Positions 1 to 64,000 of a DNA stretch of 64,000 nucleotides are shown here, one piece after another. The stretch lies in the NCBI GenBank assembly GCA_905178155.1, contig CAJINV010000018.1, positions 316,479 to 380,478 on the forward strand, read 5' to 3'. This DNA comes from Amoebophrya sp. A120. Taxonomy: Eukaryota; Protista; Dinoflagellata. A program made the translations under genes and the position numbers. Under the pieces are notes generated by a model that searched no databases, had not been told where the DNA came from, and saw only the letters and a program-made list of their open reading frames with translations. Numbering within the stretch: position 1 is the first letter of the stretch; each line of letters opens with the position of its first letter.

Positions 1-174
1 AGAGTCCAAGTTTTGCTACACGGAAAGAGCATTTATCATGCGGTATAGGCATCAGGAAGCCCTCACAAAATCTGTGATGCTAGGGCCTGCATCACAGACA
101 TTAGGAGGCATGCAAAGAAAATGTGCATTACAAACCTGGCAATCTTCCAAACCCAGACATTTTTACAATTGATA
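1..174. mobile_element. Introner family A (partial)
   Basis: Ends ...CCCAGACATTTTTACAATTGATA. Confidence 0.8.
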
Positions 175-763
175 GTGGGTGTTATGGAAGGAGCCTTCGC
201 GATCGGAATTCCGGAGCATCTGATCCGTTCCGTCGTTATCATTCGTGAAAAGTCCCCACGGTTTTGCTTTTTGATACGCAACGGACTCCACATGTTCTTC
301 GTACTCTTCCTGAATGAACGACTTCTCCCGCTTCACTCCGAGATTCAAATGGTGGTCCGGCACTGCTTCCGCCCCCAAGGACATTCCCAGGTCGTCTCCG
401 AACCCGAGCAGTTTCCGCATCTTAGTTGCGAACCGGAACATCAGCTCGGACTCTGTGTCCTCCGCTTTATGCAATTGCGACAATTCGTGCTCCGAAATCT
501 GCACAGAGAACTGCAGCCAGAGAACTCTGTAGTCCCTCTCCTGCTTCATTTGGTCAAGTTTCTCTCGTTCATCATCATCCATTTGCGACGGACCTTTCGC
601 GATTGATGTCGGAAGATGACTCGGGGCGGCAGAAGATGGGGCATGAGTATCAGCTTGTTGCGCCGCTTTATCAGGGACTGCAGTAGAGCTGCCGAACAAG
701 CTCCCGGACAGACCCGCAAAGACGGAACTAGATTTCGCTCCACTGCTCGCGGAAAGATTTTCA
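175..763 (-). CDS. Exon of giant gene
   Basis: Open frame (ORF 163..699 extended upstream); in frame with the next exon after introner removal. Confidence 0.8.
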
Positions 764-3700
764 TATCAAAAGGAAAAAACCCCCCTCCCCATATCGAAAA
801 GGAAATCTGTGATGCTGGGTGTGCATACACAAATCAGATTTGTCTTGCAGTAGAGGACTGCGCGCAGATTGCCAGCCTAGATAGGGGCCTTTTGGTGTAA
901 GCGCCTCGCATGGTAGACGGCTGTCCTGTAGTCCTTACAACATCACAAATCGCCAGCATAGCGTGGCAGAGAGCCTGGATTTGCCTTCTCGCAAGACAGA
1001 CAAGATTTGTGGCCACAAATCTGCATCACAAATTTTCAGAAGATACGTTTTCAACAATATGGGGAGGGGGGATTTTTCTTTTTGATATTTCAGGTTCTTT
1101 CCTTTTACTTTCGATCTTCAGCAGTTCTGTGTTTCTCAGCTCGGACTTTGCGTTCAACCCCAACTGCCCGTCAGACACCGTCCCGGTTGGGCTTGTCCCT
1201 TTGATACCCCACATTTGCCGGAACTGCTCGTAGACGAAGCTTATCAAATGCAAATATGTCTGGGTCTGGAAGAGTGTAAACTTGTCATGCAGAGGTTCCA
1301 TGATCCATGAGGTCTGGAATGCGGGACTTAGCATGAGAGACTCTGCGAGGTCTCTGCCATGCCTATCCTGCATGAGAAAGTCCCTCCCAACTTGGTCGAA
1401 AGTGGATAGCTTTCGGCACTCATGCAACACAGATTCTTGTATGCTTCAGATTTACCATGACAAGTTACCACCTTCCAGACCCAGACATATTTGCAATTCA
1501 TAAAGCTGAACACCTCGGAGTTCGACTTGAAATCTCTTTCCGGGTCCGCTTTCTCTGATATAACAGTGCACAAATCCCCCTCCCCCTCATTTGTATAGCA
1601 TGAACGGCAGTACAAGCATCAGCAAGACTGCCGGTTTTGCATGACAAATTTCCACTAGATTATACATAGTGCTATTTTGGCCACCAGAACTTGTCATGCC
1701 AACGGTGCCAAGAGGCATAGGGTGGATTTGGTATTTTGCATGACAAATGAGGGGGAGGGGGAGTTGTGCACTCTCATATCTGAGCCTTTTTTCAACGCGG
1801 TCAGACCTTGATCCAGGGTTTCCTCGTAGTCGCGCCGGTCCGGGGACTCCTCCCATTTCAGGTCGGTCAAGGAGACTTATCAAATGTAAAAATGTCTGGG
1901 TCTGGAAGAATGCAAGATTTGTGATGCAGTTTTTCCATGACCCATGAGGCCTGGAATGCAGCACCTAGCATGACAAACGCTGTGAGGTGTCTATCATGCC
2001 TATCCTGCATGAGAAACTCCCTGTGAAACTAATCAAAAGTGGACATCTTTTGGTAATCATGCAACACAAATTTTTCATGCTTCAGATTCAGCATCACAAG
2101 TTGCATTCTTCCAGACCCAGACATTTTTACATTTGATAAGACTTTTAGACTGTTATCCGATAACAGACCGCGCCACCTCTTGTCTTCATCTTCATCCAGG
2201 CCGTCCTCGTCGCCCTCCTCTTTCTCCTTGCTTTCAAAAACGGCAAGCTGGTCACCGCCGGGCCCAGTTGCGTGTGGGCCATATGAAGATTCGACATACA
2301 TCGAGCCCAGGTCCGTGCCGACCACGTTCTGGGCCTCCATCAAATCCATGTACTGGTCGGCCTCCGAATCATCAGAGTCTGACGCGGTGCTGGAACCCGC
2401 ACTGCCGCGTCCATATCTCGCGCCGCCGCCGGTGAAGCTGCTGAAGATGCCGATGCCGTGCGGCTTTCCCTTCGTTTTCTCCAGCTTCCGCGACGTTTTC
2501 TGCCAGAACAGGATCTCAGTTTTGAAGGCTTCTTCGAGGTGTTTTTTCAGCGGATGCCCGCTGCTGGACTCCCCGCTTTGGTACTGGTAGAGCAGATTCG
2601 CCTTGAAGTCCTGGTAAAATTGTTTCACCTGCAGTCGGCGGTCCTCCTCCTCAACCTTCTCCTTTTGGCCGTTCGCGCCGTGCTTCACGGATTTCGGCAG
2701 ATGCTATGAAATGCAAAAATGTCTGGGTCTGGAAACTTGTGATGCAAGTCAGTCAATAACAAATGCACTGTAATGCGCCGCCAAGCATGACAAGTTGCTT
2801 CGTGCTTCTGTGCTGCGTATTCCGCATGAGAAACTGCGTTTTTGCATGACAGGCGAGAGAGGCTGTTTGTGGCCACGCAATACAGATTTAAGGGCCATGC
2901 CAGATCAGCATGACAAACCTCGCAATCTTCCAGACCCAGACATTTTTGCAATTTATAGATGCAAGTCCAGGTCGATTTCCAACGCGAGGTCAAAGACCAT
3001 CGGCTTCAGCACCATTTCTCGGACCACGACGGCTTTATTCAAAGGCTGCTCAAACGGGCCCAAAAACCGCTCCGGGTGCTCACTGGCACTGCCATCCCCG
3101 CTATGACAGTGCACAACTCCCCCTCCCCCTCATTTGTATGGCATGAACAGCATTACAACCACCAGCACACGTAGGGCCTGCGCATGACAAGTTCACGCGC
3201 ATAGTGAAGTACTGTTTGGGCTTCCGGAATTTGTCATGCAAACAGTGCCACAGGGTGGCGCTTGGATTTGGGATTTTGCATCACAAATGAGGGGGAGGGG
3301 GAGTTCTGCACTATCATAACCGGCCGTCGATCGTTTCCACGGATGCGCCGCGTTCTGTGAGAAAAAGATGGGCTGCTTGAACACACTTATCCAGTGCAAA
3401 CATGTCTGGGTCTAGGAACTTGTGATGCAAGGGAGGGAATTATAGGGAGCGCAGGGCAGCGTAATGCGCTTCCAAGCATGACAGGTTTTTCCATTCTGAG
3501 TTGCGTACTCCGCATGAGAAACTGCGTTTTTGCATGACAGGCAAGAGGAGCTCGTCTTTGTGGCCACGCAATACAGAGCTCAGAGTCATGCCAGGCTAGC
3601 ATGTCAAATCTCGCAACCTTCCAGACCCAGACATATTTGCAATGCATAACGCTGTGCCAGCCCGCTTGCTTCCAGTTGCCCTTTCCCGTCGGCTTGAACG

Positions 3701-6700
3701 CGTAGAGCAGCTCCTGCACTTTCCGCAGCGCGCCGGCCCCGGAGGTGAACAAATTGGCGGACTGGAGGTACTTATCCTGTGCAAAAGTATCGCACTCGTA
3801 GTAATCGCAGTCACGCATGACAAATCTTTTTCATAAGGTAAATCCGCATTACAAATTTTCTTTCTCATGCTAAGCAAATTTGTCATGCGATTTATACTAG
3901 TACGCTGCTTGTTTTGCATTTCATAGTACTGGGAGGCACGGTACGTGACCGACTTGGAGAGCTCGGCGTTCTCCGCGTTGCCACTGTTGTTGCCACCAGG
4001 ATCGCCTCCCCCTCCCGAGCCGCTACCACTCGATCCGGGTTGGAATAACCCCGCGGTTTTCATTTTTTCCGCGTCTTTGGGATCCGGAAAGAGTTCCTCC
4101 TTGTCCCGCTTCACCTGGGCATACTTTTCTTTATCCGCTTCGAACTGGGCTTGCGTAATCTCCCCTCTTTCCAACTTGGCCCCGAGCTTATCCGGGTGGA
4201 AGTCTCTGCTGTAGAGGCGGAACGCTCGCCCGATATCCGAGGGCGTGACGTACTGCAGGTGACTCGCTTTCCTCACATATCCTGAGCAAAAACGTCCCCA
4301 CACCAGAGTCAAGATGGGAAACCTGCTAGACAAATCACACAGCTTTGGTTGTTTGGCATGACAAGTTTGCCCTCGTAGTGTGGTCCTGTTTAGCTAGCTC
4401 AGATGCATAGCTTTGCACAGACCTAGCATAGCATGCTGATCCTAGCATCACAAATCCCAAAACACGACTAGAGAATGCTTCTCATGGGGCTCCGTATGAG
4501 AAAGCTTTTTGGCATGCAGAATTGCATGGCAACTCTGGGGTGTGGGGACGTTTTTACACGGGATATCACAAACTGCCGCTTCTTTGGGTCGCCATTGGCA
4601 CCGGGAGGATCGAACGTGACATTCAGATATTTGTCTCCCATTAACGTCTATCAAATGCAAATATTTGTTCATCTGGGTCCGGATGATTACAGGACCACTT
4701 GTCATGCGGGTTTTCTATAGCCAATGAGGTCTGGAATGCAGGCTCTCAATAGCCCATGACAAGATGCTCCTTATCATGCCTCTCCTGCATGAGAAATCCC
4801 TCTCATCAATCTGGTCAAAAGTGCTGGATAGCTTTTGGCAATCATGCAACACAGATTTTTTGCATGGTTCAGATTTACCATGACAAGTTCCAGTGTTCCA
4901 GACCCAGACAACACAGTTGCAATGCATAACGTCAACATTTTCGTCGAGTCATGCGTCTGCTGGTCCATGGCGCCCCACCACGGGACAAAAGTGTCGGAGC
5001 CATATCCTGTGTAAAAACGTCCCCACCCCATAGTCAAGTTGGGAACTTAGCAACACAAATCCAGAAGTTTTGGGAGCCACGCATGACAAGTTCGTCTTTG
5101 TAGTGTAGTGCAGGTTAGCAAGGACAGTCGCATCACAAACCCATCTCCTCATCCTGTTTGCAGCATTACAAATGCCAAAACACGATTGGAAATGCCTCTC
5201 ATGTAGATGCGCATTACAAATGTTCCTGTCATTGCAAATCTGCATGACAACTCTGGGGTGGGGACGTTTTCGCTCAGGATAAACCAAACGTCTGACTCAT
5301 CGGCTTTTGCATTGGCGTTTCGTTTCGCCTGCGGCTCGCTTCCGAGGCGTTATTGTCTCTCGGAACACATTCGACCCCAGCGATCTGGCCCGGGCCCTTC
5401 GGGGCGGTGAGCGATTCGTTCGCGAGGAGGGTGGTGCATTGGGAGACCTGTAGTTGACAATTTTGTGGCGTTGGAGATGTTGTTGGAGATAGAATACAAT
5501 TCTCTACTTCTCTGCTGCATGCGAATAATTTACTAACTTATTCGCGAAGCTGCATTGTACCTAATTTTTTGTCATCATGCCAGTTGTACTGCTGCGCTCT
5601 CTTGATCTTGAAACGGTGTATTTGCTCAAACTGCTCTTCAAACAAGAGAATCCGTTAATATCGATTTATATCAAATGTAAAAGTGTCAGTGTCTGGGTCT
5701 GGATCTGGAAGAGTCTTGCTGTTTTTGCATGACACACAAGGCCTGGAATGGAAGCTCTAGCATCACAGGTCTCGAGAAGCTTCCGCAATGCCGAATCCGC
5801 ATGACAAATCTGCCACTTTGGTGACAGAAAGTGAGCAGCTTTTGCTACCTATGCATGAGAGATTTTTCTGTGTTCTGAAATGCGCATCACAAGTTTGTCT
5901 TCTTCCAGACCCAGACATATTTGCAATGCATAATTTACACAATACTCTTTTCTACCTTCTCCACATATTCTCTTTCCCGCTTATTCAGTTCCGGCAGGCC
6001 GAACCCGAGATCTTTTTCCATGTCCTCCGGCGCGGTTTCCGTTACCAGCCTATCAAAATGAAAAGTCCCCCCTTCCCATATCAAAACGGAAATCTGTGAT
6101 GCGGGATGTGTGTACGCAAATCACATTTGTCTTGCAGGAAAGCACTGCACGCAAATGGCAAGCCTAAGGGGGGGCCTTTTGGTGTAGGGGCCTAGCATGG
6201 CAGACGTCTGCCCTGTAGGCCTTGCAGCATTACAAACCGCCTGCATATCGGGGCCGACTCTCTGGAGTTGCCTTCTGTCAAGACAGACAGAATTCGTGGC
6301 CACAAATCTGCATCACAAATTTTCGGAAGGACATGTTTTCAGTATAGGGAGGGGGGATTTTTCCTTGCAATACAGCCGCATGTCCTGCTCGACATCTAAA
6401 TTCAATTCCGCAGCCACTTCCAAGTGCACTTCCAACTGCAACTGCACCTCCGCGTCCGCATCTTCCGTGCCCGACTTCTGCTCCCCAGAGCTAGCTGCCA
6501 CCACCGTGCTCGGCAGAGCACGGAAGGACTCAGTGGCGTAGATCGATGCGCGCTTCACCACTTGCTCCAGCGCTTTTTGCAACGAGTTTCTCAACTCCAG
6601 GGGGATCATCGTGGTGAATCGCCAATTCACTTCCTTCATGATCCGAAAAGCGAATCGGTCGATCATCAAAACCGGGTCAATCCGGTCCTGCACCTGCGCC

Positions 6701-9700
6701 ATCTGCTTCCAGAGATTCCCATCTTCCAACGTCAACAGCAAGTCCCTGCACGCGTTGTGGAAGGACTGCGCCGCGAATATCAAAGTGAAAAATTCCCCCG
6801 CCCCTTACTCAAACTAGAAACTTGTGATGCAGATTTGTGGCCACAAATCAGCTTTGCCATGCTAGAAGGGAAAAGATGCGGACTGTAGTGCTGGGTGGCG
6901 TGGGGAAGCCTTGCATCTTTAGCATGACAGGAAGCAACTCGAAGTGGGAAACAGCATGACAAATTGCCTGCAAACGAGGCCACAACTGCGGCTCTTGGCC
7001 TTCGAGCATTACAAGTCGATTTGTGTACTCAAATCCAGCATCAGAAATTTCGTTTTGATATGGGGAGGGGGGATTTTTCCTTTTGATAGCGAACGACTCC
7101 TCCTGGTGGGCTGTCAACTCCTTGCTGCCCAGCCTCGCGTCCTCCGGGACGTACAGGCGGAGGTTCTCCGTCGGCACGTAATGCCGCCGCTTGCTTCCAT
7201 ACCGGAGAGCCGAATAAACGTTCATGACTCGATTCACCACCTTCCCGGCTGCGCTCGCCGTGGCTGACCAGAGCCGGTTCCTGATCCTGCGCGGCCCACT
7301 AGCAGTTGCACTATCATCTCCATCTTCGCTCTGCTTGGTCTCGCATCCGTTGCAGGCCTTGAGCATTTCGACCAAATACCGCAGTTATCAAATGCAAAAG
7401 TGTCTGGGTCTGGAAGGATGCAAGCTTGTCATGCAGCTTTTCCATGACCCACGAGGTCTGGAATGCAGAACCTAGCATGACAGATTCTGTGCGATCTCTA
7501 TCGTGCCTATCCTGCATGAGAAACTCCCTCCCGACTTGGTCAAGACTGGACGACTTGTGGTAATCATGCAACACAGATTTTTGCATGATTCAGATTTAGC
7601 ATGACAAACTTGCATTCTTCCAGACCCAGACATATTTGCAGTTGATATCGGTCCCCAGCTGTTTTCCTCCTGAACAAACGGGTCGTGCTCGTACTTGATC
7701 ACTTTCGCCAACTGCCCGTTGCAGTATGAGAGTGCACAACTCCCCCTCCCCCTTATTTGTTGTATTGCATGCCCAGCAATACAAACACCAGCACAAGAGG
7801 AGCTTGTACATGACAAGTTGATGCGCCTAGTGTAAGTAGTACTGTTTGGGTTTCCGGAATCTGTCATGCAAACAGTGCCACAGGGAAGCACTTGGATTTG
7901 GGGTTTTGCATGACAAATGAAGGGGAGGGTGAGCTGTGCACTCTCATATGCAATACTTGCTGTTCTCCCGGGTTAAGTTTTCCAACACCACATATCAAAG
8001 TGAAAAATCCCCCCTCCCCATATTGAACGGGAAACTTCTGTTGCTGGATTTGTGTACACACATCAGCCCTGTCTTGCTGTGAGGCACTACAGGCAAAGCT
8101 CTAGCCTGCGTATGGGGTGTTTTGTTGTAGGCGCTTAGCAAAGCAGAGGCCTGCCATGTTGGTGAAACAGCATCACAAACCGCCTCCATAAGGCGGCGGA
8201 TTCTTTGGATTTGCCGTCTTGCAAGAGAGACAGGATTTGTGGTCACAAATCAGCATCACAAATTTTTAGGAACATACCTTTTCAATATGGGGAGGGGGGA
8301 TTTTTCCTCACAGTACCACAATATCGCCGGGAGCGAACTTGGTCTGTGGGTAGTCTAACGTTTTGTCCACGAGAATGAAGTATGAACTGCAAAAGTATCG
8401 CACTCGTATAAAAAATGCATCACAAATTTCCTCAGCATGACAAATAAACTTTGTAATGCTGATTAAGGTTAAGAAAAAGATCTATAATGCATGATTGCAA
8501 TACGAGTACGATACTTCTGCACCGGATATGAAGTCGGAACTCTTCCTCGCGATGGTCGTCGGACCGGGAACGTTCCGCTGATCCAGCACGTTTACCGGGT
8601 TACCGCTCGGATTGTACGGCTCCGCCACGCGTTCCAACCTGTACTTGAGCAGCGGCGACTCGTCGAACCGATTCGCCGACAAATTTGGCCTCTCGACGGA
8701 GTGAATCTTCAACAACTGACCCACTGCGTACCGCATGTTCGGATCGTCTGTCCTCTGCTCGTATGGATTGCAAATATGTCTGGGTCTGGAAGATTCTGAC
8801 ACTTGTCATGCACGTGTTGCATGAGCCCTGACGTCTGTGATGCATGCCCTAGCATCACAGATTTTTTGAGAGCTTCTTGATGCCTATTCCGCATTACAAA
8901 TTCCCTCTCCGCGTAGCAAAAGGAGCACTCCCTTTGCTACTTCTGCAATGCAAATGTTTTTGGAATCCAAATGCAGCATCACAAGTTGCATTCTTCCAGA
9001 CCCAGACATTTTTACAGATGGTAGCTCGTGGTAGAAGCTTTTTCGCAGTCGGACGTAGTGGCCCGGATTGAATTCCGGGAATGTTGTCCATCTCGAGGGC
9101 TTATCGAATGCAAATATGTCTGCGTCTGGAAACTTGTAATGTCTAGTCGTGATATGCACTGCAAAAGTATCGTACTCGTATATATAAATGCATCACAAAT
9201 TTCCTCAGCATGAGAAATAAAATTTGTAATGCGGATTTGACTTAACAAAAAGATTTGTAATGCATGACTGCAATACGAGTACGATACTTTTGCACAGGAT
9301 ACGTGAGGATGAGGAAAGGATGCCCTGCAATGCACAGCCAAGCATGAGAAATATTTGCGTGGATTAGTGTTGCGCGTCCCGAGTCACAAACTGCGTTTTT
9401 GCATGACAAGAGAAAGGGTCTCTTCTTGGACACGCATCACAAACTCTTCAGTCATGCAAGACTAGCATGATATTAAATCTCGCATTGTTCCAGACCCAGA
9501 CGTATTTGCGATGCATAGGGCTCCTCTAGCGTCTTTTTCACCTGCTGCCCATTCCCCACACAGCTGCCGTCGGCGACTTTAAAGACGCTGTGCTCGTTGC
9601 AACTCATATTATACTCCATTTCCGGGAGAACATCCGGGATGAAAACGAAACTGGGATTAGTATTCTTGTTGGATTGCGGTGGCATGATCCGGTACAACAT

Positions 9701-12700
9701 TTGGGGGGGCTCTTTGGCTGTTCCTTCGCTCTTTTCCTTCTTCATCTTCCTCACTTTGCTCGCGTCGACTTGTCGCCACGCTGCTGGGAATTCGAGGTTC
9801 TCCGGGTGGACAGAGAAGTGCGTGTCCTGATAGGGTCCGTCCGCCGGGACGACCAATTTCACCTGCACTATGCAAGAAAAAAACTATGTGAGTGTAAGTC
9901 TGTAATGCAGAAAATGCAAAATTGTTACACTTGTCATGCTGGATGTGCGTCGTAGGCTATCATCATCCGTGTTTTCACGTACTAGCTGCGCATGGCAGGT
10001 TTTCCCTGTAACGCAAAACAAATTTGCGATGCTGCTCTGCCTACAAAGGTACATTTACACAGTTTTTTTCTTGCATATGCACCTGGTTGAAGTTATTTCC
10101 AGTCTCCTCCTCCACAACAAATTTGAACTTGTCCCATTTCGTCCGGGAGATGGATTTTAAAATCACCAATTTTCCATCCAGCTCTTCTTTCGTATGGCGT
10201 TCTCAAATGTTACATTCTCATCTGTTACACGATTTGTAATGCAAGAATGGCAAAAGTGAAAGGAAGGGCCTTGCGCGTCTTGCATGACAGATTTGGCACA
10301 GATTCCCAGCCTGTTTGGCCGTCTGAGCATTTGTCATGCAAAGCAGCTTGATGGCGTTGATAGTCAAGGCAATTTTGCATGACAAATCATGTAACAGTTG
10401 AGAATGTAACAGTTGAGAGCGCCATATTTCCCGGTGCCCCGCACCCGGCCGACGACAAACGCGTACCTCAAATGCGCGGCGTTGGCACCGCCACGCGCTC
10501 CCATGGGGCTGCTGGGGCTGGTCGCCCGCTGACCTGCGGCCGCAGCTGCGGCTCGCTTCTGTGTCACTCGAATGTCCTCGTCACGGACGGCTTTTGTGAT
10601 TCGGAAATCACCCCCGTCGAGTTTAATGCGGTACATAATTTTCCGCTTCTCGTTCCGCGGGTCTTCCACATCTATGAACTGCAAAAGTATCGCACTCGTA
10701 TAAATGCATTACAAATTCCCTCAGCATGAGAAATAAAATGTGTAATGCGGATTTGCCTTGAGAAAAAAATTTGTAATGCATGATTGCAATACGAGTACGA
10801 TACTTTTGCACAGGATAACATCGTTCGCTTCGATCACGCCCATCATATCCCCGGTTGTCTCTTATCAAATGTAAAAGTGTCTGGGTCTGGAAGAATGCAG
10901 CTTGTCATGCTAAATCTGAAGCATGCAAAAATCTGTGTTGCATGAGTACCAAAAGTCGTGCAGTTTTGACCAAATCGGGCGGGACTTTCTCATGCAGGAT
11001 AAGCATGAGAGAGTGAGAGGTCGCACAGAATCTGTCATGCTAGGTCCTGCATTCCAGACCTCATGGGTCATGCAAAAGCTGCATGACAAATCGCGCACTC
11101 TTCTTTTTACATTTGATATCTCTTTATCAGGCACGAAACCGCCATTGTACGCACCTGCCAAGCCACCGCCTTTGTTCTTTTTCTCCAGCCCAAATCTTTC
11201 CACGTTCAGAACCTTGACCCTAGTCTTCACCTCCAAGGCCTGTTCCTCATACGCTTCGCGGGTCACGTGCGGCACCTGCTCGTGCTCGCCGAAGGAGAGT
11301 TGAGTTTTCGCCAACTCTCTTGTTCTTTTACTGACCACGTGTTTCGGGTAATAACCGGATTTCAACACGATGTTTTGCGGTTTTACGTCGATTACGTTCT
11401 GCTCGTTGTCGAAAGCGCGGACCCAAATCTTTCCGTTGTCCTTCCTGTACAGAAGCTTCTCCTCCAGCTGCTGTTCTTCGTTCATTTTGTCCTGCCACAT
11501 ATTTCGATTCTCTGTCGTCGAATCTTCTGCAATCAACTTGTCCGCCCGGTGGTTCATTCCGGCCTGTGTCGATTTCGGCTTCCCGAGGATGACCAGCTTC
11601 GTTTTGAAAGACTCGTACATCACACAGAAAAAAGCTGGCCGGGCATATTTGTAGATGCAAAGATAAATACACAAAAAAATCTGCATTGCATATCCGAAGC
11701 AGCATGCTATGGGGCCGCCCATGGCAAATCTTTCTGCGTATTTATTTTTGCATTACAAATATGCCCTGCCAGCTTTTTTCTCTGGGATATCGTAGAGCTG
11801 CTGCAAATCGTTGTTCTCCGCGTTCGTCCGGCGATTCGACCGCCTGGGTTCCGGGAGCTCTCGCAACACCGCAATGTCACCGTATTTGAACTCGGTTTGC
11901 GGCGCCGCGCCGGAAATGAGGTCACCGGACGCACTGAAAACCGCGGAATTAAAGTTGAGCAAAGATCTCCAGTAGCGCAGCGCCCGCTTCACGGTGGACC
12001 GGATCTGCATCGTTAAGGCGTCCGCGTAGTCCTTACGCTCCGTGCCCTCCTGCACAGACCAGGCATGGGCCAACACGTCCTGCTTCTGCACCTTTCGCTG
12101 CCAGAAGTGGGGGATTTTACTCGTGCTGTAGAAGACGAACCGGGTTTGCGGGTCGGTGATGGGTAGTTCACCGTTTAGCCGCGATTTCAAACTTTCGTTG
12201 ACTTCCAGTTTCCCCAGCTCTTCTGTCGTTTTTCCAGTGACTCGGAACCCCGGGTTGCAGTCCACCTTGATACCGGGCCCGGGTGCGTGCGTGAGCGATA
12301 AGCCGTCCCGGCCGAAGGCAAGCTTCTTTACTTCCTTCACATTTGCTTGTCTCCAGCTATTTCGGTCCCCTTCTCGCTCCGTGAAAAACAAGCGGACACT
12401 GTCCAGATCTCCTTTTTTCTCGTAGTCCGCCTTGACCCGCATCGTTTCCGAGAGCAGGGCGCAAACCCTCCAGGTCTTCTTCATAATCTCCTCGTCGTCC
12501 TGCTCCAGCTCGTTCTTTTTGACCTTCTCCTGCAAGGCAGCATCGCCGTCCATCTCCAAGACGATGCCTTTTACCCTCTGTTTCTGTTCGGTTGGGTTGG
12601 CATGTGTCGCCTCAGGATTCACGGGCACGTCTATCAGAACTTTGTCGTGCGAATGCACCGGGTAGAACCAATTCCGGCGGAAGTTCAAGAACAGGTCCGC

Positions 12701-15700
12701 CGTGCGTTTCTCCAACACGAATGCGATGTGCTGCTTCCCGTACGGAAGACCCCGCATCCGCGCAGAGCCCTGCGCCTGCTGGTCCTTCTTCGTTCGCTCC
12801 GAAGCGGACTGGAAGGCCCAGGAATCATCATCGCGGGGGACGTCAGATCCGAATGTGCGCGGTTGGTCGAACCATGTGAACAGCTTGCCTTTCAGCTCAT
12901 CCACCGACTTCTCTGGCGTTGCTTGCTTGAACGATTCGTGTTTCCCATTCTGCAATTGCCGAGGGCTGACGACTATGCATTGCAAAAGTATCGCACTCGT
13001 ATAAATGCATTACAAATTTCCTCAGCATGAGAAATCACATTTGTCATGCGGATTTACCTTGGGAAAAAAATTTGTAATGCATGAATGCAATTACTATGAG
13101 TACGATGCTTTTGCACAGGATAACGAACTGCGTCGTCCGCCGACAGTGCTGCACGACCTCGTGATGTATCAAATGCAAAAGTGTCTGGGTCTGGAAGAAT
13201 GCAGATTTTTGTCATGCTGTTTTTGCATGACACAAAATGTCTGTCATGGAAGCCCTAGCGTCACAGATTTCGAGAAGCTTCCGCATTGCTTAATCCGCAT
13301 GACAAATCTCCCATTTTGGTGACAGAAAGTGGGCAGCTTTTGCTATCTTTGCATGAGAGATTTTTCTGTGTTCTGAAATGCGCATCACAGGTTCGCATCC
13401 TTGCAGACCCAGGCAGATTTGCAATGCATATGATGCGGGTGATTTGGGACGCCATTCTCAGCGTTGTATTCACGTAACCCCCGGAACAATTCCGCGTGAT
13501 GGTAGAGAAAGATCGCGGTCGTCTCGGCGTCGAGATCTTCCCAGAACGCGATGTAAATCCGCTCTCTTTCGTTTTTGTGCGCATAGTATGGATTGCAAAA
13601 GTGTCTGTGTCTGGAAGAATGCAAAAAATTGTCATGCAGGTCTTCCATGACCCATGATGTCTGTGATGCATGCCGTAGCATCACTGATTTTTAGAGCGGT
13701 TGCGATACTGTCACCGCATGGCAAATGCCCTCTCCGCGTAGCACAAACTGGAGTCCTCTTGCTGGTCATGCAATACAAATTTTTTCAGAATCCAGAGACA
13801 GCATCACAAGTTTAGAATGTTCCAGACCCAGACATATTTGCAATGCATACGTAGTACAACATGCCACAGGCGACCACCCGCTTCAACTGCCCCTTGAACA
13901 ACGCGCCCACGTCGATAAACGCGGACACGTATCAACTGCAAAAGTGTCTGGGTCTGGAAGAATGCAGACTTGTCGTGCATATTTTGTATGATGATTGATG
14001 CCTCTAATGCATGATCTAGCAACACAGATTTTTAGAGGGCTTCCTAATCCCTATTCCGCATGAGAAATGCCCTCTCCACGTACTTAACACAAACTGGAGT
14101 CCTGTTGCTGATCATGCAATACAGATTTTTTTGGAATCCAAAGACAGCATTACAAGTTTAGAATGTTCCAGACCCATACATTTTTGCAATGCATAAAACG
14201 CGCGGTTTGTGGATGGCCTGCGCCTCCGCCTGTTTTTTGAAATCTTCGTAAATGATGTCGAAGTAGTCCACCGGGTTCTGAAAGCTGTTCTCGGGTTTCA
14301 TCATGTCAGCGGCGGGAATGCTGGAATCACGCTTCCAGGATTGGGATTCGTCGTAGGTAATCACCATCGTTTTCTCCTCATTCAGCAACCTCCGTCTCAC
14401 GTTCTCCGCCGGGTTCGTATCCGAGGGGTAGACCACCGCCTTCTGATACGTCTTCGTCAATTTGTGCTGCCACCGGTACTATGCATTGCAAATATTTTTG
14501 CATGTCTGGAAGATTGCAACTTGTCATGCTAAATCGGAATCATGCACAAATCTGTCTTGCATGGATACCAAAAGCTGTCAGTCCTCTTTCACTGGCCGGG
14601 TTGGGAGGGAGAAGTTTCCCATGCAGTATAGGCATGATAGAGACTACGACCTCAAAGAATCTGTCATGCTAGGTCCTGCTAACCTGCCCTCACTGGTCAT
14701 AGAAAATCTGCATGACAAGTCTTGCAACTTTCCTCCAGACCTAAATGAATTTGTATTTGATACGTACTGCCACGTCGCCCAGTTTTCCGTCGTACCCGAC
14801 CAAACCGGGATATGGCGTTCTCAAATGTTACATTCTCAACTGTTACATGAATTTGTAATGCAAGAACGGCAAAAATGAATGGGGGAAGCTTGCGCCTCTT
14901 GCATTACAGATTTGGCACAGATTTACATGCTGTTTAGGCCCTTCGGAGATTTGTCATGCGAAGCAGCTTAATAGTGGCGATCTTGGTGGCAAATTTGCAT
15001 GACAAATCATGTAACACATGAGAATGTAACATTTGAGAATCCCATACGGGAAGTACTTACTCGCAAACCCGAGTTCCATCGGCCCCGAAGTGACTTGACC
15101 CGCGTACCGGCGGATTTGCAGGGGGTCCGGGAAGACTTTCTTCGTTAAATACCACAAATTATCAAATGGAAAAATCCCCCCTCCCCATATCAAAATGGAA
15201 ATCTGTGATGCGGAATTTGTTTACACAAATCTGCTTTGTCTTGCAGAAGAGGACTGCAGGCAGATGCAGGACCTGAGTAGGGGCGCTTTGGTGTAGGCAC
15301 CTAGGAAGGCAGGCGCGTCCTCTATAGGCCGCACAGCATTACAAATTGCCTGCAGAATGCGGCGGGGCTTTTTGATTTGCCTTCTTGCAATACAGGGACG
15401 ATTTGTGGCCACAAATCAGCATCACAAATTTTCAGAAGTATCCCGCTTTGGTATGGAAAGGGGGGATTTTTCCTTACGATACAAATTCAGCTGCGCGAAG
15501 CAGAGCCGCTTTCGGTACAACTTGTGCTCCTGCAGGTACTGCATAAACGCCGCGAAAACCTCAATCGTTTTTTCGGAAAACCCACTGCTTACCGTCATCG
15601 CGGCAGAAGCGCCGCTACTATCCACAAACCCGGCGTTTTCTTGTTCTTCCTCTTCCTCGGACATGAGGCCCTGCTTCATGTGATCGACGATCAACTTGCC

Positions 15701-18700
15701 AAGTGCCGACCAGTTTTCTATGGCGCTCTCAAATGTTACATTCTCAACTGTTACATGATTTGTCATGCAAAAACACTGTCACTCTTAATACGATCAAGCC
15801 TTCTCCGCATGACAACTTCTCGACGCGCTAGATAGCATTATAATCTGCTCCAAACCTGTAATGCAAAAGGCGCAACGTTTTTCCTTTCACTTTTGTCGTT
15901 CTTGCATTACAAATTTCATGTAACAGTTGAGAATGTAACGTTTGAGAACGCCATATTTTCGTTCCCGTTTTCCTCCAACTCCTGCTTTAATTCGTGGACG
16001 AAGAAAAACCTGGTGTCGCTGCTCACATCCGCGCCCGCGTCGATCGCGTTGTATTTCAAAATCGTCTCCGGGTGGTCATTATGCATTGCAAAAATGTCTG
16101 GGAGTCTGGAATCTTGTGATGCAAGGAAGGGAATAGCAAGCGCACTGTACTAATGCGCTGCCCAGCATGACAAGTTTTTCCGTGGTCCTGAGTTGTTTAC
16201 TCCGCATGAGAAACTTGCGGGTTTTTGCATGACCGGAAAGAGGAGCTCTTCGCGGCCACGCAATACAGAATTCAGAATCATGCTGGACTAGCATGACAAG
16301 TCCCGCAATCTCCCAGACCCAGACAACATATTTGCATTGGATAGTCATCCGGCACCTTGATGAATAACCTGAATTCGTCGGCCGCGGACGTAGCGCCGTC
16401 GGATTTCAGTCTTTTATGCATTGCAAAAGTATCGCACTCGTATAAATGCATGACAAACTTCCTCAGCATGAGCAATAAAATTTGTCATGCGGATTTACCT
16501 TTGGAAAAATTAAAATTTGTAATGCATGACTGCAATTACTACGAGTACGATACTTTTGCACAGGATATCTTTGTGGCTCGAACAATTCCTCTTGCATCAA
16601 TTCCAGCATTATCAAATGGAAAAATGTCTGGGTCGGGAAGATTCTAAACTTGTAATGCTGTCTCTGGATTCTAAAAAAATTTGTATTGCATGAGCAGCAA
16701 AAGGACTCCAGTTTGTGCTACGTGGAGAGGGCATTTCTCATGCGGTAGAGGAATCGCAAAGTAGTTCTCTAAAAACCTGTGATGCTCGGGCATGCATCAC
16801 TGACATCGTGGGTCATTCAAAATATGCATGACAAACCTGGCAATCTTCCAGACCCAGACATTTTTGCAGTTGATAAGCATGCGCCTCGCTTGGTTGATAG
16901 CTCTCGTTCGGCTGTTCACGCCCCGTTGCTGGTGTGCTGCGCCACCTGATCCGGAATCGGACACGCTGCCAGGATTCTGGGCCTGGATTTTGTGCTTGTC
17001 GGACCACGCGGGCATGTGCATTTTGGTCATAATCGTTTTCATCAAACACTCCCACTGATCCTTGATTAAACTGACCTCGCCCTTCATTTCCGCCGGCTGA
17101 TCTGCCGCCTTGTAGGGGATCGCGGCCTCCAGGGATTCGTCCTCGATCGACCAGCCCGCGTCTTTTCCGATTTCCTTGTCAAAAGCGTCGGGCAACAGGG
17201 GGTGTAAAATCACCTTCGCGACGGCGATTTGCTCCTGTAACCGCTTTATCAAATGCAAAAATGTCTGGGTCTAGAAACTTGTGATGCAAGTCCGTGAACA
17301 ATAAGTGCTCTCTAATGCGCCGCCAAGCACGACAAGTTTTTTCGTGCTTCTGTGATGCGTATTTCGCACGAGAAACTGCGCTTTTGCATGACAGGCAAGA
17401 GGACCGCTTGGTGGCCGCGCAATACAAAGTGCAGAGTCATGCCAGACTAGCATGACAATCTTCCAGGCCCAGACATTTTTGCATTTGATACGCTTAAACC
17501 GCGGGTCTTTTGTGTTCACGTCAGAGATGACCTTGTAAAAGCCCTGTGCGGATTCCTTCATCACCAGGTACTCGGCCTTGTTGGCGTCCTCCTTCTTCGT
17601 CCGATCCCCGTCGTCATCCGCTCCGCCCGCTGCGCCGAGGTCGACACGATGGCGCGTTGCGACTTGCGCGCGATTTTGCTCGGAGGAGGTTTCACTCGTT
17701 TCCAAGGTGTCAGTATTACAATGAAAAATGCCCCCCAACCCCGAACTTGAAAGCATTTGTATTGCAAACCTTTCCAAATGAAACATTCGCCCTCTTGCGT
17801 GTATCAGCATCACAGATTTCCGATCGTGAATAGCAAAAATTTGTATTGCAAAAGATCCCAGCAAGAGCGGTGCTTGTCATGCAAGCGATGCGAAACACGG
17901 CTAGAATCTGCATCAGAAAGGTTCATACTCCTTTCATGCATGACAAAAAGTTTTCATTTGGAAACTTCGCATCACAAATTTTTGCAACTTTGGGGGTGGG
18001 GGGCACTTTTCATTGTAATAGTCAGAAGAGTCAGAGTCGGAACTGGATTCAGAGTTATCCTGAGTAAAAACGTCCCCACGACCCCATAGTCAAGATGGGA
18101 ATCTCGCAACACAAATCGAGAAGTTTTGGGAGTCAAGCATGACACGCTTATTTCTGCAGTGTAGTGCAGTTTAGCAAGTACATCCGCAACACAAATCCAT
18201 CTAGTCATGCTGTTTACAGAATTACAAAGTCCAACACCCGATGGGAAATGCCTCTCATGGGGGTGCGCAATACAAATCTTCCTGTAACTGCAAATGTGCA
18301 TGACAAGTATGGCTATGGGGTGGAGACGTTTTTACTCAGCATAAGATTCGAGGTCCTGTTCGTCTTCCTCCTCCTCATCGTCCTCTGGGTCACCCTATGC
18401 ATTGCAAAAGACTGGCACTCGTACTAATTGCAGTTATGCATTACAGATCTAGAATCTAGAATAGATGCTAAGGCAAATAATCCGCATTACAAATTCAATT
18501 TGTAATCATGCTGAGCCAATTTGTATTGCAATTTACACTAGTACAATACTTTTGCAAAAATGCATAGATCGTCCCCGCCATTGTTCCCAGCCGCTTCTCG
18601 AGCTTTTCTTTCCTGCTCCTCTCTTTCAATAACGCGCCAATCCAGGCCGGCCACGGAACTGCCCCCGACGGAAGACCGAGGTCGTCTTCTACCGCCGAGG

Positions 18701-21700
18701 GAGGAGGCCGCGCGCCCTCCCGCCCTGCTTTCGTTGTCATCGTCATCCTCTTATGAATTGCAAAAGTGTCTGGGTCTGGAAGGTTGCCACGTTTGTCATG
18801 CATATTTTGCATGACCCATGATGCTTGTAAAGCATGGCCTAGCATCACAGATTTTTGGAGGGCATCCTGATGCCTATTCCGCATGACAAATGCCCTTCCC
18901 GCGTAGCACAAAATGAGCTCTTCTTCCTGGTCATGCAATACAAATGTTTTTAGGATAAGGATCCGAAAATAGCATGCCAAGTTGCATTCTTCCAGATCCA
19001 GACATTTTTACATTTGATACCTCTTCATCTTCATCATCTCCCTCGTCTTCTGACTCGGTCTCCACAACCCTCGATTCGGAGCCCGATATCATTTGTAAAA
19101 ACATCCCCACCCCAGAGTTGTGATGCAGATTTGCAATGACAGGAACATTTGTAATGCGCATCCCGAGGATGAGAGGCGTCTCTAGTCGTGTTTTGGAATT
19201 TGTAATGCTGTAACCAGGATGAGCAGATGGATTTGTGATGCGCTTGTCCTTGCTAACCTGCACTATTATACTACGGGCTGCAACTTGTGATGCGTGAGTC
19301 CCAAAACTTCTAGGTTTGTGTTGCAAAATCCCCAGGCTGACTCTGGGGTAGGGACGTTTTTACTCAGGATATCCGAGGAAGCAGCGTCATCATCATCGTC
19401 GGCTGCGGCTTTGACCTCCTGGCGCGCACTTCCGCCCGACGATTTTTTACTTCGCTTCGACCGCACCGAAGCCGCACGAGACCCAGCTACACTACCGCCG
19501 CTCGCGGATAAGTGCGACAAAACCTCTGTGTTCAAAGTCGGTTGCAGAAACCCAGTTGGAGGGGGAGGTGACTTCGGGTCCGCCGTGAAATTTGTCGCAC
19601 GAAAAAAGCGCTTCACTGTAAGGGTTTTGCAGGTTTTGCATCACAATTTTGCTCTACATGACAGAGAAAATTTGCCATGCAAGGTTCCTAATGGAAAACA
19701 CAGCCAAAAATCCACTGTCTTGCATTTGTAGCAAGACAAACAGATGTGGGGTGCATTTTCTGCATTACAAGTTTACAGTGAAACAGTTTTTTCTTGCGAT
19801 AAAATTGGCCGGCGTACCAATCGTGTCCGCCACTCCAGTGTAACTTTCACTGCCGTCCGCAGCGTATCAAAAGCAAATAAGTGTCTGGGTCTGGAAAGAA
19901 TGGGATTTGTGATGCTACCTTTGGACTCTACATAAAATCTGTATTGCATGAACAGCATAAGAGGCGCAATTTGTGCTACGCGGAGAGGGCATTTCTCATG
20001 CGGTATAAGCATCAGAAAGCCCTCGCAGAATCTTTGATGCTAGGGCATGCATCACAGACCTCATGGGTCATGGAAAATCTGCATGACAAACTTCTGCATT
20101 CTTCCAGACCCAGACATTTTTGCAATTCATACAGCGGTGCCATCTACTACTTCTTCTGCGATGGTGGCCATCGGATTTCCGTCTTTGCTAGTACCGATCC
20201 GACTACCACCTGCTCCACCATCACCACCACCATCTCCAGATGCTAAACCTTTGGCGGCTTTCGCCCCCTTCGAGCCCTTCTTTTTTTTCTTGTCGTCCAT
20301 CAGCATGGCTTTTTTCAAGTATTTCTTACAACCCTCGTGGAAGTGCTTTTCCGTCCCATCCGTGATGATGTCGGTCCGCTGGGGGTTTGGACTCGCGCGG
20401 AAAACTCTCTTGAACTCGTTGCACAGGTCATCCACCAGCGGTGCTAACACTTGCTTCTTCAAGAAATTCTTGTCAATTTTCGTCTGCTATGCATTGCAAA
20501 AGGATCGTACTAGTATAGATTGCAATACAAATTTCCTCAGCATGAGAAATGGAATTTGTCATGCGGATTTGCCTTAATAAAAAGATTTGTAATGCAAGAC
20601 TTGCAACATTCAATCATACGAGTACGATGCTTTTGCGGAGGATATCTGCGCGTTTCGCATCACGTCATCCAAAATTTTCCGCCCGCCCAATGCGGCACCG
20701 GCACCGCTCTGCTGACCACTTCCGCCACCTGCGGAGGTCTGGTCCAAGAAACTGGTTGCGGACATGACCTTGTGAAAGATGTAGACCGCTACTTCAATCC
20801 CGTGCTGCGAGATCGGCATGGCTTCCCCCAGTGGGTAGTTCAGCTGTTTTCTGCTGTGGAGAATGTTGTCACCCTCATCTCCAATCATGACCGTGTGCTG
20901 CTCGAAAATGTCGCGGATTTTGCTGTAGACATCGATTTTTTTCGAATGCAACGCGTGTTGCCAGGCGAGCTCCAGCATTTTTTCCGCGTTCGCCCGCGTC
21001 AAAGTATACTTGTTCGGGTCGATTTTCACGTGGCCAAACACCTCCTCTGGAGAAAGTTTCTTTTCCTCGGGTGCCTCCTTTGTCCACTTGCTGTCCGCGA
21101 ACATGTTCCGCCTCTGCCATTGTTCTTTCTCTGCAAAGGGGCGGTCTTCCCCTGGTTTCTGCATCTTCCCATTGTTACCCGCATGAGCACTATCCGCTGC
21201 TTGCTCCACAAGCTCTGTGGGAATCAGCTGGAAGTTCTCGGAAGGAAAAATCCCCCCTCCCCATATCGAAAAGGTGCGTCTCAGAAAATTTGTAATGCAG
21301 ATTTGTGACCACAAATCGTCTCTGTCTTGCAAGGACGTAACTCCACAGGTTCCGCCGCATTCTGCAGGCGGTTTGTGATGCTGTTGGCACTACAGACTAG
21401 ACGTTTGCCATGTTTAGTGCCTAGCCCGAAACCTCCCTACTCAGACTTATTATACATAGGCCTGCAATCCTCTACTGCAAGAAAGTCTGATAGTTTGTGT
21501 ACGCAAATCCAGCATCAGAAATTCAAATTTCGTTTTGATGTGGGGAGGGGGGATGTTTCATTTTGATAGAAGTTATCCTTGCAAGCCTTCTTGGCTGCTT
21601 TGGTGATCAATTCTTTATCGATTACGTCTTCCCAGGATTTCAGTTTTTCCTGATTCGTATCAAATGCAAAAATGTCTGGGTCTGGAAGAATGCAAGATTT

Positions 21701-24700
21701 GTGATGCAGATTTTCCATGACCCATGAGGCGTGGCATGCAGCACCTAGCGCGACAAATGCTGTGGGGTGTCTATCATGCCTATTCTGCATAAGAAACTCC
21801 CTATCAAACTGGTGAAGAGCGGACATCTTTTGGTAATCATGCAACACAAATTTTTGCATGATCCAGACACAGCATGACAAGTTGCAATCATCCAGACCGC
21901 CCAGACATTTTTGCAATCCATAATTCGACCACCAAGTCACCGGCTGCATCAAGTCGACTCGGTTTTCGGAAAATTGCTGCGCGGACTCGGATATCCACTG
22001 CAAAAGTATCGTACTAGTAGTAGTCGCATTACAAATTTTCTCAGCATGACAAATGGAATTTCTCATGCTGATTTACTTTGAAAAAGAGATTTGTTATGCA
22101 TACATGCGATTAATACGAGTACGATACTTTTGCAGTTCATATCGGAGCGGAACCGGGTGCGCAATTCCAAGATGCACTTCTTGGCCGCTTCGATATGCTC
22201 AGCAAAAACGTCGACGTCCCCACCCCAGAGTTGTAATGCAAATGCGTAATGACAAGAACATTTCTTTGTAATGCGCATCCCCATGAGAGGCATTTCCAAC
22301 CGTGATTTGGTATCTGTAATGCTGTGAACAGGATGAGAAATTGGCTCTCTCATGCGGGTTGCCTTGCTAAGCACCACTATAACACAGACGGAAACTTGTC
22401 ATGCACAACTCCCAAAGCTTGACGATTTGTGTTGCAGATTTACCAACCTGACTATGGGGCGGGGACGTTTTTGCTCAGGATATTCGAATCTTGCGAATTG
22501 CTCTCCGACGGTTTCTTCCAATTGTGCCTCATCGATTTCCTCTTCATCGTCAAACTTTTTGGACATTTTTGAAGTAGTCGTGGCCGCTCCTGGTTTGCTA
22601 TTTGCCTTTTTCCCCTGCGCGGCGTTGGCCGCCGCTGCGTTCATCACGACGTACGTGTTGCGCTTCAGTTCCTCGAGTTTCAACTTGGCCATTCGTGCCG
22701 CCATCCGCTTCGGCGGGACTAATTGCAGCAAGGACCTCGCCGACTCCGCCTCCCTTAACTCTTCCCAAACCCGTTCCTCCGCCGCAAACAGGCCCTGCAC
22801 GACCTTCGCCTTGGTCGCGAAAACGACTTTGCCTGTTTTTCGTGCGGTTTCTAATTCCTCCAGCATCTGGACCAACCGTGGTAGATTGTTCTGGGATAAC
22901 GTGAACGTCAGCGGCAACACCCGCATGTCAAACGTCGTCAGAGTCTCCTGCAGATCGCGGCTCGCGGTGGAGTAAAGCGGATCCGCGAACACCACAATGG
23001 GCAAACGCTGCGAGTTCGCCACCATTTTCAACAACAAAGGCGTCATTACGGACGTTTTTCCCTGTCCCATCGCGACTTGCGCGGCTCGGGTCAAGAATTC
23101 CGTTCCTGCTTGAATGTGATCCTTCAATAAGGTTTCGTAGTAGCCGTCAGAATTCGCAGACGTGGTCATCAGTTGCTGCTCCATGCTCGCTATGGATTGC
23201 AAAAATGTCTGGGTCCTGAAGATTTTGAGATTTGTCATGCATATTTCGGATCACGCAAATGGCGTCAGATGCAGGCAAAACAAGCATCACAGGTTCTGAG
23301 CACGCCCCATGATGCCTGTCCCGCATGAGAAACTTCCTACTTGCGTACCAAGAAATGGACAGCTTTATTTGGCGCTCATGCAACACAAATTTTTGTGTGT
23401 TCCAGAGTTTGCATCACAAGTTCCAACTCTTCCAGACCCAGACATTTTTACATTTGATACTCGCCCGGGCCGCGTTCCCGGACTCAGCCTGCTCCTTCAA
23501 GTATTGCTCAAATTGGTCGCGTCGTGCCTGTGCGTTCAACTGCTCGGCTCTAGCTCCTCCATTTGCAGGTTCCGCGATCTTATCAAGTGCAAAAATGTCT
23601 GGGTCTGAAGGTTGGAACTTGTGATGCTAACTTTGGACTCTGAAAAAATCTGCAATGCATGACCAGCAAGACGAGTCTACTTTGCGCTACGCGGGGAGGG
23701 CATTTGTCATCCGGAGTAGGCATCAGGAAGGGTTCTAAAAATCTGTGATGCTAGGTCGTGCATTACAGATAATCATTGGTCATGCAAAATATGCATGAAA
23801 AACTCAGCAACATTCCAGACATCCAGACATTTTTACATTTGATAAACCTCCACAGTGGCTACTGCCGCGCTGGTGGAATCCGCGCGGGGGTCTGGGTATC
23901 CCGGCAAGATCCAGTATCAAATGTAAAAATGTCTGGGTCTGGAAGAATGCAACTTGTGATGCTGCATTTGGATTCCAGAAGAATCTGTAATGCATGAGTA
24001 CCAAAAGGAATGCAATTTTTGCTACGCGGAGAGGGCATTTGTCATGCGGAATAGGCATCAAGAAGCTCTCAGAAAATCTGTGATGCTAGGGCATGCATCA
24101 CAGGCATCAGGGCTCATGCAAAACGTGCATGACAAGTGTCACAATCTTCCAGACCTAGACATTTTTACAGTTGATATCCAGTGCGGCATCCGCAGTCTCG
24201 CCGCCAGCTTCTCCTGAGTATCTCTCTTCTCGCTTTGCTTGAAATCTTGATTGGCAAGCTGGAGAAACTCCGTTCGCACCCAGAACTTCTGCTCGATTGG
24301 TGCTTGACTTTCCTTCTGGCGGTCTTTTGCACCAGCAGCAGCCGCCGCAGAAGCTTTCTTCTTCTCAGGAGCCTCATCCGCTGGAGCAGTGGCGCCACTT
24401 TCGCCGCCCGTGGTGGTACTACCACCGCGTAAAGGCACGACTTCGGAAAGCAGGATCTGTTTCGGCAGCCCCGGCATGTTGGCGTCTACGATTGACAGAT
24501 CTTGCTTCAGCTTCGCCGCTGCCATGCGATCGGCGTAAGATTTCGGGAAATCCTCGCGGTAAAATTTGGCCAGTGCTTTCGCGGAAAACGTCACAATGTC
24601 GGATCCCTGCACACCCTTGGTTGCCGCGCCGCGCTTTTGCACGATGGTCTGCAGCATCGAGCGCAAATGTGTCTGGGTCTGGAGACTTGTGATGCAGAGC

Positions 24701-27700
24701 GACGGATCATGAGGATGCCACAAGTGACAGCCCAGCATGACAAGTCTCTGAGTTGCTAGGTGTTCTCTATTCAGCATGACAAACTGCGTTTTTGCATGAC
24801 AGCACATTGAGGCTTTTGGATAACGTGCATGACAGATTTGAGAATCATGCTAGCTGAGCATGACAAACTTGCATTCTTCCTGACCCAAACACATTTGCAA
24901 TGCATATGCAGCATCTTCGCGCCCGGGCCAAAAACGAGTTTTGAGTCGCCGTTGGAACTTTCCCTCGACAAGACCTTTTCGATCCAGACTCTGCTGCCGT
25001 CCTGGTTCTGGACGAACAACCCTTTTGCTTCGTCCAATTCGTTCGTCATGTCCACGTCTGGAAGTAACAGAACCCCTAATTCCGGGTTGAACAGCTCTCC
25101 CAAAACCGCCAAGTTCATGTCGTTCAGTAGCAAATCCGAGTAGTGGTTCCCGCTCGCGCTCGGTGCCACGATTTTCTCCTTGATGATGTCGCTGACGTTG
25201 TCTTGCGTTTTATCCTCAAACCGTTTTTCCAGGAGCAAATCCACGCCGTCCTGACTAGTCTTGAAGTAGAACCGGTCGCAGTCCTTCTGCAAGCTGTACA
25301 CGTAGAGCGCGACGATTTTCTTCAGCGTCTGCTCCTGATCTTCGGTCAAAGCCGTTTCGGGGAAAACGTGTTTCGCCTCCACGGCTGGCGGTGCACGAGG
25401 AACCAAGTTCGGAGTAGCAGATTCTTTGTTTCGTGCTTCCAAAAACTCCACGTTTGCCTGGAACATCCTCATTCGGATCCTCCGCCAGGATTCAAGCAGT
25501 GCCTTTTGCCTCCTCTGCCTTTCCGCAATTCTGTCCGGCGTGGTCAAGACCTCGCCGCCGGTGCTGACCATCATCAGCAGCTGCATCCGTTCCTGATCCG
25601 TCTCGCACTCGACCTCCCAGGCTTTGAAAAAGGCCTGCCAGACTTTTTCCCGGAGTCTATCCTGTGTAAAAACGTCTCCAAACCAGAGTCAAGATGGGAA
25701 ATCGGCTAGACAAATCAACCAGCTTTGCTTGTTTCGCATGACAAGTCTGTCCCCGTAGTGTGATCTTATTTAGCTAGTTCCGCTGCATCACAGATCTAGC
25801 ACATCATGCTGATTCTAGCATCACAAAGTCCAAAACACGGTTACAAAATGGCTCCCATGTTGGGGCTCCGCATGAGAAACTTTATTGGCATGCAGATTTG
25901 CATGACAACTCTGGGGAAGTGGGGACGTTTTTACCCAGGATAGCGTTCGTCCATTTCTCGGGCGTCCAACCTGGCAAGTTCTTGCACGTTGTCGAACACA
26001 AAGTACCCGAGGCTGCGCCACGCGAGGGAATGGTCTGAGGTGATGCCCGTGGAGCGCTGGTTCTGGAAGTCCTCCAGTTTCCAGTTGTTCGTCCCGCCCT
26101 GCCGGTTTCCGGAGGTGGAGGAGAGACCGAAGTTGAAGAACGTGTTCCTTGCCTGTCTTTTCGTCGGCTTTTGATTCGTCCGGAGTCGTGTGCCGAAAAT
26201 CACAGTGCGGATCTTTTTCAGCCACTCGGAGTGCTTGTGTTTCCGCTGCAGATGCTCTTTTTGCAGAACGAGATCGTCGTCGTCGGTCGGACTGGATTCG
26301 GTGATCTTGCCTGGTTGGACGACTTGGACTTGTTCATCATTGCCGATGGTTTGGACCGTAGTACCCCTCGTGCCGGCGATTTGCTCCAGAGCTCGCTTGT
26401 ACCTGATAAGATGATGAAGAAGTCGTGCTCAACAGAGCCTCTGATGTACAGAACGTTTCTGCAGCGTCGCGCGTCCTCTGCGGAATCACGGTGGCCTTGC
26501 CGAGCTTGGGCCACGTTTGTACGGTGCGCGCTTTCGTACATACAAGACTGTCCGCGCGGCACGCTCGACAAAATCTGCGAGAACGTTCTCAACTTCCGAA
26601 CTTTTTTGCATTTGCCGTCTGCGGAAACACGAGGGCATTGCCGAGCTTGGGACAAGTTTGTCCGGTTTGCATTCCCCCAGGTAAAAACCTTCCCGCACGG
26701 CACGCTCGACAAAATCCGCGAGAACGTTCTCGACTAGAGAACTTTTTTGCATTTGCCGTCTGCGGAAACACGAGGGCATTGCCGAGTTTGGGCCAAGTTT
26801 GTCCGGTTTGCATTCCCCCAGGTAAAAACCTTCCCGCACGGCACGCTCGACAAAATCCGCGAGAACGTTCTCGACTAGAGAACTTTTTTGCATTTGCCGT
26901 CTGCGGAAACACGAGGGCATTGCCGAGTTTGGGCCAAGTTTGTCCGGTTTGCATTCCCCCAGGTAAAAACCTTCCCGCACGGCACGCTCGACAAAATCCG
27001 CGAGAACGTTCTCGACTAGAGAACTTTTTTGCATTTGCCGTCTGCGGAAACACGAGGGCATTGCCGAGTTTGGGCCAAGTTTGTCCGGTTTGCATTCCCC
27101 CAGGTAAAAACCTTCCCGCACGGCACGCTCGACAAAATCCGCGAGAACGTTCTCGACTAGAGAACTTTTTTGCATTTGCCGTCTGCGGAAACACGAGGGC
27201 ATTGCCGAGTTTGGGCCAAGTTTGTCCGGTTTGCATTCCCCCAGGTAAAAACCTTCCCGCACGGCACGCTCGACAAAATCCGCGAGAACGTTCTCGACTA
27301 GAGAACTTTTTTGCATTTGCCGTCTGCGGAAACACGAGGGCATTGCCGAGTTTGGGCCAAGTTTGTCCGGTTTGCATTCCCCCAGGTAAAAACCTTCCCG
27401 CACGGCACGCTCGACAAAATCCGCGAGAACGTTCTCGACTAGAGAACTTTTTTGCATTTGCCGTCTGCGGAAACACGAGGGCATTGCCGAGTTTGGGCCA
27501 AGTTTGTCCGGTTTGCATTCCCCCAGGTAAAAACCTTCCCGCACGGCACGCTCGACAAAATCCGCGAGAACGTTCTCGACTAGAGAACTTTTTTGCATTT
27601 GCCGTCTGCGGAAACACGAGGGCATTGCCGAGTTTGGGCCAAGTTTGTACGGTTTGAATTCCCCCAGGCAAAAACCTTCCCGCACGGCATGCTCGACAAA

Positions 27701-30700
27701 AGCGCGGAAAAAGTCCTTGACTACAGAACTTTTTTGCGTTACGTGTCTGCGGAAGCACGGCGGCATTGCCGAGTTTGGGCCAAGTTTGTACACTTCGCAT
27801 TCCCCCAGGTCAAAACTTTCCCGCACGGCATGCTCGGCAAAAGCGCGGAAGAAGTTCTCGATTGCACAACTTTTCTGCGTTGCGCGTCTGCGGAAGCCCG
27901 ACTATATTGCCGAGTTTGGGTCAAGTTTGTATGGTTCGTATTTTTTGAATACAAAGGTGGGGAAAGCAAACTTTTTGGCTTCATCAATATACTACCTCTG
28001 CTTGTCCTCGGCGTCAGCCACGTTGTTCCGTTGCAGCTTCGTGTCCGACTGCAACCCGAGGCACAAAGGCGAGAAGGGGTCCAGGAACTCGTAATACCGC
28101 TGCTTCTTGCTGGTCGACAAAATGGACATGGCGGATTGGGATGCTGGCGACATGCCGATGGAATCCGAGTTGGGATTGCTGTTGGTTCCGCAGAACGCGA
28201 AACTGAGGCCGAAGGAGTTGAACAACTCCCAAGTTTCCTTGATGTACTCCTCCAAAACTTGCTCCCGAAAGCTCTTGTTGCTGTAACCTCCGGAGCCGTC
28301 CGCTTCCGCGATTTTGGCTTTCTTGCTTTCAATGAGCTGGTCCTTCGGCTCAAACTCATCCAGCCATTTCGTAACAAAATCCCCCCGGCTCTCGCCCTCA
28401 TCACCACCTGCATTGCCCTTCAGCATCGCGCGCAACCACATGCGTCTGCCGGGGTCGTGCGAGACGACCTTCCCCTGGCCGTTATCTAAATCTTTCAACC
28501 TCGGTATCCTGAGTAAAAACGTACCCACACCAGAGTCAGGATGGGGATTTTGCAACACAAACCTAGGAGTTTTGTGAGTCACGCATGACAAGTTGCAGGC
28601 TGTATTGTAGTGCAGTTTAGCAAGGGAAGCCGCATAACAAATCCACCTCCTCATCCTGTTCACAGCATCACAAATTCCAAAACACGACTGGAAATGGCTC
28701 TCATGGGATTGCGCATTACAAGTCTTCCTGTTTTTGCAGATCTGCATTACAACTCTGGTGTGGGTACGTTTTTACTCAGGATACTCGGCTCCTTCAAAAT
28801 GTTCAAGAACAGCTGCTATCAAATGTAAAAGTGTCTGGGTCTGTGTCTGGAAGAATGCGCGATTTGTCATGCAGCTTTTCCATGACCCATGAGGTCTGGA
28901 ATGCAGGACCTAGCATGACAGATTCTGTGGGATCTCTCTCATGCCTATTCTGCATGAGAAGCTCCCTCCCGACTTCGTCAAATGACTGGACGACTTTTGG
29001 CAATCATGCAACACAGATTTTTGCATGCTTCAGATTTAGCATGACAAGTTGCATTCTTCCAAACCCAGACATTTTTGCATTTGATAGCTGCTTGACCTCG
29101 GGGATCAACGGCGGCAGATTCTTGCCGTGCTGCTTGTGTTGTGCTGCTTCCATGCGCCCGAAATTGCTCAGGATGTTTGTGCTCGCGGGTCGACTAGATG
29201 GTGAACCTGTGGCGTCGTCTTCCCCGGTATGAGAGTGCACCACTCCCCATCGTCCCCGTCATTTGTATGGCATGAACAGCAACACAAGTGCTGGCATAAA
29301 TGCAGCTTTTGCATGACAAATAATTCGCGACAGATTCTAGTGCTGTTTTGGCTTCCGAAACGTGTCATGTAAGAAGTGCCAGAGAGAAAAAGGTGGATTT
29401 GGTATTTCGCATGACAAATGAGAAGGAGGGAAAGTTGTGCATTGTCATATCCGGACACTTTGCCCTGGAAGAACTCGTCGAACACGGTGGGTTGGTAGGT
29501 AAAGAAGAATTTCTATCCTGTGTAAAAACGTCACCACCCCAGAGTTGTCATGCAAATGCGCAATGACAGGAGCATCTGTAATGCGCATCTCCATGAGAGG
29601 CATTTCGAAACGTGTGTTGGTGTTTGTAATGCTGTAAACAGCATGAGAAAATGGCTTTCTCATGCGGCTTCCCTTGCTAAGCAGCACAACACTACAGTTG
29701 GAAACTTGTCATGCACAACTCCCAAAACTTGGAGATTTATGTTGCAGATTTACCAACTTGACTATGGGGTGGGGACGTTTTTGCTCAGCATAGTTTCTCG
29801 TACAATTTCCGTTTCAAGTTTTTATTCGTGATCGCGAAATGCGCGCCGCCCTTAACGACCGTGCGGGAGCCGACGCAGATGTGTCTTGTCAATTGTTTCT
29901 TCGTCACTTTTTTCACCACCTTGTTTCCCTCCGTCTCCGAGTCCGAGAAATAGTTGAATTGGAACAAAGGTTGCTTCGTGGTCAACTGCACCCAACGTTT
30001 GTCTGTGCCGATCTGGCTCACATAGAACTTCGACTCTATAAACGGCTTCTCGGCATTTCCTGCAGCGCTTGCGGCTTGTTGACCACTAGCGGCAGAAGCT
30101 GCTGCACCAGAAGATGATCCATAGCGCAACGCAGACCCCACGAAATTTCCAACCATGCTGGCAGCCGCACCGGCGTAGGTGGATGAAGCCGCTTTCTTTT
30201 CTGCCTGCTTTCGCAGCTTTTCCCGCTGCTCGTGGATTATGCATTGCAAATATGTCTGGGCCTGGATTTGTGATGCGAGAATTGAAGGACAAGAAGATCT
30301 GTGATGCATGAGTGCGATGGGCCAGGTTTTTTGTCGTGCTGGATGGAAGTTTGTCATGCGTTTTTCGAATGAATCAGCAACAAGCCTTTCCAAATTTCTG
30401 ATGCTGCTATGCCGTACAAGCAGCTACCCTCTGGTGCGACAGTCAGCAACACAAGTTTCCAGACCCAGACATTTTTGCATTTGATATGGATTTGCCTGCC
30501 GTTTTTGAACAGCAATTCGTCCGCGTCATTCAGAGCAACATCTATTCTGTGTAAAAACGTCCCAACCCCAGAGCTGTCATGCAAAGCTGCATGCTGAGAA
30601 TGTTTCTCATGCGGAGCCCCATGAGAGGCTGAGGCATTTCTAGTCGTGTTGAGGAATTTGTGATGCTAGCACCAGCATGACATGCTAGATCTGTGATGCT

Positions 30701-33700
30701 GCTGAACTACCAACCTAAACAGGATTACACTGCAAGGATATAATTGTCATGCGAAGCAACCAAAGCTCGTTGATTTGTCTAGCCGATTCCCCATCTATGG
30801 GTGGGACGTTTTTACGCAGGATAACATCTTGCGTGTCTTCCTGGTCAGCCATGTCCGCATCGCTGTCCCCGTCTTCAGTATCTTCTACCTGCTGCAGTGC
30901 GGGAAACTTTGCCTTCGCGGGCCGGCTGCTCCACGAATCGGCGGAGATCAGTAAGTGGTTTTGCCCGACATCCCTCCTCTCCTGCAGCACTTGGGAATAC
31001 ATGGAAATGTGGGAAGAGATCTTGTCCCAGTTCAAATACACCTGCTGTCCGTAGTTGAATTTCGCTTTGCCCACATCCAGGTTCTTTTCGCTGTTCGGTA
31101 ATTGCCCCGACACATCCTCCAACGGCGGTAGCGCGGAGAAGATCTCCAACAAGTGATCGTATGCCGCGTTGTTTTGCCTCTCAATCACTGAAGCGATGCC
31201 TGGCGCTGCTTGCTTCAATAGCTCATACTGTTTCCTAGCGACCGAATTTTGTACATCCTGCCCAGTACTCGAGGCAGCTTGTGCAAAAGTCGCCCAGGAG
31301 GAAACTGCGCCCGACACTTCCGCTTCCCTCTCCTCCGGTAAAGCCAGCTGCTTCCGTTTCGCAATCAAGAACAGCTGCTCCACCTGCACGGGCCAGAGAT
31401 TCGTCCGGCGAGAGGCAGAGAACAGAATCAGTTCCGGGTAAACCAGCGGGTCGTATTGCAGGCAGGTTTCGACGATTTTGAAAAAGTTTTCTTGGGAGAG
31501 ATTCATCTGCTCCCGCTCGAATTCGTTCAATGCAGCATTCGGATTTGTTTCCTGCATTTTCTGTAGTTTTTTCCACAAACCATGGTTCAATTTAAGAAAC
31601 GATTCCGCCGACTCGATTGTCTGCAGCACCACGATCGACGTCAGATATGCCACGGCCAAAACCCGGATCCGCTCGACGTGCGCGATCGTCAAGTCGGACA
31701 GTTTCGTCTTCTGGCGCCACCAATCCAAATCCGTTCCGAGGGAAGCGTCGGACGCGACTAACTGTAGCAATTCCCTCAACTGCAGCGGTTTCTGCTGTTT
31801 TTGCACAATCTGCAACGATTGAAATATCACCGTCGGCGCGGCCGCGTTGATCATTTCCAAACCGCCGCGTCCCCCCTGCAGCTGCACGGACCTTGCTAGG
31901 TCCATCAAGGCGCGCTTGAATTGCTTCGATCTTCTCTTTGTTGAAATCGACAGGACCTTCAATTGCTTCTGCCAATCACCCCGAGTCCTCTTCCGCTTCT
32001 GCTCGGCCGTTGGTAAGTATCCCACGAAAAAAGTGTTTCACTGTAAGGATTTTGCAAGTTTTGCATCACAAGTTTGTTCCGATTGACAGAGAAAATTTGC
32101 CATGCGAGGTTCCTAAGGGAAAACATTGCTAAAAATCCACTGTCTTGCGTGTATAGCAAAAACAAACAGTTTAAAGATGCATCTTCTGCATTACAAGTTT
32201 ACTGTGAAACAGTTTTTTCTTGCGATAGGAAGTACAAGAATTTCAATCTTTCCGCCCGGGCTGGCTCGTCGTCGTCGTGGTTGTGCTCTTTTGACATCAG
32301 ACCATTGCTATCAAATGTAAAAGTGTCTGGGTCTGGAAGATTTCTATATTTGTCATGCATATTTTCCATGACCCATGAAGTCTGTGATGCATGCCGTTGC
32401 ATCACAGATTTTTGGAGCGCTTTGTGATAGCTCTACCGCATGAGAAATGCCCTCTCCGCGTAGCACAAACTGGAGCCGTTTTGCTGGTCATGCAATACAT
32501 TTTTTTTCAGAATCCAGAGACAGCATCACAAGTTTAGAATGTTCCAGAGCCAGGCATTTTTGCATTTGATAAGTGTCTCTCATCTCCTTCTCGTGAAATT
32601 TGTAGTCCCGGGCTTATCCTGAGAAAAAACGTCTCCACTACACCAGAGTCAAGATGGGAAATCTGCTAGACAAATCAGCTAGCTTTGATTGTTTCGCATG
32701 ACAAGCTTGTGCTGGTCCGCGTAGTGTAATCCCGTTGAGGTAGTTCAGCAGCATCACAGATCTAGCTTATCATGCTGATTATAGCATCACAAATTCCAAA
32801 ACACGACTAGACAATGCCTATCATGGGGCTCGGCATGAGAAACTTTTTTGGCATGCAGATTTGCATGACAACTCTCGGGTGGGGACGTTTTCACAAATGA
32901 TAGAGCGAGCGAATACTTCTGTCTCTTCACCAGGTTGATCGCATCTCTCCGCTCGTCGTCGTTATCGACGTAAGCAAACTGGGCCTGCACTATCAAATGC
33001 AAAAGTGTCTGGGTCTGGAATCTGTCATGCATATTTCTATATGACCCATGATGCCTGTAATGCATGACCTAGCATTGCAGACTTTTACAGGGCTTCCTGA
33101 TGCACCTTCCGCATGAGAAATGCCCTGTCCGTGTAGAACAAACTGCACCCCTCATCTTGCTGGTCATGCAATACAATTTTTTCTTGGATCCAAAAACAGC
33201 ATGACACGTTGCAATCTTCTAGACCCAGACATTTTTGCAGTTGATATGCACCTCGTCCTCCGATATCGGCTGCGTGAGCCACCTGTTTTCGTTCTCGAAC
33301 AGTTCTTCCTTTTCCTTCCGGCTGTAAATGCCGCTGTCGTTATCCAAGAAAAAAACGCTGTTAGTGTAAATTTGTGATGCGCAACATGCAAAGTGATTGC
33401 GTCTGTCATGCTTGGCATGCATCGTAGGGTCCATTAAAGGGCGTTTTCACGTTCTATATGCGCTTGACAGGTTTTTGCTGTCATGTCGGACAAACATGTA
33501 ATGCTGTTCCTCCAAAAAAGTTACACCTACAATGCTTTTTTCTTGGATAATCGTTGATCTCTTGGTCCCGCTGTTCCTGCATCTCCGCCGGAAGTTCGTC
33601 AAAATCGAGAACTTCCCGCATCAGCTTCCCCCGCAGCTTATCGAATGCAAAGACGTCTGGGTCTGGAAGATTGCCAGACTTGTCATGCAGGTTTTTCATG

Positions 33701-36700
33701 ACCCATGAGGTCTGCTATGGAGGACATAGCATGACAGATTCTGATGTGAGAGTTCTATCATACCTATCCTGCATGAGCAGAGACTTCTGCCTCTTGATTA
33801 GGTCAAAAGTGAAGGCTTTTGGTAATCATGCAACACAGATTTTTACATGATTCAGATTTAGCATGACAAGTTGCTTTGTTCCAGACATCCAGGGATGTTT
33901 GCATTTGATACAGCTGCTTCAAATAGAACTTCGCGTGGACGATATCCTGAGTAAAAACGTACCCACACCAGAGTTGTAATGCAAATCTGCATGCTGAAAG
34001 TGTTTCTCATGCGGAGCTCCATGAGAAGCATTTTCTAGTGGTGTTTTGCAATTTGTCATGCTCCAATCAGCATGGTGTGCTAGATCTGTGATGCTGCTGA
34101 GCTAGCTCAAACAGCACTATACTACGAATCCAAATTTGTCATGCAAAACAGCCAAAACTTGTGGATTTGTCTAGCCGATTCCCCATCTCGACTCTGGTGT
34201 GGGTACGTTTTTACTCAGGATAGACGAAACCGATCAGAATCTGCTTCCGGGACTGCCGCACGTAGAACTCTATGAACTGCAAAAGTATCGTATTCGTATA
34301 AATGCATTACAAATTTCCTCAGCATGAGAAATGAAATTTGTAATGCGGATCTGACTTAACAAAAAGATTTGTAATGCATGATTGCAATACGAGTACGATA
34401 CTTTTGCACAGGATAAACTCGGAAGTGTTGTAATCGCCCGCAATCTATGCATCGCAAATATGTCAGAGCAGTCTGGAACACTGCAGCTTGTCATGCTGAG
34501 TGCTTAGCGCAAAAATATGTGTGTTGCATGAACCGCAAGAGGAGGTGCGAACTTCTTGCTACCCGCAGCAGGGCGAATTTCTCATGCAGGACAGGAATTG
34601 AGAAGGAGCCCTGGGAAAGGTTGTGATGCGTCTGTGCGCATTCCACGACACAATCTGTGTGATCCACGAGATGCATGACAAACTAACATGCGCAATCGTC
34701 CAGACCAAGATGACACCTTTGCATTTGATAAAATCGGGCCGGCGGGACCGTTCGGTCCGTACCCGTCATTATTCGGGTCGGGTTCGAACTGTTTTGCCAT
34801 GGGGTCCTGGTAGTTTTTATCAACAGGAAAAATCCCTCCTCTCCATATCAAATAAAGCGGAAATCTGTAATACGGAATCTGTATACAGAAATCGGCTTTG
34901 TCTTGCAATAGTTAGAGGACTGCAGGCAGATGCAGGATTTGAGTCGGGGCGCTTTGGTGTAGGCACCTAGCAAGGCAGGCGCGTCCTCTGTAGGCCATAC
35001 AGCATTACAAATTTCCTGCAGAACGCAGCGAAGTGCGTTGCTTTGCCTTCTTGCAATACAGAGACGATTTGTGGTCACAAATCAGCATTACAAATTTTCA
35101 GAAGTGTCCCGCTTTGGTATGGGGAGGGGGGATTTTTCCTCGCAGTAGTTTTGCACTTGGTACTGCTCCATTCTTGCCTCCTCCGTCGCTGTGAAGAGTC
35201 TATCAACTGTAAAAATGTCTCGGTCTCCTGGATGATTCTGAGACTTGTCATGCACGTGTCGCATGAGCCATGATGTCTGTGATGCATGCCCGCCTAGCAT
35301 CACGGGCTTTCGGGGGGATTCTTGATGCCTATTCCGCATCACAAAAGCCCTCCCCGCGTAGCAAAAACTAGAATCCTTTTGCTGCTCATGCAACACAAAT
35401 TTTTTAGGCATCCAAATGCAGCATCACAAGTTCGGATCCTTCCAGACCCAGACATTTTTGCAGGTGATATAGTCGGTTGCGAAGCAAAACGGCCTGACTC
35501 GCGTTGGATTGGTTGTCTCTCACTGCATATGCTGTGCAAAAGCATCGTACTCGTATAAATGCAGGTCTTGCATTACAAATTTCTTTGTCAAGGCAAATCA
35601 GCATTACAAATTTCATTTCTCATGCTGAGGAAATTTGTAATGCATTTATACGAGTACGATACCTTTGCAATGCATACTGCAGTGTAGATGCTGTTCTCCA
35701 ACTATCAACAAAAAAAACTGTGGAAGTGTAACTCTGTAGGAGGAGCAGGATCACAAATTCGTTTTTTCATTACAGGGAAAACCTGTCATGCGCAGCTAGT
35801 ACGTGAAAACACGTATGGAAGTAGCCTATGACGCAAATCCGGCATGACAAGTGTGACAGTTTTGCATTTTCTGCATCACAAACTTACACTTACACAGTTT
35901 TTTTCTTGCATACCAACTCCGGTGCCATTTTCGCCTTATCTGGCACCACCACGCACTGGTGCTTGTCCCGAATGGCGGGGTATCAAAAAGAAAAATCCCC
36001 CCTCCCCATATCAAAACGGAAATCTGTGATGCGGATTTGTGGCCACAAATCAACTTTGTCATGCTAGGAGGAAAAAGATGCGGACTGTAGTGCAGGGTGG
36101 TGTGGGAAAGCCTTGTACGTCCAGCATGGCAGGAGGCAGCTGGAAGTATGAAACAGCATGACAAATTGCCTGCAAACCAGGCCACAGCTGCGGCTCTTGG
36201 CCTTCTAGCAATACAAATCGATTTGTGTACTCAACAAATACAGCATCACAAGTTTCGTTTTCGATATGGGGAGGGGGGATTTTTTCTTTTGATATGGGGT
36301 CGAACCACCCCAGGGGAACTTGGTGGCACTCCGCTGGGTCAGACGGGAAGTGGACCCCACGCGAATCCGTCGGAGAGTCATTCAACCGACAGCACGCACC
36401 TCGGTAAGCCGACACGCCGACCTCATTCCCGTCCTTATCCCACCTTATCCCGTTCGATGAGCCACAACGATCACACCACCCTGCTTTGCCGCACACCTCT
36501 GGCAGCCAGCAGTCCTCTTCTACTTTTGTTCCCTCGTCCTCCTTCTTCTTCGGGGGCGGCTTCTTCGAGACGGGAGCGTTCCGGAGTTTCTTGCCGATCG
36601 TGCTGTCGGAATTGTATTTATTCGTGCTGTATCAAGTGTAAAAATGTCTGGGTCTGGAAGATTGGAAGACTTGTCATGCATATTTTGCATGACCCATGAC

Positions 36701-39700
36701 GCCTGTAATGCATGTCCTACCATCACAGACTTTTAGAACCCTTCCTGAAGCCTATTCCGCATGAGAAATGCCCTCTCCGCGTAGCACAAACTGGGGTCCT
36801 ACATGCTGGTCATGCAATACAAATTTTTTCAGAATCCAAAAATAGCATCACAAGCTCCACTTTCCAGACCCAGACATTTTTACATTTGATATGCTGATCA
36901 TTCGCGTGAAGAACGCGTCTTGGCTGGCGAGCGCAATCCGCCGATACAAGGCCGGGGGCGCCTCCGTGCCGTCGCCGTCGCTGCCGAACTGCACATCATC
37001 GGGGAATACTGTGTCTGGCGGTTCTGCAATGTAGTTTCCTCTCGTGTTCAGCTTGTAGTGCCGGAAGCGGTTGTCGTTTCCGAGGGCCAGACAAGAGTTC
37101 CTTTCGTCCAGGAATTGTCTCTCTTTGTCTTCTATCAAATGCAAATTCGTCTGGGTCTGCAAGAGTGCCAGCTTGTCATGCAGATCTTTCATGACCCATG
37201 ACGCCTGATACGCATCACCTAGAAGCATCACAGATTTTTAGAGGCCTCCCTAATGCCTATTCCGTATGAGAAATGCCCTCTCGATGTAGCACAAACTGGA
37301 CCCACCTTGCTGATCATGCAAAAATACAGATTTTCTTAGAATGCAGAGACAGCAACACAAGTTGCAACCTTCCAGGAGACCCAGACATATTTGCAATGCA
37401 TATCTTCCTGGACATTCTCCTTCCTTTTCGATTCAAAATCAAACAAGTCGCCCTTGACCAACTTTTCAAAGTCTTGCGTCCAGAACTGCTTCTTGAACAT
37501 CTGCCGCCACTCGCGCCTGGTCAGCTCCGATTTCCGCAGTTGGTACCCTTGTCTCGATCCCCCTTTCAATCCGTAATCCCGTTCCACCTTCATTTCCGGA
37601 GCCATCGTGGCTCTTGCTGCCGGGGGTGGGGTTTTCCCTCTACTTCCTTGTCGCTTCGGTTTCGGCTTCGGCTTCGCTACGGATTGTGGGCTGGCAGCTC
37701 TCCCCGCCGGTTTTGTTTTCGCCTTCGGCTTCGGTTCGGGTCCCTCTTCCGGATAGGGCAACGCGAAGAACTTTTCCAACTCCAGTCTGGCCTTTATGTT
37801 CGACTGATTTTTGTCCTCCCCGCAGGAAGCAAACAGCACCAAAACCCGCCAGAACCGCGCCCAGTGCCGCACCAAGGTCGCTTTCCCGGTTTCGCCCAAC
37901 GGGGCGTCCCAATTCACCAAAAACGAGTGCTTTTTCAGGGCGTTCATGTCTTCGTCGTCCGTCAAGCCGTAGTGGTGGTCGGTGTGAAGAATCACTAAGG
38001 ATTATGCAAGAAAAAAAATGTGTAAGTGTAAATCTGTGATGCAGAAAATGCAAAACAGTTACACTTGAACTTGTCATGCTGGAAGTGCGTCACAGGCTAC
38101 TACCATACGTGTTTCCACTGATACTAGCTGCGCATGACAGGTTCTTTTCCCTGTAATGCAAAACGAATTTGTGATGCTGCTCTTCCTAGTACAAAGTTAC
38201 ACTTACACAGTTTTTTTCCTGGATAAAGATAGCTCCCTTTCCAGTTTGTCCAACAAATGGCTCGCGACGATGTCTTGCAGCTTCGCCGCCACCAGCTCCG
38301 CCGCATTCTGACTGTCGATCTGGTTCTGCAGGTTCGGGTTGGGCTATGACAGTGCGCAACCCCCCCTCCGTCTCATTTGTATGGTATGAGCAGCAATACA
38401 AACACCAGCGCACATGGACCCTATGCATGACAAATCGATGCGCCTAATGTAGTACTTGTTGGGCGTCCAGAATTTGTCATGCAAACAGTGCTACAAGTAC
38501 AAACAAGGCAGCAGCTGGATTTAAGATTTTGCATGACAAGTGAGGGAGAGGGGGAGTTGTGCACTTTCATATGGGCACCTGGCGGCGCACGAGATCCTCG
38601 AACACTTTACCGACTATCAAGTGCAAAAATGTCTTGGTCTGGAAGAGTGCCAGGTTTGTCATGCAGATTTTGCATGACCTTGACCCATAATGCCTGTAAT
38701 GCATGCCCTAGCATCACAGATTTTTCGAGGGCTTTCTGGTGCGTGTTCCGCATGAGAAATGCCCTCTCCGCGTAGCAGAAATTGGAATCCTTTTGCTGCT
38801 CATGCAACACAAATCTTTTAGGTTTCCAAATGCAGCATCACAAGTTGCATTCTTCCAGACCCAGACATTTTTGCAATTCATACCGACGCCGGCCGTACCA
38901 GAGTCGCCTGCCAGATTGATCTCCATATTCAAAGACAAGTTGTACGCACCTTCAATGGTCACGTGCGACAGGTCCTTCTGCGTTGGTCCAGGCTTCGCGA
39001 AATCGTCCATGGCTTTGAAAAAGACAACCTCTTGCTTATTTGGCGCTCCTTTAGTGCGATATTCCTGTAGCTTGAAATTGCTGCCGTAGATCAAATCGAA
39101 GATTTGGCTCCACGAGTGAGGCCTGGCTTTCGCGTCCGGCTCGCCGCCCACTGCAAGAGCGATTGCGTTTTTCACCACTCCGGCCGGGGAAAGGGCTCCG
39201 GCGGCGGCGTGTGGTGGGGCGGGCGGCTGTACCAAGTGTTCGTTTGTTTCGGCTTCCTCGGGGTCGGGAGAAAGCATTTCTTGTAATTCCAGTGTGTCTT
39301 TGCCCTGAAGGTACTTCTTGAAAATGCCTGCGCCGGTCAGATTGGCGATTTCCGCTTCATCCGGCAATTCTTCTCCGCTCGCGTGGGCATACTGCCAGTG
39401 ATTCAGGTGCTTTAACACATCGTGCATGTGCTTGGCCGAGTCCATGAAGGCGGTCATGAAGCCGCTTGTCGGATTGGCTTCTTTGTTTTTTTCGGCGATT
39501 TTTAGGCGCAGGCGGGGCTCCTCCTCAGCATCTTGGTTCTCCTGTAAGTCGCGTTCGAGGAGGGCGGCTTCCTCACGCATCTTTTCTCGGAACAACTTTT
39601 GGTCCACAGATTGCCAGATTTTCTGGGCCTCGTTCGCTTGCTGCAGCCGCAACTTGTAGAGATTCTCCAGCCGGGTCCACCGTTTCCGCGTGGCGTGCAA

Positions 39701-42700
39701 TTCCTGCAAACAAGAGTAGAAATCGCGGATTGTGTCCCCAGCGGGAAGTCCTTCCTCCACAGCGTTGCTGGAGGAATCTCCGGTAGATTTGAAAATCAGT
39801 GGCTTCAGTAAGTCGTTCGCCACACCGTGCCGGATTGTCTGGGTACTCACATATGCCGTGCAGATATGTCTGGGTCTGGAAGAATTGAAGGTTGTCATGC
39901 TCGGCTGGCATGACTGTTCATTCTGTGGTGCAGGACCAGGAAAAGTAGATCCCTTGCCAGCCTGTCATGCAAGGGTGCACTTTGCCATGCGGAATGCGCA
40001 GCACAAAGTAGGTCTAAAAATTGTCATGATTGGCCGCGCATGGAAAGCGCTCATCATTTTTGGCAGACTTGCATCACAAGTTTGAGTTTCCAGATCCAGA
40101 CATATTTGCAATTGATATCGCACCCGACATGGCGATCCGGGTCAACATGGGTCGGGAAAAGCGGATATCCGGTGCAAAAAGTATCGTATTCGTATCTATT
40201 AATGCAATTCTTTCGCTCGTTCGTTGTGGATCGGCTCCGCCGACCGGGTAACCCATCGCCTCACATACAAATAACCGATATAGGCGAACCCCGTTGCGGG
40301 ACATACTTACAAATTGGCCGTACGGAAGGGCCCTAAGCGCTACATACATAGTTCACCCTAAGCGCCTACCACTTCGGTCGGGACTGAGTCTACCTGGTCC
40401 TGGGGGTCTGCAGCGTACTAGCCCTTTGCTAGCATAAACAAACTGGGTTCTACAAACTGGTTTAACTTCTTCTAACAGTAAGGCCATCATAAAGGTGCGC
40501 AATTCTTGCATTACAAATCNCTTTGCTAGCATAAACAAACTGGGTTCTACAAACTGGTTTAACTTCTTCTAACAGTAAGGCCATCATAAAGGTGCGCAAT
40601 TCTTGCATTACAAATCTTTTTCTTGAGGCGAATCCGCATTACAAATTGTCTTTCTCATGCTGAGGAAATTTGTAATGCATTTAAACGAGTACGAAACTTT
40701 TGCAATGCATAGCGGAAGTGCCAGTGGGGCTTGCTTGCCTGCTGTGTCGCCGACATTTCGTGCTTCGTGTAGACCGCCTGCTCCGGTGCTGTTGCAGACG
40801 CGGCTGCGGAAGACGCTGCTCCTCCTCCTGCGGCAGATGAGGAGCTAGGACCAGCACTTGCAGAACCAGAAGACGATGTCGATCCTCCTGCACCAGCGCC
40901 AGCACTATCATTCTCCAAAGAACTACTGGTCCTTCCGTGGGAGTTCACGTGCATTTTCCGGGGCTCATTCGCATTCTCCGCCACCTCATGGTCCAATTGC
41001 GGAGCAAAAACTGCGCAGGCCCGCGGCAGAAACCCAAACACATATCAAAAGCGAAAATCCCCCCTCCCCATATCGAAAACGAATTTTGTGATGCTGTATT
41101 TGAATGCACAAATCGACTTGTATTGCTAGAATGCAAAGTGGCGCAGTTGTGGCCCCGTTTGCAGCCAATTTGTCATGCTGTTGCAACTTCCAGCTGCCCT
41201 CTGTCATGCTGGGGATGTGTGAAGTTTCCTGTAAATGTGGTGAACAACAAATTTGGAAACTTTCATAGAGGTTACGATCCTCAAACGTATTGGGGTGTTA
41301 CCAATTGTGAATTCCAGTATTGCGCGTATATTGGGTTCACAAACAAGCCTGACATCGTGCAATCAAAAATCCATCATCGATGTTCTTTCTTCTGTATCGT
41401 TCCTCATTGTGTTTGCATTCATATCCGCATGCTACGCTAGAAGCTATTTATTAAGTACGATGCTACGACAATGTTTGTACGATAGTCCGAATGAAAATGC
41501 TCTGAACGAATACCGATAGTAGTATTGATTTTTGCATTCAAACAGAAATTGGGTGTACGTCAATACCGATGACATTCCCCCGTCTCCGTATGAAATAGCA
41601 TGTAAAATAGTATAAAAATAGTAATCCTAGTAAATATTTTAGGTGCTATTTCGGTAATAAAATTAGTAATCCTAATGGGATACAGGCTCTTTAAGTGAAA
41701 TCTAATTTGTATTGCGCGTGGGATACAGCATGATAAACTTGGAGGTCAAGATAAAATCTACTGTGAACAAAAATGGATATAAAGATAAAGAAGGATATTA
41801 CTACAATATCAATGGGTTTAACAGATATACCCTATTGGTTGCGTAATAGCAGCGAGTTTCGCTGTAGACATACACAAATGCGTAAATGAAAACCAGAAAA
41901 AAACAAGGATGTAATGCGTGGAAAAAGAAAAATCTAAAACCACAAACAAAAAGATGAAAAAATTGACGGGGACTTGAAGGCCCATCAGGAACAGAGAAAA
42001 ACACAAAAATTAGGTGGGGTTTTAGGCAAAAATTGAAGCTAAAAATCTCACGGAGGGATGTGCACAAAAGAAAAAAAATCTTCAGGCAAAAAGAGTGCGG
42101 GTGAGCTTGCAACAAAAATTCTGGGGTGAAAAATCCCAACAAAAATTGCCAAAAACGAAAAAAAATTGTCTCAAAAACTTACCCGCATCCGAACCATTTA
42201 GCTCAAGGCTTGGACTTAGGCGCTGACTTGAATGCGGCCAGTTGCAAACGCTTTAATTATCATCCTGGGATAGGACGACATATGCGTGAGCTCGTCAGCA
42301 ATATTGATTTCGCGCGGAATGTGGCGAACATCAATAAGCTTTTCTTTTTGTTCCTGGCGTAGCATCGCGGCATCAGACATCAAGTTCGTTTCGCGCTTCA
42401 TCTTGTGCGTAGTGCCAGCTGTGCTAACGTTATCGGTTGAATCGGTCAGACACAGGATAGGCGTACTAGCATCAAGAATTCCGACTTCGACAAGCATACC
42501 TTGCAGATACTTTGCATCAGCATGCGCACCGCGCAACGCTAACAACTCAGAACCTGCGGGCGATGACGACCGCCGCGCTTGCTTGATCGACTGCCAACGC
42601 ATCGGAATTGCGCGCCTAGATGGACCAGGAGTCATCTCACTGAGAAAAATGACAAACCCAGTTTGAGACTCGCCATCAGGTCGGCCTTTGAACGAACTGT

Positions 42701-45700
42701 CGCTGAAAGAGACTAGCTGAAGGGGTCCTTGCAGCTCGAAAAAATTAGTGCTAAAATCCAACCTGTGTGCTACTGTGCGCGCGACTTTGTTCAGCTTGTG
42801 GACGTCCGACCAGGTCGGATGCTCCATGACTGAACTTAAAATCGACAATGGGCATGCGATATCAGGGCGCGAACGCGTGGCCCATCGCAAATTGCCGATA
42901 AGTGCGCGGTAGGGGCACTTGCCGTCTTTGTTTTTCACCGTGAACGGCTCACATGATTCCACATCTACACCATGCGGAATAGGAATTTCGACGATCTTAG
43001 AAGTGTAGTGCTCCTGCGAAAGTCGAAAACTGTGGTCGGTGTTCAGCGCGAGCTTTTGCCCGACGTAGTTCACAGGGTTGGAAAACGTCAAATCCTCTTT
43101 GGAACCAAACGAAAAAGTTTCTTCTAGGGGTGCTAGTACTAACTTTTTGAAAAGTTCACCGCCAGAATACAGCAAATCATCAACAAAAACGCACATAGTT
43201 CCAATGATACGACCTCCCTGCGGTGGCTCGTGCCGAAAAGTCGGATCGGATTGGATTTGTGCTGCTGTGCTTTCTGTGTAAACTGGGCGGGGCGGTGGGA
43301 TTAGATTGCTGTTTTGGTCCACAACAAAATAAAGCAAATTCTGATCAGCTGTCACAGACCAGGCGCAAAGTTCCTTCAACCGCTTGAACAATGCGGCCTG
43401 CCAGCGTTCTGGTGCATCGATCAAACCATAGAGGCACTTTTTCAGCCTAATGACAGGCGCCTCAATGATTTTGCACTTGCGAACCGCTGCGGGTACTGTG
43501 ATGTAGAGCGGCTTGTCGTTTGGGTCGAAATAGAAACCACGTAAAAAGGCGGTCTCAATGTCGCCACTCCCAATGTCCAATCCATGCTGTTTGGAAAAGA
43601 CAAGGAACGTTTTCAAGCCTGCTTCGCTGATCATGCTGCTGTCCGTTCTTATGTCCTCAGAACCTTTTCGGGGGTCCTGAAAACCGCGAACAACCCACCT
43701 TGCTTTCACACGCTTTAGTGTGCCTTTGATCGTGTCTATTTTTAATGTCCACACGATTCGCGACTCCATGACTCGACTTTGATCCACATTTCCCTGCGGC
43801 AACTCGTAGACATCATTGTCTTTGATGCTACCAGTTTCTTTGTTCAACGCTTTGAACGCTTCGGGCTGTAGACCATGGTCGATCAAGAAGTTGTAGGACA
43901 CTTCGACATTGCCAGACTTGATCTCCTCCGGCTTAAGGGAAAGAGTCACACTGGGCAAGTCGACGCGGCGTAGACAGGCTAGCGAAAAGACAAAATCATA
44001 TCCACTAACCTTGTCGCCGTGCTTCTTTCTGCTGAAAAAACCGTCTTTGGTCAAAACAAAGTGAAAAACATCGTAGCGCTTTTTCCAGTTCAAATCACTT
44101 TTGACCGTGTAGCAGTTTTTGTTGATTTTCATCAACGCAATCTCCCTGCTGGTTTGCGCTGCGAAAAACTGAAAAACTTCCTGCCCTTTGTCAACTATCA
44201 CCCGATGCCCTGAGTGGTGTTCGTAGCGCTCTTTTGTCAACCTAGAAAGCAAATCTTTTTGGCTCTCATCAAGTGAAAACGAAATGTCTCCACCTGATTC
44301 CGCCGCAAGAAAAGCATGCGCCCATCGCGCTTCGCGCTCACGGCGCCTACGTTCCGCGCGTAGCGTGCGCGGGTCGGGCTCTTCGTCCTCCTCTTCCTCA
44401 GAAGTAGCGGGAGGTGACTCAGGGGCTTGGGGCGGGGCTTTTGCTTTTGCTTTGGGTGGTGCTTGTGCTTTTGCTTTTGGTGCTTCAGCACCTTGCGGAA
44501 CTGACAAATTTTTAGTGCTAGTCGTACTGGTAGTAGTGGTAGAAGCATGCTGATCTGCGACATTCGGACTGTTACTTGAACTAGAAATAGAGGCGTTTTT
44601 AGAAAAATGAATCGACTGACTTTCGGATTGAAGATTTGCATGAGCATGCGGATTTAGTACTTGCGCATGCGATACGGACTTTGCTTTTGCTACACTGTGA
44701 GGGGCTCCCTCTTTTGGTACTGCGCTGCTGTTGGGTAGTGCTTTTGCAGCTTGTTGCCGTGCGTAGTGCTGGTAAATTGGATGCGCTGAAAACTCTAACG
44801 ATGGGATGACTCGCAACTGAGAACCACTCTTCCTCACATGATATCCAGTCGATTTCCCGTAAAGCAGGTAGATCGGTCTGCCTGCGTGTCCTTCCTCCAG
44901 CCCGATTATTTTGGTCCCTAACCAGGCTCGATCGACTTCGGAATATTATTCCACTGCTGCTCCCGGAATTAGTTCATCTTCCTTCGGTTTCCGGCGAACT
45001 TCCAAACGCTTCAAAAACTCCTTGTCAACTGCAACTTGTTCCAACATCTGGCGGATTTGCAACCGCTCGCGAAACTCTTCCAGAAAGGACGACTTTTCCG
45101 GAATTTGTTCCGTTTGTTGGTCCAGAAACGTGCGAACATTACTAGGCGTCCTACAGAATTCAGCCTCGAAAGGAGAAATCTTGTCGGGTAGAACGCTACT
45201 GCTCTGCAGGTTGACTGCGTTTATGACCTTTTTCAGAAGTTCGGTTCCGTTTCTCGTGTTGCCCAGGCGTCTGAGCCGAAACGTAACTTCTCGGAAAACC
45301 TTGTGACTGCGCTCACAGATTCCGTTTTCCCAGTGCTCCTCGCTGGGAAGAAGATGGAGACTGACTCCTTCTTGCTTGCAAAAATCTCGGAGCTCGGTCG
45401 AGATGAACTGTCTTCCAGGGTCGGCCATCAAATTACGCGGAAGAAATCCCTTTTCCTTCAGCTCCTTGAGGAAAGTGATAACATCCGCCGTTTTGACGTT
45501 TTTGGAGGGGGGCTTGTGACCTCGGGAATATCTCGAGTGGAGATCGATAGCATGCAACATCTCATTCTCTTTTGGTGCTCCGAGAAACACCGACTGAGAA
45601 TAGTAATAGATGTCGAGGGCCATCCATTCTCCTACTTTTGTGGAAACGAAGGTGGCTGCTCGTGGTCTACGTGGTGCGTAGCGTGTTCGCGCCATTGTAG

Positions 45701-48700
45701 TTGCTATCATCCTCGCCATTGCTAGGGCTTCTACGTCGGACAGTATTCTCCAGGATACGATACCGGAACTATCTTTATCTGGAAATCCTTTACTTTCGAG
45801 AATTGCGAAACTCGTGGCGAATTTGTCTTGTCTTTGTGGCGTGTCCGGTTTTCCAGTGCTCGACAAATATTTCTTGTAAAGTGATTCCAGAATCCTCGCC
45901 CCACTGCCTTAGACGCAAGTCTGGTCGCCCTTGACGACCAGGATCCCTTTTTCCTTTTGCAACTGCATCGGGGTTTTGCAGTTTTTCAGCTTGCAAGTTT
46001 TGTTGACAACATCGACCGCCTCGAGATCGCTGCACCCTAACAGGAACGGGGTCGCTCCCTGAACCACTCGGAAGGTTCTGGATGCTCCGAACACGAAGCA
46101 AGCGGCTTTCTGCGTGCTGGTGCTGTTGTTGCCGTCGGCAAACGCAAACTTGACCGGACAAGCCTCCTGCAAGTCGTAAGCCAGCTTGCTAGCATCCAAC
46201 GTTTCTTGTCCCACCAGGCTGCTAGCGCAGCCCGTATCCACCGCCATAGACTGGGGCGATTCGAACGACAAGAAAGCAGCAGAAACTTTTTCGGTCTCTT
46301 GTTCTTCCTTCGGCTGTTCCTGTTCTTCCTCGGGGTAGTAGTCGTAGTCGTCGTTGTGGTCGTACTCACCATCCCACTCTTCGTAGGGATAGTCGTTTTC
46401 GTACTCGTCATCTTCGCCGACAGCCCCTGCTGCGTAGCGCGAAGATTTTCCTTTCCACCCGAAACGCGACTTGCCTCCTTTGCCTTTCCCCGGTCCTGGG
46501 CGGTACGGGGTGTACGTTTTTCCTTTGGCCTTGCTGTTGTTCTTGCCGCTCGGCTTCCCGTGGTGGGCGCCCGACGACGAAGAACTTGCGCCGTAAGTCA
46601 ATCCGCGGTAGTTGGCATAGTTCCCATACCAACGCTGTTTCCCTTTTCCTGCTGCGGCTGTGGCGCTTTCCTCCCGGCCTGCAAACGACGCAAGACACTT
46701 GACAACTTGCTTGTCAATGTCCTTGAACGCGTAGGACGCGGAAGCGCCCAAAATTTGTCCCGTCTGCAGCTGAGTTAATCCGAACGATCTTAAGTACAGA
46801 AGACCTAAAAACTCTTCTCGTGGAAGATGCGCCAGCGCCTGCGCGCTCTGCTGGAAGCGCGCGCGCGCCGTCACCAGGTCCCCGGTGTCGCTGTTTCTCT
46901 CCACCAACCGACACACTTCCGAAAACAGATGCATCTGGAGATCGCCGAACAGAGCCTCCCTAATCTGTTCCAGCATGGTGTCGTAGGTTAACGATTCCGC
47001 CACTGTTGGCGTAGCCAGATGCGTATGCACTGCCTGCAACGAAATTGCTTGCTTGATTTGTGGAAGGCCTAAGCTTTCCTCGATCCCGTATTTTCGCAAA
47101 TTAGAAAGATAGCCCACAAGGTCCCGGCTGTAGGCGTTAAACTGCCCGAGTTCTTGCAACTTGGGGGCGGCTTTCTGATAGTCCCAGCGGCTGAGCGGGG
47201 GCGAAGCTGTGGCCGGGGCCTGCATGTTCGGCATGGCGTTCCCCGGCTGGGGCGGCGTCGTTCCCGCTGTATTTGCTTGGCCGAGGAGATGCCGCGCGAT
47301 CGGCTCGATCATTTGGGTCAGCTGTCCGAGTCTTCTCATGGTCTCCCGAAACTCCTCGGGCGTAATCGGCTGCGTTTCGCCTGCCATAGGACTCGGTCCC
47401 GCTGCGTGATGTCCTGTTGGATGTGGCGGAGGAGGGTACTCCGCACCGGAATCGAAAGGATTGAACATTTTTGGGGTTGTTAAGATGGAAAATTTGTAAT
47501 GTTAAGTAAGGGATTTTTACTTAGAAATAAGGTGATGCGAAATAAGAACTTGTAATGCGAAACACGAGCTAACTACTTAAAAATAGGCATGTTTTTCAAA
47601 AAAGTTGTATGTGGAAAAATATATGATTTACATGGAGATTAGAAGTATACTATACTAGATTTATGCGTTTTTACTTGTGTTATTTTGAGTTTGTGATGCT
47701 GCTTCTGTATAAAACTGTTGAGTTATGTATTTTGGTTTTTATGCTATGTAAAAAACTGTAACTATTTATTTTTCGAATTTGTCATGCTACTATAAAAATT
47801 TTAAAGTGAAGAAAGAAATAAAATCCGCTACCATGTGAAGTTTCCTGTAAAAGTGGTGAACAACAAATTTGGAAACTTTCATAGAGGTTACGATCCTCAA
47901 ACGTAAGGGGTTTTTACCAATTGTGAATTCCAGTATTGCGCGTATATTGGGTTCACAAACAAGCCTGACATCGTGCAATCAAAAATCCATCATCGATGTT
48001 CTTTCTTCTGTATCGTTCCTCAATGTGTTTGCATTCATATCCGCATGCTACGCTAGAAGCTATTTATTAAGTACGATGCTACGACAATGTTTGTACGATA
48101 GTCCGAATGAAAATGCTCTGAACGAATACCGATAGTAGTATTGATTTTTGCATTCAAACAGAAATTGGGTGTACGTCAATACCGATGACAGGATGCAAGG
48201 CTCTCCCACGCAGCTCACCACTACAGTCCGCATCTTTATTTCCCTTCTAGCATGACAAAGCTGATTTGTGGCCACAAATCTGCATCACAGATTTGCGCTT
48301 TGATATGAGGAGGGGGGATTTTTCTTCTTGATAACACACCCGGAAACTTCTTCGCGTCCGGAGCCTCCGCAGAGTGCTTCCACGGCACCTCTATCAAATG
48401 CAAAAATATCTGGGTCTGGAAACTTGTGATGCAAATCTACGAATTGTGGGCGCACTGCAATACGCAGCCCACCATGACAAGTTTTTGCGCTGCTCTGTGT
48501 TTCGTTTTTCGCATGACAAACTGCGTTCTTGTATGCCAGGCAAGAGGCCCTTTTCCTACTCATGCATCGCAGATTTAAGACTCATGCCAGACAAGCATGA
48601 CAAACTTGCACTCTCTCAGACCCAGACATATTTGCAGTTGATAACCCAGGCGGAATCCCGTGCCGGCTTCGTGTTCGGGACCGGCAAGGCCTTGGACTTC

Positions 48701-51700
48701 GCCTGCGCCTCGGCCGCTTTGGCGCGGTACCCGTATGCTGTGCAAAAACGTCCCCACCTCGTCTCCATATTTGTCATGCAAAGCTGCATGGTAAAAATGT
48801 CTCGCATGCGGAGACCCATGATGAGAAGCATTTTCTAGAAGTGGTCGCGTTTCGGAATAATTTGTCATGCTCCGAGCAACATAATATGCTATATCTGCGA
48901 TGGTGCTGCACTAGCGAAACCTGATTACATTACAAGCCCGAACTACTTGTCATGCGCAACAGCCAAAGCTTGCTGATTTGCCTTGCAGATTTCTATTTCA
49001 TCCTAACTTGACTGTGGGGTGGTGGTGGGGGTACTTCCCTATGATAACTCGCTGTCTTTTTCGATGGAAATCCCGGCGGGCGTCACCCGCACCGCCTCCA
49101 GCTTCTCTTGTATCCTGAGTAAAAAACGTACCCACACCAGAGTCAGGATGGGGATTTTGCAACACAAGCCTAGGAGTTTTGTGAGTCACGCATGACAAGT
49201 TGCATTCTGCAGTGTAGTGCGGGTTAGCAAGTGCAGCCGCATCACAGATTCATCGGCTCATCCTGTTCACAGCATCACAAATTCCAAAACACGATTGGAT
49301 GCGCATTACAAGTCTTCCTGTCTTTGCAAATCTGCATTACAACTCTGGTGTGGGTACGTTTTTACTCAGGATATCCATTGCAGCTTCCTTTTCTCCAGCC
49401 GTCAAGTCCTCCTTTGCAGCTTCCTTTTCTGCTTCGTCGCACGTTTCTTTTTCCTGATACTCCAGGCCACTTTGCCAGAAGCCAGTCTTGATGTCAATGG
49501 TCTCGTGCATTTTGCTATCCCGTGCAAAAGTATCGTATTCGTGTAAATGCAAGTCTTGCAACATCACAAATCTTGTATTGTTTCCAAGGCAAATCTGCAC
49601 TACAAATTTTATTTCTCATGCTGAGGAAATTGGTAATGCATTAATACGAGTAGGATACTTTTGCACTGCATATTTGCCGTATTGATCACTCCAGGCCCCT
49701 TTATAGTCGTTCATTTTCTCGACCACGGTGGCTTGGAATATCGCGAGAAAAAAGTGTTACAGTTACACATTTGTTGTCAATTTAGCAACACAAATTTCTT
49801 TGCATGCGCAAGAAAACTTGCAATGCAGAAATCTTACGGGAAATAAACACCTATGAAACGAGGCTCCTACGCATATCCTGCATGACAGAGCTTGTCTGTC
49901 TTGCTTGGACTGCAACACAATGTGTAAGTAACTGTAACACTTTTTTCGTGCGATATGGAAGACCGCTTCTTCAATGTGCCGCAGCGCGTTCTTCTCCATC
50001 TGGTCTGGATCTTGGGGCGGCGACTCACTATTACAGTGAAAAATGCCCCCACCCCGGAATTTCCAGAAGTTTGTCATGCAAAGTTTCCAAATGAAAGCCT
50101 TTTGTTTTGCATAAAAGGATTGCGAGCGTTTCTGATGCAGAATCTGGGTGCGCAAGGTGCCTTGTGCATAACAGATCCGGCTGCTGTTGGGCTACTTCGC
50201 AACACAACTTTGACCTATTCAGCATGGAGAATTTGTGATGCTGAGATATGCAAGACGCGGAATGATTCGGTTGGAAAGGTTTGCAATACAAATGCTGCCA
50301 AGGCCAAGCTGGGGGTGGGGGCATTTTTCATTGTAATACTCACTGTCTGTGATTTTCTGGGACTTTACCTCCAACGCGGTACCTAAAACTTGCGGAACGG
50401 GGACGTACTCTTTGCTCTCGTGCTGGCTATTCAGAAGTGAAGATCCCGCCCCGCCGCGCTGCTGCTGCTGCTGACCACCCGCGCTCAGCCCCCCTTGCTG
50501 CAAATATTGTGAGGAAAAATCTCCCCTCCCCATATCGAAAAGGCATGTTTCCGAAAATTTGCGTTGCTGATTTGAGGTCACAAATCACGTCTGTCTTGCA
50601 AGAAGACACGGGCAAAAGCTCCGCCCCCATCATGGAGGCGATTTGTCATGCTGTTGGGCCTAAAGCGGAGCCGTTTGCCATGCTGAACAACTAGACCGAT
50701 ACGCCCCTGCACCGCCTGGAGATCTGGACGCGATGCCTTCCTGCAATACAAAGCCGATTTGTGTACACAAATCCCGCATCACAGATTTCCATTTCGATAT
50801 GGGGTGGGGGGATTTTTCCTTTTGATAGCAAAGTCCGGGCGTTCTGTTTCAAGTGATTGTACAAAAATTGCAACAACGGGTTCCCGCCACGTGCAGGGCT
50901 ATCCCTCCCGGTCTCATCTATCCTGAGTAAAAACGTACCCACACCAGAAATGTAATGCAGGTTTGAAAAGACAGGAAGACTTGTAATGCGTATCACCATG
51001 AGAGCCATTTCCACTCGTGTTTTGGAATTTGTGATGCTGTGAACAGGATGAGCAGATGAATCTGTGATGCGGCTGCACTTGCTAACGTGCACTACACTGC
51101 AGAGTGCAACTTGTCATGCGTGACTCACAAAACTCCTAGGTTTGTGTTGCAAAATCCCCATCCTGACTCTGGTGTGGGTACGCTTTTACTCAGGATATCA
51201 TCGCTGATCTGCTCATCCAAGAACGAAACCAAATCCGCAACCCCCGACGCGTGCGCGGTGCCCTATCGAAAGGAAAAATGCCCCCACCCCCAAAGTTGCA
51301 AACAATTTGTGATGCATAGTTCTTGCCAAATAAAAACTTTTTGTCATGCATAAAAGGAGTATGATTCTTTCTGATTCGCATCGCTTGCATGACAAGCGCC
51401 GCTCGTGCTGGGATCTTTTGCAATACAAATTTTGGCTATAATTGACGCTCGGAAATCTGTGGTGCTGATAGATGCAGGAGGGCGAGTGTTTCATTTGGAA
51501 AGGTTTGCAACACAAATGCTCCCAAGTTCGGAAAGGGGGCACTTTTCATTGTAATATGCCCGCCGCAGAGTTTTCGTATACCCGCATGGTGTCCTCCATC
51601 GACAAAATTCCGCTCGTCGAGTCCTTGTAGAAGATCCGCTGCAGCAACTTCCAAATCTGTCGGGCAATGTTTTTGGGGCTTTGCTTGTGCAGTTTTAAGG

Positions 51701-54700
51701 TCTCCCCCGTCGCGGGGCCCGTTTTGGACTGTTGCTGGAGGAAATTTTATATCAAATGCAAATACGTCGGGGTCTGGAAGTTCGTCGTGCACATTTTGCA
51801 TCACCGGCGATGACTGTGATGCATGCCCTAGCATCACAGATTTTCTGAAGGCTTTCTGATGCCCGTACTGCATGAGAAATGTCCCCTCGGCGTAGCAAAA
51901 AGCGCACCTCTTTTGCTGTTCCTGCAATACAGATTTTTTGAGAATCCAAGTGCAGCATTACAAGTTGCAACCTTCCAGACCCAGACATATTTGCAGTGGA
52001 TATTCTGCTTCCGGCAATTCTTCACGAGCATCGCGATCGCGACAAACTTATCATGTGCAAAAGCATCGCACACGTACTAATTGCAATTATGCATGACAAA
52101 TCTTCTTCCTAAGGTAAAACAGCATTACAAATTGCACTTGTCATGCTGAGCAAACTTGTCATGCAATTTATACTAGTACGATATTACTTTTGCAATGCAT
52201 AAAACTGCACCCGGATCCGGTTCATGTCCTTTGCGTGAACCACGATGCCCATCTGCTTCGCGTTATCCTATGCAAAAGCGTCCCCAGTGCCCCATAGTTG
52301 TCATGCAAATCTGCATGCTCATAATGTTTCTCATGCGGGGCCGCATGGCAGACATTTTCTAGCCGTGTTTTGGAATTTGTAATGCTCCAATCAGAGCAAT
52401 AGGCTAGATCTGTGATGCTGCGCAACAAGCTATACTAGGATTACACTACGAGGCCACAGAACTTGTCATGCGCACCAACCAAAGCTGGCTGATTTGTGTA
52501 GCAGACTTCCCATCTTAATGACGACGTGGTGGGGACGTTTGTGCTCAGGATACGCGTCCTGATCCGCGTTGAGAATCCAGAGCAGGATTTCGATATCGTT
52601 CTCTTTCAAGGCGTATCAAATGCAAAAGTGTCTGGGTCTGGAACAAAGCAACTTGTCATGCTAAATCTGAATCATGGAAAAATCTGTCTTGCATGATTGC
52701 CAAAAGCTGTCCACTTTTGACCTAATCGAGAGGCAGTTTCTCATGCAGGAGAGGCATGAGAGAACTCTCGCAGAATCTGTCATGCTATGTCCAACATGCC
52801 AGACCTCATGGGTCATGGAAAACCTGCATGACAAGTCTAGCATTCTTCCAGACCCAGACATTTTTGCATTTGATAAGGCGGTTAACGGCTGGACCTCAGT
52901 CAATTGCTGCAGAGCGACGTCCGCCGTGTTCGAGACTTCCGGAGTCAATAGACTGCTGTACGCCAGGAAAAGTTTCGCCTCGTCCGCGAGTTCCCGCTGG
53001 CGCGTGTTGGTCGGCTGCAACACGAGCGCTTTCACGGGCGGCTTCAGCTGCTTCTCCAGCGTTTCCGCAATTTCGTTGGGCGAGCCGTCCAGCGATTTCT
53101 GCGCGTTGCCGTTGTCCTGGGAGGAAAGCAGTACCGTTTCCACGTCCGCTTCGATGTATTCAAAGCCGGGGTAGTGCGGGTGGAAAATTTCGTGAAAGCG
53201 GTTATTCCTGAGCATTTGGTTGTAAAAATTCGCAACCACACTCTTGTACTTTTGCTTGTGCTCCCTCGCTTGTTTGTCCGCCTTTTCGAAAAAGCCGCTC
53301 AACGGCTGCTGAATGAGTTTCCCGAAGTAGGCGCCAAAAGTTCCACTGTTCCCCCCGCCGGACTCCCGAGTCTTCACGATCGAGTCCGTCGACTGGTAAA
53401 AAGTCTGGCGCTGAAACTCGACAAAAAGGGCAGAGGGTAACGCGTCAAAGCTACTCTTGACTTTTCGCAGCTGCTGGGCGTTCGCATCGCCCCCCTTGCT
53501 CTCCATCTGTGCCGCAGTTCTGTCGGTATCGGCGAGGGCCTCCAGCCGTTGCATAAGCATATCGGAAAGCGGGTTAAAGTCGTAAAATTCCGTGGACGGG
53601 CGTTTGGCAAACAAAACTTTCCGCTTCGCCTGCCCCGCGGTCTCCAACACAAGACCGTGCTTCTCGATTGTCGGGAGCCCGGATAACTGTTGGTTCACGG
53701 ATAGGTGGTACGCCTTGTTTTCGCTCCACTGCCAGTTCCGCGTTTTCCGATTCAGAATGAATGTCAGCCACTGGAAGAGTTGCCTTGGGGCAGCTGCTCC
53801 TCCTGCTGCGCCATCAGCGTCCTCGTCGGAGACCAAAATGGACTGCCTCACCGGGAGCTGCAAGGCCAGTGTTCGCTTCGTCCACTCGTCTCCTGTGCCA
53901 ATCACGTCTTGGTTGTCCACTTCCCACAGAAGAATATTTTTGTGGTTCACGCCCACTGCGTCGGAGAATTGCTTCAGTTTCATAGTTATGCTGTGCAAAA
54001 GTATCGTACTCGTTCGTATAAATGCAGGTCTTGCATTACAAACAAGGTCAGGGCACGGGGGCGGGGGCCCCCGTGCAGCGACCTTCCCGACATTTGCAGG
54101 ACGTGGCGCACGTAGGTACGTGGACAGCACGCCAGAAATTTCGAAACTTTGAGCTTGCTACCTATACTGAAAGCAAGAGGCCGGCCGCAGAGTCCCCGCG
54201 CTGACCTGCGGCGTTTGCGCCTGGGCCGTACGGCTCCCGGGAATCGCTTCCATCCAGCTGGCCCCTAGGTCATGACGCGGGGACAGAGTCCACACCGCGC
54301 TGACCTAGGGCTTTTGCCCCGGGGCCGTGTTCGGGAAGGGGAAGCGCTTGCAGCTGGCCCCTAGGTCATGGCGCGGGGACAGAGTCCCCGCGCTGACCTA
54401 GGGCTTTTGCCCCTGGGCCGCACGCTCGCTGTCCGGGAAGCGCTCAAAGCTGGCCCCTAGGTCATGGCGCGGGGACAGAGTCCCCGCGCTGACCTAGGGC
54501 TTTTGCCCCTGGGCCGCGCGCTCCCTCGCTGCCTGTCCGGGAAGCGCTTAAAGCTACCCAGCCCCTAGGTCATGGCGCGGGGACAGAGTCCCCGCGCTGA
54601 CCTAGGGCTTTTACCCCTGGGCCATGCGGTGTCCGGGCCGGCAGGGTGGGCCCGTGACCACTAGGTAGCCCCTCCGTCATGTGGTGACGCTCGCTGGGAC

Positions 54701-57700
54701 AGGGTCTCCCCGTTTGCCTAGGGGTTTGGCGCCCGGGCCATGGGGTGTTCCCTCCGGGATGCAGGCGCCCAAAGCTCGCCCCTCGGTCATGGCGCGGGCG
54801 CAGAGTCCTCGCGTTGGCCTTGGGCACTTGCCCGGCCGGCCGCGGGCCGTGCCAGCCTGCGGTGCCCGGGAGGCGCTCTCACATGTTTGGACGTGGCGCC
54901 ACCGCGGGGGCCCATGCCCACATGGGGGCGGGACCGCCTACGGGGGTTCGGGAGATCCGCCTCCTGGAATGTTTGCGCGCCCGTCGCTCTCTGTGCCTGC
55001 GTGTTTGCGCCAAGCGGGCCCACTGTTGTGCTTGGTCTGGAATAAAAGCCGACGCGCCCGGCGTTCTTGGCCTGGGTGGTGGCGTGTATGAATAGAATAA
55101 AAGGAGCCCCCTGTGGCCCTTCGCTTCCGTGTTATTTCTGTGCTATCTCTGCAGAAAAGCGCAGGGCCCATAGATACGCGCCCACCTTTCATTCTCAGTC
55201 GGGCGCGCGCTTGTTTTGTCGGCGCAGAAAAGGCACCCGCGTGGGGCTTGGTAGATCGGCGCGCCCGGAATGTCTACGCACGGGGCAAACCAACAACAAA
55301 CACATCCCAAGGCACGGCGGCGAGTGGGTTCGCGGGGTCCACCCCCCCGAGTGGGCCTGCTTATCTTTGTTGACACTCGCTGGCCATGCCATTCGGAGTC
55401 GCGTCCGAACGCGCCCGGGGTCTGTTCGGGGACGATGTGTCCGGCTTGTATTTCCCCGAGGTGTGTTCGGGAGTGTGCCCCGGGGTTTGCCTGGGGTGTG
55501 TCGGATGTTTGTGTGTGTGTGTGTGTCGGGGGTGTGGGCCGGGGGTGTGTCTGGGGTATGTCGGGGGTGTGTCTGGGGTGTGTCTGGGGTGTGTCTGGGG
55601 TGTGTCCGGGGTGTGTTCGGGGTGTGGGTTGTAAATTGCAAATCACGATGCTACGCACCCACTTTGCATACCCCAGAACACACCCCAAAGCTTCAGCAGT
55701 TCTTGTCGGGGGGGTGTGTCGGGGGTGTGTCGGGGGTGTGTCGGGGGTGTGTCTGGGGTATGTTTTGGGGTGTGGCCTGCAAATTACGAATCCCGGTGCT
55801 ATGCAGCCACTTTGCATACCCCAGAACATACCCCAAAGCTTCAAAAGTTCTGGTTTGCTGCAGTCTAAATAGTAATTTCATTGTCAAGGCAAATCAGCAT
55901 TACAAATTTTCTTTCTCATGCTGAGAAAATTTGTAATGCATCTATACGAGTACGATACTTTTGCAGTTCATAATAGTGTCAAACAACCGCAGTCGCGGGT
56001 TCGACTTCTCCTGCAAACCCACTTTCTGTATCAAATGTAAAAATGTCTGGGTCTGGAAACTTGTCATGCTGTGTGGCATATCATGAGGAGGCCACAATTG
56101 CTGGCTCAGCATGACAAGTTTCTGAGCTCCTAGGTGTTGCCTATTCTGCATGACAAACTACGTTTCTGCATTACAGAAAAGTGGGGCTCTTTGGGTCATG
56201 CCAGACAAGCATGACAAACTTGCATTCTTCCAGACCCAGTCCCAGACATTTTTACATTTGATATTCTGTGCGTCGCAGGGCGCAAACGTGTTGGTCGAAA
56301 AAGTGAACTCGAACTGGCACAGATCCATCTTCTATGAGAGTGCACAACTCCCCCTGCTCCCCCTCATTTGTCTAGCATGCACGGCAATACAAGCATCAGC
56401 AAGAATGCCGGTTTTGCATGACAAATCTCGACTGAAGTGTAGTTCTATTTGCGCTGCCAGAACTTGTCATGCGAATCGTGCAAAGAGGCAAGGGGTGGAT
56501 TCAGTATTTTGCATGACAAATGAGGGGGAGGGGGAGTTGTGCACTGTCATATCTTCGACAACGGACCCACTACGCCTCCCGTCTGCTTCTATCAAATGCA
56601 AAAGTGTCTGGGTCTGGAAGGTTGGAACTTGTGATGCTAACTTTGGACTCTAAAAAAATCTGTACTGCAGGACCAGCAAGACGAGGAGTCTAGTTTGTGC
56701 TACGCGGGGAGGGCGTTTGTCACGCGGAGTAGGCATCAGGAAGCCCTCTAAAAATCTGTGATGCTAGGTCGTGCATTACAGACATCCTGGGTCATGCAAA
56801 ACATGCATGACAAGTCTCAGAATCTTCCAGACCCAGACATTTTTGCATTTCATAGCTTCCCGCTCTGGTCCAAAGTCGCGACCCGGTGCGGCTGCAGCAT
56901 GAGGAGCGCCTTGTCGCCCTGGATTGGCGTCTGAAGGTTCGCGTTCTCCGACCCGGCGGGGTACCCCAGGATCTCGACCCAGAGGTGGTACACTTCGCTG
57001 TCGAGAAAGACACTGCCTAACCCCGCACGGGACTGCGCGAGGAACGCGGGCGGAGAACCGACATCGTCCTCGCTAGTATAATCACTGTGTGCCGAATTCC
57101 TACGCGGGGCGAAGTGAAACACCTTCGACGCGAACTCGTAAGCGTGGCTGGTGGGCTGCATATGCATTGCAAAAGTATCGTACTCGTATAAATGCATTAC
57201 AAATTTCCTCAGCATGAGAAATAAAATTTGTAATGCGAATTTACCTCAAGAAAAAGATTTGTAATGCATGATTGCAATACGAGTACGATAGTTTTGCACA
57301 GGATACTGCAGTAACTCAAACCAGGTTTCCTGCCCGGTCACCTCGTCTTTCTCCAGCCAATAGACGGCGCCCAGCATCCAATCCGGGAGTTTCAAAATCC
57401 GAATCTTGTTGTACTTCGCGAGGAGTGGCTCGTAGCAGTCCAAAATGATTTTGCTGTCATCGCCGTCCCCCGCTACCTTATTCCCTCGGGCATCAAATTT
57501 CGGGAACTTGCACTGCACCTGCTTCAAAGGCATCCGCAAATTCTCCGACTGCACATACTCCTGTCGGAAAATGGAACCGATTATCACATAGAAAAAAGCA
57601 GGCAGGTCATACAATTTGTAATGCAAAAATAAATACACAAAAAAATCTGTATTGCATACCCTAAACAGCATCTTATGGGGCCGCCCATGACAGATTTTCT

Positions 57701-60700
57701 TGTGGATTTATTTTTGCATTTACAAATAAGTATATGCCCTGCTAGTAGCTTTTTTCTCTGGGATATCGATCGCCGGGTGCTCCTGCCAGTTCCGCGGCGG
57801 CAATCCTGTGACGTCTTTTTTCCGAGAGTCTTCCCAGATCGCGCCAGAAACGACGTCGAAGAAGATGTACTTCCCGGCCGTGAACTGCACAGAGAGCAAG
57901 GGTTCCCGCATGCCGAGAGACTTAAACGAATGTTCCCTTGTGATGTCCGCCTTGTTGATTTGCTGCATCGCGTATCAAATGCAAGTATGTCTGGCTCTGG
58001 AACAGTGTAAACTTGTCATGCAGGTTTTCCATGACCCATGAGGTCTGAAATGCGGGACCGAGCATGACAGACTCTGTGAAGTTTTTGTCATGCCTATCCT
58101 GCATGAGAAACTCCATCCCAACTTGGTTGACGTGCGCAGCTTTTGGCACTCACGCAACACAGATTTTTGCATGATCCGGATTTAGCATGACAACTTGCAA
58201 TCTTCCAGACCCAGACATATTTGCAATCCATATCGCGCTCGCCAAATTCTCCAGGTCAAAGACCTTCGCATATCAACGGGAAAAATCCCCCCTCCCTATA
58301 TCGAAACGAAATTTCTGATGCTGGATTTGCGTACACAAATCCGATTTGTCTTGCAGTAGGGCAGCGCCGCCAGATCTTCGGCCCAGGTAGGGGCGTTTGG
58401 GTCTAGTTCTTGCTTAGCATTACAAACTACGGCGGTCCCCTAGGCGCAACAGCATGCCAAAGCGCTTCCATAATGGCGCGGAAGCCTGTGCACTCGTCTT
58501 CTTGCAAGACAGACGTGATTCGTGGTCTCAAATCAGCAACACAAATTTTTGGAAACATACCTCTTCGATATGGGGAGGGGGGATTTTTCCTTACAATATC
58601 GCAATCAAAATCAGACCCCGCAGGATGCCCTTTTTGTTGTCCTTTAATGCCTCCTATCAAATGCAAAAGTGTCTGGGTCTGGAAGGTTGCAAAGTTCTCA
58701 TGCATATTTTCCATGCCCCATGAGGTTTGGAATGCAGGACCCAGCATGTTGACAGGTTCTGCGACGTCTCTATTTATAGCCTATTCTGCATGACAAAGAC
58801 AAACTGCCTCTAAACTTGTTCAAAAGTGGACAGCTTTTGGTAGTAACGCAACACAAATTTTTGTACGATCCAGACTTCTTAGCATGACAAGTTCGCGTCC
58901 TCCCAGACCCAGACATATTTGCAATGCATACCTCCGCATCCAGATTTTCCTGCCTGCGTCGCGGAGATAATTGCGAACGCGGCGTTAGCGATTCGAGATG
59001 GTTTTCCGGGTAGTGTACCTGTTCCGTCATGACGCAGTGGTGCCGACCAGCCATGCTTTGCAGATATTTGGATATTTCTACTTCTTTGCATTCGTCATCA
59101 TTCAAATCGTTCGAGGCCCTCAGCTGGCCATTCACCCAATCGGCGCGGCAGCAAGCGCCGCGCTGCCGCTGGGCCGTTCCGTGGTCATCGCACGCGCCGC
59201 AAAACCCGGCCGCCCAGCCATCGGTGTGCATGCACGGGCCCTGGTTGTGCCCGAATTGCCAGCAGTCCTCGGACTGGGCGAGAGTTGTCTGCGGAGTTCT
59301 TTGCTTCGTCAAGTCCCGGGTCCGCTCCTGAATCGTCCGTCGGAGTTTTTCCTTGCCCTTCAAAACATCCGCGTCAAACTGAAAATCCGTATCGGGCGTC
59401 GGCTCGGTGTCTTCATCTTCCTTCCCCGAGAAGAACAAGTTGATCGTCGCAGACAACAGCATCGCCACCTCCACTCCGTCCTTCGCGACCATGACATCAC
59501 CGTTGCTTCCACCTTCTTTAATTCGCTTCCGAATCAAGTTTTGCTCCCGGTCGGTCTTCAGGGTCTTGTCAACAGAAGTTCCATCATCCGCACGGAAGAT
59601 CATTTCATATCCTGTGCAAAAGTATCGCATTCGTATAATAAATGCGAGTCTTGCATTATAAAGCTTTTTCTGAACGCTGATCCGCATTACAAATTTGATT
59701 TCTCATGCTGAGGAAATTTGTAATGCATTTATACGAATACTTTTGCAGTTCATATTTCAGCCCCCGTTTCGATGATGGTGCTCGTGCTGTACAGCGAAAT
59801 CCCCGTCTCCTATCAAAAGAAAAAAGTTCGTAACGATCACTCATGGGCATTTTTGCAATACAAAATTGTCTGTCATGCGCAAAAATGCATCACAGCCACA
59901 CTTCATAAGGGATTTCCCTAGTGTTTCTGCAATAGTACAAGGAGAAGTTGTGATGCTAAAAAAATTTGTAATGCAGAACCTGCATCAACTTAGTGACTGT
60001 GACAAACTTTCTTCTCTCCATATCTCCGCTAATTTTTGCACCAGAAAGCTGATCCTGGTCAGCCTTTCTTGCGTCTTTGGCGCGGACCCGCAGGTATGGA
60101 TTGCAAATATGTCTGGGTCCTCTGGCTGCAACTTGTAATGCTAAAAGTGAATCATGGTAGACGCACTGCAATACGCATCTATGCATGACAAAAATTTTTT
60201 TGGCTCCCATGTCTTACGTATTTCGCATGGCAAACTGCGTTTTTGCATGACAGGCAAGAAGGCCTTTTCGTGCCTATGCAACACAGATTTTCGAGTCATG
60301 CCAGACAAGCATGACAAACTTGCACTCTTCCAGACCCAGACATTTTTGCACAGGATACCCGGCCTCCCGTCGCAACTGCTGAACCTTCGGAATCCCGACG
60401 ATCAGCCATATAACCCGCTCAGGTGTTACAATCTCAAATCGGTTACCATAGAATATGGCAATCTGTGATGCAAGAGTGCATGATCTAGCCAACTCCCATA
60501 GGATTGCGCATGACAAGCTCCGGAGTGGTCCCAAACCGCACTACAATCCGGCGAAATTTGTATTGCGGAAAGTGGACGACTGCTGGCCGAATCTGTCATG
60601 CTCATCATGCAATACAAAATCCAGATTCTATTGTAACGTTTGAGGTTGTAACGTCTGAGCGGGTCATAAGCCAGTCCACAAGTTTTTGCATGCCCTTCAA

Positions 60701-63700
60701 TTTCAACCACTCCAGCAACTGCAGGAGCTTTTTCCGCGACTCGATGCACGTCTCGCGTCTATCCCGGCAGTAGGTGTCCCATTTGTGTAGAATCTGGTGC
60801 TTTTCCTTCAAGGCGGACCGCTGCGCCGGGGTGTGTTTCGGGTTCGACATGGCTTCTTCCTCGCTTTCCAAGTCCTTGTCACGGTGGAACTATCAACGTG
60901 AAAAAAGCCCCCTCCCCATATTGAAACGGAAATTTCTGTTGCGGGATTGGCGTTTACAAATCCGCGCTGTATTGCAGCAAGCGCTTGCAGGCATTTCCTA
61001 AGCCCGATTTGGTATGCAAAAGGCTAGCACTCAGGTATGACAGACAGCTTTGCAGTAGGCAAAAGAGCATTACAGCTTGGCTGTGGAATGCGCCAGACGG
61101 TTCCCATTTGCTTCATATGCAAGACAGAGCTGATTTGTGGTCGCAAATCAGCATCACAAATTTCCATTGTGAGTATGTTTAGGGGGCGGGATTTTCCCTG
61201 CAATAGGAACTCCGCAATGGTCAAGACCCGGTAGAAGTCGACCATCTTGTGCGTCAACCGGAGTAGCACCCGCAACCGGTGTATGGTGAGCAAAAACGTC
61301 CCCATCCTAGAGTCAAGATGGGAAATCTGCTAGACAAATCACCAGTCTTTGCTGGCTGTTGCGCATGACAAATTTGGGCGAGCAATTTAATCGTGTTCAG
61401 CTAGTGCAACCGCATCACAGATCTAGCATACCATTCTGATTCTAGCATTACAAATCTCGAAACACCAGTGGAAACTGCTTCTCATGGGTCTCCGCATGAG
61501 AAACATTTTGAGCATGCAGATTTGCATTACAACTCTGGGGGCGGACGTTTTTACAAATGATACGGTGCAGCTGAATCTCTACCATTTCCTGCTTCTCGTC
61601 TAACCGCTGCAGTTTTGTGTCGTTCAAAGCGTCCTCCGCCTGGAAAAAGACATCTTGCTCCACGTCCGGACCCCCCGTGGCAGTCGCTCCACTGCCGGCG
61701 CCCTGATCCGACGTGTGCAACTGCCGTTCCAGCTCCAGCCCCTCCCTGGCTATGTATCCAATAGAAAAACATTGTAGGTCTAGGTGTAACTTTTTTGATT
61801 TTGGAGGAACAGCATTACAAATTTGTCTGGCATGACAGCAAAAACCTGTCATGCGCACATAGTACGTGAAAACGGCCTTTAATGGATCCTACGATGCATC
61901 CGTAGCATGACAGACGCAATCATCTTGCATGTTGCGCATCACAAATTTACACTAACAACGTTTTTCTCTTGGACACTATGTCCACGAAGAACACAATGGG
62001 GTTCTGCTTGCTGGACTCCGGAAGTTTTTTCCACAAGTCCTCGTTCTCCCTACTCGGCAGGTCTTGCGTCAAATCGAGCCAGTGTTCCTCGTGTTTGCTG
62101 GGTTCGTGTTGTGCAAACAACTGGTCGAATTGCGTCTTCGCTGCGATTATGCATTGCAAATATGTCTGGGTCTGGAAGATTGCGAGACTTCTCATGCTAG
62201 TTTGACATGACTCAGAACTTTGTATTGCGTGGCCACGAAGACCTCCTCGTGTCTGTCATGCAAAAACGATGTTTCAGTTTCTCATGCGGAATACGCAACA
62301 CAGAGCCACAAGAAAATCTGTCATGCTTGGCGGTGCATTACAGTGCGCTTTCTGTTCACTGACATGCATCACAAGTTTCCAGACCCAGACATATTTGCAC
62401 TTGATAGCGATAATGGAGATGGAATCAGTCTCCTGCAGCAAATATCCTGTGCAAAAGTATCGTACTCGTATAAATGCAAGTCTTGCATTACAAATCTTTT
62501 TCTTAAGGTAAATCAGCATGACTAATTTTATTTCTCATGCTAAGGAAATTTGTAATGCATTTATACGAGTACGATACTTTTGCAATGCATAGCAAATGCT
62601 CCGTCAAAATCGTGACGAAATGCCGGCCGCCATTCAGGTCCATCTGCTGGAGCAGCGCGTAGGGGTCCTGTAACGCGGTCTGGAAGAGCAACCGCAAATG
62701 GAACTTCGAGCTCCACCAGTGCGGGAAGCGATCGAAGGAAGAGAGCAACGTGTCAAACTGCAGCTGGTGCTTCACGCGCATGCTCCACGCCTGGTACTCA
62801 TTCGTCTTCCAACATTATGCACTGCAAAAGCATCGCACTCGTAGTAATCGCAGTCACGCATTACAAATCTAATAATCAAGGGAAATCCGCATTACAAATT
62901 ACATTCCTCATGCTGAGAAAATTAGTCATGCGATTCATACTAGTATGATGCTTCTGCAATGCATAAGCGTTTTTCCTCCGCCATGTGAGGTGCGGATTCC
63001 ATGATGTTCAAAACGGCCGACATCTCCTGACTCAAGGGCAGCCCGACATCGCTGCCGCGCAGATCGTCGCTGCTGTAGCGGGCAATTTCCGGCTGGCGCA
63101 ATCGTTTCAAGACAAAGTCCTTTTGGAGGTGCGTTTTGCCCAGATACCCTTTCACCTGAAACTTGCTGACATCCGCGAGAGATTCCCGCCAGACCCCCCG
63201 CCCGGAGGCCGAGATGGCGGACAGCTGCAAGAATTTCAGCAATTTATCCCTTAATCGGTCTTTCACCGCCACCGTTTTCTCTTCCTCCGTTGCCTTATTT
63301 CCCGAATTATTATCCGCAGTAGTTCTCGTGACATGCAAAAGCAAGTGCTTCTCTCGCAAGAATTGCTTTTGCGTCGCCAAACTGTCACCGAACGGAATGC
63401 TCAGCGGCTCCAACTGCAGGTAAAACGGGCCGTTGCTGGTCGGGAGGAGCGGTTTATTTGCGGTGAAACCGGTGCTGGCGCCGAGTAGTGAGCTGCCTTG
63501 CGTGAGTCCCGCGTACTTCGCCACGAGGCTAGGTCTCTTGTCCGGCGAAAAATCGTTCTGTATGCGCTCTGGCAAACCATCCGCATTCGCTGTAAACGAC
63601 TTCGGGCCCGCGAGCGGGTCATTTGCCTCGTTTTCCTTGCCGACGCGTTGCGGCAGCTCGGCATCGAAATCCTGGCCCAGTTCTACGTGCCGTTTCGTGA

Positions 63701-64000
63701 AGCCCACAATCTGCCCCTTCTCGTGCGACACGTAGGCGTTGAATTCCACATCCTGTATCGCAAGAAAAACGTGTTACAGTTACACATTGTGATGTTGCAG
63801 GCCAAGCAAGACAGACAAGCTCTGTCATGCCGGATATGCATAGGGGGCTCGTTATTTCATAGGTGTTTTCCCGTAGGATTTCGGCATTACAAGTTTTCTC
63901 ACTCATGCAGAGAAATTTGTGTTGCTGGATTCACTACAAATGTGTAACTGTAACAGTTTTTTCGTTGGATATCCTGGTACGCGATCTTATCCGCCCGTAG
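175..64000 (-). CDS. Giant multi-exon gene (about 115 exons, partial at both window ends); DUF3638/DUF3645-like P-loop NTPase protein with J-domain-like segment
   Basis: Segments between introners join in frame after removing element plus one 5-bp DR, e.g. DNSLKV|SLTDLKWEE...TALKKG|SEKADPERDFKSNSEVFS|FVYEQ...KRKEPE|NLSASSG across 764-2138. Motifs: YDPLVYPELILF..WPVQ (~31400), MGQGKT (~23060), DEGDNILHSRKQLNYPLG (~20870), AIPYKAADQP (~17110), FHPDK (~4195). Confidence 0.8.
764..1087. mobile_element. Introner family B (TIR TATCAAAAGGAAAAATCCCCCTCCCCATAT)
   Basis: DR tttca/tttca; frame restored. Confidence 0.9.
1242..1502. mobile_element. Introner family A (TIR TATCAAATGCAAAAATGTCTGGGTCTGGAA)
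   Basis: DR aagct/aagct; frame restored. Confidence 0.9.
1559..1778. mobile_element. Introner family C (TIR TATGAGAGTGCACAACTCCCCCTCCCCCTCATTTG)
   Basis: DR tctga/tctga; frame restored. Confidence 0.9.
1878..2138. mobile_element. Introner family A
   Basis: DR agact/agact; frame restored. Confidence 0.9.
2139..2704 (-). CDS. Exon of giant gene (acidic/low-complexity)
   Basis: ORF 2029..2688 core, bounded by introners. Confidence 0.8.
2705..2957. mobile_element. Introner family A
   Basis: DR gatgc/gatgc. Confidence 0.88.
3102..3318. mobile_element. Introner family C
   Basis: DR cccgc/accgg (imperfect); frame restored. Confidence 0.82.
3388..3648. mobile_element. Introner family A
   Basis: DR acact/acgct. 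Confidence 0.85.
3773..3925. mobile_element. Introner family D (TIR TATCCTGTGCAAAAGTATCGCACTCGTA)
   Basis: DR gtact/gtact. Confidence 0.88.
3926..4277 (-). CDS. Exon encoding DnaJ/J-domain-like segment
   Basis: SDIGRAFRLYSRDFHPDKL has the HPD motif after a basic helix. Confidence 0.7.
4278..4565. mobile_element. Introner family E (TIR TATCCTGAGTAAAAACGTCCCCACCCCAGAG)
   Basis: DR tcaca/tcaca. Confidence 0.88.
4649..4928. mobile_element. Introner family A (diverged)
   Basis: DR acgtc/acgtc. Confidence 0.85.
5003..5281. mobile_element. Introner family E
   Basis: DR agcca/aacca. Confidence 0.85.
5448..5955 (-). other. Probable canonical GT-AG intron containing an introner
   Basis: AAG|GTAGAA donor and CTACAG|GTC acceptor, both phase 0; AT-rich interior; skips an in-frame TAA. 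Confidence 0.55.
5669..5932. mobile_element. Introner family A (inside probable canonical intron)
   Basis: DR attta/attta. Confidence 0.88.
6051..6372. mobile_element. Introner family B
   Basis: DR cagcc/cagcc. Confidence 0.88.
6373..6777 (-). CDS. Exon of giant gene
   Basis: ORF 6313..6783 core between two family B introners. Confidence 0.8.
6778..7088. mobile_element. Introner family B
   Basis: DR gcgaa/gcgaa. Confidence 0.88.
7386..7647. mobile_element. Introner family A
   Basis: DR gcagt/tcggt (imperfect). Confidence 0.82.
7725..7948. mobile_element. Introner family C
   Basis: DR tgcag/tgcaa. Confidence 0.85.
7993..8315. mobile_element. Introner family B
   Basis: DR ccaca/ccaca. Confidence 0.88.
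8381..8528. mobile_element. Introner family D
   Basis: DR tgaag/tgaag. Confidence 0.88.
8762..9023. mobile_element. Introner family A
   Basis: DR gctcg/gctcg. Confidence 0.88.
9102..9517. mobile_element. Introner family A hosting a nested family D copy
   Basis: DR gggct/gggct; frame restored. Confidence 0.88.
9153..9301. mobile_element. Introner family D (nested)
   Basis: DR cgtga/cgtga. Confidence 0.9.
9518..9868 (-). CDS. Exon of giant gene
   Basis: ORF 9473..9868; joins KTLEEP|SRWTTFPEF across the nested introner. Confidence 0.8.
9869..10077. mobile_element. Introner family F (TIR TATGCAAGAAAAAAACT.TGT.AGTGTAA)
   Basis: DR tgcac/tgcac. Confidence 0.88.
10193..10426. mobile_element. 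Introner family G (TIR TATGGCGTTCTCAAATGTTACATTCTCA)
   Basis: DR tttcg/tttcc. Confidence 0.85.
10673..10817. mobile_element. Introner family D
   Basis: DR acatc/acatc. Confidence 0.88.
10863..11118. mobile_element. Introner family A
   Basis: DR tctct/tctct; inner part of right TIR deleted. Confidence 0.85.
11119..11617 (-). CDS. Exon of giant gene
   Basis: ORF 10910..11722 core. Confidence 0.8.
11618..11789. mobile_element. Introner family H (TIR TATCCCAGAGAAAAAAGCTGGCAGGGCATA)
   Basis: DR tcgta/tcgta; left end CAT. Confidence 0.85.
11790..12973 (-). CDS. Large exon of giant gene
   Basis: ORF 11753..12985 core, about 394 codons. Confidence 0.85.
12974..13122. mobile_element. Introner family D
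   Basis: DR acgac/acgaa. Confidence 0.85.
13167..13430. mobile_element. Introner family A
   Basis: DR tgatg/tgatg. Confidence 0.88.
13587..13849. mobile_element. Introner family A
   Basis: DR catag/cgtag. Confidence 0.85.
13930..14195. mobile_element. Introner family A
   Basis: DR acacg/aaacg. Confidence 0.85.
14480..14762. mobile_element. Introner family A (diverged)
   Basis: DR ggtac/cgtac. Confidence 0.82.
14811..15046. mobile_element. Introner family G
   Basis: DR cggga/cggga. Confidence 0.88.
15160..15481. mobile_element. Introner family B
   Basis: DR caaat/caaat. Confidence 0.88.
15719..15955. mobile_element. Introner family G
   Basis: DR ttttc/ttttc; opposite orientation to 14811 copy. 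Confidence 0.88.
16080..16343. mobile_element. Introner family A
   Basis: DR gtcat/gtcat. Confidence 0.88.
16415..16567. mobile_element. Introner family D
   Basis: DR tcttt/tcttt. Confidence 0.88.
16610..16875. mobile_element. Introner family A
   Basis: DR agcat/agcat. Confidence 0.88.
16876..17246 (-). CDS. Exon with DUF3645-like motif
   Basis: GKDAGWSIEDESLEAAIPYKAADQP resembles the AVPxxAKDxP motif; recognised by eye, no HMM run. Confidence 0.65.
17247..17490. mobile_element. Introner family A
   Basis: DR cgctt/cgctt. Confidence 0.88.
17714..18020. mobile_element. Introner family I (TIR TATTACAATGAAAAATGCCCCC)
   Basis: DR gtcag/gtcag. Confidence 0.88.
18056..18343. mobile_element. Introner family E
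   Basis: DR agagt/agatt. Confidence 0.85.
18396..18566. mobile_element. Introner family D (diverged)
   Basis: DR degenerate caccc/gatcg; frame still fits removal of 5 extra nt. Confidence 0.75.
18752..19019. mobile_element. Introner family A
   Basis: DR cctct/cctct. Confidence 0.88.
19087..19371. mobile_element. Introner family E
   Basis: DR cccga/tccga. Confidence 0.85.
19593..19801. mobile_element. Introner family J (TIR TATCGCAAGAAAAAACTGTTTCACTGTAA)
   Basis: DR aaatt/aaatt; left end TGT. Confidence 0.85.
19865..20131. mobile_element. Introner family A
   Basis: DR cagcg/cagcg. Confidence 0.88.
20488..20644. mobile_element. Introner family D
   Basis: DR tctgc/tctgc. Confidence 0.88.
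20645..21235 (-). CDS. Exon with Walker B-like motif
   Basis: HTVMIGDEGDNILHSRKQLNYPLG, DUF3638-like. Confidence 0.75.
21236..21568. mobile_element. Introner family B
   Basis: DR gaagt/gaagt; left end TCT. Confidence 0.85.
21658..21922. mobile_element. Introner family A
   Basis: DR attcg/attcg. Confidence 0.88.
21992..22141. mobile_element. Introner family D
   Basis: DR tcgga/tcgga. Confidence 0.88.
22194..22482. mobile_element. Introner family E
   Basis: DR ttcga/ttcga. Confidence 0.88.
22483..23190 (-). CDS. Exon with Walker A-like motif
   Basis: AAQVAMGQGKTSVMTPLL, DUF3638-like MGxGKT. Confidence 0.8.
23191..23459. mobile_element. Introner family A
   Basis: DR ctcgc/ctcgc. Confidence 0.88.
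23581..23844. mobile_element. Introner family A
   Basis: DR gatct/aacct (imperfect). Confidence 0.82.
23915..24176. mobile_element. Introner family A
   Basis: DR tccag/tccag. Confidence 0.88.
24177..24654 (-). CDS. Exon of giant gene
   Basis: ORF 24139..24807 core. Confidence 0.8.
24655..24906. mobile_element. Introner family A
   Basis: DR tgcag/tgcag; left end CAT. Confidence 0.85.
24907..25657 (-). CDS. Exon of giant gene
   Basis: ORF 24771..25586 core. Confidence 0.8.
25658..25942. mobile_element. Introner family E
   Basis: DR gagtc/gcgtt (imperfect). Confidence 0.82.
25943..26402 (-). CDS. Exon following canonical AG acceptor
   Basis: DKQR|YKRALEQIAG...VIFGTRLR is in frame with the exon ending at 27996. 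Confidence 0.75.
26403..27995 (-). other. Canonical GT-AG intron containing 141-bp satellite
   Basis: CAGAG|GTAGTA donor and TTATCAG|GTAC acceptor; frame preserved. Confidence 0.75.
26450..27935. repeat. Tandem repeat, 141-bp unit, about 10.5 copies
   Basis: GAGAACGTTCTC recurs at 26579, 26720, 26861, 27002 and onward; central copies near-identical, edge copies diverged. Confidence 0.95.
27996..28504 (-). CDS. Exon ending at canonical GT donor
   Basis: ORF 27992..28747 core; its TAG lies inside the GTAG donor. Confidence 0.75.
28505..28783. mobile_element. Introner family E
   Basis: DR ctcgg/ctcgg. Confidence 0.88.
28817..29086. mobile_element. Introner family A
   Basis: DR gctgc/gctgc. 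Confidence 0.88.
29228..29449. mobile_element. Introner family C
   Basis: DR cccgg/tccgg. Confidence 0.85.
29514..29792. mobile_element. Introner family E
   Basis: DR atttc/gtttc. Confidence 0.85.
29793..30237 (-). CDS. Exon of giant gene
   Basis: ORF 29785..30393 core. Confidence 0.8.
30238..30486. mobile_element. Introner family A (distinct interior)
   Basis: DR tggat/tggat. Confidence 0.88.
30543..30823. mobile_element. Introner family E
   Basis: DR acatc/acatc. Confidence 0.88.
30824..32017 (-). CDS. Large exon; contains DUF3638 N-terminal-like YDPLVYPELILF...WPVQ
   Basis: ORF 30715..32025 core, about 398 codons. Confidence 0.85.
32018..32227. mobile_element. Introner family J
   Basis: DR gtaag/ggaag. 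Confidence 0.85.
32309..32571. mobile_element. Introner family A
   Basis: DR attgc/agtgt (imperfect); frame restored. Confidence 0.82.
32615..32902. mobile_element. Introner family E
   Basis: DR gggct/gagcg (imperfect, synonymous). Confidence 0.82.
32991..33246. mobile_element. Introner family A
   Basis: DR tgcac/tgcac. Confidence 0.88.
33341..33549. mobile_element. Introner family F
   Basis: DR gtcgt/atcgt. Confidence 0.85.
33639..33910. mobile_element. Introner family A
   Basis: DR cagct/cagct. Confidence 0.88.
33943..34222. mobile_element. Introner family E
   Basis: DR gacga/gacga. Confidence 0.88.
34271..34415. mobile_element. Introner family D
   Basis: DR aactc/aactc. Confidence 0.88.
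34446..34730. mobile_element. Introner family A (old, diverged)
   Basis: DR caatc/aaatc. Confidence 0.8.
34818..35147. mobile_element. Introner family B
   Basis: DR gtttt/gtttt. Confidence 0.88.
35201..35469. mobile_element. Introner family A
   Basis: DR gagtc/tagtc. Confidence 0.85.
35528..35676. mobile_element. Introner family D
   Basis: DR ctgca/ctgca. Confidence 0.88.
35703..35912. mobile_element. Introner family F
   Basis: DR ccaac/ccaac. Confidence 0.88.
35981..36294. mobile_element. Introner family B
   Basis: DR cgggg/tgggg. Confidence 0.85.
36630..36891. mobile_element. Introner family A
   Basis: DR tgctg/tgctg. Confidence 0.88.
37133..37402. mobile_element. Introner family A
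   Basis: DR tcttc/tcttc. Confidence 0.88.
37403..38002 (-). CDS. Exon of giant gene (PK-rich linker)
   Basis: ORF 37336..37995 core. Confidence 0.8.
38003..38225. mobile_element. Introner family F
   Basis: DR aggat/aagat. Confidence 0.85.
38345..38571. mobile_element. Introner family C
   Basis: DR tgggc/tgggc. Confidence 0.88.
38615..38882. mobile_element. Introner family A
   Basis: DR ccgac/ccgac. Confidence 0.88.
38883..39851 (-). CDS. Large exon of giant gene
   Basis: ORF 38714..39898 core. Confidence 0.85.
39852..40117. mobile_element. Introner family A (diverged)
   Basis: DR tcaca/tcgca. Confidence 0.83.
40166..40711. mobile_element. Introner family D expanded by internal insertion
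   Basis: DR gcgga/gcgga; frame restored (WHFR|FSRPM). Confidence 0.85.
40213..40498. mobile_element. Unclassified ~290-bp insertion inside a family D introner
   Basis: Flanked by 9-bp direct repeat GCAATTCTT (40204-40212, 40499-40507). Confidence 0.5.
40712..41042 (-). CDS. Exon downstream of the LTR-containing intron
   Basis: KKFPGV|FGFLPRAC joins in frame with exon 48334-48391. Confidence 0.8.
41218..41574 (-). repeat. 3' LTR
   Basis: About 6 mismatches to 47834-48190 by eye. Confidence 0.95.
41575..41587 (-). other. Polypurine tract (GGAGACGGGGGAA)
   Basis: Directly precedes the 3' LTR on the minus strand. Confidence 0.8.
42216..44945 (-). CDS. pol: Copia-type reverse transcriptase plus RNase H
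   Basis: KARWVVRGFQD, DIETAFL, LYGLIDAPERW, FVDDLL, FSDSSF, NIADELT. Confidence 0.92.
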   Translation of the reverse strand, partial: YSEVDRAWLGTKIIGLEEGHAGRPIYLLYGKSTGYHVRKSGSQLRVIPSLEFSAHPIYQHYARQQAAKALPNSSAVPKEGAPHSVAKAKSVSHAQVLNPHAHANLQSESQSIHFSKNASISSSSNSPNVADQHASTTTTSTTSTKNLSVPQGAEAPKAKAQAPPKAKAKAPPQAPESPPATSEEEEDEEPDPRTLRAERRRREREARWAHAFLAAESGGDISFSLDESQKDLLSRLTKERYEHHSGHRVIVDKGQEVFQFFAAQTSREIALMKINKNCYTVKSDLNWKKRYDVFHFVLTKDGFFSRKKHGDKVSGYDFVFSLACLRRVDLPSVTLSLKPEEIKSGNVEVSYNFLIDHGLQPEAFKALNKETGSIKDNDVYELPQGNVDQSRVMESRIVWTLKIDTIKGTLKRVKARWVVRGFQDPRKGSEDIRTDSSMISEAGLKTFLVFSKQHGLDIGSGDIETAFLRGFYFDPNDKPLYITVPAAVRKCKIIEAPVIRLKKCLYGLIDAPERWQAALFKRLKELCAWSVTADQNLLYFVVDQNSNLIPPPRPVYTESTAAQIQSDPTFRHEPPQGGRIIGTMCVFVDDLLYSGGELFKKLVLAPLEETFSFGSKEDLTFSNPVNYVGQKLALNTDHSFRLSQEHYTSKIVEIPIPHGVDVESCEPFTVKNKDGKCPYRALIGNLRWATRSRPDIACPLSILSSVMEHPTWSDVHKLNKVARTVAHRLDFSTNFFELQGPLQLVSFSDSSFKGRPDGESQTGFVIFLSEMTPGPSRRAIPMRWQSIKQARRSSSPAGSELLALRGAHADAKYLQGMLVEVGILDASTPILCLTDSTDNVSTAGTTHKMKRETNLMSDAAMLRQEQKEKLIDVRHIPREINIADELTHMSSYPRMIIKAFATGRIQVSA
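44946..45908 (-). CDS. pol: Retrotransposon integrase (rve) segment
   Basis: WMALD...ADPGRQF...ENGICER DDE core; same frame as flanking ORFs, bounded by single TAA codons. Confidence 0.85.
   Translation of the reverse strand, partial: GSGARILESLYKKYLSSTGKPDTPQRQDKFATSFAILESKGFPDKDSSGIVSWRILSDVEALAMARMIATTMARTRYAPRRPRAATFVSTKVGEWMALDIYYYSQSVFLGAPKENEMLHAIDLHSRYSRGHKPPSKNVKTADVITFLKELKEKGFLPRNLMADPGRQFISTELRDFCKQEGVSLHLLPSEEHWENGICERSHKVFREVTFRLRRLGNTRNGTELLKKVINAVNLQSSSVLPDKISPFEAEFCRTPSNVRTFLDQQTEQIPEKSSFLEEFRERLQIRQMLEQVAVDKEFLKRLEVRRKPKEDELIPGAAVE
45909..47468 (-). CDS. gag: Retrotransposon Gag plus aspartic protease
   Basis: 519 aa; GKGK-rich basic region; AVDTGCASSLVG protease motif. 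Confidence 0.85.
   Translation of the reverse strand: MFNPFDSGAEYPPPPHPTGHHAAGPSPMAGETQPITPEEFRETMRRLGQLTQMIEPIARHLLGQANTAGTTPPQPGNAMPNMQAPATASPPLSRWDYQKAAPKLQELGQFNAYSRDLVGYLSNLRKYGIEESLGLPQIKQAISLQAVHTHLATPTVAESLTYDTMLEQIREALFGDLQMHLFSEVCRLVERNSDTGDLVTARARFQQSAQALAHLPREEFLGLLYLRSFGLTQLQTGQILGASASYAFKDIDKQVVKCLASFAGREESATAAAGKGKQRWYGNYANYRGLTYGASSSSSGAHHGKPSGKNNSKAKGKTYTPYRPGPGKGKGGKSRFGWKGKSSRYAAGAVGEDDEYENDYPYEEWDGEYDHNDDYDYYPEEEQEQPKEEQETEKVSAAFLSFESPQSMAVDTGCASSLVGQETLDASKLAYDLQEACPVKFAFADGNNSTSTQKAACFVFGASRTFRVVQGATPFLLGCSDLEAVDVVNKTCKLKNCKTPMQLQKEKGILVVKGDQTCV
47821..47833 (-). other. Primer binding site (TGGTAGCGGATTT), probably initiator tRNA-Met
   Basis: TGG directly after the 5' LTR; TGGTAGCG matches the start of the Ty1-type tRNAiMet PBS. 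Confidence 0.75.
47834..48190 (-). repeat. 5' LTR
   Basis: Direct repeat of 41218-41574. Confidence 0.95.
48392..48643. mobile_element. Introner family A
   Basis: DR acctc/accca (imperfect). Confidence 0.82.
48734..49046. mobile_element. Introner family E (diverged)
   Basis: DR acccg/actcg. Confidence 0.82.
49111..49373. mobile_element. Introner family E
   Basis: DR degenerate tcttg/tccat; frame fits (AAME|KLEAV). Confidence 0.8.
49516..49672. mobile_element. Introner family D
   Basis: DR tttgc/tttgc. Confidence 0.88.
49739..49955. mobile_element. Introner family K (TIR TATCGCGAGAAAAAAGTGTTACAGTTAC)
   Basis: DR tggaa/tggaa. Confidence 0.88.
50029..50338. mobile_element. Introner family I
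   Basis: DR ctcac/ctcac. Confidence 0.88.
50505..50827. mobile_element. Introner family B
   Basis: DR gcaaa/gcaaa. Confidence 0.88.
50919..51197. mobile_element. Introner family E
   Basis: DR tcatc/tcatc. Confidence 0.88.
51264..51556. mobile_element. Introner family I
   Basis: DR tgccc/tgccc. Confidence 0.88.
51750..52002. mobile_element. Introner family A
   Basis: DR tttta/ttctg (imperfect). Confidence 0.8.
52049..52201. mobile_element. Introner family D
   Basis: DR aaact/aaact. Confidence 0.88.
52264..52552. mobile_element. Introner family E
   Basis: DR cgcgt/cgcgt. Confidence 0.88.
52614..52875. mobile_element. Introner family A
   Basis: DR aggcg/aggcg. Confidence 0.88.
52876..53986 (-). 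CDS. Large exon of giant gene
   Basis: ORF 52661..54130 core; RLFDT|MKLKQF joins across 53987-55972. Confidence 0.85.
54190..54625. repeat. About 96-bp hairpin-forming minisatellite (4 good copies plus degenerate ones)
   Basis: CCTAGGTCATGGCGCGGGGACAGAGTCCCCGCGCTGACCTAGG near 54264, 54359, 54456, 54564. Confidence 0.9.
55490..55775. repeat. G-rich (GGGGTGTGTCT/G)n 11-bp minisatellite
   Basis: Two tracts, each followed by CCACTTTGCATACCCCAGAACA. Confidence 0.9.
56029..56263. mobile_element. Introner family A
   Basis: DR ttctg/ttctg. Confidence 0.88.
56333..56551. mobile_element. Introner family C
   Basis: DR tcttc/tcttc. Confidence 0.88.
56590..56854. mobile_element. Introner family A
   Basis: DR gcttc/gcttc. 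Confidence 0.88.
57161..57305. mobile_element. Introner family D
   Basis: DR ctgca/ctgca. Confidence 0.88.
57582..57765. mobile_element. Introner family H
   Basis: DR ccgat/tcgat. Confidence 0.85.
57973..58232. mobile_element. Introner family A
   Basis: DR tcgcg/tcgcg. Confidence 0.88.
58271..58598. mobile_element. Introner family B
   Basis: DR tcgca/tcgca. Confidence 0.88.
58655..58930. mobile_element. Introner family A
   Basis: DR cctcc/cctcc. Confidence 0.88.
58931..59607 (-). CDS. Exon of giant gene with Cys-rich patch
   Basis: ORF 58770..59687 core (CWQF..CMH..FCGACD..GACCR). Confidence 0.8.
59608..59754. mobile_element. Introner family D
   Basis: DR tttca/tttca. Confidence 0.88.
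59811..60022. mobile_element. Introner family M (singleton, weak TIR)
   Basis: TAT...ATA ends; DR tctcc/tctcc; internal GCAT(C/T)ACA motifs. Confidence 0.8.
60095..60357. mobile_element. Introner family A
   Basis: DR gcagg/cccgg (imperfect); right tip of D/E type (GCACAGGATA). Confidence 0.8.
60409..60668. mobile_element. Introner family L (TIR TATAACCCGCTCAGGTGTTACAA; singleton)
   Basis: DR agcca/agcca. Confidence 0.85.
60891..61205. mobile_element. Introner family B (diverged)
   Basis: DR ggaac/ggaac. Confidence 0.85.
61282..61562. mobile_element. Introner family E
   Basis: DR cggtg/cggtg. Confidence 0.88.
61755..61975. mobile_element. Introner family F
   Basis: DR ctatg/ctatg; right end ACA. 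Confidence 0.85.
62148..62406. mobile_element. Introner family A
   Basis: DR gcgat/gcgat. Confidence 0.88.
62443..62591. mobile_element. Introner family D
   Basis: DR gcaaa/gcaaa. Confidence 0.88.
62816..62965. mobile_element. Introner family D
   Basis: DR aacat/agcgt (imperfect). Confidence 0.82.
62966..63755 (-). CDS. Exon of giant gene
   Basis: ORF 62940..63749 core. Confidence 0.8.
63756..63971. mobile_element. Introner family K
   Basis: DR tcctg/tcctg. Confidence 0.88.

Follow-up and report, generated by a model that had tools for sequence, protein, structure and literature searches.

The window (the whole stretch of DNA analysed, 64,000 nt) carries part of a giant minus-strand gene interrupted by introner elements, together with two introns of GT-AG type and several nested insertions (Table 1). 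Following removal of 114 elements and both GT-AG introns, the gene model comprised 7,885 codons in the window with no stops. The 23.7 kb of coding sequence carries 114 elements (4.8 per kb), with the shortest exons measuring 21 nt, and the gene is an extreme case of element load. A Pfam search of 36 exon stretches returned DUF3638 as the sole match above the cut-off on a credible stretch; matches on a tandem repeat, described below, were disregarded, with no stretch passing. The product is a putative DUF3638-family protein, to which the family name assigns no function.

A search with the DUF3638 exon confined to longer proteins (411-2000 aa) retained none of 4272 candidates, but an exhaustive protein search with one DUF3638 exon recovered 25 proteins. 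The top two were from Amoebophrya AT5.2, with 62% and 58% over the matched stretch, while the fifth, a more distant one, was from A120; these matches place the host, at genus level only, in Amoebophrya. The spliced product is collinear with the AT5.2 protein P0001 (4,840 aa) in ten HSPs running from window position 40750 to 394, and these HSPs flank the break at 26-28 kb on either side. Altogether, 38 of the 114 junctions fall within HSPs to P0001 or to a second AT5.2 protein, P0002. For the first 1,900 codons (64000-48334), the sole links to the rest are a frame that stays open across a 7.3-kb element and a single weak match (E 0.08). A preliminary description of this DNA had proposed one giant minus-strand gene, and the uninterrupted frame and the collinearity with one AT5.2 protein bear this out.

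Table 1 Coordinates of the gene, elements, introns, inserts and informative joints in the window
Feature	Position	Strand	Details
Giant protein-coding gene, DUF3638-family	176..64000	-	Open at both window ends
DUF3638 (PF12340) exon matches	20646..23184	-	E 6e-10 (above cut-off), 6.8e-06 (below cut-off)
115 complete TAT...ATA introner elements with 5-bp target-site duplications	764..63971	both orientations	Scan and homology
Elements 1-9 of 115	764-1087, 1242-1502, 1559-1778, 1878-2138, 2705-2957, 3102-3318, 3388-3648, 3773-3925, 4278-4565
Elements 10-18 of 115	4649-4928, 5003-5281, 5669-5932, 6051-6372, 6778-7088, 7386-7647, 7725-7948, 7993-8315, 8381-8528
Elements 19-25 of 115	8762-9023, 9102-9517, 9869-10077, 10193-10426, 10673-10817, 10863-11118, 11618-11789		90 more follow, the last at 63756-63971
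Partial element	1..174	.	Clipped by window edge
Element nested in element 9102-9517	9153..9301	.	Own 5-bp duplication
Canonical GT-AG intron	5448..5955	-	508 nt; contains element 5669-5932; joint 5445-5954 in X3 and X4 contigs
Predicted GT-AG intron	26403..27995	-	1,593 nt; donor AG|GTAGTA, acceptor TTATCAG|G; homologs align both sides
Copia-type LTR retrotransposon in element 41043-48333	41218..48190	-	LTRs 357 bp, GGATG duplication
GC-rich insert in element 53987-55972	54043..55858	.	1.8 kb; internal tandem repeats
Joint, 3/5 repeat (CCCGC/ACCGG)	3097..3323	-	Skips element + 5 nt; c=1-4
Joint, 4/5 repeat	3383..3653	-	c=0-2
Joint, 4/5 repeat	4998..5286	-	c=0-1; upper bound of register
Joint, 3/5 repeat	7381..7652	-	c=1-2
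Joint, 4/5 repeat	7720..7953	-	c=0-4

A scan for terminal inverted repeats (TIRs) flanked by direct repeats identified 95 TAT..ATA elements; BLAST homology added 22 and two were removed, one nested and one mis-bounded. The window thus holds 115 complete elements, in addition to one nested and one partial copy, matching the earlier count of about 115. In the coding part the list is not biased by the search for TAT, because no insertion was left in frame. The 111 simple elements measure 145-333 bp (median 262), and the other four contain nested inserts. BLAST clustering gave 11 families at 50% coverage or 16 at 70% coverage, making the earlier figure of about 13 a fair one. Both orientations occur in most families (for example 23/9, 10/9 and 8/8) and within a single spliced contig. 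Watson-Crick pairing of the TIRs is 0.97-0.98 at positions 1-3, 0.43-0.73 at positions 4-8 and 0.72-0.97 at positions 9-28, and when folded, 92 of 112 elements formed eight or more of the first 15 TIR pairs. TAT lies at the coding 5' end in 111 of 115, and A occupies element positions 11-13 in 102, 106 and 106 of 115. With TIRs, a target-site duplication of fixed length, no coding capacity and insertion in both orientations, the elements appear MITE-like in structure. A scan of the whole window at Rfam gathering thresholds gave no matches.

The flanking 5-bp direct repeats are of variable sequence, as first described, with 104 distinct left 5-mers among the 115. They are perfect in 82 elements, match at 4/5 bases in 21, at 3/5 in 10 and at 2/5 in 2 (at least 4/5 in 103 of 115), compared with a mean of 0.93 and a maximum of 5 perfect pairs in 2000 shuffles. 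No clear consensus was found in the exon flanks of 114 junctions, and the targets are unbiased; a preference for G at -1 (45/114, p 0.04) was one of 40 tests and hence was discounted. The TAT...ATA ends reported previously hold as the general form, except that 8 of 115 elements carry one altered base (those beginning at 7993, 8762, 11618, 19593, 21236, 24655, 34818 and 61755). All eight have perfect repeats and keep U at +2, and damaged ends were seen in none of the 33 elements with degenerate repeats (p 0.10). Base changes affect 8 of 690 positions in the TAT/ATA ends versus 47 of 1150 in the repeats (Fisher p 2e-4), and this slower decay of the ends is consistent with selection on them after insertion.

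The outer nine bases of the elements are drawn from a small pool (TATCAAATG 37 times, TATGCATTG 23, TATCCTGAG 15, among others), which is freely mixed across families and across both ends; the two terminal 9-mers agree in only 15 of 115 elements. This mixing hints at end exchange among copies. Separately, 424 copies of the motif GCAT[GCT]A[CG]A were counted across 28.6 kb of elements and none across 26 kb of exon. All 116 elements, in every family, contain one to six copies, inverted near the two ends, and five more lie in the Copia element (47558-47787). The motif is unlikely to be a branch site, given its absence from the non-element sequence of both GT-AG introns and its poor fit to U2 under the pairing rule for that snRNA; it is likely a site for the transposase or a host protein. 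The passages of the introner papers compared here do not mention it.

Nested inserts were found within four elements. The LTRs of the Copia-type element are identical at 351 of 357 positions, and its sequence matches RVT_2 (E 1e-12) and rve (E 1e-05, below the cut-off). The element is young, and together with its host element 41043-48333 it forms a predicted 7.3-kb intron. Its gag, integrase and RT share one frame, interrupted by two single TAA codons (45909 and 44946). Such nesting of a Copia element in an introner could offer a simple origin for 'family 38', the Copia-like A120 family with flanking TIRs listed in PMC12130899. For the insert at 54043-55858, there was no Rfam match and no clear terminal repeats. 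Element 40166-40711 contains an insert of about 290 bp with an apparent 9-bp duplication (40213-40596), followed by the single N of the window and then a duplicated stretch; the N and the duplicated stretch are likely an assembly join. The outer element at 9102-9517 is missing, judged by spacing, from the transcript-like contig X3-9 described below.

The reading frame was used to determine how much sequence leaves with each element. When each element plus k nt was deleted, the best minus-strand frame contained 32-37 stops at k = 2, 5 and 8, versus 175-199 at the other values of k from 0 to 7. The stops left at k = 5 were confined to two places, the intron 5448-5955 and the region 26.4-28.0 kb. 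Retaining any single element destroyed the frame in 113 of 114 cases, and all 33 elements with degenerate repeats, including the two at 2/5, preserved it when the element and 5 nt were removed. Removal of the element with one repeat copy therefore opens the frame, as had been proposed, once the two GT-AG introns are also taken out. Elements are not the only introns of the gene: GT-AG introns, one of them predicted, account for both places, and element 5669-5932 sits within one of them. The region at 26.4-28.0 kb includes a 141-bp (47-codon) tandem repeat in about ten copies (26477-27904), open in two minus-strand frames; two shorter introns with this repeat as an exon would also keep the frame. 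A GT/GC-AG pair is available in any equivalent register at 4 of 115 elements, in agreement with the earlier remark that many repeats offer none, and judged by their borders the elements are not canonical U2 (GT/GC-AG) introns.

Of eleven sequencing runs listed, X1, X3, X4 and X9 were compared with positions 175-19900, and two of these four were re-examined over 2958-7992. Runs X3 and X4 consist of assembled contigs from one sample, distinct from that of X1, which we presume, by guess, to be RNA; their library method is not on record. Contig X3-9 (7,955 nt) extends 2.8 kb beyond the left window edge, and over 175-11612, a stretch with 24 consecutive elements, the offset between its six listed pieces and the spliced model never changes. 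Within 2958-7992, all ten element joints listed from X3 and X4 skip the element length plus 5, and an eleventh joint corresponds to the GT-AG intron. Because the GT-AG intron is also absent, these contigs behave as spliced RNA and not as element-free DNA. Thus the proposed removal of elements from transcripts with exactly 5 extra nt, at borders other than GT-AG, is seen at ten of ten joints in likely-RNA contigs of one sample. Run X1 behaves as DNA: at a depth of about 30, exon-element borders are crossed unbroken in five of eight listed pieces with no differences, and, at 90% likeness, 68,917 X1 contigs matched within 19.7 kb, tens of thousands of them drawn by element sequence, as befits families with many genomic copies. 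From run X9, which bears the same species label and consists of raw RNA reads, 161 reads matched in part, 159 of these with 90-95% likeness; all lay on elements and none covered an exon. At 10863-10949, the X9 reads reveal a related element (90-95% alike) kept in an abundant transcript of another locus.

Since perfect repeats conceal the cut and degenerate ones expose it, the five joints at degenerate repeats are informative of its position. We define c as the number of bases retained from the plus-strand left repeat copy. The only value common to all five joints is c=1; five random registers would share one with a probability of 0.19, and all would be compatible with c=1 with a probability of 0.03. 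Statistically modest in themselves, the joints point to one register, in which the intron on the coding strand is N-TAT...ATA-NNNN, with one nucleotide removed ahead of the stem and four beyond it; taken with the codon, stop and homolog tests that follow, this register has moderate support. At position 1 of degenerate repeats, codon usage sides with the left copy in 12 of 14 cases, and at position 3 with the right copy in 7 of 9; position 2 is uninformative, the left copy being favoured in 6 of 9, opposite to c=1. Positions 4 and 5 are split, and because of stop codons there neither c=4 nor c=5 can apply to every element. Homolog alignments were usable at just 3 of 30 non-synonymous sites, of which two speak for c>=1 and one against c<=4. 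At 14480 the c>=1 residue (R) is that of both AT5.2 homologs, and at 29514 it is weakly matched by one homolog; at 12974 P0001 has the left-copy residue V, needing c=5, whereas the contig end at 12968 implies c<=4.

At c=1, U is found at +2 in 115 of 115 elements, A at +3 in 114 and A at -7 in 115, with no constraint at +1 or from -4 to -1; an acceptor AG is present in 13 of 115, G at +1 in 22 and a GT/GC-AG pair in 2. Table S4 of PMC7789003 gives T as the second base in all nine top non-canonical motifs of A120 and in all nine of A25. This is as c=1 predicts, but aligner bias and strand errors (CT-AC is listed) may contribute. The same paper describes splice sites as variable relative to the hairpin, which counts against a fixed register. 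Literature searches for a published register led to PMC7789003 and reviews, and in the parts compared none fixes it; Fig. 3 and S19-S25 of PMC7789003, or subscription papers, may show the T at +2.

The element class itself is already described: its signature has been published, as have genes that contain tens of these introns. The comparison literature comprised passages of PMC7789003, PMC12130899, PMC11282704, PMC11453091, PMC12621601 and PMC11170887. Farhat et al. 2021 (PMC7789003) define the inverted repeat of A120 introners as TAT, seven variable bases and at least three A, with direct repeats of 3-5 nt and 29,850 copies of about 240 nt. The elements studied here share the TAT/seven variable/AAA pattern, border repeats, families, borders without GT-AG and, from likely-RNA contigs, transcript support. 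PMC12130899 likewise lists tens per gene, with lengths near 150, 210-225, 250-260, 280, 305 and 320-350 bp, as found here (21 of 58 A120 rows). There is no difference in kind; where the passages of PMC7789003 give variable splice positions and an unknown border, this locus points to one 1+4 register, and where the 2025 table of PMC12130899 gives inconsistent target-site duplication lengths (2-5) and splice-site origins, it points to a uniform 5-bp duplication. The element density of 4.8 per kb (114 in one part of a gene) is above the genome mean of 1.4 introns per kb. Since 99.98% of AT5 introns are GT-AG (PMC7789003), the elements represent lineage-specific insertions. The passages of that paper report no cognate autonomous transposase in A120.

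Related systems share parts of this anatomy. The MITE-derived introners of Micromonas, Aureococcus and Polarella are likewise non-autonomous TIR elements in which target duplication leads to silent insertion (PMC7789003 and reviews), but they carry or co-opt GT/GC/GA-AG sites, which only 4 of 115 elements here could do. The nonconventional introns of euglenids and the noncanonical introns of hemistasiid diplonemids share non-GT-AG borders, paired ends offset unequally from the cut and repeats resembling target-site duplications (PMC11282704, PMC12621601). In that unrelated lineage, CAG lies at +4..6 and CTG at -8..-6, with offsets of 3 and 5, whereas here TAT lies at +2..4 and ATA at -7..-5, with offsets of 1 and 4; circular products were demonstrated there. 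The non-canonical introns of Fritillaria borealis share a MITE origin, TIRs and target-site duplications and are removed by an altered U2 spliceosome (PMC13326754), but they prefer AG-AC/AG-AT ends and a TAC target, in contrast to the unbiased targets observed here.

Taken together, we consider it reasonably probable that these are Amoebophrya A120-type introners with 5-bp duplications, likely cut at a fixed offset (1 nt before TAT, 4 after ATA) by a likely modified U2-type spliceosome. In this mechanism, a cut-and-paste transposase would create the 5-bp target-site duplication. As 1+4 = 5 nt would exit with the element, the exon would be restored exactly at any target and in either orientation, and such exact restoration by new insertions would explain the load of elements in this coding sequence. 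Because the 1+4 nt would leave with the element, later changes in these five intronic bases would be free, so that the element ends would be read and not the repeat. In the least certain step, the TIR stem would bring the ends together, substituting for site choice by U1 and U2AF, while TAT would supply a donor-like N-UAU and distance would set the acceptor. The often unpaired TIR positions 4-8 count against stem-guided reading, and on the coding strand G-U pairs are not in excess over A-C pairs (58 vs 65, first 15 pairs), giving no sign of selection for RNA-level wobble pairing. PMC7789003 reports U2, U4, U5 and U6 and 83 of 89 spliceosome proteins in A120, with U1 snRNA not detected. A U2-type spliceosome is favoured because U+2/A+3 resembles a donor, the transcript also loses GT-AG introns, and A120 has this set of snRNAs and proteins, U1 snRNA aside. 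It would need to drop the +1 and -1 rules, given the scarcity of acceptor AG and G+1.

The same elements and register could instead be handled by a structure-reading endonuclease that cleaves one nucleotide ahead of the terminal stem and four beyond it, with a ligase joining the exons, by analogy with euglenids. We regard this as possible but unlikely. It would explain why neither the exons nor positions +1, -2 and -1 demand a particular base, why orientation is immaterial and why the geometry is bound to the stem, and it suits the undetected U1 snRNA; euglenid nonconventional introns, moreover, leave as full-length circles without lariats (PMC11282704). It leaves unaccounted for the invariant U+2 and near-invariant A+3, donor-like in both A120 and A25 types, as well as the near-complete spliceosome and the removal of GT-AG introns from the same transcript, and the imperfect stem positions 4-8 speak against it too. 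We know of no candidate enzyme. Likewise unlikely is the broader proposal that a second, non-spliceosomal RNA machine removes most introns of the parasite's genes. Such a machine would ignore junction bases, measure 1 nt and 4 nt from the TAT/ATA-closed stem and cancel the 5-bp duplication exactly, even around a 7-kb retrotransposon; the elements would be self-licensing, more than 110 times per transcript.

The preliminary description held that the machinery reads the duplicated target. If the direct repeat guided removal, its copies would align and the cut could fall anywhere within them, in keeping with the 82 perfect repeats and with the perfect repeats of all eight elements with damaged ends, against 0 of 33 among degenerate ones. 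However, the elements at 3102-3318 and 7386-7647, with 3/5 repeats, are removed as exactly as those with perfect repeats, the two 2/5 repeats preserve the frame like the other degenerate copies (33 of 115 in all), the repeats decay faster than the TAT ends, and a single register suits all five informative joints. Repeat identity is dispensable for removal, a fixed offset from the element ends fits the data better than cutting through the repeat, and we consider guidance by the repeat very unlikely.

Removal at the DNA level, in the manner of the internal eliminated sequences of ciliates, or an element-free strain, with X3 and X4 being DNA, would fit the separate sample of these runs and their presumed RNA nature, but is highly improbable. 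The same contigs also lack the GT-AG intron and, in the pieces listed, are identical to the window; at single-copy depth, X1 contigs run across the borders without a break (although contigs drop rare variants), and no element-free form with introns retained was found in the runs compared. Reverse-transcriptase template switching at a hairpin and direct repeat is a recognised artefact, and the anatomy of stem and repeat favours such jumps in libraries whose method is unrecorded, but it is scarcely credible here, as one retained element breaks the frame in nearly every case, collinearity of the product with an AT5.2 protein extends over 38 junctions, 24 elements are absent from one contig without error and 3/5 repeats are joined precisely.

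The removal of non-GT-AG introns in Amoebophrya was left as an open question in the original description (PMC7789003), in line with the preliminary description of this locus, and borders were reported there as variable, the true cut being masked by the direct repeats. The new contributions of this work are a testable cut rule and the dispensability of repeat identity. If the 1+4 register holds genome-wide, the apparent lack of a splicing signature would become one rule, N-UAU...AUA-NNNN, and tens of thousands of annotated borders would be corrected. Silent insertion in either orientation would then be explained, and experimenters would know exactly where a lariat branch, a circle junction or cyclic-phosphate ends should be sought.

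What the first reader, a model, noticed from the sequence alone, without database searches (positions are those of the whole stretch)
1242..15955. Introners work in either orientation: strand-symmetric removal (RNA hairpin or IES-like DNA excision)
Seen: the same subfamily occurs in both orientations in the same gene. Examples are A at 1242-1502 vs 10863-11118, D at 3773-3925 vs 10673-10817, G at 14811-15046 vs 15719-15955 and E at 4278-4565 vs 30543-30823. The ends read TAT...ATA on both strands. Known: spliceosomal branch point and polypyrimidine signals are strand-specific, while ciliate IESs are removed from DNA leaving one copy of a short direct repeat. Inference: removal depends on end pairing, and stage-specific DNA-level excision cannot be excluded from sequence alone.
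Basis: partly seen in the sequence, partly recalled or inferred. Interest (0 to 1): 0.75.

Follow-up and report, generated by a model that had tools for sequence, protein, structure and literature searches.

The report
Parasite introns spliced in either orientation
A giant gene of the algal parasite Amoebophrya carries more than a hundred already-described transposon-derived introns facing either way; assembled transcripts lack them exactly, likely through RNA splicing guided by their mirror-image ends at an uneven cut position, while removal from DNA is unlikely.

Summary
The elements are the published Amoebophrya A120 introners (Farhat 2021): TAT...ATA inverted ends inside a 5-bp target duplication. 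All eight coordinates are exact and all four pairs are opposite in orientation. Removing 114 elements plus 5 nt each, and two GT-AG introns, opens one 7,889-codon frame across the window. An RNA-type contig skips element+5 nt at 14 of 14 element joints shown, in both orientations, and also skips a GT-AG intron; a DNA-like run keeps the elements. Orientation is balanced in families D and E but biased in A (32:11). Both orientations show only that the signals lie in the inverted ends; they do not favour hairpin over spliceosome, or DNA over RNA. I did not find this stated in the papers I could read: imperfect duplications fit one cut only, 1 nt before TAT and 4 nt after ATA. That is uneven, as in Euglena introns, not strand-symmetric. 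It rests on four junctions, none in a reversed copy. IES-like DNA excision is about 3%. The scan noted similar hairpin introns in another dinoflagellate (unchecked).

The parts
166..64000 (-). One host reading frame of 7,889 codons after removing 114 introners (+5 nt each) and two GT-AG introns; DUF3638 matches in two exons
   Evidence: +2,3,4,6,7,8 nt do not give it; RNA-type contigs cover about 174-12020 and 12043-12968; the rest is by frame only
1242..1502 (+). Introner family A, majority orientation, duplication AAGCT
10863..11118 (-). Introner family A, reversed, duplication TCTCT; RNA 5' arm keeps only about the outer 14 nt of the family end
   Evidence: removed together with 10673-10817 at exact length (41 = 41 nt)
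3773..3925 (+). Introner family D, duplication GTACT
   Evidence: direct joint skipping 158 = 153+5
8381..8528 (-). Introner family D, reversed, duplication TGAAG
   Evidence: direct joint skipping 153 = 148+5
10673..10817 (-). Introner family D, reversed, duplication ACATC
14811..15046 (+). Introner family G, duplication CGGGA
   Evidence: removal by frame only, no RNA joint among those shown
15719..15955 (-). Introner family G, reversed, duplication TTTTC
   Evidence: frame only
4278..4565 (+). Introner family E, duplication TCACA
   Evidence: direct joint skipping 293 = 288+5
30543..30823 (-). Introner family E, reversed, duplication ACATC
   Evidence: frame only; no reads laid here
3102..3318 (+). 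Family C copy with imperfect duplication (CCCGC/ACCGG): 1-4 nt of the left copy kept
3388..3648 (+). Family A copy with imperfect duplication (ACACT/ACGCT): 0-2 nt kept
5003..5281 (+). Family E copy with imperfect duplication (AGCCA/AACCA): 0-1 nt kept
7386..7647 (+). Family A copy with imperfect duplication (GCAGT/TCGGT): 1-2 nt kept
5448..5955 (-). Canonical GT-AG intron, 508 nt, holding family A copy 5669-5932; skipped in the same contig that skips the introners
   Evidence: predicted; joint CT..AC on + strand
9102..9517 (+). Family A copy holding a reversed D copy (9153-9301); removed whole
   Evidence: joint skipping 421 = 416+5
23581..23844 (-). Reversed A copy with a mismatch at duplication position 3: the test for whether the cut follows the transcript or the element
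   Evidence: no reads laid here
39852..40117 (-). Second reversed A copy with a position-3 mismatch, same test
   Evidence: no reads laid here
26403..27995 (-). Inferred GT-AG intron, 1,593 nt, holding a 141-bp x 9.8 tandem array
   Evidence: frame only
41043..48333 (.). 7.3-kb family B introner (duplication ACACA) holding an LTR retrotransposon at 41218-48190
   Evidence: removal by frame only
53987..55972 (+). 2.0-kb family D introner (duplication ATAGT) holding a GC-rich repeat insert
   Evidence: removal by frame only

Best explanation
These are transposon-derived introns with mirror-image TAT...ATA ends inside a 5-bp duplication; assembled transcripts lack each element plus 5 bases whichever way it faces, likely because an RNA-splicing activity reads the ends, probably helped by their predicted pairing, and likely cuts 1 base before TAT and 4 bases after ATA. 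Shown: anatomy, both orientations, element+5 removal in an RNA-type contig, retention in a DNA-like run, and a single register fitting all informative junctions. Inferred: insertion as non-autonomous DNA transposons that duplicate 5 bp; the conserved terminal motif (TAT, G9, A11-13) as the signal; the interior as irrelevant (145 nt to 7.3 kb keep the frame); the transcript, not the element, as the source of the 1/4 polarity. The catalyst is untested; my guess is the host's altered U2-type spliceosome, whose parts Farhat 2021 report except U1 snRNA.
For: 14 of 14 element joints shown skip exactly element+5 (one search showed 15 of 28 joints), including D in both orientations; reversed A 10863 plus D 10673 are removed at exact length. 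The same contig skips a GT-AG intron. A second RNA-guessed run gives the same distance across the four elements between 758 and 2139 (run X4 record 11; same sample as X3). One 7,889-codon frame with +5, not with other lengths. A protein named by its source as Amoebophrya sp. A120 equals the +5 spliced translation over all 174 aa across four elements, one of them reversed. Kept-base ranges 1-4, 0-2, 0-1, 1-2 and 0-4 share only 1; keeping 4 or 5 makes stops at 48392 and 51750. End variants flip with the interior, not the gene strand, and no end position tracks the gene strand after correction (familywise p=0.084). Fold-back predicted with z -9.4 and -8.7, ends paired in 107 of 111. Euglena precedent with uneven 3/5-nt spacers (PMC12501133).
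Against: No G.U excess on the transcribed strand. Positions 4-8 pair poorly, and arms of one element are no more complementary than arms of relatives at positions 4-8 (p=0.84) or 4-14 (p=0.07); the excess at 15-24 (p=0.0002) is ungapped and may reflect subfamilies. The antisense strand folds as well (110 of 111), so folding is no evidence of use. The register rests on four junctions of one contig of one run whose RNA label is a guess, all majority-orientation copies on one gene strand; a variable cut that happens to include these values is not excluded. Family A is biased 32:11 and C 6:0. No RNA joint was seen for the G pair or E 30543.
Confidence: 0.55

Rival explanations
1. RNA splicing at the same 1/4 register, but an adapted spliceosome reads linear signals carried in each inverted end (fixed U at intron +2, a U-run 15-18 nt before the 3' cut); the hairpin is only a leftover of transposon origin.
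For: Conserved end positions are invariant in sequence, not compensatory; G.U equals A.C; no within-element excess at positions 4-14; U in 92-105 of 111 at the four run positions; A enriched at intron +1 (42 of 111, p=0.007 uncorrected among 10 tests) and GA across the 5' cut (21 of 111, p=0.002, post hoc). Fritillaria non-canonical introns are spliceosomal (review PMC11282704).
Against: No fixed terminal dinucleotides: GT..AG in 2 of 111 at this register and GT/GC..AG in 5 of 111 at any. CTRAY in 6 sense vs 7 antisense 3' ends; YTRAY 52 vs 37 of 111, not tested and confounded by the A bias. A 3' cut 4 arbitrary bases past the element is easier to place from a paired stem (inference).
Confidence: 0.3
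2. RNA splicing, but the cut is not one transcript-polar register: it slides within the duplication or flips to 4/1 in reversed copies.
For: All four informative junctions are majority-orientation copies. In Farhat Table S4 the nine top A120 non-canonical pairs all start N-T, and eight of nine end A-N, which a mixture would give, though aligner preference for GT-AG-like letters would too. Duplication mismatches are more often synonymous at + positions 1-2 (13 of 23) than at 3-5 (4 of 21; p=0.015, post hoc), as expected if either copy can be used there.
Against: One value fits three different families; a flip needs the machinery to read interior direction in at least 11 families with little cross-family similarity. 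The synonymous excess also fits constraint on intron +1 and -1 at the 1/4 register.
Confidence: 0.1
3. Stage-specific, IES-like excision from DNA that leaves one copy of the 5-bp repeat; transcripts come from the rearranged template.
For: One repeat copy is left, as with ciliate pointers (recalled). RNA made from an excised template would look the same. The joint table of the DNA-like run was cut (3,912 rows not shown over all runs; some X1 joints not counted), and life stages of the runs are unknown, so absence of element-free DNA is not shown.
Against: Run X1 contigs continue without mismatch from exon into element at 8 of 8 boundaries crossed by the four exon-bearing pieces shown (4 with at least 31 nt on both sides) and across the GT-AG donor, at depth 26-42. 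The element-free contig is spliced RNA. The cut is off-centre, and TAT and ATA are both removed, unlike TA-bounded IESs (recalled). Farhat report putative transposases only in A25, not A120. Dinoflagellates have no separate somatic nucleus (recalled), so excision would erase the elements from progeny.
Confidence: 0.03

Closest known systems
Amoebophrya A120 introner elements (Farhat et al. 2021, PMC7789003)
   Same: Same organism by a 100% identical named protein; ends start TAT, then seven variable bases, then an A-run; 3-5-nt direct repeats (5 bp in Fig. S19 legend); non-canonical boundaries supported by RNA-seq; hairpin proposed.
   Different: In that paper 'orientation' refers only to genes (4 of 4 main-text hits; 3 of 3 in the supplement text), and splice sites are called variable relative to the hairpin. 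Here the duplication is a strict 5 bp and one 1/4 register fits. Figures were not visible to me.
Euglena nonconventional introns (Nomura et al. 2025, PMC12501133; review PMC11282704)
   Same: Non-GT-AG introns with complementary end motifs, frequent direct repeats, suspected MITE origin, and a shorter 5' than 3' spacer.
   Different: Motif CDG/CH'G with 3 and 5-6 nt spacers and a purine at the next exon start, shown by knock-in; here TAT/ATA with 1 and 4 nt, inferred from four junctions. Circular excised RNA is reported there, untested here.
Micromonas and Aureococcus introners (Huff et al. 2016, seen only through review PMC10228655)
   Same: DNA-transposon introns said to insert in both orientations with biases.
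   Different: Those use canonical splice motifs carried or co-opted; these have no fixed terminal dinucleotides.
IS3EU/GingerRoot DNA transposons (PMC10045372)
   Same: TA..TA termini.
   Different: Usually 6-bp duplications; here 5 bp. No transposase was identified.
Ciliate internal eliminated sequences (recalled, no call)
   Same: Short coding-interrupting inserts whose removal leaves one copy of a flanking repeat.
   Different: Removed from DNA in a separate somatic nucleus; here retained in a DNA-like run and missing from spliced RNA.

Membership tests
Amoebophrya A120 introner elements | Inverted ends starting TAT, seven variable bases, then at least three A | tested here: met
   108 of 116 TAT...ATA; A at positions 11-13 in 98-105 of 111 at each end; definition
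Amoebophrya A120 introner elements | Direct repeat of 3-5 nt at the boundaries | tested here: met
   5 bp: 83 perfect, 21 one mismatch, 10 two, 2 three of 116; other lengths do not fit
Amoebophrya A120 introner elements | Repeated, and absent from transcripts at mostly non-GT-AG boundaries | tested here: met
   11 multi-copy families; 14 of 14 element joints shown; GT/GC..AG possible in 5 of 111
Amoebophrya A120 introner elements | In the A120 genome | tested here: met
   P0002, named A120 by its sources, equals the spliced translation over 174 aa
Ciliate IES (Paramecium type, recalled) | Bounded by TA with one TA retained | tested here: not met
   Both TAT and ATA are removed; what remains is one arbitrary 5-mer
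Ciliate IES (recalled) | Element-free junctions in somatic DNA | tested here: inconclusive
   DNA-like run X1 keeps the elements where shown; joint table truncated; stage unknown
Ciliate IES (recalled) | Separate germline and somatic nuclei; domesticated excisase | not testable with these tools
   No genome held; Farhat report no putative transposase in A120
Euglena nonconventional introns | N3-CDG ... CH'G-N5-6 then purine | tested here: not met
   Ends read N1-TAT ... ATA-N4; signature
Euglena nonconventional introns | End pairing needed; released as circles | tested here: inconclusive
   Folding predicted on both strands, no wobble signal; circles not testable from contigs
U2-type spliceosomal introns | GT/GC...AG ends | tested here: not met
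   2 of 111 GT..AG at the fitted register
U2-type spliceosomal introns | Strand-specific branch motif and pyrimidine tract | tested here: inconclusive
   U-run present on both strands by symmetry; CTRAY 6 vs 7, YTRAY 52 vs 37 of 111; no end column significant after correction
U12-type introns (consensus recalled) | 5' site RTATCC and U11/U12 snRNAs | tested here: not met
   16 of 111 start RTATCC; Farhat did not find the minor snRNAs
IS3EU/GingerRoot | TA..TA termini | tested here: met
IS3EU/GingerRoot | Usually 6-bp duplication | tested here: not met
   0 of 113 at 6 bp, 81 of 113 at 5 bp
IS3EU/GingerRoot | Related DDE transposase in an autonomous partner | not tested
   No genome to search

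The most novel reading that the evidence does not exclude
A120 runs a second splicing code, convergent with Euglena's: anything bounded by a TAT...ATA stem is cut 1 base before and 4 bases after the stem, whatever its direction, content or length (145 nt to 7.3 kb, even with a retrotransposon inside), by a ruler-type activity independent of the spliceosome that may release circles. This would make every insertion of these transposons silent at birth. Stage-specific DNA excision would be stranger still but is about 0.03.
Probability: 0.2. Interest if true: 0.8.

Novelty: already known. Interest (0 to 1): 0.4.

Why it matters
How Amoebophrya removes tens of thousands of introns with no fixed end dinucleotides, and no detected U1 snRNA, is an open question (PMC7789003). 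The elements and the hairpin idea are published, and two-way insertion is expected for elements with inverted ends. What this window adds is a testable rule: one 1-nt/4-nt register read from imperfect duplications. It can be checked genome-wide with existing RNA data, could resolve the 'variable' splice sites, and would show convergence with Euglena. It also suggests that current gene models here are fragments of one very large gene.

Tried and rejected
No whole genome was held, so genome-wide orientation counts and a transposase search were not possible. No RNA holder was listed on record; X3 and X4 are guessed RNA and share one sample. Raw-read run X9 laid almost only on element copies (161 reads, 2 at 99% or better), so it says nothing on this gene. 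Two 'longer' protein searches (exons 11795-12967 and 30835-32010) found nothing at 686-2000 aa, so no long spliced protein was available to read junctions; the 'near' search gave two proteins. The profile search of representatives never ran, so distant relatives of the host protein are unexamined. Rfam: 0 matches in 1-20000. Pfam: 3 of 36 exons matched, DUF3638 twice (one above, one below the curated cut-off) and SEO_C below cut-off. Cross-family orientation could not be unified; signals were small (mean score differences mostly under 6 against 66-163 within families; C-G 23). A gene-strand-tracking base in family D (C in 9 of 17 RNA 3' arms, 0 of 17 5' arms, p=0.0009) and one in A (14 of 43 vs 3 of 43) did not survive correction over 139 tests (p=0.084). 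A U12-like 5' site was rejected (16 of 111). Farhat Table S4 was not used as support, because aligners would favour the same letters. My early note that E 4278 and 30543 lie in different genes was wrong. Rows left out: 19 automatic candidates dropped as internal or spurious inverted repeats and 12 added by eye; one end corrected (11618) and partial 48734 set aside, later re-bounded; two nested copies left out of the n=111 counts; a copy cut by the window start (1-173) not counted. Literature searches for orientation of these introners found no statement for A120. Huff 2016, Henriet 2019 and Roy 2023 were not read, so novelty of the register is not established.
Full report
Observation. Self-comparison found 100 repeated segments covering 33,654 of 64,000 bases. 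A scan for inverted ends, manual completion and later additions gave 116 elements. Of these, 108 read TAT...ATA, and 83 are flanked by a perfect 5-bp repeat (at most 6 in shuffles); no other repeat length fits. Each pair aligns better in reverse (0.78-0.82) than forward (0.59-0.68), also without the ends. Family orientation graphs have no inconsistent edge. Counts: A 32:11 (p=0.002), B 9:2, C 6:0 (p=0.03), D 8:9, E 8:7, F 3:2, G 2:1; 8 of 11 multi-copy families show both orientations. Reversed A copies are no older or younger by nearest-neighbour identity (0.824 both) and fall within the same clusters.

Host gene. Removing each element plus 5 nt opens long minus-strand frames; other lengths do not. 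Adding three long or partial elements and two GT-AG introns joins them into one frame of 7,889 codons, 64000 to 166, crossing 114 elements. So 'same gene' holds for all four pairs, for G and E by frame only. A protein labelled Amoebophrya sp. A120 by its sources (GSA120T00014689001) equals this spliced translation over all 174 residues across four elements.

What is known. Farhat et al. 2021 (PMC7789003; abstract, passages, sections 10, 11, 12, 20, supplement parts 2-3 of 5 as text, no figures) describe 29,850 such repeated introns in A120: ends starting TAT with an A-run, 3-5-nt direct repeats, RNA-seq support, a proposed hairpin, spliceosome parts present except U1 snRNA, and no putative transposase in A120. 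The elements here meet that definition. 'Orientation' in that paper concerns genes only. Gozashti 2022 (PMC9860276; passages, section 7) allowed opposite-orientation copies in its search; Gozashti 2025 (PMC12130899; passages) required same orientation. A review (PMC10228655; one passage) credits Huff 2016 with two-way introner insertion in algae. Also seen: PMC11282704 (passages, section 6), PMC12501133 (abstract, passages, section 8), PMC10045372, PMC11453091, PMC12621601 (passages). Huff 2016, Henriet 2019 and Roy 2023 were not read.

RNA or DNA. Run X3 (RNA by guess) has a 7,955-nt contig whose piece coordinates match element+5 removal exactly in 5 of 6 gaps. The sixth is short by 239 nt, which one GT-AG intron explains, and that joint was then seen (508 nt). 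One search showed 15 of 28 joints: that intron and 14 element joints, all element+5, including D forward (3773), D reversed (8381) and an A copy with a nested D removed whole. Reversed A 10863 and D 10673 are removed jointly at the exact length. Because the contig lacks a GT-AG intron it is spliced RNA. Run X1 (kind not on record) runs unbroken across that intron's donor and across 8 exon-element boundaries, 4 of them with at least 31 nt on both sides, so it is DNA-like and keeps the elements. This does not show that no stage excises them: the joint table was truncated, contigs drop rare variants, and stages are unknown. With a single nucleus (recalled) and no known excisase, I put DNA excision at 0.03.

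The register. Where the two repeat copies differ, the joint shows which copy supplied each base. Bases kept from the left (+ strand) copy: 3102, 1-4; 3388, 0-2; 5003, 0-1; 7386, 1-2; 7725, 0-4. Only 1 fits all; 2 fails at 5003, and 3 and 4 fail at three junctions. Frame excludes 4 at 48392 and 5 at 51750. On the RNA the intron is therefore N-TAT...ATA-NNNN. A centred cut and the mirror cut are both excluded for these copies, so the removal is polar, not strand-symmetric. Euglena shows the same direction of unevenness, 3 and 5 nt, by knock-in. Limits: four informative junctions, one contig, all majority-orientation copies, one gene strand. Whether the polarity follows the transcript is inferred, not shown.

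Pairing or linear signal. The RNA 5' end and the reverse complement of the 3' end do not differ over 14 positions (all p>0.24). Elements fold back strongly but equally on the antisense strand. G.U does not exceed A.C on the transcribed strand. Positions 4-8 pair poorly while TAT, G9 and A11-13 are nearly fixed, which looks like sequence recognition by a transposase, a splicing factor or both. End variants flip with the interior. No column tracks the gene strand after correction (p=0.084), so no coding-strand branch motif was found, with low power. For pairing there remain the arbitrary 4-base 3' spacer, the long nested copies that keep the frame and the Euglena precedent. I favour end pairing plus terminal motif (0.55) over purely linear recognition (0.3); RNA-level removal overall is about 0.95.

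Verdict. A real feature, already described as A120 introners. Two-way orientation is confirmed, expected from the ends, and biased in some families. The DNA reading is unlikely. The useful addition is the 1/4 register, which makes the open splicing question testable with existing data. Interest 0.4.

Noticed in passing
window 41043-48333: A family B introner holds a 7.0-kb LTR retrotransposon: 357-bp LTRs, 351 of 357 identical, TG...CA, duplication GGATG, RVT_2 domain. The host frame continues across the whole 7.3 kb. Such nesting could explain the A120 'TIR element with Copia/Gypsy ORFs' family of PMC12130899; not tested.
   Followed up: partly
window 166-64000, minus strand: The whole window is one frame of at least 7,889 codons with DUF3638 matches at 20646-23184; 63% of the window is removed. 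The public model seen (P0002, 174 aa, partial) covers a small piece, so annotation may split one giant gene.
   Followed up: partly
window 53987-55972: A family D introner carries a 1.8-kb GC-rich insert with ~96-bp palindromic repeats and an 11-bp GT-rich array; frame is kept if the whole is removed with 5 nt.
   Followed up: partly
window 40166-40711: A family D introner with an insert, the window's single N and a duplicated ~97-nt stretch around it, possibly an assembly join.
   Followed up: no
window 26403-27995: Inferred GT-AG intron filled by a 141-bp x 9.8 tandem array, 94% matches.
   Followed up: partly
all elements: A 9-nt motif (GCAT[GCT]A[CG]A[AG]) occurs 406 times in 28.3 kb of elements and once in 23.8 kb of exons; every one of 113 elements has it, 82 on both strands. 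It is shared by otherwise dissimilar families and may be a transposase or protein binding site.
   Followed up: no
family D arms, position 21; family A arms, position 15: Two bases appear to follow the gene strand rather than the element side (D 9 of 17 vs 0 of 17; A 14 of 43 vs 3 of 43); not significant after correction. The D change would make a G.U pair in RNA, the A change an A.C mismatch.
   Followed up: yes
window 5669-5932 and 9153-9301: Introners inside a GT-AG intron and inside another introner keep intact ends and perfect duplications although they need not be spliced separately.
   Followed up: no
run X9 on window 10863-10949 and 2138: Raw RNA reads carry an A-like element end joined to flanking sequence that is not in the stretch laid (63 reads), on both mate strands: element-containing RNA or DNA carry-over from another locus.
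   Followed up: no
PMC7789003 Table S4: In strain A25 all nine top non-canonical pairs start TT with a variable 3' end, which would fit a polar register there too (U at +2 again); aligner effects not excluded.
   Followed up: no
exons between elements: Exons are as short as 21-40 nt, with intron phases 48/36/30.
   Followed up: no
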